Assembly: GCA_963744835.1 (NCBI GenBank)
Contig: CAVUVB010000005.1
Coordinates: 61,437 to 125,436 of the forward strand
Direction of reading: 5' to 3'
Source of the DNA: an uncultured Actinomycetota bacterium
Lineage (GTDB): Bacteria > Actinomycetota > Actinomycetes > Mycobacteriales > Mycobacteriaceae
Length of the DNA stretch: 64,000 nt
Each line of letters starts with the position of its first letter. Position 1 is the stretch's first letter. This document shows, one piece after another, positions 1 to 64,000 of this stretch. The notes below the pieces were generated by a model. The model was not told where the DNA came from, ran no database searches, and saw only the letters and a program-made list of their open reading frames with translations. The position numbers and the translations under genes were made by a program.

Positions 1-979
1 GAAGTCGTTCAGCGTTCTGCGCAGCGCGGTGACGCCACGGGTGATGCCGCCAACGATCGACCTGGTGCGAGTCAATTCCCGCCTGACCATGTTCGGTCTG
101 CTGGGCGGCACCATCATCGGCGGCGGCATCGCGAGCGCAATCGAATTCGTCTTGACCCACTTGTTCCATTGGCCCGGTGCGTTGTTCGTCATCATTGCGG
201 TGACGGTGGTTGGGGCGTGGCTCTCGATGCGAATACCTCGCTGGGTCGAAGTGACCGAGGGTGAGGTGCCCACCACACTGAGCTATCGCAGCTGGCCCGA
301 GGAGGTCCGCCGGGCAAGCGGTGCGCTCCGACGACCGTTGGGCCGCAACATCATCACATCGTTGTGGGGCAACTGCACCATCAAGGTCATGGTCGGATTC
401 CTGGTCTTGTATCCGGCGTTCGTCGCCAAGGCGCATGACGCCAGTGGATGGGTGCAGATCGGTATACTGGGGCTGATCGGCGCTGCCGCCGCCATCGGCA
501 ACTTCGTTGGCAACTTCACCAGCGCACGGCTGCGGTTGGGCCGGCCCGCCGTGCTGGCGGTGCGCTGCACCACGGCGGTGACCGCGGCAGCGCTGGCGGC
601 AGCGGTGGCCGGCAATCTAATGGCGGCGGCCATCGCCACCTTGATCACGTCAGGGTCAAGCGCGATCGCCAAGGCCGCACTGGACGCGTCGCTGCAGGAC
701 GACTTGCCCGAGGAGTCACGGGCGTCGGCGTTCGGGCGTTCGGAGTCGACGCTGCAGCTGGCCTGGGTCCTCGGCGGCGCGCTGGGCGTGTTGGTCTACA
801 CCAATCTGTGGATCGGCTTCAGCGTCGTCGCGGCATTGCTGATACCGGGTTTGGCGCAGACGGTGCTCAGCTTCCACGGCGACTCGTTAATCCCTGGCCT
901 CGGCGGCAACCGGCCAGTAGTGGTCGAGCAGGAAGGTGGCCCCGGCGGCCACGACGCCGCGGCGGTGTCGTGGGAGTGA
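1..979 (+). CDS. MFS-type membrane protein (Rv0876c-like), 5'-truncated by window edge
   Basis: Frame is open from position 2 (KSFSVLRSAVTPRV...); many hydrophobic TM segments; synteny with the downstream DUF2771 gene. Confidence 0.85.
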   Translation, partial: KSFSVLRSAVTPRVMPPTIDLVRVNSRLTMFGLLGGTIIGGGIASAIEFVLTHLFHWPGALFVIIAVTVVGAWLSMRIPRWVEVTEGEVPTTLSYRSWPEEVRRASGALRRPLGRNIITSLWGNCTIKVMVGFLVLYPAFVAKAHDASGWVQIGILGLIGAAAAIGNFVGNFTSARLRLGRPAVLAVRCTTAVTAAALAAAVAGNLMAAAIATLITSGSSAIAKAALDASLQDDLPEESRASAFGRSESTLQLAWVLGGALGVLVYTNLWIGFSVVAALLIPGLAQTVLSFHGDSLIPGLGGNRPVVVEQEGGPGGHDAAAVSWE

Positions 980-1479
980 AGCCGACAGCGAAGTTCGGTA
1001 TCGCCCCGCTGCTCGCGGTTTTGGTGGTGCTGGCAACAGCGGCGGCAGGGGTCGGCGCCTGGGTGTTGGCCCGCGGTCGCGGTTCGGGGCATCCCGAGAT
1101 CAGCGCCTACTCACACGGCCAACTGACCCGGGTGGGGCCTTACCGGTACTGCAACGTGCTTGACCCCAACGACTGTCAAACCCCGGAGACGCAGGGTGAA
1201 TTGCGGGTGAATTCGCGTGATCCAGTGCAACTTTCGGTGCCGCAAGCGATTGGGCAGGCACCCTGGTGGCTGCTGCGGGTCTATGCGGATTCGGCCAACC
1301 CCACGACGACTTTCTTTCGCCCCGGCAGCCGACTGGCGGTCACCATCCCCACCGTTGACCCACACCAAGGGCGGTTGACCGGAATCGCCGTCCAACTGAT
1401 GACGCTGGTCGTCGACCGAGCCGGCGAACTGCACGGTGTCCCCCATGCGGAATGGTCCGTACGCACGGTGTGGGGCTAG
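976..1479 (+). CDS. DUF2771-family exported protein (Rv0875c-like)
   Basis: GTG at 976 overlaps the upstream TGA (GTGA); N-terminal TM anchor, then PEISAYSHG...VGPYRYCNV...HAEWSV. Confidence 0.8.
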   Translation: MKPTAKFGIAPLLAVLVVLATAAAGVGAWVLARGRGSGHPEISAYSHGQLTRVGPYRYCNVLDPNDCQTPETQGELRVNSRDPVQLSVPQAIGQAPWWLLRVYADSANPTTTFFRPGSRLAVTIPTVDPHQGRLTGIAVQLMTLVVDRAGELHGVPHAEWSVRTVWG

Positions 1480-1493
1480 GACCCCGCACTCCG

Positions 1494-1512
1494 GATCCCC
1501 GTACATCGGGGA
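1494..1512 (+). terminator. Possible hairpin terminator ATCCCCG-TACAT-CGGGGAT
   Basis: 7-bp inverted repeat ~15 nt after the stop codon; no U-tract. Confidence 0.35.
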
Positions 1513-1607
1513 TTAGCGGCGTTGTCAAAGCGCCGCCGTGCAGAAATGATCGGGCCGAGCGAAATAGTGGGCTTGCGCCGGTCTGCGCTGGCACCGTTGT
1601 GGGTTGT

Positions 1608-1681
1608 GCGGGTGTGGCTGAGCGGCTAGGCAGCGGCCTGCAAAGCCGTATACACGGGTTCGAATCCCGTCACTCGCTCCA
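1608..1681 (+). tRNA. tRNA-Cys(GCA), CCA encoded
   Basis: Acceptor stem GCGGGTG/CACTCGC; anticodon arm GCGGC-CTGCAAA-GCCGT (GCA at 1640-1642); T-arm ACGGG-TTCGAAT-CCCGT; U73 discriminator then CCA; 74 nt. Confidence 0.95.
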
Positions 1682-1710
1682 GTGCCGCCCCGCGGGCGTT
1701 CTGAATCCGC

Positions 1711-2715
1711 TCAGGACGGCCCGTGGCCTAGCGGCACGCGCTCACTCTCGAAGGGCGGGCCGGGCGGTGTGCCGTCCCCGAAGGGCTTGCCGCCCAACGC
1801 TTCCCGGCCGTGCTGTGTCAACCAGTTCGCCAGCTGCGGGCCCTTCGGCACGATACGGGTCGGGTTGATGTCGGCGTGCACGATGTAGTAGTGCTGCTTG
1901 ATCTGGACGAAGTCGACGGTATCGCCGAAACCTGGCGTCTGAAACAGGTCGCGCGCGTATGCCCACAGCACCGGCATCTCGGATAGCTTGCTTCGATTGC
2001 ACTTGAAGTGCCCGTGATAGACCGGGTCGAAGCGCGCTAACGTCGTGAACAGCCGGACGTCGGCTTCGGTGATCGTCTCCCCCACCAGGTACCGCTGGCT
2101 TTCCAATCGATCACTCACCCAATCCAGCGCGGTGAACAACCGGTCGTAAGCCGCGTCGTAGGCCTGCTGCGAGCCGGCGAAACCACAACGGTAAACACCG
2201 TTGTTGATTTCGGTGTAGACGCTCTTGTTGACCTCGTCGATCTCCTCACGCAGCGTTTCGGGGTATAGCTGCGGGGCGCCCTCGCGGTGGTAGGCAGCCC
2301 ATTGCGTGGACAGGTCCAATGTCAGCTGCGCGAAATCGTTGGTGACCACAGCGCCCGTCGGCACGTCGACGATCGCGGGGACGGTGATGCCTTTCGGGTA
2401 GTCGGGAAAGCGTGCGAAATAGGCATCCTGCAGCCGGGGGATTTTCAACACCGGGTCGACGCCACCCGGATCGAGATCGAAAGTCCAGCTCCGCTCGTCG
2501 TGGGTGGGCCCGCAAAACCCAATGGAGATAACGCTTTCCAATCCTAGTAAGCGCCGCACGATGATCGCGCGGTTGGCCCATGGGCAGGCGCGAGCAACGA
2601 TGAGCCGGTATCGACCCGGTTCCACCGGATAGCCGTCACGACCGTCGGCGGTGATGCGGGTCTCGATGTAGTTGGTGTCGCGGGTGAACTCGCCGGCCTC
2701 GACGTAAGACGCCAT
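1711..2715 (-). CDS. Glutathionyl-hydroquinone reductase / omega-like GST (YqjG/ECM4 family)
   Basis: ACPWA active site, ITVP, EINNGVYRCGFA, EADVRLFTTLARFDPVY, IKQHYY..H..INPTRIVP motifs. Confidence 0.9.
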   Translation of the reverse strand: MASYVEAGEFTRDTNYIETRITADGRDGYPVEPGRYRLIVARACPWANRAIIVRRLLGLESVISIGFCGPTHDERSWTFDLDPGGVDPVLKIPRLQDAYFARFPDYPKGITVPAIVDVPTGAVVTNDFAQLTLDLSTQWAAYHREGAPQLYPETLREEIDEVNKSVYTEINNGVYRCGFAGSQQAYDAAYDRLFTALDWVSDRLESQRYLVGETITEADVRLFTTLARFDPVYHGHFKCNRSKLSEMPVLWAYARDLFQTPGFGDTVDFVQIKQHYYIVHADINPTRIVPKGPQLANWLTQHGREALGGKPFGDGTPPGPPFESERVPLGHGPS

Positions 2716-2726
2716 GTCTGTGTCGG

Positions 2727-4664
2727 TCAGGAGTCAGCCACGGTCAGGAACCGTCGCGCCAAATTGGGCTCGGTCGATTCACCGGCTTCCCAGTGGGAGA
2801 TCCACGGTCCGGTGCCCTCTGACTGATCGATGATGCCGTCTTCGAGCCAGGTGTAACGACCGCTCAGCACGTTGCGGGCCAGCGCGGCGTCGGTGCTGTC
2901 GGTGTTCGTCCACAAGGCATCAAACAGCGCTTCGACCCGCAGGCTGGCCTGCTGGCAGAACGCTTCGGCCAACTCGTACGCCTGCTCGCCTTGAGCGGCA
3001 TCCGCGGCGCGCAACGACTCGGCGCGAACGCACGCCGCCGACATGGCGAACAGTTCGGCGCCGATGTCGACCACTCGGCCGAGGAAGCCTTGCTTTTGTT
3101 CCAGCGCGGCTTGCCAGCGCGCCATTCCGTAGAAGGTGTTGCGGGCCAGCTTGCGCGCGGAGCGCTCGACAAAGCGCAGATGCTTTGCCAGTTCTCCGAA
3201 CTCTCGATAGGCCGTCGGCCGTTGCCCTTCGCCGAAAGCCAGTTGCGGCAACCACTTCGCGTAAAACCCGCTCGCGCCGACCGCTGCCTTGGCCTTTTGC
3301 CGGACGTCGGCCTTCGGATTCGCGAGATCCCCGGCGGCAGTCAGGTGGGCGTCGACCGCCTCACGGGCGATGAGCAGCCGCATGATCTCGCTGGAGCCCT
3401 CGAATATGCGGTTGATCCTCAGGTCGCGGACCACCTGTTCGACCGGCACCGCCCGTTCCCCGCGCGCTGCGAGCGATTCGGCGGTCTCATAGCCGCGGCC
3501 ACCGCGAATTTGCAACAGTTCGTCGGCGATCACGCAGGCCATCTCGCTTGACCACAGCTTGGCCAGCGCAGCCTCGATCCGAATGTCGTTGCGGCCCTCG
3601 TCGGCCATCTGACCGGAGAGCTCGAGCACCGATTCGAGCGCATAGGTGGTTGCGGCCATAAACGAGAGCTTTTCGGCGACGGCGCCGTGCTCGCCGACGG
3701 GCTTGCCCCACTGCACCCGTTCGCACGACCACTCCCGCGCGATTTTCAGCGACCACTTGGCGGAGCCCGCCGCGTTCGCGGGTATCGAAAGCCGTCCGGC
3801 ATTCAGGGTGGTCAGGGCGATCTTCAGACCGTCACCCTCCTTGCCGATCAGGTTCTCGGCGGGGACCCGGACGCGGTGGAGCCTGGTGACACCGTTTTCT
3901 ATGCCGCGCAATCCCATGAATTTGTTGCGTCGCTCCACGGTGATGCCCGGTGAGTCGGCCTCGACGACGAACGCGCTGATCCCGCCTCGGTGTCCTTCGC
4001 TTTTGGGCACTCGGGCCATCACCACCAGCAGGTCCGCGACCACCCCGTTGGTGGTCCATAGCTTCACGCCGTCGAGTTCGTAAGCCTGTCCGTCATCTAC
4101 GGGAGTCGCCGTCGACGCCAACCGCGCCGGGTCGGAGCCCACATCTGGTTCGGTGAGCAAAAACGCCGATATCGCCCCAGCCGCGCACCGCGGCAAGAAC
4201 TTCCGCTTCTGGTCCGGACTCCCGGCCAGCTTGAGCGGCTCCGGCACCCCGATCGACTGATGCGCCGAAAGTAGCGCGCCGAGACTGGGATGCACGGTCC
4301 CGACCATCGCCAGCGCACGGTTGTAGGCAACTTGTGACATGTTCAGCCCGCCGTACTCCGACGGGATCTTCATGCCGAAGCAACCCAGGTCGGCGAGGCC
4401 TTTGACGTATTCGTCGGGGATCTGTTCGTCGCGTTCGATGACGCTGCCGTCGATGGTGTCGAGAAATTCGCGCAGCTGGGCCAGGAACGCCTCGGTGCGG
4501 GCGGCCTCCTCGTCAGAGGGCTTGGGAAAGGGGTGAATGAGCTCGAGCGGAAAGCGGCCGAGAAAAAGCTCCTTGGCCAAGGACGGTTTGTCCCAACCAC
4601 TTTCGCGAGATTCCTCGGCTACGGCTCTCGCTTGCTCCTCGCTGACCTGTGCCTGCTGCGCCAT
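2727..4664 (-). CDS. fadE10: Acyl-CoA dehydrogenase FadE10
   Basis: FLLTEPDVGSD, GVKLWTTNG, RGGRGY, RIFEGSSEI motifs; 645 aa; synteny with cspB. Confidence 0.88.
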   Translation of the reverse strand: MAQQAQVSEEQARAVAEESRESGWDKPSLAKELFLGRFPLELIHPFPKPSDEEAARTEAFLAQLREFLDTIDGSVIERDEQIPDEYVKGLADLGCFGMKIPSEYGGLNMSQVAYNRALAMVGTVHPSLGALLSAHQSIGVPEPLKLAGSPDQKRKFLPRCAAGAISAFLLTEPDVGSDPARLASTATPVDDGQAYELDGVKLWTTNGVVADLLVVMARVPKSEGHRGGISAFVVEADSPGITVERRNKFMGLRGIENGVTRLHRVRVPAENLIGKEGDGLKIALTTLNAGRLSIPANAAGSAKWSLKIAREWSCERVQWGKPVGEHGAVAEKLSFMAATTYALESVLELSGQMADEGRNDIRIEAALAKLWSSEMACVIADELLQIRGGRGYETAESLAARGERAVPVEQVVRDLRINRIFEGSSEIMRLLIAREAVDAHLTAAGDLANPKADVRQKAKAAVGASGFYAKWLPQLAFGEGQRPTAYREFGELAKHLRFVERSARKLARNTFYGMARWQAALEQKQGFLGRVVDIGAELFAMSAACVRAESLRAADAAQGEQAYELAEAFCQQASLRVEALFDALWTNTDSTDAALARNVLSGRYTWLEDGIIDQSEGTGPWISHWEAGESTEPNLARRFLTVADS

Positions 4665-4799
4665 CGGACTCCCTCACTCGAACCGACTCCTGCGGAGATT
4701 CGGTTCCAGTGTTCCCCGGAGCGCGTGCTGGTGCACGCGTTTGTGCAATTAGCGCACACTCTCCGGTGCGCCGACAGCGGCGGGCAGGTCAAATGCGAA

Positions 4800-5207
4800 T
4801 TAGGCGTCCAGTTCCCGGGCCACGGCCTTGACCACCTCGGAGACTCTGCGGGCGGTTTTGCGGTCCGGATAGCGGCCCTTACGCAACTCGGGCTGCACCG
4901 TGCTCTCCAGCAAGGTGATCATGTCCTCGACCATGCCGTGCAGTTCATCTGGACTGTGCTTGTGCTCGGCAGGGCCCTCGCGGCGGGGGCGCGACAAGGT
5001 GGGTGGCGGGTCAAGCAGTTTGAGACTCAGTGCCTGCGGTCCGCGGCGTCCAGAGGCAACCCCGAATTCGACGCGCTGGCCCGCCTTGAGGCCTTCGACG
5101 CCCGCCGGCAACGCCGAGGACCGGACGTAGACGTCCTCGCCCTCCTCCTGGGATAAGAAACCGAATCCCTTCTCAGCGTCGTACCACTTCACCTTGCCAG
5201 TCGGCAC
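4800..5207 (-). CDS. cspB: Cold-shock protein CspB (135 aa, C-terminal extension)
   Basis: [18 protein letters not shown] cold-shock domain; GTG start at 5207. Confidence 0.92.
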
Positions 5208-5361
5208 CGGTCTCACCTGCTTGTCTAACGGATTACTACCTTGGGCCACACAATGAAGCGTCCCGCCTGCGCAGGACGCGATGACTGCCGATCCTACTCG
5301 GAACGCTCGCGGCCGAGCATCGGAGTTTCTCGGTACGCTGGCACTATCGCTGGAGGAGACA

Positions 5362-5775
5362 ATGCGCCTGATCCTGAACGTTATCTGGTTGATTTTCGGC
5401 GGGCTCTGGCTGGCCCTCGGCTATCTGGCGGCTGCGCTGATCTGCTTCCTGCTCATCGTCACCATCCCCTTCGGGTTCGCTGCGTGGCGCATCGCATTTT
5501 ATGCGCTGTGGCCGTTCGGGCGGACGATCATCGAGAAGCCGGGCGCCGGCACCGGATCGCTCATCGGCAATGTCATCTGGGTGGTGTTCTTCGGGATCTG
5601 GCTTGCGATCGGGCACCTGGTGAGCGCGGTCGCGATGGCAGTGACGATCATCGGTATTCCACTCGCGCTGGCCAATCTCAAGCTGATCCCGGTGTCGCTG
5701 ATGCCGCTGGGCAAAGAAATCGTTCCGGTCGGTAGCCGACCGGACTCGGTTAGAGCCGGATCATCCCGGGTATGA
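5362..5775 (+). CDS. YccF-domain membrane protein (Rv0870c-like)
   Basis: [14 protein letters not shown]...[14 protein letters not shown] duplicated YccF motif; RBS GGAGGA at 5352-5357. Confidence 0.9.
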
Positions 5776-5850
5776 GAGTTTCTGAGGGCTTGGCGCCATC
5801 GATTTGATAAGACAACCGCCGTGTTAGCGCGCTCACCGGCGGCCGTTTGA

Positions 5851-5866
5851 TGTGAGTTCGGTCACA
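5851..5866. promoter_or_regulatory. CRP (cAMP receptor protein) binding site upstream of rpfA
   Basis: TGTGA-GTTCGG-TCACA is a perfect TGTGA-N6-TCACA; mycobacterial rpfA is a known CRP target. Overlapping GTCACA.../ATCACAGC repeats (5861-5884) resemble MtrA boxes. Confidence 0.85.
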
Positions 5867-6064
5867 TAACGGATTGATCACAGCATGGCAACGGCCGAAT
5901 TGCGGCCGTTTTGACCTGCGTCGACACCGAGCTCTCCTGGCGTTTTTCGCATCGACGGCAGACGAAACGCTGGATTCGCCAAAAAATGACGCCGCCGCGA
6001 TCACGCGCTAGCGTCGTGCGCGGGCTTGCCGAGTCTTCCTGAGCGACGGGCCTTCTCGCCTATA

Positions 6065-7548
<1,484 letters not shown>

Positions 7549-7572
7549 TCGCCGCAGCCAGACATTGGCCGA

Positions 7573-7791
7573 CTAGCGGTTGACCTCCGTCACGGGGTGT
7601 ACGTAGGGCAGCTCGTCGGCAGCCAGCGGGAAGATCACGTCACCGTAGGGGGACAGCGCGCCCACCCGATCGGTTGCCAGTTCGCTCACCGCGTGGTCGT
7701 CCGGGTTGGTTGTGGGCCAGCCCCTGTCGACGTAGCGGGTCTTCTCGGTCTTCTGCGCCTTTTTGCCAGCGTTGTCAGCCACGTGATTCAT
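7573..7791 (-). CDS. Conserved hypothetical protein (Rv0863-like)
   Basis: RYVDRGWP...[19 protein letters not shown]; synteny; start could instead be the GTG at 7782. Confidence 0.7.
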
Positions 7792-7904
7792 TCTGACAGG
7801 TCCCGAGCAACGTTGCCGGTTCGGCTCTCCCATCCGCGTCAGCGTTAGCTGCTCGCCATCACCTGGACGGGCGCACTGGGCCAGCTGCTTTACGCTGGTC
7901 AGCA

Positions 7905-10169
7905 ATGACCGAACACACCCCGGGTGTCCCGCTGGGGTCCTGGCTGGCCGACTTGCCCGACGAGCGGCTCATCCGCTTACTGGAGTTGCGGCCCGACCTT
8001 GCCCAGCCCCCACCCGGCAGCATCGCCGCGCTTGCCGCCCGCGCCCAGGCCCGTCAGTCAGTCACGGCTGCCACCGACGAACTGGACTTTATGCGGCTGG
8101 CAATGATCGACGCGCTGCTGGTATTGCACGCCGATACGGCGCCGGTGCCGCTTGCCAAATTGCTCGCGCTGATCGGGGATCGCGCGCCTGAACCCGACGT
8201 GCTCGATGCGCTCGACGATCTCAAAGTTCGCGCACTCATCTGGGGTGACACCGAGTTGCGGGTGGCCGCCGATGCCGCTGCCGGACTGCCGTGGCACCAG
8301 GGCCAGGTGACCCTCGAAGACGCCTCCGGAAGCGCAGAGCAGATCGCGGAACTGATCGACTCCCTTGATGAGCCACAGCGGGAGCTGCTGGACAGGCTGC
8401 TGGAAGGCTCGCCGCTGGGGCGCACCCGCGACGCCGCACCCGGCGCTCCCGTGGATCGTCCGGTGCCACAACTGCTCGCCAGGGGATTACTGCGACGCAT
8501 TGATGCCGATACGGTGATCCTGCCGCGCCATGTCGGGCAGGTGTTGCGCGGCGAGGAGCCCGGTCCGGCGCAGCTGGCGGCGCCGGATCCGGTAGTCGCG
8601 ACCACCACGTCAGCCGACGCCGACGCAGCGGCTGCCGGCTCAGCCATCGACCTGCTGCGCGACCTCGACGTGTTACTTGAAACGCTGGGTGCCGCGCCGA
8701 TTTCCGAGCTGCGAAGCGGCGGCTTGGGGGTGCGAGAAGTCAGGCGGCTGGCAAAGGTAACCGGCATCGACGAGGCCCGACTGGGTTTGATTCTCGAGCT
8801 GGCCGCCGCCGCAGGACTGATCGCCAGCGGAATCCCCGATCCCCACCCCGCCAGCGGCGAGGCGCCCTACTGGGCGCCGACGGTGGCCGCCGACCGGTTC
8901 ACCGAGGCGTCCCCCGCCGACCGCTGGCATCTGCTGGCCAACACCTGGCTTGACCTACCGGCCCGACCGGCTTTGATCGGGACCCGCGGTCCCGACGCCA
9001 AACCATATGCCGCGCTGTCGGATTCGCTGTACTCAACCGCGGCCCCGCTGGACCGCCGGCTGCTACTGAGCATCTTGGCGGAATTGCCGGCTGGCGCTGG
9101 CGTGGACAAGAGCACAGCCTCGGCAGCGCTGATCTGGCGGCGGCCGCGATGGTCCAAGCGGCTACAACCAGCGCCCGTCGCCAAGCTGCTGGAGGAGGCA
9201 CACCAGCTGGGCCTCGTCGGCCGCGGCGCCATCAGCACGCCCGGCCGCGCTTTGGTTGACAACGGCTCGAATGATGTCGAGGCCAGAGAGGCCAGAGCCG
9301 TCGACACGATGGCAGCTGTCCTACCCGCGCCGATCGATTACTTCCTGGTGCAGGCCGATTTGACCGTCGTGGTTCCCGGGCCGCTCGAACGTCAACTGGC
9401 GGACGAACTGGCGGCGGTGGCCATCGTCGAGTCGGCGGGCGCGGCGATGGTATACCGCGTCAGCGAACAGTCGATCCGGCATGCCCTGGATATCGGGAAA
9501 ACCGCCGACGCATTGCACTCACTGTTCGAAAAGCACTCCAAAACGCCTGTACCGCAAGGGCTCACCTACCTGATCGACGACGTCGCACGCCGGCACGGGC
9601 AACTGCGGATCGGTATAGCCGCGTCGTTCGTCCGGTGCGAAGACCCGACGCTGCTCGCCCAGGCAGTGGCGGCCGCGGAACACCTGGGTCTGCGTGTGCT
9701 GGCGCCGACGGTCGCGGTATCCCAGGCGCCGATCAGCGAAGTGCTCGCGGCCTTGCGAGATGCCGGTTTCGCCCCGGCCGCTGAGGACTCCACCGGCACC
9801 ATTGTCGACATCCAGGCCCGCGGGGCGCGAGTGCCCACACCTCAGCGCCGCCGGCCGCACCGGTCGATACCCCAGCCGAGCAGTGAGACGCTGAGCGCCA
9901 TTATCGCGGTGCTACGCAAAGTGACCACAGCACCGTTCGGCAGCGTCCGGGTCGACCCCGCCGTCGCCATGTCACTGCTGCAGCGAGCCGCCCACCAGCA
10001 GGAGGCAGTTCTTATTGGTTACGTCGATGCAGCTGGCGTGGCGACCCAGCGCGTGGTGTCACCAATCGCAGTATCCGGCGGTCAGCTGGTGGCGTTCGAT
10101 TCCGGGTCGGGGCGCGCGCGTGAGTTCGCTATCCACCGCATCACCTCGGTGGTGTCGGCCGACGACTGA
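7905..10169 (+). CDS. Helicase-associated-domain protein with C-terminal WYL-like domain (Rv0862c-like)
   Basis: [14 protein letters not shown]-terminus; [14 protein letters not shown]...[18 protein letters not shown] domain; IGYVDAAG...R.F.IHRITSV WYL-like tail. Confidence 0.85.
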
Positions 10170-10180
10170 ATAATGAACTT

Positions 10181-11830
10181 ATGACCGACGGCCCATTAAT
10201 CGTGCAGTCCGACAAGACGGTGCTGCTTGAAGTTGACCATGAGCTGGCCGGTTCGGCCCGCGCGGCGATCGCGCCATTTGCCGAGCTGGAGCGCGCACCC
10301 GAGCATGTGCACACCTATCGCATCACCCCATTGGCGCTGTGGAATGCCCGCGCCGCGGGCCACGATGCCGAGCAGGTGGTCGACGCGCTGGTCAGCTACT
10401 CCCGCTACGCGGTTCCGCAGCCACTGCTTGTCGACATCGTCGACACCATGGCCCGCTATGGGCGGCTGCAGCTGGTCAAGCACCCTGCTCACGGCCTGAC
10501 CCTGGTCAGCCTGGACCGCGCGGTGCTCGAGGAAGTGTTGCGCCACAAGAAGATCGCACCGATGTTGGGCGCGCGGATCGACGACGACACCGTCGTCGTG
10601 CACCCCAGCGAGCGGGGCCGGATCAAACAAATGCTGCTGAAGATCGGCTGGCCTGCTGAGGATCTGGCCGGATACGTCGACGGCGAGGCACATCCGATCA
10701 GCTTGCGGCAGGACGACTGGCATCTGCGCGACTACCAGGAGATGGCCACCGAGTCGTTCTGGGCGGGCGGCTCGGGTGTGGTAGTGCTGCCGTGCGGGGC
10801 GGGCAAGACACTTGTCGGCGCTGCGGCCATGGCGAAAGCCAGTGCAACGACGCTGATTCTGGTCACCAACACCGTTGCCGGCCGACAGTGGAAGCGCGAA
10901 CTGATCGCCCGCACCTCACTGACCGACGAAGAGATCGGCGAGTACTCCGGGGAACGCAAGGAAATTCGGCCGGTCACGATCGCCACCTATCAAGTGATCA
11001 CCCGTCGCACCAAGGGCGAATACCGCCACCTGGAGCTCTTCGACAGCCGCGACTGGGGATTAATCATCTATGACGAGGTGCACCTGTTGCCGGCGCCGGT
11101 GTTCCGGATGACCGCTGATCTGCAGTCGCGCCGACGGCTGGGGTTGACGGCGACGCTGATCCGCGAGGACGGCCGGGAGGGCGACGTGTTCTCGTTGATC
11201 GGCCCGAAACGCTATGATGCGCCTTGGAAAGATATTGAGGCACAAGGCTGGATCGCTCCGGCCGAGTGCGTTGAGGTGCGGGTCACACTCACCGACAGCG
11301 AACGGATGATGTACGCCACCGCCGAGGCCGACGAGCGCTATCGGGTCTGCTCGACAGCCCACTCGAAGATCGCGGTGGTCAAGTCGATCCTCAGCCGCCA
11401 CCCCGGCGAGCAGACCCTGGTGATTGGCGCCTACCTGGATCAGCTCGACGAGCTCGGAACCGTGCTGGACGCTCCGGTGATTCAGGGTTCCACCAAGACC
11501 GCTGAGCGCGAGGCATTATTCGATGCGTTCCGCCGCGGTGAGGTCAACACGTTGGTGGTGTCCAAAGTCGCGAACTTCTCCATCGATTTGCCGGAAGCCG
11601 CGGTGGCGGTGCAGGTTTCGGGTACGTTTGGCTCGCGTCAAGAGGAGGCCCAGCGGCTGGGCCGGTTGCTGCGACCCAAGGCCGATGGCGGTGGCGCGGT
11701 GTTTTATTCAGTGGTGGCCCGCGACAGCCAAGATGCCGAGTACGCCGCACACCGACAACGGTTTCTCGCCGAGCAGGGCTACGGCTACGTCATCCGTGAC
11801 GCGGACGATCTGCTCGGACCGGCAATTTAG
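10181..11830 (+). CDS. ercc3: XPB/ERCC3-family DNA repair helicase
   Basis: LPCGAGKT Walker A, DEVH, GLTATLIRED, SRQEEAQRLGRLLR motifs. Confidence 0.95.
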   Translation: MTDGPLIVQSDKTVLLEVDHELAGSARAAIAPFAELERAPEHVHTYRITPLALWNARAAGHDAEQVVDALVSYSRYAVPQPLLVDIVDTMARYGRLQLVKHPAHGLTLVSLDRAVLEEVLRHKKIAPMLGARIDDDTVVVHPSERGRIKQMLLKIGWPAEDLAGYVDGEAHPISLRQDDWHLRDYQEMATESFWAGGSGVVVLPCGAGKTLVGAAAMAKASATTLILVTNTVAGRQWKRELIARTSLTDEEIGEYSGERKEIRPVTIATYQVITRRTKGEYRHLELFDSRDWGLIIYDEVHLLPAPVFRMTADLQSRRRLGLTATLIREDGREGDVFSLIGPKRYDAPWKDIEAQGWIAPAECVEVRVTLTDSERMMYATAEADERYRVCSTAHSKIAVVKSILSRHPGEQTLVIGAYLDQLDELGTVLDAPVIQGSTKTAEREALFDAFRRGEVNTLVVSKVANFSIDLPEAAVAVQVSGTFGSRQEEAQRLGRLLRPKADGGGAVFYSVVARDSQDAEYAAHRQRFLAEQGYGYVIRDADDLLGPAI

Positions 11831-12972
11831 AGCGAGACGATGGTCGCCGACGCGGTGCCGGGTGCGCCGTACACCTGCGCAAGGCCCACCCGCGGGTTGC
11901 CGGGCACCTGACGTTCACCCGCTTCCCCGCGCAGCTGACGCACCAGCTCGTGCATCTGCCGCAGACCCGACGCACCGATCGGTTCGCCGTTGGCGATCAG
12001 TCCGCCATCGGTGTTGACCGGAATCGAGCCATGGATCTCAGTGGCGCCGTCGGCGACCAGCTTCTCCTGTTCGCCGTCGGCGCACAGCCCCGTCTCGGCC
12101 ATGTGGATGACCTCGGCGCCCGCGTCGGTGTCCTGCAGCTGCGCAACGTCGACGTCCTCGGGTCCGATACCCGCGGCTTCGTAAGCGGCCTTGGACGCGT
12201 ACACCGTCGGCGACACATCCCCGTCTAGCGGAGCGAACGTGGCGTGCACTTCGTATGCGCCGTAACGGCGGGTGCGGATTTCACAGGCCCGCACGTACAC
12301 CGGCTTGTCGGTGAACTTGTGCGCTATGTCGGCGCGGCACATCACTACGGCAGCCGCCCCCTCGTCGGGTGCGCAGAACATGTACTGCGTCAGCGGGTAG
12401 TTGAGCACAGTCGAGTTCAGGATCTGGTCCTCGGGAATCGGCTTGCGACGAAACGCATTCGGATTGATCGCACCGTTGCGGAAATTTTTGGCAGCCACCT
12501 TGGCCAGGGTCGCCTGAGAGATGTTGTTGTCGTGCAGGTACTTGTTGGCCTTCATTCCGAAGAACTTGGTGGTGACGAACTGCCCGTTTTGGGCGTACCA
12601 CTGCGGCAGCGCCAGCTTGGCAGGGTCGTCGGTGAAGGCGCCGCGCGGGTGCTTGTCCAACCCGATGGCGATACCGATCTCGTACTTGCCCAACCGGATG
12701 GTGTCCGCGGTCTGCTGGATGGCGCTGGCCGCGGTGGCACAGGCGTTGAACACGTTGGTGAATGTTATGCCGGTTAGGCCGACCAGGCGGGTCACCGCGT
12801 CGGGGTTGGACACTTCGTGGCTGCCGCCGAAGCCGAACTGGATGTCTTTCCACTCGCACCCGGCGTCGGCCAGCGCGGATTGGATGGCTTCGGCGCCCAT
12901 CTGCATTGCCGTCTTCTCAAACCTGCCGAATGGATGCAATCCCACGCCAATGATGGCCACATCGTTACTCAT
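11827..12972 (-). CDS. Thiolase-family (lipid-transfer-protein/SCPx-type) protein with atypical motifs
   Basis: NACATAAS, APDEGAAAVV, VNTDGGLIANGEPIGASG; paired with a DUF35 OB-fold gene. Confidence 0.88.
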   Translation of the reverse strand: MSNDVAIIGVGLHPFGRFEKTAMQMGAEAIQSALADAGCEWKDIQFGFGGSHEVSNPDAVTRLVGLTGITFTNVFNACATAASAIQQTADTIRLGKYEIGIAIGLDKHPRGAFTDDPAKLALPQWYAQNGQFVTTKFFGMKANKYLHDNNISQATLAKVAAKNFRNGAINPNAFRRKPIPEDQILNSTVLNYPLTQYMFCAPDEGAAAVVMCRADIAHKFTDKPVYVRACEIRTRRYGAYEVHATFAPLDGDVSPTVYASKAAYEAAGIGPEDVDVAQLQDTDAGAEVIHMAETGLCADGEQEKLVADGATEIHGSIPVNTDGGLIANGEPIGASGLRQMHELVRQLRGEAGERQVPGNPRVGLAQVYGAPGTASATIVSL

Positions 12973-12992
12973 CTCGAGCTCCTCTTGGGTAG

Positions 12993-13108
12993 ATGGTGGC
13001 GACCCGCTTCGCCCGGCTCCGCCTTATGGTGGCGACCCGCTTCGCCCGGCTCCGCCTTATGGTGGCGACCCGCTTCGCCCGGCTTCGCCGCGCTCGCGAT
13101 CGCCACTA
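12993..13108. repeat. MIRU/VNTR-like intergenic tandem repeat, 33-bp unit x3
   Basis: ATGGTGGCGACCCGCTTCGCCCGGCTCCGCCTT at 12993, 13026 and 13059; the third copy extends to the full ...GCGCTCGCGATCGCCACTA element. Confidence 0.92.
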
Positions 13109-13519
13109 GACCGGCTGGAATGCAAACGTGACGACCTCGTTGCCCTCGTCGTCGGCGGCAAACGGCACCATGGTCAGCTCGACCTCCTGCCCGAACTGCA
13201 GCTTGGCCGGGTCGTTTTCGGTCAGCCGGCCCTCGACTCGGATCACGTCACCGAGTTGGACCAGGCCCACGCCGAACGGCACGAAGTCGTCGCCGGTCGG
13301 GCCGGCATAGGGAGGTCCCGGCGGAAAGCCCTGCGTGGTCCAGGCCACCAGCGTTCCGCGGCGCGGCAGTAACAGCTCGGTCATCGTCGAGCCGCTGCAC
13401 CGCGGGCAAAGCTGCTGCACCGGGAAGGTGGTGGCGCCACAGTCGCCGCACCGGCTGCCGATCAGCTGTGGGTTGTCATCCGGCCAGGTAGAGATATCGG
13501 GCGCCAGTGCCTTTTGCAT
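13106..13519 (-). CDS. Zn-ribbon/OB-fold (DUF35) protein
   Basis: CGDC...CPRC Zn ribbon followed by an OB-fold; typical thiolase partner. Confidence 0.9.
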   Translation of the reverse strand: MQKALAPDISTWPDDNPQLIGSRCGDCGATTFPVQQLCPRCSGSTMTELLLPRRGTLVAWTTQGFPPGPPYAGPTGDDFVPFGVGLVQLGDVIRVEGRLTENDPAKLQFGQEVELTMVPFAADDEGNEVVTFAFQPV

Positions 13520-13553
13520 CGAGCGATCCTCCAGCGGTCATCCGTCCAGCGGC

Positions 13554-13612
13554 CAGAATATTGCTCACTGAACCGTATAACAGCCTTGCAGAAAAGTGGA
13601 AACCCCATTCTC
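13554..13612. promoter_or_regulatory. Degenerate triple GAGAAT-N3-ATTCTC-type operator array (22-bp period)
   Basis: CAGAAT-ATT-GCTCAC (13554), TATAAC-AGC-CTTGCA (13576), GGAAAC-CCC-ATTCTC (13598) in a divergent promoter. Confidence 0.45.
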
Positions 13613-13651
13613 ACTGCGGGCGCACGGCGACCCTGCATTAGGTTGGCGACT

Positions 13652-13945
13652 ATGGCGGTCACCGTGTTACTCGAACTCAGGTTCAAACCCGACGAGGTCC
13701 CCGCGGGGCGCGAACTCATGGGCCGGGCGCTGCAGGACACCCGAGCATTCGACGGGAACTTGCGAACCGACGTGCTCGTCGACGAGGACGACGAAACGCA
13801 CTGGATCATCTACGAGCTTTGGGATTCGGTCGACCACGATGAGGCCTACCGCAGGTTTCGCGCCGGCGAAGGCAAGCTGACGCAGCTGCCTCCGCTGCTG
13901 GCCGCACCCCCGGTCAAGACCAGGTACTCGACGACCGATGTATAA
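13652..13945 (+). CDS. Antibiotic biosynthesis monooxygenase (ABM)-family protein, probably leaderless
   Basis: TRAFDG...IYELWDS..H.AY motif; TAGGTT -10 hexamer at 13639-13644, 7 nt before the ATG. Confidence 0.8.
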   Translation: MAVTVLLELRFKPDEVPAGRELMGRALQDTRAFDGNLRTDVLVDEDDETHWIIYELWDSVDHDEAYRRFRAGEGKLTQLPPLLAAPPVKTRYSTTDV

Positions 13946-13951
13946 GAGGGC

Positions 13952-14941
13952 CTAGCTCAGCGCAGTGATGACTTCGCGTTCGAACAGCTCGATGCCGGAA
14001 CGGTCGTAGGCGGCCTCCGGGAAGTAACAGATGACATACTCGCAGCCCAAGCCGCGCAGTTTTTGCAGCCGCTCGATCACTTGTTCCGTTGTCCCGGTAG
14101 CTGAATCCGGTCCGCTGCCGCTGGCGATCATCGCATCTGCCGCCGCTTCCGGGACATAGCCGATCATCCGGTCCCGGATGCGCTGCAGCCGGTCTTTGAC
14201 ATCGGCCTCCGAGGTGCCGAGGGTTGCGTTGATGTTGACCGAGCGCACGATCGCGTCGAAGTCGGTACCCACGTCGCGGCAATGCCCGGCAAGCACTTCG
14301 GACTTGTGTACAAAGCCCTCCGATTCGGAAGTGAAGTTCGTGTACTGTGCGTACTTCGCGGCGATGCGCAAGGTCACCTTCTCGCCGCCGCCAGCGATCC
14401 ACAGCGGGATCCCGCTGTCCTGCAGAGGCTTCGGGGCCACGATCGCTCCGTCAACCTGGTAATGCTTGCCGTCCAAACTGACCCTGCCGTCGCCCCAGGC
14501 GGCGCGCATGATCTGTACACCCTCGTCGAGTCGCCCGAGCCGCACGCCAGCCGATGGGAAGCCGTAACCGTAAGCGCGCCACTCGTGTTCGTACCAGCCG
14601 CCACCGATGCCCATCTGGATGCGGCCGCCCGAGATAATGTCGGCGGTGGCTGCGACTTTGGCCAGGTAAACCGGATTGCGATAACTCATCGCCGTGCACA
14701 TCTGGCCCAGCTTGATCCGCGACGTCGTCGCCGCATAGGCAGACATCAGTGACCACGCCTCGTGGGTGGCTTCGGCGGTCGGCATCGGAACGGTGTGGAA
14801 ATGGTCGTACACCCACAACGAGTCCCACGCGCCGCCATCGGCGTGGGCGGCCAGGTCCCGCATCACCGCCCAGTGCTCAGCCGGGTCGATCCCGACCAGA
14901 TCCATACGCCAACCCTGGGGAATGAAGAGTCCGAATCGCAT
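13952..14941 (-). CDS. LLM-class F420-dependent oxidoreductase
   Basis: MRFGLFIPQGW, SLWVYDHFH, RNPVYLAK, IAGGGEKVTLRIAAKYA. Confidence 0.88.
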   Translation of the reverse strand: MRFGLFIPQGWRMDLVGIDPAEHWAVMRDLAAHADGGAWDSLWVYDHFHTVPMPTAEATHEAWSLMSAYAATTSRIKLGQMCTAMSYRNPVYLAKVAATADIISGGRIQMGIGGGWYEHEWRAYGYGFPSAGVRLGRLDEGVQIMRAAWGDGRVSLDGKHYQVDGAIVAPKPLQDSGIPLWIAGGGEKVTLRIAAKYAQYTNFTSESEGFVHKSEVLAGHCRDVGTDFDAIVRSVNINATLGTSEADVKDRLQRIRDRMIGYVPEAAADAMIASGSGPDSATGTTEQVIERLQKLRGLGCEYVICYFPEAAYDRSGIELFEREVITALS

Positions 14942-14952
14942 AGCTTCGGACT

Positions 14953-15507
14953 CTAACCCGACGACGATTGGTCGATCCCAAGGGCGGCCAGCGCTCCGTC
15001 GACGGTGGCCCGGCGCAGTTTCTCGTAAGGCGTGTCCGGAAATTGCAGACAGCAATCCTGCAGACCTCCGAAAGCGATCACCGCACGGGTCGATTGCTCG
15101 AGCGTGGGACGCCGACCGAAAACCAGCTTCCCCAGCCGGTCGCGCCAGGCAAGCAATTGATCGATCAGGCCGAGATCGGCCAGAGTGGTCAGCTCGGCGA
15201 CCACCACTACCAGATCGCGGCGGTGCGCAAAGTGATAGTCGAAGTACCCTTCGAGCAATTCACGTGGGGTCGCATCTCGTGTGCGTTCGTGTTTGGCGAT
15301 GAACCGCTCCCCCTCGTCGATCAGCGGTTTGACGATGCTGCGGACCAGGTCCTCCCGGGAGGCGAAGTGGTAGTACAGCGCCGGCTTGGTGATTCCGAGC
15401 TTGTCTGCGATGTCCTGCAGGCTCGTTCGTTGCACACCTTGGCTGGCGAACAATTCACGGGCGACATCCTGAATGCGCTCGCGAGTGTCGGAACGGGGCC
15501 TGCTCAC
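14953..15507 (-). CDS. TetR-family transcriptional regulator
   Basis: TSLQDIADKLGITKPALYYHFASREDL HTH. Confidence 0.92.
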   Translation of the reverse strand: MSRPRSDTRERIQDVARELFASQGVQRTSLQDIADKLGITKPALYYHFASREDLVRSIVKPLIDEGERFIAKHERTRDATPRELLEGYFDYHFAHRRDLVVVVAELTTLADLGLIDQLLAWRDRLGKLVFGRRPTLEQSTRAVIAFGGLQDCCLQFPDTPYEKLRRATVDGALAALGIDQSSSG

Positions 15508-15524
15508 CTACTGAGCTTATCTGA

Positions 15525-15570
15525 CTTACCGATAGGTACGCTGTTAGTGCTAAGCTTACCGATCGTTAAG
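15525..15570. promoter_or_regulatory. Two TetR operator palindromes (consensus CTTACCGATCGGTAAG)
   Basis: CTTACCGATAGGTACG (15525) and CTTACCGATCGTTAAG (15555), between the divergent tetR and monooxygenase genes. Confidence 0.75.
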
Positions 15571-15587
15571 TAAGCAGGAGGTGCAGC

Positions 15588-16796
15588 ATGCGCGTCCTTA
15601 TCTCCGGTGCGAGCATCGCCGGGCCGGTGCTGGCGTACTGGCTGGCCCGGTACGGTTTCGAGGCCACCGTCGTCGAGCGTGCGCCGCAACTGCGGAAGAC
15701 CGGCGGCCACGCCGTCGACTTGTTCCGGCCGTCCATGGAGATCTCGGAGAAGATGGGCGTGCTGCCAACAATCGAGGCCCTAACTACTGGCACCGATGCG
15801 ATGACGTTGTATCGGGAGGGCGCCCGGCGGCCGGCTCACATCGATCTCAGCAGACTCGTCAACGTCGCATCCGACCGCCACGTGGAGATCATGCGCGACG
15901 ATCTCAGTGCCGCCTACTACGACGCCGGAAGTGACCATGTCGAGTATCTGTTCGGCGATTCGATCACCGCGATCTCTCCCGACGGTGAGGTGACATTCGA
16001 GCGCGAGGCACCACGCAGGTTCGACGTTGTGGTCGGTGCCGACGGACTGCACTCGAATGTTCGGCGCTTGGTCTTCGGCGAGGACGCGGGACGAACTCAG
16101 TTTCTCGGCGGGTACCTGGCAGTATTGTCGGTGCCGAAAATGATTGCGGCCGAAGGCGAGATGATCCTTCACGTCGGTGCCGGTCGTCTTGCCGGGCTCT
16201 ACACCGCCCAGGCCCTGGACGATGCGCGGGCATTATTCATGTTTCGCAGCAAAACAGAACTCGAGTACCACCATCGAGATGCTCTGCGGCAGAAAGAGTT
16301 ACTTCGCGCGGCGTTTGCCGGGATGCATGCAACGGTGGACGGCTGGCTCGATGAGCTCGACGGCACACCTGCGTTCTACTTCGACTCGATCACCCAACTG
16401 CAGATGGACAGCTGGTCGCGCGGGCGAGTCACGCTCGTCGGCGACGCCGGATATTGCCCCGGCCCAGCGGTGGGAGGCAGTACCAGCCTCGCGGTGCTCG
16501 GCGCCTACGTGCTGGCCGGGGAGCTCGCCCAGGCCCGCGGAGACCATGTGCGGGCGTTCGCCGCCTACGAGCAGGAGCTGGGCGAAACGGTACGTCGCAG
16601 CCGGGCGTTTGCGCGCGGTGCCGCCAAGACGCTCCTTCCCGGCTCCCGTGCCGCGCTTTGGGCAACTACCCGAGGCCTCCAGCTGGTCTCGTTGCTGCCT
16701 TCATCGCTCACCACCGCGATCGCGAAGTTGAACACCAAGGGCGTGCGGATGCACGACTCGATGCGGCTCAAGGACTACCCGGCGCCGGTGCCATAA
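15588..16796 (+). CDS. FAD-dependent monooxygenase
   Basis: GASIAGP, VVGADGLHSNVR, LVGDAGYCPGP..G.TSLA; RBS AGGAGG. Confidence 0.92.
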   Translation: MRVLISGASIAGPVLAYWLARYGFEATVVERAPQLRKTGGHAVDLFRPSMEISEKMGVLPTIEALTTGTDAMTLYREGARRPAHIDLSRLVNVASDRHVEIMRDDLSAAYYDAGSDHVEYLFGDSITAISPDGEVTFEREAPRRFDVVVGADGLHSNVRRLVFGEDAGRTQFLGGYLAVLSVPKMIAAEGEMILHVGAGRLAGLYTAQALDDARALFMFRSKTELEYHHRDALRQKELLRAAFAGMHATVDGWLDELDGTPAFYFDSITQLQMDSWSRGRVTLVGDAGYCPGPAVGGSTSLAVLGAYVLAGELAQARGDHVRAFAAYEQELGETVRRSRAFARGAAKTLLPGSRAALWATTRGLQLVSLLPSSLTTAIAKLNTKGVRMHDSMRLKDYPAPVP

Positions 16797-16817
16797 CGCA
16801 AGGTTTACCGTGAAGCC

Positions 16818-17423
16818 ATGGCCTCTAGACACACACTGTTTCGGGTCTTTTACGCGATCGGGTTTACTCCGTGGGACGGTCATCCGCTCACCCCGGCGCT
16901 GCGGGAACACGTCGAGGGAACCGAGGCACTCCCACCCGGGGCGGCACTCGACGTGGGATGCGGAACCGGAGATTCGTCGATCTATCTGGCCCAGCACGGA
17001 TGGCACGTCACCGGAGTTGACTTCACGCCCAAGGCGCTGGATACCGCACGCGCTAAGGCCCGCGCCGCAGACGCTACGGTCAACTTCGTCCACGCTGACG
17101 CCACCTACTTGCGCAATGCGGGTATAGCTGGGCCTTTCCAGGTGATCGTGGACAATGGCTGCTTCCATGGCATGAGCGCCCACGATCGTGATCTTTACGT
17201 CCACGAGATCAGCGCGGCGGCCGCCCCGGGCGCACGGCTGTTGATGATCGCCTTCAAACCCGGTCGTTTCGGACCGGCGGGAGTCGATCAATCGGAGATC
17301 GAGAGCCGATTCGCGCCCGCATGGGCACTGCTGTCGGCCAACGACGAACCGCGGTGGACTGGCGCAAAGAGGTTCGCGTCGCGATTCACCGCGCGCAGCT
17401 ACGTGCTCCAGCGCAACGGCTAG
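16818..17423 (+). CDS. Class I SAM-dependent methyltransferase
   Basis: ALDVGCGTG, VTGVDF, DNGCFH motifs. Confidence 0.88.
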   Translation: MASRHTLFRVFYAIGFTPWDGHPLTPALREHVEGTEALPPGAALDVGCGTGDSSIYLAQHGWHVTGVDFTPKALDTARAKARAADATVNFVHADATYLRNAGIAGPFQVIVDNGCFHGMSAHDRDLYVHEISAAAAPGARLLMIAFKPGRFGPAGVDQSEIESRFAPAWALLSANDEPRWTGAKRFASRFTARSYVLQRNG

Positions 17424-17434
17424 GCGGGCCGCAC

Positions 17435-17884
17435 TTAGGCGGACTCACCGATGACGCGCCGATGCAATTCCTTTGTCAGGACATGGATTTGACGGGTCAG
17501 CTCGGTGTTGGTTTTGAGCTCGAGTTCCTCAAGTTCAAAGTCGTGGTCGGCTTTGGCCTGTTGGAAGGCTGCTTGGCGGTTCTGGCCGATCATGACGAAC
17601 GTCGACAGGAAGATTGCTTCAAGTGAAACCACCAGAGTCAGGTTCGGCCACGGGCTCTTTTCCAGAACCACCATCCACGCGCCGAAAAGGGCCACGTGAA
17701 TCCAGACGAAGTGCATCGAGCCGGCGAATGCGGTGATTCGATCGGCCAGCCGCAGCTGAAATCTCTCGCTTCGTCTCCTGGCCTCCTCCAGCACGGCTGG
17801 ATGGTGGCGTTGATTGCTACGTAGCAACCGGTGCGGAATGAGCTGAGGAATTCGCCGACCACTTTTAGAGCGTGGGGTTGTCAT
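17435..17884 (-). CDS. DUF1003 membrane protein
   Basis: LADRITAFAGSM...LTLVVSLEAIFLSTFVMIGQNRQ; RBS GGAGGA; a possible SigF-like GGTTC-N18-GGGTAT lies upstream (17903-17931). Confidence 0.85.
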   Translation of the reverse strand: MTTPRSKSGRRIPQLIPHRLLRSNQRHHPAVLEEARRRSERFQLRLADRITAFAGSMHFVWIHVALFGAWMVVLEKSPWPNLTLVVSLEAIFLSTFVMIGQNRQAAFQQAKADHDFELEELELKTNTELTRQIHVLTKELHRRVIGESA

Positions 17885-18156
17885 GTTCAGTCCTCCCGGT
17901 CCATACCCCTGTGAGATACACGAGCCGAACCGGTCTGTCGCACAGCGGTTTCGATGACGGGTTAACTGCTGATCGACAGGCCGGCTACCAAAGGCTACAA
18001 GATGCCGGGAAAACCACACGCGAAGCTCGACGCTGACCCAAACGCCGCCCGGCGCGCGTCGTCTTCAAGGCGCCTCCACGCCAACCACCAAACCAGCTCC
18101 CAACATCCGCAACTCTGTGAGGCGGGATGTAGGAGCTTTCGTGTTTGCTCGCGCCG

Positions 18157-20301
18157 TTAGGTCAGCGAGTCCGGGGCAGGAAGCGGTCTCCGTACTTGGC
18201 GGCCAGCTCGCGAGCCCGCGCGACGAAAGCTTGCCTGCCCGTACCGTGGGGGCCCTCATAGCCGACGATGTACTGGGCACTGCCACCGGTCCACGGCGGG
18301 AACCCGATGCCCATGATCGAGCCGATATTGGCGTCGGCCGTGGACGTCAGCACGTTCTCGTCAAGGCACTTCTGCGTTTCCAGCGCTTCGGCGAACAACA
18401 TCCGATCGACCATGTCCTGCAGCGGCGGCTCCGACGAACCGGATTTGAACGTCTCCCGCAGGCCCGTCCACAGGCCGGTGCGCTTGCCGTCGACGTACTC
18501 GTAGAAGCCCGCACCCTTCAGGCGGCTAGGCCGGCCGATCTCGATCATCTTCTCGACAACGGCTTCTGCCGGGTGCGGCTCGTAAGTGCCGCCGGCGTCC
18601 TCCACACCCTTGCGGCTGGCGACCGCGATCTTGTGCATCAACTCCAAGTTGAGCTCGTCGGACAGCTGCAACGGCGGCGCTGGGTAACCGGCCTGGGAAC
18701 CGGCGTGTTCGACGCTGGCGGGCTCCACGCCCTCGCCCAGCATCGCCAGCGCCTCGTTGACGAAGGTGCCGATGACGCGGCTGGTGAAGAAGCCGCGGCT
18801 GTCGTTAACGACGATCGGGGTCTTGCCGATGGCCAGCGTGTAGTCGAAGACTCGGGCCAGCGCCTCGTCAGATGTCTTCTCGCCCTTGATGATTTCGACC
18901 AGCGGCATCTTGTCGACCGGCGAGAAGAAGTGTATCCCGATGAAATCCTCCTGCCGCTTCACACCGGTCGCCAGACCAGTGATCGGCAGCGTCGACGTGT
19001 TCGACCCGAGCAGCGCGTTGGGCTCGACGACGTCCTCGATCTCCTGGAACACCTTGTGCTTGAGGTCCTGGTTCTCGAACACCGCCTCGATCACGAAGTC
19101 GACGCCCTTGAAGTCGGCGGCGTCGGCGGTCGGCGTGATGCGGTCCAACAGCGCCTTGCTCTTCTCCTCGGTGGTCTTGCCACGTTGAAGTGCCTTGGCC
19201 TCAAGCTTTTCCGAGTAGTTCTTGCCCCTTTCCGCGGCCTCGATGCTGACGTCCTTGAGCACCACGTCGAATCCGGCCTTGGCGGAGACGTAGGCGATGC
19301 CGGCGCCCATCATGCCCGCGCCCAGCACACCGATCTTGTTGATCTTGATCGGCTCGATGCCGTCGGGACGCGAGCCGCCGCCGTTGATGTGCTGCAGGTC
19401 GAAGAAGAACGCCTGAATCATGTTCTTGGCGACCTGGCCGGTGACCAGAGAAGTGAAGTAACGGCTCTCGATGCGGCTGGCGGTATCGAAGTCCACCTGA
19501 GCACCCTCCACGGCCGCGTCCAGGATGGCCCGTGGCGCAGGCATCGGCGCACCTTTGAGCTGCTTTTTCAGCAACGCCGGGAACGACGGCAGAATGCCGG
19601 CCAGCGCCGGGCTGGACGGGGTGCCGCCAGGCATCTTGTAGCCCTTGACATCCCACGGCTGGGTGTGCGAATCGGGATTGGCCTTGATCCACGCCTTGGC
19701 GGCGGGCACCAGCTCGTCGACCGAGCCGACGAGCTCGTCGACAAGCCCCATCTCCTTGGCCTTGTCGGGCTTGAAACGGGTGCCTTGGGACAGAATGTTC
19801 ATGAACGCGTTCTGGATGCCGAACATCCGCACGGTGCGCGTCACGCCGCCGCCACCGGGCAGCAGGCCCAGCGTCACCTCTGGCAGACCGACGACGAGAC
19901 CCTTGACGTCGGCGGCGATACGGTGATGACACGCGAGCGCGATCTCCAGACCGCCGCCGAGTGCTGCACCGTTGATGGCGGCCACCACCGGCTTGCCCAG
20001 GGTCTCAAGGGCGCGCAAATCACGCTTGACCCCCTCGACGGTGTCGAATGCCTCGCCGGCGTTCTCGGGGCCTGAATTTGATCATGCCCTTGAGGTCAGC
20101 GCCGGCGAAGAAGGTCTTCTTCGCGCTGGTGATGACCACGCCGGAGATCGAATCCTTCTCCGCGACAAGGCGTTCGACCGCGTTGTGCATGGACTCGGCG
20201 TAATGCTCGTTCATCACGTTGGCCGACCCGGTGGGGTCGTCCATCGTCAGCGTGACGATGCCGTCGGCGTCCTTGTCCCACGCAATGGTGTTCTCGGTCA
20301 T
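18157..20301 (-). CDS. fadB: Fatty-acid oxidation complex alpha subunit FadB (two apparent 1-nt frameshifts, ~20075 and ~18175)
   Basis: Enoyl-CoA hydratase plus GVLGAGMMG dehydrogenase domains; start MTENTIAWDKD at 20301; one more C in the CCCC run gives the ending ...FLPPDSLT-TAA. Confidence 0.9.
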
Positions 20302-20305
20302 GGCC

Positions 20306-21517
20306 CTAAACCCTCTCGATGATCGTGGCGACACCCATGCCGCCGCCGATGCACAGCGTGACCAGCGCGCGGCGCGCGTTGCGGCGCTCAAGCTCGTCGA
20401 CCATGGTGCCGGTGATCATGGCGCCGGTGGCACCCAGCGGGTGGCCCATCGCAATGGCGCCACCGTTGACGTTGAGCTTCTCGTCAGGGATGTTGAGGTC
20501 CTTCTGGAATTTCAGCACCACCGACGCGAACGCCTCGTTCAGCTCGAACAGGTCGATGTCGTCGATCGTCAAACCGGAGCGATCGAGCACCTTGCGGGTG
20601 GCAGGTGTCGGGCCGGTGAGCATGATGACCGGGTCCGCGCCGCTGGTCGCAGTGGCCACGATGCGGGCCCGTGGGGTCAGTCCCTGCGACTTGCCTGCCG
20701 CCTCTGAACCGACCAACACCAGCGCGGCCCCGTCGACGATGCCGGAGCTGTTGCCGCCGGTGTGGACGTGGTTGATCTTTTCGACCCAGTGGTACTTCTG
20801 CAGGGCCACGTCGTCGAAGCCGCCCATCTCGCCGACGCCGTCGAAGGCGGTCTTCAGCTTGGCCAGGCCCTCCGGAGTGGTTTCGGGCCGCATGTGCTCG
20901 TCGTGGTCGAGGATGACCAGACCGTTCTGGTCACGCACCGGCACCACCGACTTCGCGAAGTAGCCACCCGACCAGGCCTCGGCGGCCTTCTGCTGGCTGC
21001 GCAGCGCGTAGGCGTCGACGTCCTCGCGGGAGAAGCCTTCGAGGGTGGCGATCAGGTCGGCGCCGATGCCCTGCGGCACGAAGCCGATCTGGTAGTTGGT
21101 CTCGGGGTCGGTTGCCCAGGCGCCGCCGTCGGAGCCCATCGGTACGCGGCTCATCGACTCGACACCGCCAGCCAGCACCAGGTCGTCCCAGCCGGAGCGC
21201 ACCTTCTGGGCGGCGGTGTTGACCGCTTCCAGGCCCGAGGCGCAGAACCGGTTGAGCTGGACACCACCGGTGGTCTCGGGCAGCCCGGCCGCCAGCACTG
21301 CGGTCCGGGCGATATCGCCGCCCTGATCGCCGACCGGCGAGACCACCCCGAGGATCATGTCGCTGATCAGTGTTTCGTCGAGGTCGGGGAAGCGCCGGCG
21401 CAGCTCGTCGACCAGACCGACCACCAGGTTCAGCGGCTTGACCTCGTTCAAGGACCCGTTGCGTTGCTTGCCGCGCGGCGTGCGGATGGCCTCGTAGATG
21501 AAGGCTTCTTCGGACAT
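20306..21517 (-). CDS. fadA: Acetyl-CoA acyltransferase FadA
   Basis: [26 protein letters not shown]. Confidence 0.95.
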
Positions 21518-21613
21518 GGGTGATTCTCTTTCCACTGGTTTCACGACCGGGGTTTTTGGATCTGGTCCTTTGGGACGCTAGTCCTCTGAGCGCCAGCCTA
21601 ACAAAGTGCCCGT

Positions 21614-21629
21614 CCAACCTGTTGGTTGG
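21614..21629. promoter_or_regulatory. Palindrome CCAACC-TGTT-GGTTGG upstream of fadA (putative operator)
   Basis: Perfect 6-bp arms in the fadA/dapC divergent region. Confidence 0.45.
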
Positions 21630-21650
21630 GAGTGCAGCAGCGTCGAATGC

Positions 21651-21699
21651 GAAGCTGGCCGCACACTCGAAGCCCAACGTGAAGCTGGCCGCACACTCG
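21651..21699. repeat. 19-bp direct repeat GAAGCTGGCCGCACACTCG x2 (30-bp period)
   Basis: Exact copies at 21651 and 21681. Confidence 0.75.
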
Positions 21700-21728
21700 T
21701 GCGCTGACGCGCCTTAGGCTCAACACCC

Positions 21729-22937
21729 ATGACGGTGTCGCGGCTGCGGCCGTACGCAACCACGGTGTTCGCCGAGATGTCGGCGCTGGCGGCCCGGGTC
21801 GGCGCGGTGAACCTCGGGCAGGGATTCCCTGACGAAGACGGGCCGCCGGCAATGCTCAAGGCCGCACAGCAGGCCATCGCCGAGGGCGTGAACCAATACC
21901 CACCGGGAATCGGCATCGCGCCGCTGCGAGAGGCCGTCGCAGCTCAGCGCAAAAGACACTTCGGCGTCGACTACGACCCAGACACCGAGATATTGGTGAC
22001 GGTCGGGGCCACCGAGGCCATCGCGGCGGCGGTGCTCGGGCTGATCGAGCCCGGCTCCGAAGTGATCTTGATCCAGCCGTTCTACGACTCCTACTCGCCG
22101 GTGGTGGCAATGGCCGGTGCCCAGCGGGTCATCGTGCCGCTGGTGCCCCACGGTCGGGGCTTTGCGCTCGACACCGGCGCGTTGCGCCGTGCGGTGACGC
22201 CGCGCACTCGAGCGTTGATCGTGAACTCGCCGCACAACCCCACCGGCACGGTGCTCAGCGAAGGCGAGCTGGCCACCATCGCGCAGGTCGCGGTGGACGC
22301 TGACTTGCTAGTGATTGCCGACGAAGTCTACGAGCATCTGGTATTTGACGGTCGCCGACACGTGCCGTTAGCCGGGTTCGACGGGATGGCCGAGCGGACC
22401 GTGACGATCTCGAGTGCGGCGAAGATGTTCAACTGCACCGGCTGGAAGATCGGATGGGCTTGCGGGCCAGCGGAACTCATCATCGGCGTCCGAGCCGCCA
22501 AGCAGTATCTGAGTTATGTCGGCGGCGCGCCGTTTCAGCCGGCGGTGGCACACGCGCTAAACACCGAGGAAAACTGGGTGGCTGCGCTGCGAACCTCGTT
22601 GCAGGGCAAGCGCGATCGGCTGGCACGTGGACTGGCCGAGGTCGGTTTTCGGGTGCATGACAGCGCGGGCACCTACTTCCTGTGCGCCGACCCGCGTCCG
22701 CTGGGTTACCACGACAGCACGGCGTTTTGCGCGGCGCTACCGGAACGGGTCGGGGTGGCTGCGATCCCGATGACGGCATTCTGTGATCCGGCCACCGACG
22801 ACTACCACGAGTGGAATCACTTGGTGCGGTTTACCTTCTGCAAGCGGGACGACACGCTTGACGAGGCGATCCGCCGGCTGGCGCGCCTGCGAGACGGGTC
22901 GGCTAGCTCGGCCGATCCGAACCAACGACAGCCATAA
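21729..22937 (+). CDS. dapC: N-succinyldiaminopimelate aminotransferase (PLP, class I)
   Basis: NLGQGFPD, NSPHNPTG, DEVYEH, SSAAKMFNCTGWKIGW; synteny with fadA. Confidence 0.88.
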   Translation: MTVSRLRPYATTVFAEMSALAARVGAVNLGQGFPDEDGPPAMLKAAQQAIAEGVNQYPPGIGIAPLREAVAAQRKRHFGVDYDPDTEILVTVGATEAIAAAVLGLIEPGSEVILIQPFYDSYSPVVAMAGAQRVIVPLVPHGRGFALDTGALRRAVTPRTRALIVNSPHNPTGTVLSEGELATIAQVAVDADLLVIADEVYEHLVFDGRRHVPLAGFDGMAERTVTISSAAKMFNCTGWKIGWACGPAELIIGVRAAKQYLSYVGGAPFQPAVAHALNTEENWVAALRTSLQGKRDRLARGLAEVGFRVHDSAGTYFLCADPRPLGYHDSTAFCAALPERVGVAAIPMTAFCDPATDDYHEWNHLVRFTFCKRDDTLDEAIRRLARLRDGSASSADPNQRQP

Positions 22938-23358
22938 CCCGCCGCCGCAGCCCCTCCGTCGCGGCGTGAAGGACTTTCTTGCGGGCCCGGTTCACCAGGA
23001 ACTCCGGCAGTGGCGCCGACGGTTCGAGCGTGATTACGAATCGCACCCGCGTCTTTTCGTCCATTTCGCGCTGCAACGTGTATTCGACATGCTGGGCATG
23101 CTGCTGGAGAGTCTTGTCGGCATCCCACACCAGCCAGTCCGGCCCCCAGTGGTATTCGAGCACTTCGGTGTCGACGATGCCGACAATCCTGACCGTGACC
23201 TTCACATGGTGCGGGCGACCGTCGGGATAGCTGTCAATGACCTCGGCCCGTTTGTGCACCGAGGACCAGGACGGAATCGAGCCGACATCAGCCAGCGTCT
23301 CCAGGATCACCTCCGGCGGCGCCTCGATGACAACCTCTCGCGATGCTTGTACGGCCAC
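22903..23358 (-). CDS. SRPBCC/cyclase-family protein (Rv0856/Rv0857-like)
   Basis: MAVQASREVVIEAPPE...DGRPHHVK...EYHWGPDW; leaderless, TAGCTT -10. Confidence 0.85.
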   Translation of the reverse strand: MAVQASREVVIEAPPEVILETLADVGSIPSWSSVHKRAEVIDSYPDGRPHHVKVTVRIVGIVDTEVLEYHWGPDWLVWDADKTLQQHAQHVEYTLQREMDEKTRVRFVITLEPSAPLPEFLVNRARKKVLHAATEGLRRRVMAVVGSDRPS

Positions 23359-23466
23359 TAATGTCAAGCTAGCAACACGGCGGCCTTCGCGGACCGGGTT
23401 GCGCGGCTATTTCGCCCGATCGAAATATCTCCCGCGGCGCGGCGTGACGGGCCTACCCTGGGGTCT

Positions 23467-24903
23467 GTGCAGCAGCTGAGTTGGACCGATGACATGTTGC
23501 TGCGCGCGGAGCGACCAGCGACGCCGTTGCAGATTCAGATGCTGCTGATCTATGACCCGTCGACCGCCCCGGGCGGCAAGGTGACCTTCAAGGGAATTCT
23601 CGAGGAACTCGACGCCCGGCTGCATCTCTCGGATGTCTTTCGGCGGCGGTTGACCGAGCTGCCGGGCGGTTTCCATAGGCCGTACTGGGTAGACGACCCG
23701 AGCTTCGATCTCGAGTATCACGTCCGTCATATCGGGTTACCCCAGCCTGGTGACTGGCGGCAGCTCTGTATCCAGGTCGCGCGGTTGCATGCCCGACAGA
23801 TCGACCTGCGACGTCCGCCGTGGGAGATCACAGTCATCGAGGGATTGAATTCCGTGCCGGGAGTCCCGAAGGGCTCGTTCGCGATGGCGTTGAAGTTGCA
23901 CCACTGCGCCGTCGACGGCATGGCGAGCGTTCAGATGATCGCGGCAATGCACGACCTTGCCGCTGATGGCCCACGCCCCGCCGGACCCGACAGCCCCTGG
24001 CGCCCCGCCCCTCTTCCAACGACCGCAAACTTACTCTCGCGCACGGCGATTAACGCAGCGCTCCATCCTTTGCGGGCGGGCGCCACGCTCGCCTCGAGCG
24101 CCCCCAAGGTAGCCCGCGGATTAGCCGGCCTGCCGGGCAAGCTGGTCGGCGGTGTCGCATCCAGAGTCGCCCAGGGTAATGTGCCGTCGTTTCCACCGAA
24201 GACCCGTTTCAACCAAACAGCGTCGCCGCACCGTGTCTTCGAGGCGCGCTTCCACGATCTCGCCGATTTCAAGCGGATCAAGGCGAGGGTGCCCGGCGCG
24301 ACCATCAACGACGTGGCGCTCGCCTACGTGGGCGGCGCCCTTCGCGAATATCTGGATCGCCACGACGAGCTTCCCGACGAGTCGCTTGTCGCGGCGTGCC
24401 CGATGTCGCTGCGCGACAAGGGCGACGAGACCAGCCAGGGAAACGCGTTGTTCGGCCGGTTGCAGAGCCTCGGTACCGACATCGTCGATCCGGCCGAACG
24501 GCTTGCCATTATCGCTGCGTCGACTGCCGGCAGCCGTTCGGGGTCGGATCAGTCGACCGGGACTCAGCTGCTCGATCTGATTGGAACAGTGCCAACCGCA
24601 CTGCTCGGAGTGACTGCCAAGGCGGCCAGCGCGCTTCCGTTCTCCGGCCCGACGGTCGCCAACACCACCGTGACTAATGTGCCAGGTCCAACCGAGCCGA
24701 TCTTTTTCAGCGGTGCGCGACTCGTACGCGCCGCCGGTCTCGGGCCGCTGATCGGTGGCTTGAACCTCATCCATGTGGTCGCGAGTTACAACGGAACGTT
24801 GTCGATCAGCGCTACTGCGGATCGCGACGCCCTGCCGGACCCGGCGACATATGCCGAATGTATGCAGCAGGCCTTTCAGGAGTTGCTCGCGGGCGCGGGC
24901 TGA
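23467..24903 (+). CDS. Wax ester synthase/diacylglycerol acyltransferase (WS/DGAT)
   Basis: PYWVDDPSFDLEYHVR, HHCAVDG catalytic motif, TINDV, TNVPGP. Confidence 0.92.
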   Translation: MQQLSWTDDMLLRAERPATPLQIQMLLIYDPSTAPGGKVTFKGILEELDARLHLSDVFRRRLTELPGGFHRPYWVDDPSFDLEYHVRHIGLPQPGDWRQLCIQVARLHARQIDLRRPPWEITVIEGLNSVPGVPKGSFAMALKLHHCAVDGMASVQMIAAMHDLAADGPRPAGPDSPWRPAPLPTTANLLSRTAINAALHPLRAGATLASSAPKVARGLAGLPGKLVGGVASRVAQGNVPSFPPKTRFNQTASPHRVFEARFHDLADFKRIKARVPGATINDVALAYVGGALREYLDRHDELPDESLVAACPMSLRDKGDETSQGNALFGRLQSLGTDIVDPAERLAIIAASTAGSRSGSDQSTGTQLLDLIGTVPTALLGVTAKAASALPFSGPTVANTTVTNVPGPTEPIFFSGARLVRAAGLGPLIGGLNLIHVVASYNGTLSISATADRDALPDPATYAECMQQAFQELLAGAG

Positions 24904-24927
24904 GCTGTTGGTTGAGCCTTACACCGG

Positions 24928-25383
24928 CTATTGCGGCCGATCCGACCCGACGATGCTGGTGACCTGGTTGCGCAATCCGGTGGTCGCAGCATCCAACACG
25001 ATCTCGCTGGCCCGCCTGACGATGAATGCGGGAACGGGACCCGATGGTTCCACGGTGATATCGAAACGCACCCGCGTCTTATCGACGCCCACCCGCTGCA
25101 GGTTGTACTCCACGTGCTGCCCACGCTGCTGGAAAGTGTCGTCGGCATCCCAGATCACCCAATCGGGTCCCCAGTGATATTCCAGGATCTCGTTGTCGAC
25201 GAGCCCGAAGATCTTGATGGTGGCCTTCACATGATGGGGGCGACCGTCGGCGTACCAGTCGAGCACCTCGATCCGTTTGTGTACCGGCGACCACGACGAC
25301 AAAGCTCCGACGTCGGCCAGCGCCTCCAGGATTACCTCCGGCGGCGCGTCGATGAGAATCTCTCGCGATGCTTGTACGGCCAC
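24928..25383 (-). CDS. SRPBCC/cyclase-family protein, paralog of 22903-23358
   Basis: Same N-terminus, EYHWGPDW motif and leaderless TAGCTT promoter. Confidence 0.85.
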   Translation of the reverse strand: MAVQASREILIDAPPEVILEALADVGALSSWSPVHKRIEVLDWYADGRPHHVKATIKIFGLVDNEILEYHWGPDWVIWDADDTFQQRGQHVEYNLQRVGVDKTRVRFDITVEPSGPVPAFIVRRASEIVLDAATTGLRNQVTSIVGSDRPQ

Positions 25384-25422
25384 TACGTCAAAGCTAGCAA
25401 GGCGACACGGCTAACGGGCCGA

Positions 25423-26495
25423 TTACCAGCCGATTTCGTTTAGCGGCGTGGTTGCCGGCGGCGGCCGCCCGACCGGGCCGGACGGTGTGCGGGAGAACCG
25501 GGGCGCGGGTGCGGCCTGGTCGACACCTCCTGTGTTGATCACGGTCGCGCGTGCGGACAGATGCGGGTCGTCGGCGGCCTCACTCCACGTCAACACCGGG
25601 GTGACACACGCATCGGTGCCGGCGAATATCGTTGCCCACTCGTCGCGGGTCTTGCTGGCGAACCGCGCGGTGAAAACTTCGAGCATCCGCGGATAGGACC
25701 CGATCTCGAGCTGGCCGGGCACCTCTTCGGCGGACAAGCCCAAGCCCGGCGAGCAGTTCGGCGAAGAACTGCGGCTCGATTGCGCCGACGGCCACGTACT
25801 TGCCGTCGGCGGTCTCATAGCAGCGATAGAACGGGGCGCCGCCGTCGAGCAAAAATGCTTCGCGCTCGTCCCGCAGCGCACCGGTCGACTTCATCGTCCA
25901 CATCATCTGCGCCAACACGCTGACGCCGTCGACCATCGCGGCGTCCACGACCTGGCCGACCCCCGATCGCTCCCGCTCGTAGAGTGCGGCCACGATGCCC
26001 AGCAGCACGAACATCGAGCCGCCGCCGAAGTCGGCGACCAGGTTCAGCGGCGGCATCGGCGGCCGGTCGCGGTAGCCCAGCGCCGACAGCGCCCCGGTCG
26101 CAGACAGGTAGTTGATGTCGTGGCCCGCGGTGCTGGCCCGCGGGCCATCCTGTCCCCAGCCGGTGATGCGCGCGAAGATCAGCCGCGGGTTGACCGTTGC
26201 GCAGTCGTCGGGGCCCAATGCCGAGCCGCTCGCAGGTGCCCGGCCGAAAGCAGTCCAACAGCACATCCGCCTTGGCGACCAACTCCAGCAGGGTCTGGGG
26301 TTGGGTCTTGACGTCTAGGTCCACGATCCGCTTTCCGCGGTGCAGCAGATCGCGGTCTTCGGCCGGCATCGTCAGCCCGCCGGGACGACGCACCCGAACC
26401 ACATCGGCGCCCAGATCGGCCAGCACCATCGCCGGCGTGCGGGCCCGGCCCGATGCCGCCGAGTTCGATGACGCGTACTCCGGCCAGCGGCCCGG

Positions 26496-26499
<4 letters not shown>
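25423..26499 (-). pseudogene. far: Fatty-acyl-CoA racemase Far (CaiB/BaiF family), split by ~3 frameshifts (possibly sequencing errors)
   Basis: [36 protein letters not shown] and APAPRFSRT lie in successive frames. Confidence 0.82.
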
Positions 26500-28697
<2,198 letters not shown>

Positions 28698-28709
28698 GCC
28701 GACGGTAGC

Positions 28710-28895
28710 TCAGGTGCGCACGCCGCTCCGCTTCTCGTTCGGTGCGCCCAGCAGCGAGCGCAGTGTGCGCCGGCAGCGGCCGCATTCGGCGCCCGCCCCG
28801 CACGCCGCGGCGATCTCATTGGTCGTCGACGCCCCGTTGGCGATGGCATCGGCAACCACCTGACTGGTGATGCCGTTACACAGACAGACGAACAT
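28710..28895 (-). CDS. bfd: Bfd-like [2Fe-2S] ferredoxin
   Basis: MFVCLCNG...GAECGRC. Confidence 0.85.
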   Translation of the reverse strand: MFVCLCNGITSQVVADAIANGASTTNEIAAACGAGAECGRCRRTLRSLLGAPNEKRSGVRT

Positions 28896-28907
28896 CGAGT
28901 GGTCCGT

Positions 28908-29537
28908 TCACCCGTCGATCCGCATCATGTCGAAGAACTTGCCCACGAACACCGGCGGGTAAGCACCCACCCCGGCCCCGGTTATCCACGGGGCAGCCGC
29001 GTCGGGATGTTCGATCCATTCCCGTGCCCGGTCCTCGTCGTCGAGCTCCTGCAGAATCATCACTTCCTGCCCGTCGTCGAAAGCCTGGAAAATCCAGGTC
29101 TTTCGCACACCCGCCGCAGTGAATCTGCCCATCGCCCTGCGGACTTCCTCGGTCAACACAGACACGTCGTCGACCGACGCGATGGCCGCTATCACCACGC
29201 CAGGAGCCTCGGGGTTCGACGGTGGTGACGGCTCAAACCGCTTGACGATCTCGCCGGCGAAGACCGCCGGAATGTCCTCGACGCCAACCGCGTCGAACCA
29301 GTCGAAGAAGACCCGCGACCGCAGCAGTTCCCTGATCGGCTCCCGGCTGCGCACGACGATGGTCACCAACACCCGGCCATAGTCATGGGTCGAGGTGTAG
29401 ACCAGCACCCTCTGCGCGCCGATGCCGGCGAGTTCTTTTTTCCGGCGTTGAAGCAGCGGCCACACCCGTTCCGGCTTGGGCACGCGATAGTCCGAGGTGA
29501 TGACTATCGAATGCGAACGAGGCTCTGTGGTGCTCAC
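28908..29537 (-). CDS. Conserved protein with an internal duplication (resembles the C-terminal part of Mtb Rv0852 'FadD16')
   Basis: GTG at 29537 overlaps the ligase stop (GTGA); two similar halves ending ...GVEDIPAVFAGE and ...GVGAYPPVFVGK. Confidence 0.75.
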   Translation of the reverse strand: MSTTEPRSHSIVITSDYRVPKPERVWPLLQRRKKELAGIGAQRVLVYTSTHDYGRVLVTIVVRSREPIRELLRSRVFFDWFDAVGVEDIPAVFAGEIVKRFEPSPPSNPEAPGVVIAAIASVDDVSVLTEEVRRAMGRFTAAGVRKTWIFQAFDDGQEVMILQELDDEDRAREWIEHPDAAAPWITGAGVGAYPPVFVGKFFDMMRIDG

Positions 29538-30977
29538 CGGAGTTGATCCTTCATCACCTTCCCGGTGGCGTTCAGCGGCAACTGATCGAGAAAGGCGACG
29601 TATCGCGGAGCCTTGAACCCGGCCATCCGCTCGACGGCACCAGGCGATCAAATCCTGCTCAGAAACCTGGGTTTTCGGCACCACAAACGCCTTGCCCACC
29701 TGGCCGAGCCGCTCGTCGGGGACACCGATCACCGCAACCTGAGCTACCGCGGGATGTTCTAGCATGAAGCCCTCGATCTCAGCCGGGTAGGCGTTGAATC
29801 CGCCGACGATGAACATGTCCTTCTTACGCCCGACGATCCGCAACCGGCCGGATTCGTCGAAGTTCCCCAAGTCTCCGGTGTGCAGCCAGCCGTCGCCATC
29901 GATCGCCTGCGCGGTGGCCTCCGGCTCGTCCAGGTAGCCCTGCATGACGCCGTAGCCGCGAACCAGCACCTCGCCGTCGTCGGCGATGCGCACCTCGACA
30001 CCCTCGCAGGGCAGGCCCGCGGTGGTGGCCACATCCTCGAAGGAATCGCCGGGCCGCGACAAGGTGACGTTGCCCGCCTCGGTCAGGCCGTAACCGGTCA
30101 TCAACGTCTGGAACGGCAGGTCGCTGTGTATCCGACGAACCAGTTCGACCGGGATGTCAGCGGCGCCGGTCACACCCGCCCGCAACGTCGACAGCTTGGC
30201 CTTGTCGCGAACTGCCAGCAGCGAATGGTACAGCGTCGGCGGGCCGGGCAGCATCGTGATGCGTTCGCGCTCAATGAGATCCACCACCTCGTCGACGTCG
30301 AACACCGCGACCGGCAGCATCGTCGCACCACGCAGGAAGGACGTGATGAGTCCCGCTTTCAAGCCGAAGGTGTGGAAGTACGGGTTGATCTGCAGATAGC
30401 GGTCGCCCTCGCGCAGATCAGCGAGCGTCGCCCACTCCTCGTACATTCGCAGCGTCTGGCGATGATTCATCATCGCGCCCTTCGGGCGGCCGGTCGTGCC
30501 CGAGGTGAAGATGATGTCCGAGATGTCGGTGCCGCTCACCGCCCGCTCGAACGGCGAACCGCTGGAAAGGAAGTCGGATTTCAGGTCGATCGGCCGGTAT
30601 CCCGGCGGGGGCGGTGTATTCCTGGCCGAGGAATCCCTTCTGCACCAGGACGGCCTTCGCCCCGCTGCGGGTGATGACGTCGGCCGCTTCCTCGGTCTTG
30701 AACCGCGTGTTGACCGGAACGAGCACGCCGCCCGCGGTCAGCAGCCCGAACGCCGCGATGATCCACTCCGCGGAGTTGGGCGCCCAGATCGCGACCCGCT
30801 CGCCCTTACCGACACCGAGCTCAGCGAACGCACCTGCGGCGCAGCGAATTCGCTCGACCAACTCGAGTAAAGGTGAAGCGCAGCGGACCGTCGACAACCG
30901 CTTCCGCGTCGCCGAAGCGGTCCGCCGCGCTCAAGACCATCTCGGGGATGGTCTCCCACCGGCGCAGCGTGCGTCAC
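29534..30977 (-). pseudogene. FadD3-like acyl-CoA synthetase with several frameshifts (possibly sequencing errors)
   Basis: IIFTSGTTGRPKG, GYGLTE, GWLHTGD, GGFNAYPAEIE; native C-terminus LNATGKVMKDQLR* is in another frame. Confidence 0.8.
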
Positions 30978-32165
30978 ACCGTGACGAGCCGACCGAGGTT
31001 GCCGCCCATGATCTTTGCCTGATCCTCGACGGAGAGGTGCGCCAGCGCGTTGACGTAGTGCGTCGGCTCCGCCAGCCCTTCCGGGTGCGGCCAGTCCGAG
31101 CCGTACAGCACCTGGTCCACACCGATGAGGTTGACCAGATCGTCGATGCCCTCCTCGTAGAACGGGCTGACGTGGATTCGGTTCTTGATCATCTCGATCG
31201 GGTCGCTCGGGAAAGCCTCCGGCGCCTTCTTGTAGACCTCGGCCATGCCGTCCAGCAGCGGGGACATCCACTTCGAGCCGGCCTCGACGATCGCGACCTT
31301 CAGCTTGGGAAGCGGAACAGCGCGCCGTGGATCACCCACGACCCCACCGCGTCCTGGATCGGGCGCCACTCGTTGAGGATGCCCATCGCATTGGTCTGGA
31401 ACGGCAGCATCTCCTGGTCGGCACCGTCCCACTCGGAGGTGTAGCGGGAGTAGCCGCTGTCGCTGGAGTGCATGCCGACCAGCACGTCGTACTCGACGAC
31501 ACCGCTCCCAGAACGGGTCGAACTCGGGCAGCGCGAACGACCGCGGGCCGCGGAAGCCGGGCACCGGAGCCGGGCGGACCAGGATGCAGCGCGCACCACG
31601 CTTGACCGCCCACTCCAGCTCCTCGATCGCCTTCTCGACGATCGGCAGGGTGATCACCGGGGTGGTGAAGATCCGGTTCTGGTAGTTGAAGCCCCAGACC
31701 TCGTCGAGCCACTCGTTCAGCGCATGGATGAGGACGTGGATGGCGACCGGGTCGTCGCGCAGCCGCTCCTCGATCAGGCTGGCCAGCGTCGGGAACATCA
31801 GCGTGCGGTCGAGACCCAGCTCGTTCATCTTCTCCAGGCGCGGGCCGGGCTCGAAGAACGCCGGGATCGCCCGCATCGGCTCACCGAACAGCTCGCGCTT
31901 GCTCTTGCCGTCGGGGTTGCCGAACTTGAAGTACTCCTCCCAGGCGCCCGGCTTGGCGACGACCGCGAAGGTCGGGTTCGGGATGTAGTTGCTGATCTGG
32001 CCGCGGAGCGCGATCTTGGTGCGCCCGTTGATCTGCACGTACTGGACGAAGTCCTTGTACTCCTTGGGCAGGAACTTGGTCAGCGCCTCCGGCGGCTCGT
32101 AGAGGTGGTTGTCCGCGTCGAAGAGCGGAAACGGGATGTCGACCCGATGCGACAAGCTGACCCAT
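30974..32165 (-). pseudogene. Amidohydrolase-2-family protein with frameshifts (~32152, ~31500, ~31305)
   Basis: FDADNH, VGMH, YGSDWPHPEG metal-binding motifs; RBS AAAGGAGG. Confidence 0.82.
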
Positions 32166-32185
32166 GAAATCCTCCTTTGCATCTT

Positions 32186-32204
32186 GTGAGAATCCTATTC
32201 TCAC
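32186..32204. promoter_or_regulatory. Perfect operator palindrome GTGAGAAT-CCT-ATTCTCAC
   Basis: 8-bp perfect arms ~20 nt upstream of the amidohydrolase start; same motif as other promoters in this region. Confidence 0.8.
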
Positions 32205-32212
32205 TCAGACGG

Positions 32213-33761
32213 CTACCGCAATGACTCTCCAGCCACGTGCACCAGACGCTTCTGCACCTTGCCGCTCGCGCGTGCGCGGATAGTCGTCGACTTCGTGCAA
32301 AACTTCCGGCCATTTCTGACGAGCCACGCCCTTGGCCGGCGAAGTGCGCCCGAACCTCGTCTTCGGTCGGCATCACGTGGCCCGGTCTTGAGCCGCAGCA
32401 CGGCGGCGGCCCGCTCGCCGAGACCGGCGTCGGGCGCCGCGACCACCACCGCCTCGGCGACTGCCGGCATCCCGAGCAGCACCTCTTCGACCTCCACGCG
32501 CGCTGATGTTCTCGCCGCCGCGGATGATGACGTCGGCCTTGCGGTCGGTGATGGTCAGGTAGCCGTCGTCGTCGAGCACGCCGACGTCGCCGGTGCGATA
32601 CCAGCCGTCGTCGTCGAAGGCGGCCGCGGTCAGCGCATCGTCGGTGTAGCCCAGGCACAGGTCGGGCCGCGGCTGAAGATCTCGCCGTCCGGCGCCGAGC
32701 CGGATCTCCACGCCGGGCATCGGACAGCCGTCGGTGAGCAGGCGCTTGTCCTCGGGCGCATCCAGAGCTCGAACCGGTGATCGACGGGTGCTCGCTGCTG
32801 CCGTAGGACCGGAACACGATAGATGCCCAGATCGGCCAGCCGTCGGGTCACCGCCGCCGGGACCGTCGACCCGCCGAGCCCGACGGTCTTGATCTGGGCC
32901 CGATGCTCGGGGGTGCAAGTCGGGATGGTCGAGCAGGCTGGTGACGAAGTACGGCGGCCCGCCGCCGATCGTGAGGCCGTCGCGCTCCATCAAGGCCAGC
33001 ACCTCGCCGGGGTCCCAGACGTCGAACAGATCGATCGACGCGCCGTCGAGGACCGGGATCAGGAAAGCGCCGAGCATGCCGATGAAGTGGCCGACCGGTG
33101 TCGCGGTCAGCTGGCTGCCGCCGGTCGGGCGTGTAGTCTGGCCGGCAGCTGGCGGGTCTCGCAGACCAGGCGTCTGATGGCTGTGGATGACGCCCTTGGG
33201 CGCGCTGGTCGTGCCGGAGGTGAAGGCGATCAGGGCCGGGTCCGGCCGGGTCGGCGGCAAGGGTGCCGGCCATCGGCTCGTCGGCGAGCAGATCGTCGAA
33301 GTCACTGCCCGACCAGCCCGACGATCGGAACGTCCGCGCACAGGTCGGGCTGATAGGTCATCCGGCCGAACTCCTCGGCGGTGATGAACACCTTCGGTTT
33401 GGCGGCAGGCCAGGATGTGGCCAGCTCCTTGCGGCCGTAGAAGTGCACGATCGGCACCAGCGCCGCGCCGAGGAACGCCGACGCCCAGAACGTCGCGGCG
33501 GCCTCCATCCAGTTCGGCAGCTGGAATGCCACCACGTCACCCGGCGCCGACGCCACGGGCGCGCAGCCCGGCGGCAAGCCGGCGGGCAACCTGCTCGACG
33601 TCGCGGAAGGTGCCCGACCATGGCCGAACGGCCGAGTGCACCCGAAACCGCGCGTCCGGAGCGGCGGCCAGCCCAGCGGCCAGCACCTGCCCGAGGGTCT
33701 CGCGGGTCCACCAGCCCGCGTCCTCATAGCGCGTGACCAGTTCGACGGGAATATTGCGCAT
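32213..33761 (-). pseudogene. AMP-binding acyl-CoA ligase (cyclohexanecarboxylate-CoA ligase-like), heavily frameshifted
   Basis: MRNIPVELVTRYEDAGWW, FQLPNW, AFTSGTTSAPKG, SYGSSEHP, WYRTGD, IIRGGENIS and SGKVQK spread across frames; 3' end approximate. Confidence 0.78.
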
Positions 33762-33818
33762 TGGCTCAAGGCTCCGACCGGCAAACGTTATGGTCATCGA
33801 AAAGCTGTCGATTCAATG

Positions 33819-33855
33819 GGCGATGCTATTCTCCGCTGAGGAGAATGCCAATATC
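33819..33855. promoter_or_regulatory. Tandem GAGAAT-N3-ATTCTC-type sites (22-bp period)
   Basis: GGCGAT-GCT-ATTCTC (33819) and GAGAAT-GCC-AATATC (33841) in the ligase/hydratase divergent region. Confidence 0.7.
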
Positions 33856-33873
33856 GCCGATGGGAAGCGGCGC

Positions 33874-34610
33874 ATGGTCGACGTCGAGTTCGACGAGGGT
33901 CTGGCGGTGCTCACCATCGACCGGCCGCACGCCCGCAACGCCATCTCGCTGGACACGATGGACCAGCTGGAGAAGGCGCTCGACGCGGCCGAGGGCGCCA
34001 GCGCGCTCGTCATCACCGGCGCCGGCGACCGGGCGTTCGTGTCCGGCGGCGACCTCAAGGAACTCAGCGCGATCCGGACCGAGCGAAGACGCGGCGGCGA
34101 TGGCGTGGCGGATGCGATCGATCTGCGACCGGATCGCCGAGCTTCCCCGCGCCGGTGATCGCCGCGCTCAACGGTCACGCCCTGGGCGGTGGCGCCGAGG
34201 TCGCGGTGGCCGCCGACATCCGGCTGGCCGCCGACGACATCAAGATCGGGTTCAACCAGGTGGCGCTGGAGATCATGCCGGCCTGGGGCGGCGCCGAGCG
34301 GCTGGCCGCGTTGGTCGGCAAGAGCAGGGCACTGCTGCTGGCCGGCACCGGCATCGTGCTCGACGCCGCGCACGCCGAACGCATCGGGCTGGTCGACCAG
34401 GTGCTGCCGCGGTCCACCTTCGACGAGGACTGGCGACGAGTGGCCCGCGCTCTGTCGGCCCGTCCCGCCGGCGAGATCAAGCGTGTCATCGACGGGGTCT
34501 CCCCCGAGGAAGCGGTGGATGCGTTTGCGCGGCTGTGGGTTCGCGACGCGCACTGGCAGGCCGCCGATCGGGTGATGAACCGCAGCGCCAAAGTAGGAGG
34601 TGCGATGTGA
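33874..34610 (+). CDS. Enoyl-CoA hydratase/isomerase, frameshifted ~34085-34150
   Basis: LTIDRPHARNAI, FVSGGDL, IAALNGHALGGGAE. Confidence 0.82.
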
Positions 34611-35030
34611 AAGCAGTCAGTAGGTCTCTGCCGGGTGCAGGGGTGGCGATGGTGGTGGCCGCTACAACGTTCGCCGCGCCGTCACGGGCGGATGACCCGG
34701 TCATGCATCAGGTCAGGTACGTCGTCACGTCAGCCAATCCGATCTATGCCGACATCTATTACCTGGATCAGCAGCCGCCGAAGTTTCTCCGACTACAGCC
34801 ACAACCCGTACCAATACACTCCCAACGTCCAAGCCGATATCGGCCCGGGCCACCCGTGGGTCTCACCTGTGGTGATGCTGTCGGATCCCGACCAGTACGC
34901 CATGGTCACAGTCAGCACCGGCACCGAACCCGGCACGCCGCAGTTTCACTGTGCTCTGATCGTCGACGGGGCGGTGGTCGTCTCGAATGACGGCGCCAAG
35001 GGCGTGCTCTGCTCGCTGCGAAACTGGTGA
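34607..35030 (+). CDS. Secreted hypothetical protein (two Cys), frameshift ~34785
   Basis: Signal peptide ...AAPSRA|DDP; HQVRYVVT...FHCALIVDG...VLCSLRNW; GTGA overlap with the hydratase. Confidence 0.65.
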
Positions 35031-35035
35031 GCCGG

Positions 35036-35626
35036 CTAGGTTTCGGGGTCGCCCTCCAGTCGGTGGAGGTAGCGCTCGACGAACTCGACGGTCTCGGCAT
35101 GTCCGGCGGACATGCCGAGGGCCTGCTCGATCACCAGGACTCGGGAAACACTGGTCATCAGCACCGACCACACCAGCGGCGGCACCTCGGCCGGGTCGAT
35201 GCCGTAGCGCTGCAGCACGGTGGACAGCGCCTTTTGTTGCTCCTCGCGGAAACGTTCCGCGTAATAGGCAATCTCGGCCTTCAGAGCTTTGCGGTGGTTG
35301 GCCAGCGCGATGAATTCCATCGTGATCGCGGTGGCCGCCGGATCGGTGCTGAACCGCCACAGCGCCCACAATGGTTGCCGCGCCTGCAGCACCTGCGCTT
35401 GCACCTCAAGTCCTTCTTCGGCGCGGCGGCGGAACGCGGCCAAAAACAGCTCGTCCATGGTGCGGAAGTAGTAGTGAACGAGCTGCGGCTTCAGCGCCGC
35501 CTTCTCGGCGACACGACGGGAAGTGACTGCGGCATAACCCTCTTCGAGCATCAGCTGTTCGGCGGCGTCGAGCAGCACGCCGCGGTTCTTGGCATCGGGC
35601 GCCCCGATCCTGCGTGCCGAAGTCAT
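35036..35626 (-). CDS. TetR-family regulator
   Basis: VTSRRVAEKAALKPQLVHYYFRTMDEL HTH. Confidence 0.9.
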   Translation of the reverse strand: MTSARRIGAPDAKNRGVLLDAAEQLMLEEGYAAVTSRRVAEKAALKPQLVHYYFRTMDELFLAAFRRRAEEGLEVQAQVLQARQPLWALWRFSTDPAATAITMEFIALANHRKALKAEIAYYAERFREEQQKALSTVLQRYGIDPAEVPPLVWSVLMTSVSRVLVIEQALGMSAGHAETVEFVERYLHRLEGDPET

Positions 35627-35718
35627 GCCTTGGCTCCAAACTCCTGCCGATCGCCTGCTCAACATGGGTGATCGTAGCGTCGCGCGACGCCGCGACCTTG
35701 ACCACGACATTAGCGCCA

Positions 35719-35738
35719 TGCTAAGCAGGTGCTCAGCA
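35719..35738. promoter_or_regulatory. Putative TetR operator TGCTAAGCA-GG-TGCTCAGCA
   Basis: Near-perfect palindrome between the divergent tetR and P450 genes. Confidence 0.65.
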
Positions 35739-35832
35739 CTTTTACCGATCTTGCTGATCCGGACGGCGCTCAGGCCCATAGCGGCCCGCCCTTACACCAC
35801 GGGTAAATCAGCCTCGGGAGGCGCGTAACAAC

Positions 35833-37144
35833 ATGGCAGGCCTTGATTCAACGTTCGATTCCGTCGACTTTTTCACCGATCCGTCTCTGGTTCCCGATCC
35901 GCACCCCTACTTCGACTACCTGCGCAGCCAAAACCCGGTCTTCCGGCTGCCCCACTACAACGTCGTCGCGGTCACCGGCTGGGAAGAGGCCAACGCGGTC
36001 TACAAGGACCCCGACACGTTCTCCAACTGCGTCGCGCTCGGCGGCCCGTTCCCGCCGTTGCCGTTTGAAGTCGACTGTGACGATCTCAGTTCTCTGATCG
36101 ACGCACACCGCAGCCAGTTTCCGATGTTCGAGCACATGGTCACCATGGACCCGCCCGACCACACCCGTGCACGCTCGATCCTCAGCCGGCTGCTCACGCC
36201 GAGCCGGCTAAAGGAAAACGAGGAATTCATGTGGCGTCTGGCCGACCGCCAACTCGAGGAGTTCCTCGACAACGGCGAATGCGAATTCATCGCCGAATAC
36301 TCAAAGCCCTTCGCCACGTTGGTGATCGCCGACTTGCTCGGTGTCCCGGAGGAAGACCACAAGCAGTTCCGCACACGTCCTGGGCGCCGATCGTCCCGGT
36401 GCACGGGTGGGCGCGCTGGACCACGAGTCGGTCGGCGTCAACCCGCTGGAGTGGCTCGACGAGAAGTTCTGCGCCTACATCGAAGACCGTCGCAGGTGAA
36501 CCCCGCGACGACGTGCTGACCTCGCTGGCGACGGCGAAGTACCCCGACGGGTCCACGCCCGAGGTCATCGAAGTAAGCCGTTCGGCAACATTCCTTTTCG
36601 CCGCCGGGCAGGAAACCACCGCCAAGCTGCTCTCCGCGGCGCTGCAGGCGCTCGGCGATCGACCCGACATTCAGCAGAAACTGCGCGACGACCGCAGCCT
36701 GATTCCCGAACTTCATCGAAGAGTCACTGCGCATGGAGAGCCCGGTCAAAAGTGACTCCCGGCTGGCCCGCCGGCCCGCCACAGTCGGCGGCGTAGATAT
36801 CCCGGTCGGCACCATCGTGATGGTGTTGCCCGGGCGCTGCCAACCGTGATCCCCGTCGGTTCGAGAATCCCCACGAGTTCCAGCTTGACCGTAAGAACGT
36901 CCGCGAGCACATGGCGTTCGCCCGCGGCGTGCATTCCTGTCCCGGCGCACCGCTGGCCCGGGTCGAGGGCCGAGTCTCGATTGAGCGCATCCTGGACCGG
37001 ATGTCCGAAATCAATATCAGCGAGGCCCAACACGGACCGGCCGGCGAACGCCGCTACACCTACGAACCGACCTATATCCTGCGCGGGCTGTCCGAATTGC
37101 ACCTGACGTTCACGCCACGGCCGGCGCTGGCGCCGCCGGGCTAG
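35833..37144 (+). pseudogene. Cytochrome P450 (CYP150-like), ~4 frameshifts (possibly sequencing errors)
   Basis: MDPPDHTR, FAAGQETT I-helix, EESLR, FARGVHSCPG heme motif. Confidence 0.85.
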
Positions 37145-37167
37145 CCGACCGGCGAAGGCTGGTCTCC

Positions 37168-38371
37168 TTACCTGGTGATGACGGGTAGGCGTGCCCACCC
37201 GCGCACGCTTGCGGTGTGCGCTCGTTCGGCGTTGGCGTAGTCGACTTCCCAGTCTGGCCAGCGTTTGAGGACCTCTTCGATAGCCACTCGAGCCTCCAAC
37301 CGGGCCAGCGCCGAGCCGAGGCAGAAGTGCAGTCCTTGCCCGAAGCTCAGGTGGTTGGCGCGACGGTGGATGTCGAAGCGGTCTGGATCGGTGAACTGAC
37401 GTTCGTCTCGATTGGCAGAAGCGTTGAGCAGCAACATGAACGACCCCTCCGGTACGACGCGGCCATAATGCTCGGCGTCCTGGGCGACGTAGCGGGCCTG
37501 CACCGGCGACGGTGGCTCGTAGCGCAGCGACTCCTCAACCGCGCCGGGGATCAGCGATGGGTCGGCGACAAGCTCGCGGCGTTGATCCGAATGATCCGAA
37601 AGCAGCTGTCCCATGAAACCTATGAGCCGGGCGGTGGTCTCGTTACCTGCACCGGCGATCATTGCGGTATACGACAACACCTCGGTGCGCGACAGCGGCC
37701 GACGCGTCCCGTCGGGTTCGTCGATCTCGGCGGCTAGCAACTCGGTCATCAGGTCATCGGAGGGATGCTCGGCCCGCCATTCGATGAACTCGGCGAACAT
37801 CACGATGGTTTGTTCAAATATTTTCTGACTGACTTCGCCGGGCTCGCGCCCCTTGGCGACGTCGATGTAGGCGGCGTTGCGATCTCGGATGCTCGCTTGA
37901 TGCTCTTCGGGTATGCCCAGGAGATATCCGATTGTCCGCATCGGCATCATCGCCCCGAGATCCGCGATGAAATCGAAACCGCCGGAACCAATTAGCGGAT
38001 CCAGCTCGTTGGCGCAGAATCCGCGAACCAGCGACTCCACGGCTAGCATGCGCCGCGGAGTAAAGACCCGAGACAGCAGGCGTCGGTGCAGATCGTGCAG
38101 GGGCGGGTCCTCGAAGAGCAGAATGCCCGGCGGCACCTCGATGTTGTTGAACAGGATGTCAGCGGTGGTGCCGCGCCCGGAACGATAGGTCTGCCAGTTC
38201 GGCAGCTCGCGCGCCACGTCCTCGTAACGACTCAGCGCGTAGAAGTTGTACTTTTCGTTGTAGTACGAGCGGTGCTTCTTCGCGCATGCGCTTCCACACC
38301 GGGTAAGGGTTGTCGTCGATGTCGGGATCGTATGGGTCGTAGTACAATTCGATCGCGCTGGTGTCTGTCAT
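37168..38371 (-). CDS. Cytochrome P450, one frameshift ~38265
   Basis: GAGNETT, EESLR, FGQGLHFCLG heme motif; N-terminus MTDTSAIELYYDPY is in another frame. Confidence 0.88.
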
Positions 38372-38401
38372 TGGCGGTCCCTTCGGGGCAGCGTTGGCTG
38401 T

Positions 38402-39070
38402 TCAGTCGTTGCGGTGCAGGAAGCCGTGCAGGATTGCCTGGATGAGTTCCTCAACGATCACCTCCCTCGATGGCGGCTTGGTACCGAAGTAGGTCGATCG
38501 CAGCGCGGCCATGCCGGCGATCATCGCTACCGTCGAGTGAGCCGGCAGGTCAGGATGGTCCGACCGCAACCCACGTAAGTTCATGCCCTCGGCGCTGATT
38601 CGGCCGAGGACCCGCAATGCGCGCCTGACGTCGGCAATCCCGGTTTCAGACAGTTCATCCTCGCTCAGAGCCTCCGATGCCATCAGCGTCAACAGCAGAC
38701 CTTGGTGTTTGACGAACACGTCATAAAGCTGTCCGACGAAATGCCCGGCCAACTCCTTCTCGTCCGTCTCCTCGGGGATGACCGACTGCCAGGTCCGGCC
38801 GAATTCGTCGACGAAGTTGGTGAATGGCAGGACGAGGGCCTCGCGGAACAGCGCTGCCTTCGAACCGAAGTTACGGAACAGCAGATGTTCGGTGACGCCG
38901 GCGGCCGCAGCGATTTCACGTGTCGTAGTGCTGCGGTAGTCCTGGCGGGCGAACAGGGTTCGGGCGGCGTCGAGCAAGAGTCTGCGCGGCTCGCCACGCG
39001 GCCTGCGCGCCGCCGCAGTTGGCGCAGTCGGCATCTCGGCCGTCTGCTTGGCTGCAGATCGCTGGGGCAC
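38402..39070 (-). CDS. TetR-family regulator (start 39070 or 39034)
   Basis: TTTREIAAAAGVTEHLLFRNFGSKAAL HTH. Confidence 0.88.
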   Translation of the reverse strand: MPQRSAAKQTAEMPTAPTAAARRPRGEPRRLLLDAARTLFARQDYRSTTTREIAAAAGVTEHLLFRNFGSKAALFREALVLPFTNFVDEFGRTWQSVIPEETDEKELAGHFVGQLYDVFVKHQGLLLTLMASEALSEDELSETGIADVRRALRVLGRISAEGMNLRGLRSDHPDLPAHSTVAMIAGMAALRSTYFGTKPPSREVIVEELIQAILHGFLHRND

Positions 39071-39073
39071 GGA

Positions 39074-39101
39074 GTTTAGGATAGTATGCACTATCCTAAA
39101 C
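39074..39101. promoter_or_regulatory. Perfect palindrome with 12-bp arms, GTTTAGGATAGT-ATGC-ACTATCCTAAAC (TetR operator)
   Basis: Occupies the short divergent tetR / sORF-aveC intergenic region. Confidence 0.8.
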
Positions 39102-39130
39102 GTCGAGTGCGTATCGAAAGGGGTGCGGAC

Positions 39131-39241
39131 GTGGGCGCGGTGATCATGCTTGGCACGCTGTTCGGGCTGATCGTCCTGATTTTCGGGCTGGTGCTGCGCT
39201 ATGACCCGCAAGCACGTTCGAGTCAAGGGCGTCATCAATGA
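39131..39241 (+). CDS. 36-aa single-TM small protein MGAVIMLGTLFGLIVLIFGLVLRYDPQARSSQGRHQ
   Basis: RBS GAAAGGGG upstream; hydrophobic helix; its TGA overlaps the aveC-family ATG (ATGA); too short for the ORF track. Confidence 0.65.
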   Translation: MGAVIMLGTLFGLIVLIFGLVLRYDPQARSSQGRHQ

Positions 39242-40023
39242 GCGCCCAGATGACACCCGTCATGCAGGCGGCCAGTGACTTCGCGCTCGTCGGGGGCATC
39301 GCGTTTACCGCCGTTGGTGTGTATCTGAGCGTCCGCCAGCGCCGCCTGCATCCCCTCCTACTGCTTTGCATCTCGGCGATCTCGTTCTCGTGGATCGAGG
39401 CGCCCTACGACTGGGCGATGTACGCGCAGTTTCCGCCCGCGATTCCTCGCATGCCGTCGTGGTGGCCGCTGAACATGACGTGGGGTGGATTACCCTTGTT
39501 CGTTCCCATCGGCTACATCTCCTACTTCGTGCTGCCGGCCGTGACAGGCGCCGGCCTGGGGCGGTGGTTGAGCGCAAAGTTCGGTTGGCGCAGGCCCACA
39601 ACGCTATTGACCGTCGGCCTCCTCGTCGGCTTCTGTTGGGCGCTTGCATTCAACGGGTTCCTGGGGGCCAAGCTCGGTGTCTTCTATTACGGCCGGGTGA
39701 TTCCCGGGCTTGCGATACGTGAGGGGACGACGCACCAGTACCCGCTCTACGACTCGCTGGCGATGGGCATCCAGATGATGGTCTTCACCTATCTCCTGGG
39801 CCGCACCGACGCGCAAGGACGAAATGTCATCGAGATGTGGGCCGATAAGCGGTCGAAGAGTCGACTTCAAGCATCAGTCCTGTCTGTGGTCGCTGTCGTC
39901 GTCATCGGAAATGTCCTCTATGGCGCGGTTTTCGCGCCGCATCTGGTCACAAAGCTCGGCGGCTGGGTGACCGCGGGGCCGACGGGCCCGCTGTTCCCCG
40001 GTGTACCGGACCAGCCGCAGTAG
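39238..40023 (+). CDS. AveC (spirocyclase)-family membrane protein
   Basis: Multi-TM; WIEAPYDWAMY, Y..V.PG.....GT..QYPLYD pattern. Confidence 0.7.
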   Translation: MSAQMTPVMQAASDFALVGGIAFTAVGVYLSVRQRRLHPLLLLCISAISFSWIEAPYDWAMYAQFPPAIPRMPSWWPLNMTWGGLPLFVPIGYISYFVLPAVTGAGLGRWLSAKFGWRRPTTLLTVGLLVGFCWALAFNGFLGAKLGVFYYGRVIPGLAIREGTTHQYPLYDSLAMGIQMMVFTYLLGRTDAQGRNVIEMWADKRSKSRLQASVLSVVAVVVIGNVLYGAVFAPHLVTKLGGWVTAGPTGPLFPGVPDQPQ

Positions 40024-40025
40024 GT

Positions 40026-41114
40026 TCAGTCGAAAGCGTGCCGCGGCAAGGTCATTGGGATGTCCAGCGAGCTCAACAGCCCAGGAGGAGCGTCGATGAC
40101 ATATGGGATCGCGTTGACGACCCGCATGGCCGTGGATGCCATCGCGGCTCGACCCGCGCCGTGGCCTTCGGCTGCGCCGAGCGTCATTTCGCAGTGAACA
40201 TCCGGATCACCGACGATGTCGACCCGGTAGGTGGCGTCGAATTCCGACTGCGGCCAGTCGGGTGCGAGGTCGCGCGCCATCCGGATGATGTGCTCGATCA
40301 CGATGGCTTCCCGGCCGTTGACCACGCCCGCGGCGCGGGTCCGCACCGCGCCGCAGGTACCCGCCTGGATGGTGCCGAATGCCACCTCGATGTCACGATC
40401 GGACACTTGCCGATCGAGATAACCGCGTACCTCCGCCACCTCTACCCCGAGACCGTTCGCCACCAGGGATATCGGTGCCTTCCAAGCCAACTCGATGAAA
40501 CCCGGTGTCTTCAGCATCGGTTCGAAGTCGAGCGGCCGGCCAAAGCCCATTCCGTCCATCATCACGTCGGCGACCGGGTAGTGGTCGTTGAGTGCAACCT
40601 CGCTGGCCGTGATGCTGCGGATGTTCTTCGACTGAGTGGCCATCAGCAGCGCGAGTTGGTCGGAAGCGAAACCGGGGAAGATTCCCGACACGTACAACGA
40701 CGCGCGGCCGGCGCTGGCGGCCGCTTCGAGCTGGTGCCGCCAATCCGGGGCGAAGTACGACGGCGGGTAGACCAGGCTGGTCGACGAGGTCGACACGACG
40801 TTGATGCCCGCCTCCAACAACCGCACGTAGTCGCGTACCGCAGCCGCATCGCGTTCGGGACCACTCGCGGCATAGACCACGCAATCGGGCGAAAGCGCGA
40901 TCAGCGCGTCGGCGTCGTTAGTGGCCGTCACCCCGACCGGCTCGCCGCCAGCCAACTCGCCAGCGTCCTTTCCGACCTTGTCAGGCGAATGCACCCATAC
41001 GCCAACCAGTTTGATGTCTGGGCGACGCCTGATCGCGTCGATCGCGTTTGCGCCGACGCCGCCCGTAGACCATACGACGGCACGGGCGGGTTCAGACGAG
41101 GAAGACACCGACAC
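40026..41114 (-). CDS. DapB-like NAD(P)H oxidoreductase (diaminopentanoate/amine dehydrogenase-like family)
   Basis: VVWSTGGVG Rossmann motif, KVGKDAGE, SGIFPGF, TAMRVVNAIPYV..APPG. Confidence 0.82.
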   Translation of the reverse strand: MSVSSSSEPARAVVWSTGGVGANAIDAIRRRPDIKLVGVWVHSPDKVGKDAGELAGGEPVGVTATNDADALIALSPDCVVYAASGPERDAAAVRDYVRLLEAGINVVSTSSTSLVYPPSYFAPDWRHQLEAAASAGRASLYVSGIFPGFASDQLALLMATQSKNIRSITASEVALNDHYPVADVMMDGMGFGRPLDFEPMLKTPGFIELAWKAPISLVANGLGVEVAEVRGYLDRQVSDRDIEVAFGTIQAGTCGAVRTRAAGVVNGREAIVIEHIIRMARDLAPDWPQSEFDATYRVDIVGDPDVHCEMTLGAAEGHGAGRAAMASTAMRVVNAIPYVIDAPPGLLSSLDIPMTLPRHAFD

Positions 41115-41117
41115 TCC

Positions 41118-42095
41118 TTACTCGGACTGCGCCCGCGCGGCCGCTGCCACGGCAAGCTCCAGATGTCGCCACGCCACATCGGGCGGGATGCCGCCGCACA
41201 GCGGATGCAGGGGCAGCGGGCGCCCGCTGCGGATGTACTCGGTCGCCTGGTCCGGAGTGAATATCCGATACGGACCCTCCGCCGCCCGCAAAGCCGTGAC
41301 GTTGTCGGCGCGGGTAATGCTGGCCACCGAGTCGTCGTGGGGTCGATACGACGCGGCGGTCACCGCGTCATGCACCAAGTGCGGTCCCAGCACCTCCCAT
41401 GCCTCGTCAACATCGTCAGCGACGAAAACCGCTGTCGGAGCTCCCGGTACCGGAAACTGAACAATGCCGGGCTCATGTCCGGCGGCACGGCATTGCCATT
41501 CGTAATACTCCTTCAGACCCGGGGAGTCGGTCTGCGAGATGAACCCAAGCCCGTGAGTGGCAGCACGGCGAGCGGCGGCCTTACTGCCGCCGGCGATCAT
41601 CATCGGCGGGCCGCCCGCCGACCCGCAAGGCGGAGTGACCCGAACCCGGCGGCCCCGATACTCGACGCGTTCACCGCGCACCAGTGGGCCAAGCACGGCC
41701 AGCGTCTCGTCGGCCACCCGGCCGCGGGTCATCATGTCCACGCCGAAATGTTCGTACTCCTCGCGGCGATGGCCGACGCCGAACGCATACCACACCCGGC
41801 CCCTGCTGATGAGATCCAGCACGCTGATCTCTTCAGCCAGCCGCACCGGATCCCACAGTGGAATCGGCACCGCGGCAAGCAGTATCGCCAACTGTGTGGT
41901 TCTGGCTGCGATCGCCGAAGCCAAGATCAACGGCGTCGGCAGATGGCCGTCGTCGGTGCCGTGGTGCTCGGACAGCACGGCGAGGATCGCACCGCGGGTT
42001 TCTGCCCACGCGCAGATGTCGATGGCTGCGGCATAGAGGTCGGCGGCCGGGGCGGCCCAATCGGGAGCTCGCATATCGAACCTGAGCGTGAACAT
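41118..42095 (-). CDS. LLM-class flavin-dependent oxidoreductase
   Basis: LSEHH..DDG.LP, DPVRLAEE...LD.IS.GR. Confidence 0.85.
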   Translation of the reverse strand: MFTLRFDMRAPDWAAPAADLYAAAIDICAWAETRGAILAVLSEHHGTDDGHLPTPLILASAIAARTTQLAILLAAVPIPLWDPVRLAEEISVLDLISRGRVWYAFGVGHRREEYEHFGVDMMTRGRVADETLAVLGPLVRGERVEYRGRRVRVTPPCGSAGGPPMMIAGGSKAAARRAATHGLGFISQTDSPGLKEYYEWQCRAAGHEPGIVQFPVPGAPTAVFVADDVDEAWEVLGPHLVHDAVTAASYRPHDDSVASITRADNVTALRAAEGPYRIFTPDQATEYIRSGRPLPLHPLCGGIPPDVAWRHLELAVAAAARAQSE

Positions 42096-42155
42096 CAGTC
42101 CCCGTCTCCCGTTATCCACCACGGCGTGGGCCGGGATGGCCAACCCGATGTTGCT

Positions 42156-42593
42156 TTAGTAACGCACCAGCGAAAACGGGTAGTTTACGGTCCCGCCCGG
42201 CGCATCTCCGCAGCCGGCGTTGAACGTCGAGTCCACGGAACCGTTGAGCGTCGCTTCATCCCAGGAATAGGTGTCGTGGGAAGGAAGGAAGTACACCGTG
42301 CAACGGACACCGTCGGGTACGTCGATAGCCATTGTGTAGCGGCCATTGGCGAAGTGTGCGTCTGTGTTCCAGGGCGCCGCTTGGCCGTTGGGCCGTGGTA
42401 GGGCGTCCACGTGGGCACAGTCAGGAGCATGCGGGGTGCAGGGCCTGACTGCCCAGATCCAGGAGTGACCCGAATCCCTCGGCGTGTGGACTTCGTAGTT
42501 GCCGGCCGGCATCACGGCTCCGGCAACCGGCGCGAAAACCGTCCCGGCTGCCGTAAGCGCGACGCTCAACGCCACTGTCGTCACGGTCCTCAC
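42156..42593 (-). CDS. Secreted Cys-rich protein
   Basis: Signal peptide ...APVAGA|; 4 Cys. Confidence 0.65.
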   Translation of the reverse strand: MRTVTTVALSVALTAAGTVFAPVAGAVMPAGNYEVHTPRDSGHSWIWAVRPCTPHAPDCAHVDALPRPNGQAAPWNTDAHFANGRYTMAIDVPDGVRCTVYFLPSHDTYSWDEATLNGSVDSTFNAGCGDAPGGTVNYPFSLVRY

Positions 42594-42833
42594 CGATTCC
42601 CTCCGTTCCCTGTTTCCGCCTGCTTGCCTCGACTATAAGGTTCTGACGATGCGGAATGCACCGGAATCAGCCTGGCGTGCGCCGCAGGTAGATCACCGGC
42701 GGACGCCCACCGCACAATCTCCTCCACCACCGCCTGCAATACACCGCCGAAGTCGGCCCACCATGTCTGCCGTTGCTGTATCCCGAATAACCTAATATTT
42801 GTTCACTGCTATCTGCAGCTGAGGAGACCCACG

Positions 42834-44032
42834 ATGGCGAAAACGGCGGGCAATCCACTACGTGTGGTGGTGTGGGCGACGGGCGGCATCGGATCGATCG
42901 CCATCCGCGCCATGCAACGACGCCCCGACATCGAGCTCGTCGGCGTGTGGGTGCACTCACCGGACAAGGTCGGAAAGGATGCCGGCGAGCTCGCCAACGG
43001 CGAACCGATCGGGCTGGCCGCGACCAACGACGCGGACGCGCTGATCGGTCTAAAGCCCGACTGCGTCATCTATGCGGCCAGCGGTCCAGAACGCGACGCG
43101 CTGGCCATTCCGGACTACGTCAAGCTTCTCGAGGCCGGCATTAACGTCGTCACAACAAGCACCACGCGGCTGGTCAATCCGCACGCGTACGAACCCGCGG
43201 AGTGGCGTGATCAACTCGTCGCTGCTGCCAAGCAGGGCCAAGCCTCGCTGTACGCGTCGGGAATCGAGCCGGGGTTCGCCGCCGACTACTTACCTCTAGT
43301 GCTTTCGACCCAGTCGTCGTCGATCGAGAAGATTCACGCGTTCGAGATCGGGTTGTACGACGACTACGGAGTTCCCGACATCATGATCAACGGGCTGGGC
43401 TTTGGTCAGCCCCTCGACTATCAGCCGTGGATCAGCTTTCCTGGCGCGATTGCCGGCGAATGGCAGGGGCAGATCCGGTTGGTCGCCAACGCACTCGGGG
43501 TCGAAGTCCACGAGGTGCGCGAGAACTTCGATCGCGCGGTGACCAATCGGACGTTGAACGTTGCGATGGGCACCGTCAAGGCGGGGACGTGCGGCGCAAT
43601 ACGGATGCAGGCGATCGGTGTGGTCGAGGCCGAGAGGCCATCGTCATCGAACACGTCACCCGGCTGGCACACGACGTAGCTCCCGATTGGCCCACCGGCA
43701 TCGGCGATCTGTCCTACCGTGTGGTGATAACCGGTGACCCCGACATCGACTGCACGCTGGCGGCGACACTCAAGGATCCGCGTCGGGCCGGAGTCGCGGG
43801 AATGACATCGGGCGCGGGCGCGATGGTCGCCACCGCAATGCGCGTCCTCAACGCGGTGCCATACGTCGTTGCCACAGAACCTGGACTGCTGAGTTCGGTC
43901 GACTTACCGTTGACCATCCCGCGCAACGCGTTTGTCAGCAATAACTTCTACGTGTCGCCGCGCACCCAACTCGTGACACCGTCGTGGCCTATGCAGACCA
44001 GGAACAGACCGTCGGGAGCCTGCGCAACGTAG
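42834..44032 (+). CDS. Second DapB-like oxidoreductase paralog, frameshift ~43628 (true end probably ~43945)
   Basis: VVVWATGGIG, KVGKDAGE, SGIEPGF, TAMRVLNAVPYV. Confidence 0.78.
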
Positions 44033-44352
44033 TTCTGCCACCGCGTGCAGTCGGCGCCCTCGTCCTTGATTCCGGCCATCGGAGGTGAGCGGAACCAGCG
44101 GGGCTGATATCTCCTGGGAGAGCCGCAGAACATCAGCCGTCCGGGCTGGGAGGCGAACGAGACGTATCCGTCGGCGACCCCAAACGCGTAGTAAGTGGTG
44201 TTATCACACGGTGCGCCGAGGACCATGTGCGGGGCAATGCCTGGGGTGCAGGCCGGATAGTCGCACACTGTCGGCCCAGCGGCGGCCGGCGGTGGCATCA
44301 ACACCCCGACACCGATCAGCGCAGCAACTACTGCCACGATGAAACGCACCAA
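43948..44352 (-). CDS. Secreted Cys-rich protein (6 Cys)
   Basis: Signal peptide ...PPPAAA|GPTVC; LGAPC, MFCGSPR, QAPDGLFLVC. Confidence 0.7.
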   Translation of the reverse strand: MVRFIVAVVAALIGVGVLMPPPAAAGPTVCDYPACTPGIAPHMVLGAPCDNTTYYAFGVADGYVSFASQPGRLMFCGSPRRYQPRWFRSPPMAGIKDEGADCTRWQNYVAQAPDGLFLVCIGHDGVTSWVRGDT

Positions 44353-44369
44353 AATAGCTTTGCACAGCC

Positions 44370-44550
44370 GATAAGAAAATTCTCTTCTTTGGAGAAGGTT
44401 CGGTACGGAACGTAGCGGGCTGATCGCTGCACGTCCATGCAGGTCATGTGTCGCGGGCGGACGACCAAGACGTGTGCCCAGGTAACTGGGTGAGCAGGGG
44501 CCAAAGTGACGGCTACTAAGGCTGCAGCCGGGGGTGATAATGTGATTCTC
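44370..44550. promoter_or_regulatory. GAGAAT-N3-ATTCTC-type sites at both ends of a divergent promoter
   Basis: GATAAG-AAA-ATTCTC (44370), half-site GAGAAG (44392, +22), GATAAT-GTG-ATTCTC (44536). Confidence 0.7.
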
Positions 44551-44582
44551 CGTGCGTGGTTGGGAGCTATTAGGGGGCTACG

Positions 44583-45386
44583 ATGCCGTCGCGCCGTGGC
44601 CGATCCCAAGTGCCCGACGCTAAGCAAAGCGATAGCGAGGGGCCGACGACCGATTCCGACGTGCCCATCTCGCTAGCCGAAGCGGAGCAAGAGGTCTCCC
44701 GCGCAGAAGCGCGCGCCAAGGCGGCCCGTGCCCGCGCGGCGCAACTGCGCCGACAGGCCGAAGCCGACTCCAGCGACCAGTCCGACACGGTCGAAGACGC
44801 ACAAGCGAAGGACAGCGAGACCGCGGCCACCGAAGGGACCGCTGAGGAGACCGAACCGGCAAGCGCAAGGTCGCGGCGTTGGCGGCCACGGTGGGTCCGT
44901 CGCCCCGCGCGGAAAACAGTCGCTGTCGGCGTCGGAATCCTGCTCGCCGGCGCCTCGCTCGCCGCGAGCGGCTACATGGTGTGGCAGCACCACGCCGTCG
45001 TGCACAAACGGCCGCTCGCCCCGGAGTTCGCTGCGGCAGCCCGGCAAGGGATCACGACGTTGATGTCGATCGACCCCAAACACGTGAAGGAGGACATTCA
45101 GCGCAGCATCGACGCGTCCACAGGCGACCTTAAGGCCCAACTGGAAGCGAGATCAGCCCTCACGGCTCAACAGGCCGAGGAACAGAAGCTGGCTAGCAAG
45201 GTCACGATACAAGCCGTCGGTGTCGAATCAGTGACCGACAATTCGGGAGTCGTGCTTGTCTCGGCGAAATCCGATGTGACCAACCCTGATAACACGAAAC
45301 GGCCGCCGATGTTGTGGCGGATCAGCGTCAATATCGAGCGGGACGGTGGTCAGCTCAAGATGTCGAGAGTCGATTTTCTGCGATGA
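44583..45386 (+). CDS. Mce-associated membrane protein (Mam)
   Basis: AEAE..RAEARA.AARARA coiled coil, one TM, AARQG...L.SID, KMSRVDF C-terminus. Confidence 0.8.
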   Translation: MPSRRGRSQVPDAKQSDSEGPTTDSDVPISLAEAEQEVSRAEARAKAARARAAQLRRQAEADSSDQSDTVEDAQAKDSETAATEGTAEETEPASARSRRWRPRWVRRPARKTVAVGVGILLAGASLAASGYMVWQHHAVVHKRPLAPEFAAAARQGITTLMSIDPKHVKEDIQRSIDASTGDLKAQLEARSALTAQQAEEQKLASKVTIQAVGVESVTDNSGVVLVSAKSDVTNPDNTKRPPMLWRISVNIERDGGQLKMSRVDFLR

Positions 45387-46001
45387 GTGTCGAGCAAGGC
45401 TCGTCGCTAGACAGCATGGAAACTCCGCCCACCGGCGTTGCGGAGGGATCGATCCGCTGGCGAGGGATCGGCGCGCGCAAGCGGGCTGGCCACGATCAGG
45501 CACCTCACCCGCCGCTCTCTGGCGCGCTGGCGTCTAATACTCGCGACAGCGTTGGTCGTTGGCACAGTCGGAGTTGCCGCTGGTTTGTTCTTCTTTCAGT
45601 ACCGTCCGGATCAGCGGATCGGCGACGCGGCGGCACATCAGGCAGTCCAGGCGGCTTCGGACGGTGCCGTGGCGGTGGTGTCGTATTCCTATGACCATCT
45701 GGATCGAGATTTCGCCAAGGCGAAGTCGCTGTCGACCGGAGAATTTCTGGCCTACTACAACAAGTTCAGCCAAGATTTCGTCGCGCCGGCGGCGCGGCAG
45801 GGGAAACTTACCGCGACCGCCAAAGTGGTGCGGGCCGCCCTGTCGGAGTTGCATCCGGATTCGGCCGTCGTGTTGGTGTTCCTCAACCAGAACACCGCAA
45901 GCAAGGAAAAGCCAGAACCGTTGATGACAGCCAGCAGCGTCCTGGTAACGCTGAAAAAGGTCAACGGATCCTGGCTGATCGCAAAGTTAGACCCGCTGTG
46001 A
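45383..46001 (+). CDS. Mce-associated membrane protein (Mam), probable frameshift near the 5' end
   Basis: ATGA overlap with the upstream gene; YRPDQ...VSYSYD..DRDF...VLVFLNQ...GSWLIAK. Confidence 0.78.
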
Positions 46002-46129
46002 TGCTCGCGGCCGTCTGTCCTGCGAATCGGCACCCCAGCGACGGAACCGGTGCTACTCTCATCGGTCAACGACGCCGCTGCCGGCGCCGAGCAACCCGTA
46101 TAGGCGGGATTTGCGTCAAGGAGGACGCG

Positions 46130-46654
46130 ATGCGTTCAGCGGGAACGATCGCCACCGCAATATTGGTGGCAGCCAACGTATTCGGTACTATGGGCGCCGC
46201 AACGGCCGGGGCGACAACCAAGGAAGACGTCGCCCTCAACGGAACTTACCGCGCCACGTCCATCGGCGGTATGGCCAAGATCAATCGCCAGTTCAACCCC
46301 GAGGCGACAGTTACCGCCACGTGGACGATCAGCTCCAGCTGCAGCAACTTCGACGAGTGCAGCGGCACGGTGAGGAGCGACCAGGGATGGAGCGCACCGC
46401 TATACATGCATGACGGACTCCAGTGGTATGTCAAACATGATGTACCCAATTGGGAAACGTGCCAGGACGGCACCTCATTCACTGGTCAGCAGACATACTT
46501 TTTCTATCCCGTGGACCCCAACGGTAGCGGTGAAACGCAAATCGGGTCACCGGTACTGGCCGGCAGGGACAAGACAATCGGCCCAAGCGGCGCCTGCGGA
46601 CAAAACCAATGGCTTGTTGTCGAAATGCCACTCCGGCTGGACAAGGTCGGGTGA
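46130..46654 (+). CDS. Secreted Rv2253-like protein
   Basis: RBS AAGGAGG; signal peptide; ALNGTYRATS...WTISSSC...CSG.V.SDQGW...SGACG. Confidence 0.75.
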   Translation: MRSAGTIATAILVAANVFGTMGAATAGATTKEDVALNGTYRATSIGGMAKINRQFNPEATVTATWTISSSCSNFDECSGTVRSDQGWSAPLYMHDGLQWYVKHDVPNWETCQDGTSFTGQQTYFFYPVDPNGSGETQIGSPVLAGRDKTIGPSGACGQNQWLVVEMPLRLDKVG

Positions 46655-46674
46655 TCGGGCGCCCGTGCTCGGCG

Positions 46675-48393
46675 TCAGGTGGGGAACATGTCCTGCCACT
46701 TTTTGGCTGCCGTTGGCTTGACCAAATCTGACTGCTGATAGACGTGGCCATCATCACTCACATATCGACCGGTGCGCGGATCGTAATGTGCGACCGCGAC
46801 CGGCGGTACGGGCCCACGTGTCTTGGGCGCGAAAGCGCTGGGGGCCGCCTGCGGGCGAGCACCATTGACCTTGTCGGGTGGTGAGGGAACCGGGGCTGGT
46901 GTGGGACCGGGCGCTGGAGGAGCCTCTCCCGTTGCAGGAACATCCAGCGGCGCGATGGGCGGAAAATCAGCCGACTGTGTCGACATGTTGGTCGCCGACG
47001 GCAGGGGCGGTGACGCGTATCCCGGCCCCGGCGGTCCGTAGGTTCCTCGCGGCCCCGGCGGTGTGCCGCGCGGGACCGCGCCCGGCGGCAGCGGCGTTCC
47101 CTCTACGGGGCCGAAAATTCTCTGGTCGGCGGTGACCCGGTCGTCGGGCGGAATCCCCTGCGACAGCAGGTTCGGATCCAGCGGAGCGGGGCCTAGCACA
47201 TGTTGGCGCATCGCCAGCGGCATGAATGGCTTGTCGCTGTTGCAGATTTCGACCGTGGGTGCGCGCTTGCCGGGGTGTCCCATGCAGGGATTGTTACGGG
47301 CGCCGCGCACCGAGAGTGGTGAATCCTGAGGCAGTTTGCAATACACCCCGTCCGGAGTGTCGATCACGCGTTCGTCGTCTGGCGATCGCCATTGGCTGGC
47401 CGGCAGGAAGCCGACCGTGCAGATAGGCGGATCGTCGACCGTGAGCGCGAAGTCGCCCACGGCCATACCGTTCTGGTGTTGCGTGGCGTTGGCCGTTTGC
47501 TCGACGGCAACCAGCGGCGGCAGCAACACCAGCAGTTGCTCTAATGAGGGGTGGTAGGTGACGGCGATCTGGCCGACGGTGGTGAGGTTGGCTAGCAGAA
47601 CCGGCAGTGTCGGTTTGATCTGCTCAAGAAGCCGAGACGCCTCGTCCGCGGCTCCAGGGCCGTTCTGCAGCAACGTGCGAACCCGCGAGTCGTCGTTGGC
47701 CAGCACATCCGAGATACCGGCGAGGCTGCGCGCCCAGGTTCTGATCGAATCGGTGGTCTGCGCCTGCGAGTCCAGGAAGGGTCCGCTGTCGTTTATCAGG
47801 GTTCGGGTGCGGTCGACGATGGCGTTGGAGTAATCGGCAATTCGCGAGGTCGAATCCGAGAGTGATCCAAGATCGTAGCCGGACCCGTTGAAGGCCTGGA
47901 ACGACTCGTCGAGTAGTTGACCAAGTTTGTCCTTCGGGATGCTGTTGACCAGAGCACTGACCTGGTCGAGCATGGGCCCGACCGCCTGCGGAATCTTGGT
48001 GTCGCTCATGGCGATAACCGAGCCATTGCGCAGGTACGGGCCCGAGTCTGTTCGTGGCCGCAAATCCACGTACTGCTCGCCGACCGCGGAGACGCTGCGC
48101 ACCTCCGCTTTCAGGTCTGCCGGAATCTTAGGCGAGGTACCAAGGGACAGTGTCGCTTTCGCGCCGTTAGATGTCAGGCTCACCCCCGTCACTTTGCCGA
48201 CTTGCACTCCGCGGTATGTCACGTTGGAAAATCGGTAGAGGCCGCCGGTGGCGGGCAGCTGCAACGTGACCGTCATCCGCCCGATGCCCAGCAGGGTCGG
48301 CGCTTGGATGTAGAACAGAACCATCGCGATTACACCGATGATCCCGACGATGACGAAGATCGCCAGCTGAATTCGGACGAAGCGCGACAGCAT
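46675..48393 (-). CDS. MCE-family protein (MceF)
   Basis: GGLYRFSNVTYRGVQVG, SAVGEQYVDL, YCKLPQD, VRGARN.PC, YDPRTG. Confidence 0.9.
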   Translation of the reverse strand: MLSRFVRIQLAIFVIVGIIGVIAMVLFYIQAPTLLGIGRMTVTLQLPATGGLYRFSNVTYRGVQVGKVTGVSLTSNGAKATLSLGTSPKIPADLKAEVRSVSAVGEQYVDLRPRTDSGPYLRNGSVIAMSDTKIPQAVGPMLDQVSALVNSIPKDKLGQLLDESFQAFNGSGYDLGSLSDSTSRIADYSNAIVDRTRTLINDSGPFLDSQAQTTDSIRTWARSLAGISDVLANDDSRVRTLLQNGPGAADEASRLLEQIKPTLPVLLANLTTVGQIAVTYHPSLEQLLVLLPPLVAVEQTANATQHQNGMAVGDFALTVDDPPICTVGFLPASQWRSPDDERVIDTPDGVYCKLPQDSPLSVRGARNNPCMGHPGKRAPTVEICNSDKPFMPLAMRQHVLGPAPLDPNLLSQGIPPDDRVTADQRIFGPVEGTPLPPGAVPRGTPPGPRGTYGPPGPGYASPPLPSATNMSTQSADFPPIAPLDVPATGEAPPAPGPTPAPVPSPPDKVNGARPQAAPSAFAPKTRGPVPPVAVAHYDPRTGRYVSDDGHVYQQSDLVKPTAAKKWQDMFPT

Positions 48394-49743
48394 CTATCCG
48401 CCGCCTTCCGTCGACGGGATCCCCGGCGCCGGAGCAGCGGGCCCGGGCAGCGGAGCGCTCGGCGGCGGAGCAGCGGGCCCCGGTAGCGGGGCGCTGAACT
48501 CGGGCGGCGCCGCAGCAGGCCCCGGTGCAGGACCGGGCAGCGGAACGCTGAACACCGGAGCGGGCGCCGGCGCAAGACCGGGCGGCGGCGCAGCTTGCGG
48601 CGGAGGCGCAGCTTGCGGCGGAGGGCCGGGCAGCGGCGGATTCACGCCCTGATGCATGGGATCGAGTGTGTAGTTCAGGTAAGGCGGGTCACCGGGTGCC
48701 GGTGGACTAGTGGCCCCCAGCTGCCCCCAGTGCGTTCCCAAGAAGAGTCCTTGCTTGAGGCGCGGGATCGTGATGTCGAGCTCCGCAAAAACGTTGAAAT
48801 AGTCGCCGCGAACTGCTCGATCGACGAAATTTTGCGTGAACGGGAAGACCGCCGCCCCCGAGAGGGCCGCGTCGAGATCCGGTCCGACGTCGGCCAGCGC
48901 GCGGATCGTCGGCTCCAGGTTTTTCAGATTCTTGACCAGGTCGGCCTGGCTGTCATTGATAAGCCTCGTAGTGGTATTGCTGAAGACCCCAAGTCTGTCC
49001 AGGGCCTCCGTCAGGCGTGGCCGCTCTTTGATCAGCACCTCCAACGCCGGGGGGACCTTGCGGAGCGCCTCGGTAAGGACGTCGTGTTGTCCGGCGAAGG
49101 TGGTGGCAAGCTGGTTCAGCGCCCGGATGGAGGCGACGAGGTTGTCGCGCTGTTCGTCGAGTATGCCCACGAACTTGTCCAAGCGGGTCAGCAGATCCCG
49201 AACGGCGCCCGCCCGCCCGGACAGGGCGGCGTTGAAATTGTGGACGATCTCGCCGAACTGCCCCAGGCCTCCGCCGTTGACGACCACCGATAGCGACGAA
49301 AGGGTCTGCTCCGTCGACGGATACGTTGACGCCCGGTTCAGCGGAATGGTGGCGCCCGGTTGCAGTCGCCCCATCCCCGGCTGACCGAGCGGCGGATTGA
49401 GCTCCAAGTGCATCGAGCCGAGCAAGCTCGTCTGACCGACGCTGGCCACCGCGTTGGCCGGGACGACGACATCGCGCTTGACCGAGATTTCGACGTTGGC
49501 GTGCCACCCCTTCACCGTCATCGGGCCGACACTGCCGACAATGACGTCGTCGATCATTACGGGCGAATTCGACTCCAGCGTACCGACATTCGCGATCTCA
49601 ACGTGGTAGGTGTTGGCAGCCGCGCCGGTCTTCGGGCCAGGCAATGGTAGTGAGTTCAAACCGTGGAAGGCGCATCCTGACGCGCTCAGCATGACGCAGC
49701 AGCCAGTGGCGAGCACCCGCCGAACGGCAACCCGGGCGGTCAT
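48394..49743 (-). CDS. MCE-family lipoprotein (MceE)
   Basis: Lipobox LSASGC; NSPVMIDDVIVG, QTSLLGS; Pro-rich tail. Confidence 0.9.
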   Translation of the reverse strand: MTARVAVRRVLATGCCVMLSASGCAFHGLNSLPLPGPKTGAAANTYHVEIANVGTLESNSPVMIDDVIVGSVGPMTVKGWHANVEISVKRDVVVPANAVASVGQTSLLGSMHLELNPPLGQPGMGRLQPGATIPLNRASTYPSTEQTLSSLSVVVNGGGLGQFGEIVHNFNAALSGRAGAVRDLLTRLDKFVGILDEQRDNLVASIRALNQLATTFAGQHDVLTEALRKVPPALEVLIKERPRLTEALDRLGVFSNTTTRLINDSQADLVKNLKNLEPTIRALADVGPDLDAALSGAAVFPFTQNFVDRAVRGDYFNVFAELDITIPRLKQGLFLGTHWGQLGATSPPAPGDPPYLNYTLDPMHQGVNPPLPGPPPQAAPPPQAAPPPGLAPAPAPVFSVPLPGPAPGPAAAPPEFSAPLPGPAAPPPSAPLPGPAAPAPGIPSTEGGG

Positions 49744-51164
49744 GGCTGCGGCCTTTCGGCTGGCAGGGGCCCCGGCAAAGGTGGTGGCGGTGGTGGTGGC
49801 GACTCGTTCGGCACCGTGGGCGCCGGTGGCTGCGGCATCGCCGCTCCCGGTATCCGCGGGAGCGGTACCGACGGGGCCGGGCCGGGCACAATCGAGTCAC
49901 CATTCACGCCGGCATACGCAGACACCGCCGGCGGAATCTCGGGCGGTCCGGGCTTGGGGCCTTCACCACCGGGCGCCAGGCGCGGCTCGGTGTAGATGAT
50001 GTTTTCCGGGCGGGCCGACGGCATCAGGAATGGGTTGATGGGGAACGGAATCTCGTTGAAGTTCATCAGCCGCAACCCGGGGCCCAGAAACAGCGAACAC
50101 AACTTGCCCGTTTCGACCGCGGTGACGTTCTCCATGGGGTTGATATTCGAGCAGCCAGGAATCGGCAACGGAATCAGCGCACCACTGTAGGTGGCATTCG
50201 CGAAGTTCATGACCCCGAACCCGCCGTCGATGGTTCCGGTGTCCGGGTTGTAGTCGTTCATGAAGTTAGCGATCGACGTTGGCGCGAGGTGCAGAATGTT
50301 CTCCAGAGCCATGTGCTTGTCGACGAGCACCTGGGTGACGTTGGCCAACCGCGCAATCTGCTCGCTGGTCGGGTCACGGGTTTCCGCGATGAATCGCTGA
50401 ACTTCGCCGACCGCCGTGGACAGATTGGTCACCGCCGCGTCCAAGTCGGATTTGCTGTCGTTGACCACGCTGGTGAGTGTGGCTAGCCGGTTGTTGAACT
50501 GCACAAGCTGGACGTGGCTGTCCCGCAGCGCGGTGACGAAGGTCTGCAGATTCTTGATGATGTCGACGATGTTGCCGCTGCCGTTGGCGAGGATCCGGCC
50601 CACCCCGGACAGTTGGGCCAACGTTTGATGCAGTTTCTCGCCGTTGCCCTGCCCCAGTGCGTTGGCGGCGCTGTCGATGAATCGGCCGATCGACGTCCCC
50701 GAAACGCCGCTTTTGGGCCCTAAATCCGTTGCCAGCCGCATCAATTGGGTTTTGACCTCGTCCCACTCGACAGGTACAGCGGTGCGTTCGACCGGTATCG
50801 TCGCGCCGTCGGGCATGACGGGACCGCTGTCCCGGTAGGCGGGTGTGAGCTGGACGTAGCGGGCAGCCACCAGGTTCTGTGCGACGATCACCGCTTTCGC
50901 GTCCGCCGGAATGGGCACGTCGTGGTCGACGTGCAAGATCATCTTGGCCCGCGTGCCCACTGGTTGGATGGCGTTGATCGTGCCGACCTTGACCCCAGAG
51001 ACGCGCACCTCGTCCCCCGGATAGATCGCGGTGGTGGTAGTGAAGTACGCGGTGATGGTCTTGGGGCGAAAGAACGTGTTGCGGACCAGCACAGCCCCGC
51101 CGGCAACGACGAGAACCGCCAACGCGATTGCGAGCCAGACCGCCAGCTTGTTGCGCGGGATCAT
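49740..51164 (-). CDS. MCE-family protein (MceD)
   Basis: IYPGDEVRVSGVKVG, LVAARYVQL, VPVEWDE. Confidence 0.9.
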   Translation of the reverse strand: MIPRNKLAVWLAIALAVLVVAGGAVLVRNTFFRPKTITAYFTTTTAIYPGDEVRVSGVKVGTINAIQPVGTRAKMILHVDHDVPIPADAKAVIVAQNLVAARYVQLTPAYRDSGPVMPDGATIPVERTAVPVEWDEVKTQLMRLATDLGPKSGVSGTSIGRFIDSAANALGQGNGEKLHQTLAQLSGVGRILANGSGNIVDIIKNLQTFVTALRDSHVQLVQFNNRLATLTSVVNDSKSDLDAAVTNLSTAVGEVQRFIAETRDPTSEQIARLANVTQVLVDKHMALENILHLAPTSIANFMNDYNPDTGTIDGGFGVMNFANATYSGALIPLPIPGCSNINPMENVTAVETGKLCSLFLGPGLRLMNFNEIPFPINPFLMPSARPENIIYTEPRLAPGGEGPKPGPPEIPPAVSAYAGVNGDSIVPGPAPSVPLPRIPGAAMPQPPAPTVPNESPPPPPPPLPGPLPAERPQP

Positions 51165-52279
51165 TGCGGTCCCCCGATCCGTCCGCCCAACGTACAACCA
51201 GGGCACTCCGGAATGCCGTTGTACGGCCAGGGGACCAGCGACCGCGGCACGGTCGACGGGAAGCCGGGACCGCGAGCTGTGTCAAAGGTGCGGAACCCGA
51301 AGAGGTACTCGAGGAACGGCGCGAAGAGGTTTGGTTGAGCCAGGTTCGGCACGAACGCTGAGTAGGAAAACATGCTGGAAACGGCCTCGCCCACCGTGAT
51401 CTCAAATTTCGCGAGACCAGGCAGCGCTTTGGAGAGGTTGTCGCGGTTCTTCTCCAGCATCGCGGTCACCGAATTCAGCTTTTCCAGCGTCGGCGCCAAC
51501 TTGCTCTCGTTGTCATGTACCACTCCTGAGAGCTGCTGGGCCACTGTGGAAGTCGCGGCCAGCAATTCGACGATCTCCTGCCGGCGTTCTGCCAGAACTT
51601 GGAGCAGGTCATCGGAGTTGAGAATCAGCTTGTTTACTTGCTGGCTGCGTTCGGACAGGATTCCGGTGACATCGCTGGCGCTTTTCAGCAGCTGGCTCAG
51701 TGATTGATTGCGGCTGTTGAGGGTTCGCGACAGCCGGGTCAGCCCGTCAAAGGCTGGGCCCAATTGCGGCGCGATCTGGTTCAGCGTCGCCGACAACGTG
51801 TCCAGCGAGTGGTTCAGCGACCCGGTGTTGGTCCCGGCAGTGTTCGTGGTGAGGTCGCTCACCGCGTCGGTCAACGAGTACGGCGACGACGTGCGCGACA
51901 CCGGGATCACGTCCATCGGGTGCATCATGCCGCCGCCGGCTGACTCCAAAGTCAACATCCGTGCGCCCAGCAGGGTACCGGTCCTGATGTGTGCGCTGGT
52001 GTCCGTCCCGAGCGGAATGTTGCCCTTGAGCGTGAAGGTCACCAGCGCGTTGCCGTTGCGTAACGCCACCTTCGAGACCGAGCCGACCTTGATACCCGAC
52101 ACCGTCACGTCGTTGCCCGGCGCGAGACCGCCGGCTTCAGAAAACAACGCCTGATACCTCACGGAAGTCGCCAGCGACAGCAGCCGGTCGGGCGACAAAC
52201 CAACCAGGATGAGAAGCACGATCAAGACAGCGCCGATGAATCCGGCCTTGATCAATCCAGCCCCGCGGTACTTAAGCAT
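51161..52279 (-). CDS. MCE-family protein (MceC)
   Basis: EAGGL.PGNDV.VSG.KVG, TLLG, SPYSL.DA. Confidence 0.9.
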   Translation of the reverse strand: MLKYRGAGLIKAGFIGAVLIVLLILVGLSPDRLLSLATSVRYQALFSEAGGLAPGNDVTVSGIKVGSVSKVALRNGNALVTFTLKGNIPLGTDTSAHIRTGTLLGARMLTLESAGGGMMHPMDVIPVSRTSSPYSLTDAVSDLTTNTAGTNTGSLNHSLDTLSATLNQIAPQLGPAFDGLTRLSRTLNSRNQSLSQLLKSASDVTGILSERSQQVNKLILNSDDLLQVLAERRQEIVELLAATSTVAQQLSGVVHDNESKLAPTLEKLNSVTAMLEKNRDNLSKALPGLAKFEITVGEAVSSMFSYSAFVPNLAQPNLFAPFLEYLFGFRTFDTARGPGFPSTVPRSLVPWPYNGIPECPGCTLGGRIGGPQ

Positions 52280-53306
52280 GAGGTTCTGCGCACCTTCCCG
52301 CTTCTGACCTGAACAATGGGGCCACCACCGTCTTGCCGTTCAGATCCGTGCCGCGAAGCGTTAAATAGCAGACGTAGTACGGGATGGTGGCGCCCATGCT
52401 GCCCAGTCGCACGAGCTTTTTGTAGTTCTGTGGCATCCGCTGGATTGTGGCGTCAATGCGGTCCTTGTCCTGATCGAGCAGTGGCGCCAGCCGACTCAGC
52501 TGGTCGACCGTGCCGGCCAGCGGGCGCCGCGTATTGGACAGCAGATCCGCGAGTGACGCGGTTCCCTTGCTCAACGAATCGATCGCCGTACCGATGGTGT
52601 TGCGGTCGCCGGATAATCCGCTCACCAGCCGCTCGAGGCGATCGATTGCGCCGGAGAATTTGCCGCCGTCCTTGGAGAGAGTGGCCACCACCGTGTTCAA
52701 GTTGTCGATGAGTTGCCGGACCGTTTGGTCGTTGTCGGCCAGGGCATCTGAGAACGACGTCGTCCTTGAGAACAGCGACTGCAGGTTTCCGCCTTCGCCC
52801 TGGAAGATTTGAATGAGCGATGAAGTCAGCGCGTTCACGTCTTGCGGATTAAAGCCCTGGATAACGGGTTTCAGCCCGCCGAGCAGCAGATCGAGGTCAA
52901 GGGCCGGCGCCGTGCGCTCCACCGGAATCTGGCCCCCGGCCGCCAGCCGCTTGGTCGAGCCCGGGCCGTCGACTAGTTCCAGATAGCGATCACCGACCAG
53001 GTTGAGGTAGCGCACCGCTGCTCTGGTGCCGTTGGTGAGCACGATGTCGCGGTCGGTGTCGAACTTCACCACAACTTTCTTGTCTGGACGCAGCGAGACG
53101 CCGTTGACCGTGCCCACTCGGATCCCGGCGACTCGCACCGACTGCCCTGCCTTCAGACGCGAGGCGTCGTTGAACACTGCTGAATACCCGGTGGTCGAAC
53201 CGGTGCGGTACTGGCCGAAGATGAAGAACAGAAACGCAGTAAGCACCGCCATCACGACCCCGAAGATCGCGAACTTGACCAGCGTCGCGCGCAATGAGCC
53301 TCTCAT
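52272..53306 (-). CDS. MCE-family protein (MceB)
   Basis: VRVAGIRVG, RYLNLVGDRYLEL, PALDLD.LLGG. Confidence 0.9.
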   Translation of the reverse strand: MRGSLRATLVKFAIFGVVMAVLTAFLFFIFGQYRTGSTTGYSAVFNDASRLKAGQSVRVAGIRVGTVNGVSLRPDKKVVVKFDTDRDIVLTNGTRAAVRYLNLVGDRYLELVDGPGSTKRLAAGGQIPVERTAPALDLDLLLGGLKPVIQGFNPQDVNALTSSLIQIFQGEGGNLQSLFSRTTSFSDALADNDQTVRQLIDNLNTVVATLSKDGGKFSGAIDRLERLVSGLSGDRNTIGTAIDSLSKGTASLADLLSNTRRPLAGTVDQLSRLAPLLDQDKDRIDATIQRMPQNYKKLVRLGSMGATIPYYVCYLTLRGTDLNGKTVVAPLFRSEAGRCAEPHA

Positions 53307-54490
53307 CCGCGTTGTCCGACCTGAGCGGGGTTGCGCGGGGGCCCGGCAATCGGCCCGTAGAGCAACTGCTTGAGCCCGTCGAAGTTGATCAATAGCTGCT
53401 GGTTTCCGTACTTCCAGGGGTTGGCACCGGTGTCGGCGACGACATACTTCGCATACTTGCCGAAGGGCACCCTCGGAAGGTCTGTGCACTGCGGGCCACC
53501 CGTCGCCGCAACCCTGGGCAAGTCCGTCGGATATCGATAACGTTCAGTGCCCCATAGCAAAGTGGCCGAAATGTAGATGCCCGGTTCGAGCAGCGGCGGA
53601 GAATGTGACAATACGGCGAGTCCGCCGAAACCGCAGGTGAGGGCCTTGTTGTATTCGTTGGTGAGATCGGTGGTGGGCACCAGCAGATGCAGCACATCCG
53701 TCAACGCCTGCCGGTTGGTGCCGATGACATCGTTGCCGACATTGGCCAACCCGATCGCGCTGATCAGCAGCGCATCCAGATTGCGTTGCTCGTCGACGAT
53801 CGTCTGACTGATCCTCGTCGCATTGCTCACTGTCTTGAGCAGGTCCGGCGACGCATCCCCGTAGGCGCTGGCCACCGCGGGAAAAACCGCGAGGTCGTGG
53901 CTCAGCGCGGGCAGGCTTGGATCCAGCTTCGCCAGAAACGAATCCAAATCGCTGAGCGCCTGACCAATCTTTTCACCCCGACCGCTGAAGGCTTTCGCCA
54001 AAGCCCCTAGGGTCTCGTTGAGCTTGGCCGGGTCGAGCCTGTCCAATACGGACGTGAGTCGTTGGAAGACGGTGTTGATTTCGACCGTGACATGTTGGCT
54101 GTCGAGCACCTGGCCGGCACGCAGGGACTGCGCTGACGGTTGCGCCGGCGGTACCAGGTCGACGAACTTGGCGCCGAATACCGTTGGCGAGGTGATCTGA
54201 ACGAGCACGTTGGCCGGAATCAAGTGCATATTCGAGGGATACATCGCTAAGTGAAGGATGGCTTGACCGTTCGGCCGCGATTCGATTGAGGCGACCCTGC
54301 CCACTTGCACGCCGCGCATCTCCACCTTGGCATTGGGGTTCATCACCAGACCGGCCCGCGGCGAAAGCACGGTTACCGGCGCGGTTTCGGTAAAGCTGCC
54401 CTGGAATAAGCCCACAGCGACGGCGACGATCGCGGCAATCACAGCCACGGTGGCCAGACCAGCCAGTGCGCGTATCCCAGCGTGTTGCAT
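53303..54490 (-). CDS. MCE-family protein (MceA)
   Basis: RAGLVM.P.AKV.MRGVQVG, TVFGAKFV, VEINTVF. Confidence 0.9.
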   Translation of the reverse strand: MQHAGIRALAGLATVAVIAAIVAVAVGLFQGSFTETAPVTVLSPRAGLVMNPNAKVEMRGVQVGRVASIESRPNGQAILHLAMYPSNMHLIPANVLVQITSPTVFGAKFVDLVPPAQPSAQSLRAGQVLDSQHVTVEINTVFQRLTSVLDRLDPAKLNETLGALAKAFSGRGEKIGQALSDLDSFLAKLDPSLPALSHDLAVFPAVASAYGDASPDLLKTVSNATRISQTIVDEQRNLDALLISAIGLANVGNDVIGTNRQALTDVLHLLVPTTDLTNEYNKALTCGFGGLAVLSHSPPLLEPGIYISATLLWGTERYRYPTDLPRVAATGGPQCTDLPRVPFGKYAKYVVADTGANPWKYGNQQLLINFDGLKQLLYGPIAGPPRNPAQVGQRG

Positions 54491-54511
54491 CGAGCTTTTC
54501 CTGTCCTGTCC

Positions 54512-55378
54512 CTATCCCGAGAGGTTGAAGTTTCCGTTGGAGCCGTAGATAGACAGCGAAACCAGCAGCGTCACCGATATCACGACGATCAGCGAGGTAC
54601 GGACCGCATTGCCCGTTGCGACCCCGACGCCCTCCGGTCCACCCGACGCGAAATACCCGTAGTACGTGTGGAGCAACAAGACGGCGAGCGCCATCAGGAC
54701 GGCCTGGAAAAACGACCACAACAAGTCGATCGGGTTCAGGAACGTGTCGAAGTAGTGGTTGTAAAGCCCCCCTGATTGGCCGAACAGCACAACAGTGGTG
54801 AACTGGCTGGCGAGGAACGACAGGATGACGGCGATGCTGTACAGCGGGGCGATCGCGAGCATCCCTGCCACAAGCCTTGTGCTGACCAGATACGAGATCG
54901 GCCGAATCGCCATCGCTTCCAACGCATCTATCTCTTCGCTGATCCGCATCGCGCCCAATTGCGCTGTGACGCCGGCACCGAACGTGGCCGCCAAGCCGAT
55001 CCCGGCGACCACCGGCGCCGCGATCCGGACGTTGATGAATGCCGCCAGGAATCCGGTCAGCGCTTCGATGCCGATGTTGCCCAGCGAGCTATAGCCTTGC
55101 ACCGCGAGCGTGCCGCCCGCAGCCAGCGTCAGGAAACCAACGATCACCACGGTTCCACCGATCATCGCCAACGTTCCTGCGCCCATGCTGATTTCGGCGA
55201 CCAGACGGATGACCTCCCGCCGGTAGTGCACGGTGGCGAAAGGTATGCCGGCGAGCGCCCGGCCGTAGAACAGGGTGTGGTCGCCGATCGAGTTCAAAAC
55301 ACCGACGGGTTTGCGCCACTGGCCGAGGACCCCAAATGTTCGCGGATAGGTCGCTCTTAGCGACTTCATCAACGTCAC
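54512..55378 (-). CDS. MlaE/YrbE permease (YrbEB)
   Basis: TAQLGAMRISEEIDALEAM, ASGGPEGVG. Confidence 0.9.
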   Translation of the reverse strand: MTLMKSLRATYPRTFGVLGQWRKPVGVLNSIGDHTLFYGRALAGIPFATVHYRREVIRLVAEISMGAGTLAMIGGTVVIVGFLTLAAGGTLAVQGYSSLGNIGIEALTGFLAAFINVRIAAPVVAGIGLAATFGAGVTAQLGAMRISEEIDALEAMAIRPISYLVSTRLVAGMLAIAPLYSIAVILSFLASQFTTVVLFGQSGGLYNHYFDTFLNPIDLLWSFFQAVLMALAVLLLHTYYGYFASGGPEGVGVATGNAVRTSLIVVISVTLLVSLSIYGSNGNFNLSG

Positions 55379-55394
55379 GGCATCTCCCCCACCA

Positions 55395-56204
55395 TCACTT
55401 GGTCGTGAACCGGATGCCGATCGCGGTAACAACCACGTTGATGACGAAGAGCGCCATGAACGCATACACCACAGTTTCGTTGACGGCATTGCCCACCGCC
55501 TTGGCTCCCCCGCCAGATATCGTCAATCCCCGATAGCACGCCACCAGGCCGGCGATCAGGCCGAATAACGCTGCCTTGACGCACGAAATGATCACCTCGG
55601 GCACGCCGGTCAGCAACGTGATCCCCGCAGCGAACGCGCCCGGGTTGACGTCCTGCACGAACACCGAGAAGACGTAGCCGCCGACGATCCCGATAATGAC
55701 AACCAGACTGTTGAGCAACAGCGCTACCAGACCGGCCGCGAGCATCCGGGGCGTCACCAACCGTTGGACGGGGTTGATGCCCAGCACCTCCATCGCGTCG
55801 ATCTCTTCGCGGATGGTGCGCGAGCCGAGGTCCGCACACATCGCCGTTGCCCCGGCGCCGGCCACGATCAGCACCGTTACCAGCGGGCCGACCTGGGTGA
55901 CTGCGCCGAACGCAGCACCCGCACCACTGAGATCCGCAGCGCCTAATTCGCGCAGCAGGATGTTGAGGATGAAGCTGACCAGAACCGTGAACGGGATGGC
56001 CACCAACAAGGTTGGAGCCAATGAAACGCGCGCGACGAACCACGCCTGTTCGAGAAACTCACGCCACTGGAACGGCCGGCGGAAGACAAACCTAATCGCG
56101 TCCGCCGCCATCGCGAACAGCCCCCCGATGGACTGCATCGCGCCGGATAAGCCACTCGGCAAGCTGATGCCCGTGGACCAGCGCTCCGCCCCCTTAGTCG
56201 CCAT
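55395..56204 (-). CDS. MlaE/YrbE permease (YrbEA)
   Basis: CADLGSRTIREEIDAMEVLGI, GGAKAVGNAVNETVV. Confidence 0.92.
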   Translation of the reverse strand: MATKGAERWSTGISLPSGLSGAMQSIGGLFAMAADAIRFVFRRPFQWREFLEQAWFVARVSLAPTLLVAIPFTVLVSFILNILLRELGAADLSGAGAAFGAVTQVGPLVTVLIVAGAGATAMCADLGSRTIREEIDAMEVLGINPVQRLVTPRMLAAGLVALLLNSLVVIIGIVGGYVFSVFVQDVNPGAFAAGITLLTGVPEVIISCVKAALFGLIAGLVACYRGLTISGGGAKAVGNAVNETVVYAFMALFVINVVVTAIGIRFTTK

Positions 56205-56365
56205 CGCTGCATACCATCCTCACGCCAGCGCCCCCGTGTCGTCCGCGTGCGTTGGCGCACCCGAACAATGCGGGCCGAGCAAACCCCACTTCTTGAAGTG
56301 TTCGGCGATTATGACTCATGCCAGGTGCGGCGGGAGTGAAAATTGACAACCCAGGTACCTCCGAA

Positions 56366-57571
56366 TTAAGTGACGGCACCGACAGTTTTGAGCTCGATGA
56401 TGCGGTCCCAGTCCAGTCCGAGCTCCATCAAGATTTCGTCGGTCTGCTCGGCGAACCCGGGAGCTGGCCCCGATTCGGGTGCGGCAACGTCGAATTGCAC
56501 TGGGTTAGCGACCAGTTCGAGTTCGCCTGCCTGCACGACATATTCGTTTGCCCGGATCTGAGCGTCGTTGGCCGCCCGCAGGGTGTCCTGCACCGGGGCC
56601 CACGGCCCGGCCAGCGTCGCGAAGCGTTCGCTCCATTCCGTCAGTGTGTGTGTGCCAATCGCTTTGGTGAGAATCTGCACCGCCTCCGCGGTATTGGCGG
56701 CGATCTTTTCATCGGTGTCGAAGCGCGGGTCGTCTGCCAGTTCGGGTTGGTCGATATGACGGCACACGTCAGCCCAGAACTTGCTGGCTTGCATCATCAC
56801 AAAGGAGATATAGCGGCCATCTGATGTCGCATAAAGGCCCACCAGCGGGTTGATCGGCGAGCCGTGCACGCCGGGTGGGAACGCCTCCATCCGCTGGCCG
56901 AGATGCACGGTCAGCGCGACCGTGTGTCCGAGCGACCAAAGCCCGCTGCCCAGCAGCGAAACGTCGACGATCGACGGTTCGCCGGTGCGCTCGCGTTTGA
57001 GTAACGCCGCCGCGATGCCGCCGGCGAGATTGGTGCCCGAGATGGTGTCGCCATAAGCGGGTCCGGGTGGGCCGACCATGCCTTCGGTCCCGGGCGGGGT
57101 GATGGTGGCAGCGGTTCCGGCGCGACACCAGAACGCGGTCATGTCGTAGCCGCCCTTTTCGGACTCTGCGCCGCGCGGGCCCAGCGCGCTACCCCTGGCA
57201 TAGATGATGTCGGGGTTGACCGCACGGATGTCGTCGACGTCGATGCCGAACTTCTTCCGGTGTCCGGGCAGGAAGCTGGTCAAGAAGACATCCGAGCGGC
57301 GAGCCAACTCGTAGAGCAGTTCTTTGCCTTCCGGCACTGACATGTCCAGGCCGACGCTGCGTTTTAGCCGGTTGGCGTGCTCGATGTTCGGGTTGGGATC
57401 GCCCTCGACGCGCAACAGGCCGGTCTGTCGCAAACCGCGCTGCGGGTCACCGGTCACAGCATGCTCGACCTTGACGACGTCTGCGCCCCATTCGGCCAGC
57501 ACCGCGCCCGCCGACGGCACGAACCCGTACATGGCGACCTCGAGAACGCGGATACCATCCAGCGGCCCCAT
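56366..57571 (-). CDS. CaiB/BaiF family III CoA-transferase
   Basis: GPLDGIRVLE, WGADVVKVE, NR.KRSVGLD, GD...G motif. Confidence 0.9.
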   Translation of the reverse strand: MGPLDGIRVLEVAMYGFVPSAGAVLAEWGADVVKVEHAVTGDPQRGLRQTGLLRVEGDPNPNIEHANRLKRSVGLDMSVPEGKELLYELARRSDVFLTSFLPGHRKKFGIDVDDIRAVNPDIIYARGSALGPRGAESEKGGYDMTAFWCRAGTAATITPPGTEGMVGPPGPAYGDTISGTNLAGGIAAALLKRERTGEPSIVDVSLLGSGLWSLGHTVALTVHLGQRMEAFPPGVHGSPINPLVGLYATSDGRYISFVMMQASKFWADVCRHIDQPELADDPRFDTDEKIAANTAEAVQILTKAIGTHTLTEWSERFATLAGPWAPVQDTLRAANDAQIRANEYVVQAGELELVANPVQFDVAAPESGPAPGFAEQTDEILMELGLDWDRIIELKTVGAVT

Positions 57572-57693
57572 CAGTCCGCCCCCGGAAAGGGCCGGTCAGC
57601 ATTGGGCTCGGACCCGCCCTCCACTGATGGGCTATCACCCACGGTGATGGTGGCCGCCTCCAACAATGGCATACCGGCTCTCCTCAACACGTG

Positions 57694-57897
57694 GATAATT
57701 TCATTCTCACCCAGGGCGAATCTTACATTCCGAGTACGAGAATTCAACCAAACGAAAGAAACGAGACTGCCATGCTCGGAACACCTCCGGACGTCCGGAA
57801 TTCCCGGCATCTTCGCAGGAAGAACGGGGTTTCTCGGCCGCCTTGCGAGCCGCCGTAACGTGAGAGTAAGGTTCTCATAATTGGAAAGGAGATTCTT
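57694..57897. promoter_or_regulatory. Cluster of GAGAAT-N3-ATTCTC-type sites in the CoA-transferase/SDR divergent promoter
   Basis: GATAAT-TTC-ATTCTC (57694), GCGAAT-CTT-ACATTC (57716), GAGAAT-TCA-ACCAAA (57738); GAGAGT-AAG-GTTCTC (57862), GGAAAG-GAG-ATTCTT (57883). Confidence 0.72.
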
Positions 57898-57930
57898 TGT
57901 GCCTGAGACCCCCTCTGCCGGGGTGCCCGC

Positions 57931-58632
57931 GTGACAACGGCCGTCGTCACCGGGGGTGGTTCCGGAATCGGCTTGGCCGTCGCTGAGCGACTCAGCAAGG
58001 ACGGCTACCAAGTCGCGACCGTCGATCTCAAGCCGTCCGAGACGGAATTTGCCTTCACCGCCGACGTGACCGATCGGTCGCAAGTCGACGCGGCCCTTTC
58101 GGCCATCCGTGATCAGCTGGGCTCGGTCACCGTCCTGGTCAACGCGGCCGGCCTGGACGGGTTCAAGCGGTTCACCCACATCGACTTCGAGGATTGGCAG
58201 CGGCTGATCGACGTCAACCTCAATGGGGTCTTCCATATGATCCAGGCGGTGCTGCCCGACATGCTGGCAGCCGGGTGGGGCCGGATCGTCAACATCTCCT
58301 CGTCGAGCACCCACTCCGGTGCCCCGTACATGTCGCACTACGTGGCAGCCAAGTCCGCCGTCAACGGGCTCACCAAGTCGCTGGCCCTCGAGTACGGGCC
58401 GAACGGCATCACAGTCAACGCCGTCCCACCGGGTTTCATCGACACCCCGATGCTGCGTAGCGCCGAGGAACGCGGCCACCTCGGCGACATCGAAAAGACC
58501 ATCGCGGCAACGCCAGTACGCCGGATCGGTAAGCCGGAAGACATCGCCGCGGCATGTGCCTTTCTGGTGTCCGAGGAAGCCGGTTACATCACCGGTCAGA
58601 TCTTGGGCGTCAACGGCGGCCGAAACACCTGA
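57931..58632 (+). CDS. SDR-family oxidoreductase
   Basis: TGGGSGIG, NAAG, YVAAK. Confidence 0.9.
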   Translation: MTTAVVTGGGSGIGLAVAERLSKDGYQVATVDLKPSETEFAFTADVTDRSQVDAALSAIRDQLGSVTVLVNAAGLDGFKRFTHIDFEDWQRLIDVNLNGVFHMIQAVLPDMLAAGWGRIVNISSSSTHSGAPYMSHYVAAKSAVNGLTKSLALEYGPNGITVNAVPPGFIDTPMLRSAEERGHLGDIEKTIAATPVRRIGKPEDIAAACAFLVSEEAGYITGQILGVNGGRNT

Positions 58633-58644
58633 AAGGACAATCGC

Positions 58645-59505
58645 TTGGGACGCGTTGAAGGCAAAGTCGCATTTGTCACCGGTGCGGCGCGTGGCCAGGG
58701 CCGCTCTCACGCCGTGCGGTTGGCCGAGGAAGGCGCCGACATCATCGCTGTCGACCTGTGCCGTGACATCGACACCGTCGGATACCCCATGGCCACACCG
58801 GAGGACCTCGACGAGACCGCCCGACTCATCGAGAAGACCGGGCAACGAGTAGTGATCGCGCAGGCCGACGTTCGTGATGGCGCACAATTGCGAACCGCAT
58901 TAGCGGAGGGCCTCGCCGAGTTCGGCAAGCTCGACATCGTGGTGGCCCAGGCCGGCATCGCCGGCATGAAGGGCCAGCCGCCGCTGCAGGCCTGGTGCGA
59001 CGTGATCAATACCAATCTGATCGGGACAATCAATGCGATTCAGGTTGCGCTGCCGCACCTTGGCGAGGGCGCGTCGATCATCGCCACCGGATCCACCGCC
59101 GCGCTGATGGACACCGCCAAGAAAGACAACCCCGGCGGCGACCCGGGCGGGATGGCCTATGTGCACTCCAAGCGGGCACTGTCGAACTACATGCACGACC
59201 TGGCCACCGAGCTGTCGGCTGTCGGGATTCGGGCCAACGTCGTTCACCCAACGAACACCAATACCGACATGCTGCAGAGCGAGCCGATGTACCGTTCGTT
59301 TCGGCCCGATCTGGAAAACCCGACTCGGGCTGACGCCGAGCCGGTTTTCGGCGTCCAGCAGGCGATGAACATTCCTTACGTCGAGCCCGAGGACATCAGC
59401 AATGCCGTGCTGTGGCTGGCCTCGGACGAGGCCAGGTATGTGACAGGTATGCAACTGCGCGTCGATGCCGGCGGATACCTCAAGTGGTACGACTACCGCA
59501 CGTAA
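58645..59505 (+). CDS. Mycofactocin-coupled SDR oxidoreductase
   Basis: TGAARGQGRSHAVRLAEEGADIIAVDLC signature; YVHSK. Confidence 0.88.
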   Translation: MGRVEGKVAFVTGAARGQGRSHAVRLAEEGADIIAVDLCRDIDTVGYPMATPEDLDETARLIEKTGQRVVIAQADVRDGAQLRTALAEGLAEFGKLDIVVAQAGIAGMKGQPPLQAWCDVINTNLIGTINAIQVALPHLGEGASIIATGSTAALMDTAKKDNPGGDPGGMAYVHSKRALSNYMHDLATELSAVGIRANVVHPTNTNTDMLQSEPMYRSFRPDLENPTRADAEPVFGVQQAMNIPYVEPEDISNAVLWLASDEARYVTGMQLRVDAGGYLKWYDYRT

Positions 59506-59514
59506 GGGAAAGTT

Positions 59515-59718
59515 GTGAAAGTTCGGGTTGATTCAGATCGCTGCCAGGGGCACACGCTGTGCTCGATGATCGCGCCGGATTCTTTCGTGCTTGACGATAT
59601 CGAAGGTCATTCGTCGGCAGTGTCGGAAGACGTTCCGCCCGACCAGGAAGACCTCGTCCGGGAAGCCGCCCAGTCCTGCCCGGAACAAGCCATCCTGATT
59701 ACGGAGTCAACACCGTGA
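59515..59718 (+). CDS. [3Fe-4S]-type ferredoxin
   Basis: CQGHTLC...CPEQAI (CxxHxxC(x)nCP); GTGA overlap with the P450. Confidence 0.9.
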   Translation: MKVRVDSDRCQGHTLCSMIAPDSFVLDDIEGHSSAVSEDVPPDQEDLVREAAQSCPEQAILITESTP

Positions 59719-61079
59719 GCGTCGACGAGACTGTGAGCGACAGCGATCGCAAGAAGAACCGGTATCACTTTGATCGGCACACTCCGGAGTACCGGGGCCA
59801 GTTCGAGAAGATCACCGAAGAGATGCACGAAAAGTGCCCGGTCGCCTGGACCGACACCTACGACGGTCACTGGGTCGCCGCCGGCAGCCAGGCGGTGTTC
59901 GAGCTGGCTCGCTGCCCGGTTGTCTCCAACGACCACGACCTCACGGGCGAGCGCCCGGCTTACCAGGGCATCTCGATCCCGAAGGCCAAGCGAGCCAGCG
60001 GTGTGCGCGGCGGCATCCTGGAAATGGATGACCCTGAGCACCGCACCTATCGCACCGTGCTCAACCCCTACCTGTCGCCGGCGGCGGTGAAGCGATGGGA
60101 ACCCTTCATCGACGACGTGACGCGGGCTTGCCTCGACGAGAAGATCGAACAGGGCCGGATCGACTTCGTCGACGACCTGGCCAACATCGTGCCGGCGGTG
60201 CTGACGCTGGCGATGCTGGGAATCCCACTGAAGAACTGGGCGATTTACAGCGAGCCGGTCCATGCCTCGGTATACACCCCCGAACACTCCCCGGACATCG
60301 ACCGTATCGTCGCCATGCATCGGCAGATGGGCCTGGATCTGCTGAACAACATGATCGAGATCAAGGAGAACCCGCGGCCGGGAATCGTCAACGCGCTCAT
60401 TCAGATGCGGATCGACGGCGAGCCCGCTCCCGACCTCGAGATCATGGGCAACCTCGGCCTGGTCATCGGCGGCGGCTTCGACACCACCACCGCGTTGACC
60501 GCTCACTCGATGGAATGGCTGTCCCAGCATCCCGATCAGCGCGAGCGGCTCAGCCGCGAGCGTGCCACCCTACTTGATCCCGTCACCGAGGAATTCCTGC
60601 GCTACTTCACCCCGGCGCCCGGCGATGGACGCACGTTCTCCGACGACGTCGAGATCGAGGGAACACACTTCAAAGAGGGCGAACGGCTGTGGATTTCGTG
60701 GGCAATGGCTAACCGGGACCCATCCGTGTTCACCGAGCCGAACAAGATCGTCATGGATCGTAAAGGCAACCGGCACTTCAGTTTCGGCCTCGGCGTGCAT
60801 CGCTGCATCGGGTCGAACGTGGCTCGTACGGTGTTCAAATCCATGCTTACCGCCGTGCTCGACCGGATGCCCGACTACCACTGCGATCCGGAAGGCACGG
60901 TCCACTACGAAACCATCGGTGTCATCCAGGGCATGCGCAACCTTCCGGCCACCTTCACCCCCGGCCGCAGCCTGGGTGCTGGTCTGGACGAGACCCTCGA
61001 CAGGCTGCAGCGAATCTGCGACGAGCAAGAACTGGCCAGGCCCATCACCGAACGCAAAGAAGCGGCCAAGATCGACTGA
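59715..61079 (+). CDS. Cytochrome P450 (tentatively CYP188-like)
   Basis: GGGFDTT I-helix, EEFLR, FGLGVHRCIG heme motif. Confidence 0.92.
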   Translation: MSVDETVSDSDRKKNRYHFDRHTPEYRGQFEKITEEMHEKCPVAWTDTYDGHWVAAGSQAVFELARCPVVSNDHDLTGERPAYQGISIPKAKRASGVRGGILEMDDPEHRTYRTVLNPYLSPAAVKRWEPFIDDVTRACLDEKIEQGRIDFVDDLANIVPAVLTLAMLGIPLKNWAIYSEPVHASVYTPEHSPDIDRIVAMHRQMGLDLLNNMIEIKENPRPGIVNALIQMRIDGEPAPDLEIMGNLGLVIGGGFDTTTALTAHSMEWLSQHPDQRERLSRERATLLDPVTEEFLRYFTPAPGDGRTFSDDVEIEGTHFKEGERLWISWAMANRDPSVFTEPNKIVMDRKGNRHFSFGLGVHRCIGSNVARTVFKSMLTAVLDRMPDYHCDPEGTVHYETIGVIQGMRNLPATFTPGRSLGAGLDETLDRLQRICDEQELARPITERKEAAKID

Positions 61080-61098
61080 GTGGGGCTTACTGAGCTCC

Positions 61099-61160
61099 CG
61101 CGAGCAGACGTAAAATCGCCTAAACGAGCCTGCTTTTGGGCGATTCTGCGTCTGCTGGCG
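61099..61160. repeat. Mycobacterial REP-like palindromic element between convergent genes (possible bidirectional terminator)
   Basis: CGCGAGCAGACGTAAAATCGCC...GGCGATTCTGCGTCTGCTGGCG long imperfect inverted repeat. Confidence 0.8.
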
Positions 61161-61168
61161 CCAATAGG

Positions 61169-62347
61169 TCAGCCCGTGGGTAGTCCGAGCACCCGCTGCG
61201 CGATGATGTTGCGCTGGATCTCGGAGGTGCCGCCCGCGATCGTGCCCGAGAAGCTGCGGGCATAGCGCTCAAACCAGCTGCCGAAGTAGTGGTCCAGGTT
61301 CATCGGTGCGTAGCGGCCCGTCAATGCGGGGTGCACGAGACCCTCGGATCCCGCGGCGTGCAAGGCATGTTCGCATGCTTGCCGTTCGGCTTCCGAACCG
61401 AGCAACTTCAGCACCGACAGGGCGGGCACATCCTCTTCTCCGCGGGCCGCCCGGGCCAGGGCCACCGAGCCGAGCAGGCGAAGCGCAGAAAAGTCCATCA
61501 GCGTGGTGGCGTATTGGTCACGTTCCAGTGCGTTGGTGGGATCGAAGTCGGCGAGAACGTTGTCCAGCCGATCGGCGAAACCCAACCACATCATCGTGCG
61601 TTCGTGGCCCAGCGATCCATTGGCGACTCGCCATCCCTGGTTCAGCGGCCCGACAAGGTTTTCCGCCGGTACTCGCACGTCGGTGAAAAAGACCTCGTTG
61701 AAGTCCAGGTCATCCTGCCCGCAGATGGATGGGAACGGCCGGCGCACCACGCCGGGGGTGTCGGTGGGAATCAGTAACACGCTGATGCCCTTGTGCTTTG
61801 GCGCATCCGGATCGGTGCGCACGAAAGTCAGCAGCACATCGGCGTCATGGGCCCCCGACGTCCACACCTTCTGGCCGTTGACCACAAAATCGTCGCCATC
61901 ACGGACCGCCTTGGTACGCAACGACGCCAGATCCGAACCCGCACTGGGCTCACTCATGCCCAACGACGCGGTGATCTCGGCCCGCAAGATGGGCACCGCC
62001 CAACGTTGTTTCTGCTCCTCAGAGCCGAACGAAATGAGCGACGCGGCAATGATATTCACGCCCTGAGGGTTGAAGCTGTGATAGATCCGCCGCCGGCACA
62101 GCTCTTCCAGGTAGACGTACTGCTGCAAGACGGTGGCGTTGCGGCCGCCGAACTCGGGCGGCTGGGTGGGCAGCAGCCAGCCGTTGTCGAACAACAGCCG
62201 TTGCCAGCGGCGGGCCCACGCCGGCATGTGCGACACCGACCGCGGCCGCTCCAAAGCTTCAGCGGCGGTGGCCGGCACATGCTTGTCGAGAAAGGCCACA
62301 AACTCTGCGCGGAATGCCTCGACGTCGGGATCAAAGGTGAGCTGCAC
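61169..62347 (-). CDS. Acyl-CoA dehydrogenase (catalytic-type subunit)
   Basis: GMSEPSAGSDLASL, NGQKVWTS, FNEVFF, L.HER, TIAGGTSEIQRNIIA. Confidence 0.92.
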   Translation of the reverse strand: MQLTFDPDVEAFRAEFVAFLDKHVPATAAEALERPRSVSHMPAWARRWQRLLFDNGWLLPTQPPEFGGRNATVLQQYVYLEELCRRRIYHSFNPQGVNIIAASLISFGSEEQKQRWAVPILRAEITASLGMSEPSAGSDLASLRTKAVRDGDDFVVNGQKVWTSGAHDADVLLTFVRTDPDAPKHKGISVLLIPTDTPGVVRRPFPSICGQDDLDFNEVFFTDVRVPAENLVGPLNQGWRVANGSLGHERTMMWLGFADRLDNVLADFDPTNALERDQYATTLMDFSALRLLGSVALARAARGEEDVPALSVLKLLGSEAERQACEHALHAAGSEGLVHPALTGRYAPMNLDHYFGSWFERYARSFSGTIAGGTSEIQRNIIAQRVLGLPTG

Positions 62348-63341
62348 GGTATTCCTCGGTGATCATTGCCCGGTGCTCAGCGGCCCCGCCGAGCATCAGC
62401 TCGCCGGCCTTGGCCCGCTTTAGTGCGAATTGCACATCGTTCTCCCAGGTGAAGCCCATCGCGCCGAACAGCTGCAGGCCGTGGCGAAAGACCAGCGACT
62501 GGCATTCGCCCGCAGCTGCTTTCGCCATGGCGGCGGCCAGCCGCCGACGCGGGTCGTCCTCGGCGATCGTCAACGCCGCGTAATAGCCCAGCGCCCGGGC
62601 CCGCTCCACGGCGACGTGCATGTCGGCGGCTTTGTGCTGGACGGCCTGAAACGAGCCGATGGGCACCCCGAATTGGTGGCGGCTGCGCACATGGTCGAGA
62701 ACCAAGTCCAGGATGCGTTGGCAGGCACCGACCATCGTCATCGCCATACCCATCAGCGCGATGTGACGCGCCCGCTCGGCATCGACACTGACCCGGGCGG
62801 TGTCGGGCACCCGGACGCCGTCGAACGTCAGGTCTGCGACATGCAACACCGGGTCGAACACCGAGCTGCGTCGCCTGGATAGCTGCCCCGCCACCTCGTC
62901 GGCGCTGAGGATGAAGACCGCGGCGTCGGTCACCACCGCCAACCGCTGGGCACGGTCACCGTCCAGCACATGCTTCCCGGTGCCGTCCAGCACCCACTCC
63001 TCGCCGTCACGGCGCGCCGTCACTCCGGTGTAGACGGCGGTTCCGGAGGCCTGCGGGTCGAACCGATCCGCGGCCAACGGAGCGAACTGGCTCATCGTCG
63101 CCAAGAACGGGGTGGGATCGGTCGCGCGGCCCAGCTCCTCCAGCACGATGGCCAGCTCGACGGCGGTCTCCGGGTCGCTCATCTCGGTCCAGCCGTGCTC
63201 CACGTAGGCCTTCCAGACCGGGGTCGGGTCCACTTCGTCTTCGACAACACTTCGGACCAGAGTCGGTGGGCATTGCTTGCCAACAGCGTCGCGCACCGTT
63301 TCCTGCCAAAGCCGCTGATCAGCGTCGAATTCCAACAGCAT
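62331..63341 (-). CDS. Acyl-CoA dehydrogenase (short partner subunit of a probable alpha2beta2 pair)
   Basis: RHQFGVPIGSFQAVQH, QLFGAMGFTWE; overlaps its partner gene. Confidence 0.88.
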   Translation of the reverse strand: MLLEFDADQRLWQETVRDAVGKQCPPTLVRSVVEDEVDPTPVWKAYVEHGWTEMSDPETAVELAIVLEELGRATDPTPFLATMSQFAPLAADRFDPQASGTAVYTGVTARRDGEEWVLDGTGKHVLDGDRAQRLAVVTDAAVFILSADEVAGQLSRRRSSVFDPVLHVADLTFDGVRVPDTARVSVDAERARHIALMGMAMTMVGACQRILDLVLDHVRSRHQFGVPIGSFQAVQHKAADMHVAVERARALGYYAALTIAEDDPRRRLAAAMAKAAAGECQSLVFRHGLQLFGAMGFTWENDVQFALKRAKAGELMLGGAAEHRAMITEEYRAAHL

Positions 63342-63375
63342 CCCGGCCAGCTCCTTCGATCAGTCAACGTGCTGT

Positions 63376-63621
63376 GAGAATAGTATTCTCTTATTAGCAC
63401 AGTAACAATCTCGTCAGGTGCTTTCACCAGCAAGAGCCCGTTGAGGTCGCCGAAGTGGTCGGACGACTCTGGGACACCACGCTGAACGACGAGGGCGCCG
63501 ACTCGGATTTCACCTCGGCCATCAGACCCATCGAACGGGCTGCCGGGGTCACTGTGGGGCCGGTGGCGAGGACCCCCAAATTCGGAGAATGATATTATCG
63601 GTAAGCAAGAACAACACTTCG
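63376..63621. promoter_or_regulatory. GAGAAT-N3-ATTCTC sites in the fadE/amidohydrolase divergent promoter
   Basis: Perfect GAGAAT-AGT-ATTCTC (63376) with CACAGT-AAC-AATCTC (63398, +22); GAGAAT-GAT-ATTATC (63585) with a weak AAGAAC site (63607, +22). Confidence 0.78.
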
Positions 63622-63776
63622 CGCACTGCCCGCAATTGTGACCGCTACCAGGCGCGATGATTAATCGAAATGCTTACCGGAAACCCCGCTGATAGGCGAT
63701 GAATGGAAATGTTAGATTGCCTATCGTATGGCCAGCAGGCCCGGCAAGATTGTCGGAGCCGTGGAGGGTGGTTTAG

Positions 63777-64000
63777 GTGATAGAACACCCAGACGGGACG
63801 CGCACGCCGCTGATCGATGCCAGCGTGCACATCTTCTTCTCGTCCAACAAAGAGCTGCGCTCGGTGTTGCGCGAACCGTTCAAGAGTCGTGGTTTCCCCG
63901 ACTACGAGATGGATTGGTACGGGGCGCCGGGCGGCGAGTATGCGCCCAACACCGAGGGGCCGGACCGCCAGTACCCGGGTTCGGATCCGGAATTCGTTGC
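63777..64000 (+). CDS. Amidohydrolase-family protein, 3'-truncated by window edge
   Basis: GTG after GGAGGG; IEHPDGTRTPLIDASVHIF...YPGSDPEFV; frame open to the window end. Confidence 0.65.
   Translation, partial: MIEHPDGTRTPLIDASVHIFFSSNKELRSVLREPFKSRGFPDYEMDWYGAPGGEYAPNTEGPDRQYPGSDPEFV

What the first reader, a model, noticed from the sequence alone, without database searches (positions are those of the whole stretch)
13554..63621. Candidate uncharacterised regulon: GAGAAT-N3-ATTCTC operators in 22-bp tandem arrays across the Mce/P450 catabolic region
Seen in sequence: the same AT-rich 15-mer sits in six separate upstream or divergent regions. Copies are at 32188 (GAGAATCCTATTCTC, perfect), 33819+33841, 44370+44392 and 44536, 57694+57716+57738 and 57862+57883, 63376 (perfect)+63398 and 63585+63607, and, more degenerately, 13554+13576+13598. 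Secondary copies usually lie exactly 22 bp from a strong copy (one pair is 21 bp), about two helical turns. The three TetR genes here each have a different palindrome of their own (15525, 35719, 39074). Inference: one regulator, probably encoded outside the window, binds cooperatively on one DNA face. It would coordinate CoA ligases, amidohydrolases, hydratase, Mam proteins, CoA-transferase (upstream of the mce operon), the SDR-ferredoxin-P450 operon, the ACAD pair and the distant thiolase/DUF35 pair. That would be a KstR-like regulon for a substrate other than cholesterol. The motif does not match the KstR, IdeR or Zur consensus as I recall them.
Basis: partly seen in the sequence, partly recalled or inferred. 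Interest (0 to 1): 0.8.

Follow-up and report, generated by a model that had tools for sequence, protein, structure and literature searches.

The report
Hidden TetR switch for lipid island
A 15-base DNA palindrome, often with a weaker copy 21-22 bases away, lies in front of about fifteen lipid-breakdown gene groups in this soil-type mycobacterium and is very likely the binding site of an unstudied repressor (probable counterpart of M. smegmatis MSMEG_4847) that would keep a large pathway, possibly for plant terpenoid acids, switched off.

Summary
The motif is real: 6 perfect and 9 one-mismatch GAGAAT-N3-ATTCTC sites genome-wide, 10 of the 15 in one 110-kb island; shuffled intergenic DNA gives 0.6 against 12. 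Weak partners at 21/22 bp are real (36 of 92 anchors against 0-1 at control offsets), but they form pairs, not general triplets, and several listed copies match only 5-7 of 12. The likely regulator is a TetR gene 31 kb past the window. A box lies upstream of its orthologues in 77 of 80 mycobacterial loci and 19 of 20 further loci, whatever the neighbour gene; in five distant genomes it is the only perfect site. It is not KstR or Zur. Its positional orthologue MSMEG_4847 is highly expressed while the island stays near-silent on cholesterol. Several targets called amidohydrolases resemble dinuclear oxygenases (PtmU3/DitZ family), a lead, not proof, towards terpenoid acids. Control of the mce operon is unproven. 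No binding was shown. The scan found this TetR/operator before on other DNA (e1-4217622). New member of a known kind.

The parts
13554..13612 (.). weak operator 13598 (9/12) plus 13554 (8/12); 13576 is not motif-like
   Evidence: a box is kept upstream of the DUF35 gene in 5 of 5 orthologues
11827..13519 (-). DUF35/ChsH2-like gene (13106-13519) and thiolase-like gene (11827-12972), likely target
   Evidence: Pfam; the pair lies inside the island in M. smegmatis (MSMEG_4777/4778)
32166..32202 (.). perfect operator 32188 with partner 32166; on the minus strand the core holds a TANNNT -10 word and the partner holds the Shine-Dalgarno
   Evidence: box-to-ATG offset 37 in this genome and 7 of 7 orthologues; MSMEG_4773 TSS 20 nt before its start
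28908..32165 (-). amidohydrolase-fold dinuclear-oxygenase-like gene (30974-32165) followed by a CoA ligase; both carry frameshifts in this assembly
33819..33855 (.). operator pair 33819+33841 between divergent CoA ligase (start 33761, -) and enoyl-CoA hydratase (start 33874, +)
44370..44406 (.). operator 44370 (10/12) with poor partner 44392, upstream of a 134-aa protein without Pfam hit (43948-44352, -)
44536..44550 (.). 11/12 site upstream of Mam-like genes (44583-46001, +); not conserved
   Evidence: 0 of 5 orthologues
57694..57752 (.). operator 57694 with partners 57716 and 57738, upstream of the family III CoA-transferase (56366-57571, -)
46675..56204 (-). yrbEAB-mceA-F operon; no operator directly upstream, control by read-through only inferred
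57862..57897 (.). operator pair 57862+57883 (21 bp; the partner holds the Shine-Dalgarno)
57931..61079 (+). SDR, mycofactocin-type SDR, small ferredoxin and P450 operon
61169..63341 (-). two-subunit-type acyl-CoA dehydrogenase pair
63376..63412 (.). perfect operator 63376 with partner 63398; on the minus strand TTGTTA-17-TACTAT spans the two boxes
   Evidence: a box is kept in 7 of 7 orthologues
63585..63621 (.). operator 63585 (11/12) with poor partner 63607, upstream of an amidohydrolase-fold pair, Rieske ferredoxin and reductase operon that starts at 63777 and runs out of the window; the regulator itself is outside the window (G000:C5:156787-157437)

Best explanation
The palindrome GAGAAT-N3-ATTCTC marks the promoter regions of a roughly 130-kb lipid-catabolic island and is very likely the operator of the TetR-family protein encoded at G000:C5:156787-157437 (P0001; positional counterpart of MSMEG_4847), which would repress these genes until a pathway metabolite releases it. 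Shown: the sites, their enrichment, their conservation, the 21/22-bp partners and the linkage to this TetR across lineages. Inferred: one dimer binds each box; two dimers sit side by side on one DNA face and cover either -35 plus -10, or -10 plus the first 20 transcribed bases. The repressor is made from its own promoter downstream of the boxes, so it stays abundant while the island is silent. The inducer is probably an acyl-CoA intermediate. The substrate is most likely a bulky branched or polycyclic carboxylic acid; I put plant di- or triterpenoid acids at about 0.4, sterol-like compounds other than cholesterol at 0.25, others at 0.35.
For: A box at -136 to -139 before 77 of 80 orthologous TetR loci, with a near-invariant +22 box and a variable spacer. 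A box of >=10/12 lies 83-140 bp upstream in 19 of 20 further loci at 40-91% identity, while the neighbour gene changes (ACAD alpha or beta, hydratase, CoA-transferase, none) and the SLRSFY helix stays. In 5 genomes of family f124 the only perfect site in the genome is the one before this TetR; in G380 the only <=1-mismatch site is. Class sample of 301: all 28 genomes with a >=58% orthologue have a perfect site; 22 of the 267 with no homologue do, at most 2 each. Phylum sample of 401: the 10 with such an orthologue have 3-10 sites, the other 391 have 0-2. Two rival island TetRs have no orthologue in G114 or G380. TetR fold, pLDDT 91. MSMEG_4847 reads 1136/527/1033 while operon leaders read 0-23. 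Its TSS is 35 nt before the start, where a conserved TANNNT-plus-ATG lies. Oxygenase lead.
Against: No binding or knock-out data. Genomes without the TetR also lack the island, so co-occurrence inside the genus cannot single out this regulator, and kin are not independent. G029 has 7 perfect sites and no TetR found; its contig breaks just behind the gene's place. G007 (61% complete) has 2. Six genomes with only 37-46% homologues have no perfect site. A TANNNT word in the box core does not generally point to the nearest gene (15 near only, 20 far only, 13 both, 27 neither, of 75). High MSMEG_4847 expression argues against strong autorepression. A 28% paralogue at C1:612553 has a similar site nearby and may own some outlying sites. 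Part of the M. smegmatis island (4835-4843) is listed as cholesterol-induced, at low levels. A DitZ-like paralogue without an operator scores higher against DitZ (E 2e-112) than the operator-linked one (7e-108). M. smegmatis DNA was not seen; orthology and promoter geometry are carried over from gene order and relatives.
Confidence: 0.82

Rival explanations
1. The strong boxes are operators, but the 21/22-bp copies are only promoter parts (-35, -10, Shine-Dalgarno) that happen to resemble the motif; a single dimer binds.
For: 14 of 56 partners with >=7/12 overlap a -35/-10 pair or an SD word. TTGTAA-17-TACTAT spans the pair at the TetR gene. Several partners match only 5-7 of 12.
Against: After dropping partners with SD-like or TTG/CAA words, 21 anchors still have a >=8/12 partner, against 0-1 at eight control offset pairs; matches are spread over both half-sites. 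The peak at 21/22 recurs in all ten other genomes profiled.
Confidence: 0.15
2. Another regulator (a TetR of the window, another island TetR or IclR, KstR or Zur) reads the motif, and P0001 is merely a member of the regulon.
For: The island holds several regulators. The KstR half-site (TAGAAC) and the Zur core look alike. The IclR and the TetR at C5:169797 were tested only against fetched stretches.
Against: KstR is present in 4 genomes with no perfect site and below cut-off in G114, which has 5. Spacers differ (KstR N2, Zur N1, here N3). TetRs 35036 and C5:139548 have no orthologue in G114 or G380 and no box upstream. The site follows P0001 through changing neighbourhoods.
Confidence: 0.06
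3. P0001 binds the motif but acts as an activator or dual regulator.
For: The orthologue is highly expressed although a perfect box lies upstream.
Against: Boxes overlap -10, -35 and ribosome-binding words. The regulator's mapped TSS lies about 66 nt downstream of the boxes, which explains its level. Targets are silent while it is abundant.
Confidence: 0.07
4. The regulon handles a sterol-like substrate or sterol by-product rather than terpenoid acids.
For: ChsH2-like/thiolase pair, two-subunit ACADs, an mce operon and a neighbouring KstD-like/meta-cleavage block. Slight rise of MSMEG_4835-4843 on cholesterol.
Against: Levels stay at or below about 15 on cholesterol, against 115 for MSMEG_5941. 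No KstR-type motif in the window. The regulon exists in G114, which lacks KstR.
Confidence: 0.25

Closest known systems
KstR (Rv3574/MSMEG_6042) cholesterol regulon
   Same: TetR repressor, palindrome beside its own gene overlapping promoter elements, dispersed regulon of lipid-degradation genes (PMC1995591 passages).
   Different: KstR motif is TnnAACnnGTTnnA (14 bp, N2). P0001 does not hit the KstR model. Here partners at 21/22 bp are common, the genes are not switched on by cholesterol, and the system is patchy in mycobacteria and present in lineages without KstR.
Rv0767c/MSMEG_5860 'motif X' regulon
   Same: TetR regulon with P450s and SDRs found by motif discovery (PMC6593523 passages and supplement 3 rows).
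   Different: Phytosterol-induced and has an M. tuberculosis orthologue. MSMEG_4847 is not in the table of M. tuberculosis TetR orthologues. The motif X logo could not be seen.
EthR, Mce3R and QacR multi-dimer operators
   Same: More than one TetR dimer per promoter (mentioned in PMC4482099; structural details recalled).
   Different: Here the second site is a separate degenerate copy two helical turns away; cooperativity is untested.
PtmU3 / DitZ / AibH1H2 / SfbO amidohydrolase-related dinuclear oxygenases (AROs)
   Same: Operator-linked 'amidohydrolases' hit them: PtmU3 E 5e-14, DitZ E 7e-108, SfbO E 7e-53; one lies beside a CoA ligase, one beside a Rieske ferredoxin.
   Different: Identity to DitZ is only about 41% (my count on the alignment), paralogues without operators score as well, and no substrate is known.
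Zur box of mycobacteria
   Same: AT-rich palindrome with a GA(A/T)AA(T/C) half-site (PMC7174638 passage).
   Different: One-base spacer, Fur-family protein, zinc-uptake targets.

Membership tests
TetR/AcrR family regulator (P0001) | N-terminal TetR helix-turn-helix | tested here: met
   PF00440 on all 120 listed relatives; PDB hits are TetRs
TetR/AcrR family regulator (P0001) | all-helical TetR fold with C-terminal ligand domain | tested here: met
   model pLDDT 91; best folds EthR2, YvdT, FadR
TetR/AcrR family regulator (P0001) | conserved palindrome next to its own gene | tested here: met
TetR/AcrR family regulator (P0001) | binds the palindrome as a dimer and is released by a ligand | not testable with these tools
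   needs EMSA and a ligand screen
KstR regulon | operator TnnAACnnGTTnnA | tested here: not met
   motif differs; no such word in the window
KstR regulon | regulator is a KstR orthologue (NF033703) | tested here: not met
   P0001 does not hit it; KstR occurs in genomes without the motif
KstR regulon | strong induction on cholesterol | tested here: not met
   published RNA-seq of positional orthologues stays low, with a slight rise
Zur regulon | GA(A/T)AA(T/C)-N1 inverted box and zinc-uptake targets | tested here: not met
   spacer N3, lipid-catabolic targets
IdeR regulon | 19-bp IdeR box | not tested
ARO dinuclear oxygenases (target genes) | N-terminal D-x-H and C-terminal D-x-P-H-x-D/E | tested here: met
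   window 30974 (DNH, DWPHPE) and C5:148091 (DDH, DYPHSD)
ARO dinuclear oxygenases (target genes) | same C-terminal motif in the Rieske-linked copy C5:126609 | tested here: not met
   reads DYPHWT despite E 7e-53 to SfbO
ARO dinuclear oxygenases (target genes) | O2-dependent C-H hydroxylation | not testable with these tools
   needs an enzyme assay

The most novel reading that the evidence does not exclude
The operator defines a widespread, undescribed actinobacterial pathway for plant terpenoid (resin-type) acids: an orphan Mce importer, orphan P450s (CYP150/188/190-like), Rieske and PtmU3/DitZ-like dinuclear oxygenases acting on CoA-tethered substrates, and a thiolase/DUF35 retro-aldolase, all released by a terpenoyl-CoA from a TetR that binds as side-by-side dimer pairs.
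Probability: 0.3. Interest if true: 0.8.

Novelty: new member of a known kind. Interest (0 to 1): 0.58.

Why it matters
Most environmental mycobacteria carry this island, whose mce operon and P450s have no known natural substrate and are silent in laboratory media. One deletion (MSMEG_4847) should switch it on, and one operator reporter gives a screen for the inducer, so the orphan-substrate question becomes directly testable. It adds a large lipid regulon beside KstR, found in non-tuberculous mycobacteria and four other family groups, with no M. tuberculosis orthologue in the published table.

Tried and rejected
General triple arrays: no excess at 43/44 bp. Box core always being the -10 of the nearest gene: rejected (rough gene calls). 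21-bp spacing as an assembly error: rejected. The sigma-70 consensus scan found nothing in 55500-64000. KstR and Zur as binders: rejected. Window TetR 35036 and TetR C5:139548 as binders: unlikely. Five genomes with 1-2 sites had no P0001 homologue, so those sites look like background. DitZ orthology: not supported, an unlinked paralogue scores higher. MmGI-1 of M. massiliense (PMC4263727 passages) gave no link. Literature: no paper held MSMEG_4831/4847/4825, MMAR_4752, MAP0712c or MSMEG_4837/4840/4773/4846, or six spellings of the motif; some searches gave listings only. RegPrecise, CollecTF, subscription papers and figure logos could not be seen. No solved structure of an orthologue. No complex prediction or read mapping was run.
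Full report
Observation. All quoted sites are present. The genome (G000, 4.66 Mb, 78% complete, many frameshifts; window = C5:61437-125436) holds 6 perfect and 9 one-mismatch copies of GAGAAT-N3-ATTCTC. The median for 60 permuted half-site palindromes is 1. Ten of the 15 lie in C5:93-204 kb. Intergenic DNA holds 12 sites at <=1 mismatch against 0.6 in 30 shuffles.

Spacing. Among this genome's 15 anchors the best partner offset is 22 (z 4.3); pooled over 76 anchors from ten other genomes it is 22 (z 5.9) then 21 (z 3.1), with nothing at 43/44. Of 92 anchors, 36 have a >=8/12 partner at 21/22, against 0-1 at eight control offset pairs; 21 remain after removing partners with SD-like or TTG/CAA words. 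These anchors include orthologous repeats, so they are not independent. In a further 6 anchors from four distant genomes, 2 had such a partner. Pairs are the rule. The 57694 triplet is conserved in 6 of 6 orthologous regions, but its outer boxes also hold likely -10/-35 words.

Conservation at the targets (matrix score >=6 upstream of the orthologue). DUF35 5 of 5; amidohydrolase 30974 6 of 6; CoA ligase 5 of 6; SDR 6 of 7; ACAD beta 7 of 7; amidohydrolase 63777 6 of 6; 134-aa protein 4 of 5; CoA-transferase 2 of 7 (an aldehyde dehydrogenase is inserted there in M. smegmatis); Mam-like gene 0 of 5; yrbEA 1 of 5 (weak). So direct control of mce and Mam genes is not shown.

The regulator. A TetR gene at C5:156787-157437 (P0001) has a perfect box at -138 with a +22 partner, and another box downstream. 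In 80 named mycobacterial loci the box is at -136 to -139 in 77; one locus is cut short and two are degenerate. In 20 further loci from six families a box of >=10/12 lies upstream in 19 (14 perfect), with changing neighbour genes. In nine genomes of family f124 (61-71% identity) a perfect box precedes the gene, and in five it is the only perfect site. Genus sample: 28 of 36 genomes have the orthologue and 3-10 perfect sites; of the other 8, six have none, G007 has 2 and G029 has 7 with a contig break at the gene's place. Phylum and class samples agree. The protein searches scored only part of the candidates per genome in the large samples, so weak homologues may be missed. Rival regulators fail. 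The model is a TetR fold with an unusually long first helix, residues 9-44.

Link to a model organism (by gene order only). MSMEG_4772-4873 follows the island's order, with matching lengths (PMC4881515, supplement Table S1 rows). MSMEG_4847 lies divergent from a hydratase, as P0001 orthologues do in L093 and L094. MMAR_4752 and MAP_0712c are probable counterparts (TetR lists of PMC4482099 supplement 1; ferredoxin/P450 table of PMC6237146). None is in that paper's table of M. tuberculosis TetR orthologues. MSMEG_4847 reads 1136/527/1033 on androstenedione/cholesterol/glycerol; the first genes behind predicted boxes read 0-23. Its main TSS is 35 nt before the start (PMC6448022 supplement rows), where 76 of 78 distinct orthologous leaders have a TANNNT-like word and an ATG. 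The repressor thus seems to be made from a promoter downstream of the boxes. MSMEG_4773 has its TSS 20 nt before the start; with the box-to-ATG offset of 37 seen in 8 of 8 sequences, this puts the TSS 7 nt behind the TANNNT in the box core and the partner box over the ribosome-binding site. At the TetR/ACAD and 63376 pairs a TTG-type -35 and a -10 lie 17 bp apart across the two boxes. This geometry is not general.

Substrate. The conserved core across lineages is CoA ligases, two-subunit ACADs, hydratase, thiolases, SDRs, a ferredoxin reductase and amidohydrolase-fold proteins. Two of the latter carry both motifs of amidohydrolase-related dinuclear oxygenases (PMC13154177 passages) and hit PtmU3, a hydroxylase of CoA-bound diterpenoids (PMC7782822 passages), and DitZ. 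A P450 behind a weak box pair hits CYP150A6 (E 2e-151); CYP150A5 oxidises beta-ionone. Some Mycobacterium strains degrade resin acids (PMC6891630 passages). Against: an unlinked paralogue is as close to DitZ, and the Rieske and CYP188-like proteins have no close solved relative. Terpenoid acids are therefore a lead at about 0.4.

Comparison and novelty. It works like KstR (PMC1995591 passages) but fails KstR and Zur membership. Ten paper searches found no description; motif databases, figure logos, unread supplements and subscription journals may hold one. I read parts 2-3 of 6 of PMC4482099 and only passages or supplement rows of the other ten papers.

Verdict. A real, conserved TetR regulon with paired operators; new member of a known kind; interest 0.58.

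Noticed in passing
G000:C5:156752-156790 (L002): A 12-codon reading frame starts at the TetR gene's mapped TSS position and its stop overlaps the TetR start (GTGA) in 76 of 78 leaders; in family f124 the same -10 is followed by an in-frame leaderless start. An in-frame ATG at -66 could give a longer isoform.
   Followed up: partly
window 57899-57934: An 11-codon frame behind the Shine-Dalgarno in box 57883 ends on the SDR start (GTGA); a coupled short frame of varying length is seen in 5 of 6 orthologues.
   Followed up: partly
G000:C1:612276-618855 (L004): A 28% paralogue of P0001 with a similar recognition helix, two <=1-mismatch boxes nearby and its own ACAD/P450 cluster: a possible sister regulon.
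   Followed up: partly
G000:C5:280180 (L166): A weak box pair upstream of an acyltransferase, CoA ligase and wax ester/TAG synthase operon; conservation not tested.
   Followed up: no
G000:C6:787948, C6:1153584, C2:532869, C2:835555, C7:532703: Outlying boxes before hydratase/ACAD, phosphotransferase/SDR/ACAD, P450 and amidohydrolase-fold genes; a box next to the phosphotransferase is also seen in G011.
   Followed up: partly
window 39074-39101: A 28-bp palindrome (12-bp arms) upstream of TetR 38402, beside an AveC-like spirocyclase gene.
   Followed up: no
window 28908-37144 and elsewhere: Many island genes (CoA ligases, hydratase, P450, amidohydrolase) are frameshifted in this assembly, probably sequencing indels; not checked against reads.
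   Followed up: no
M. smegmatis MSMEG_4789-4791: IS1096 sits inside the orthologous mce operon of mc2 155.
   Followed up: no
L122:10280-12091 (G380): The most distant homologue (37%) is followed directly by an amidohydrolase-fold gene 39% identical to the DitZ-like target, suggesting an old TetR-oxygenase link.
   Followed up: partly
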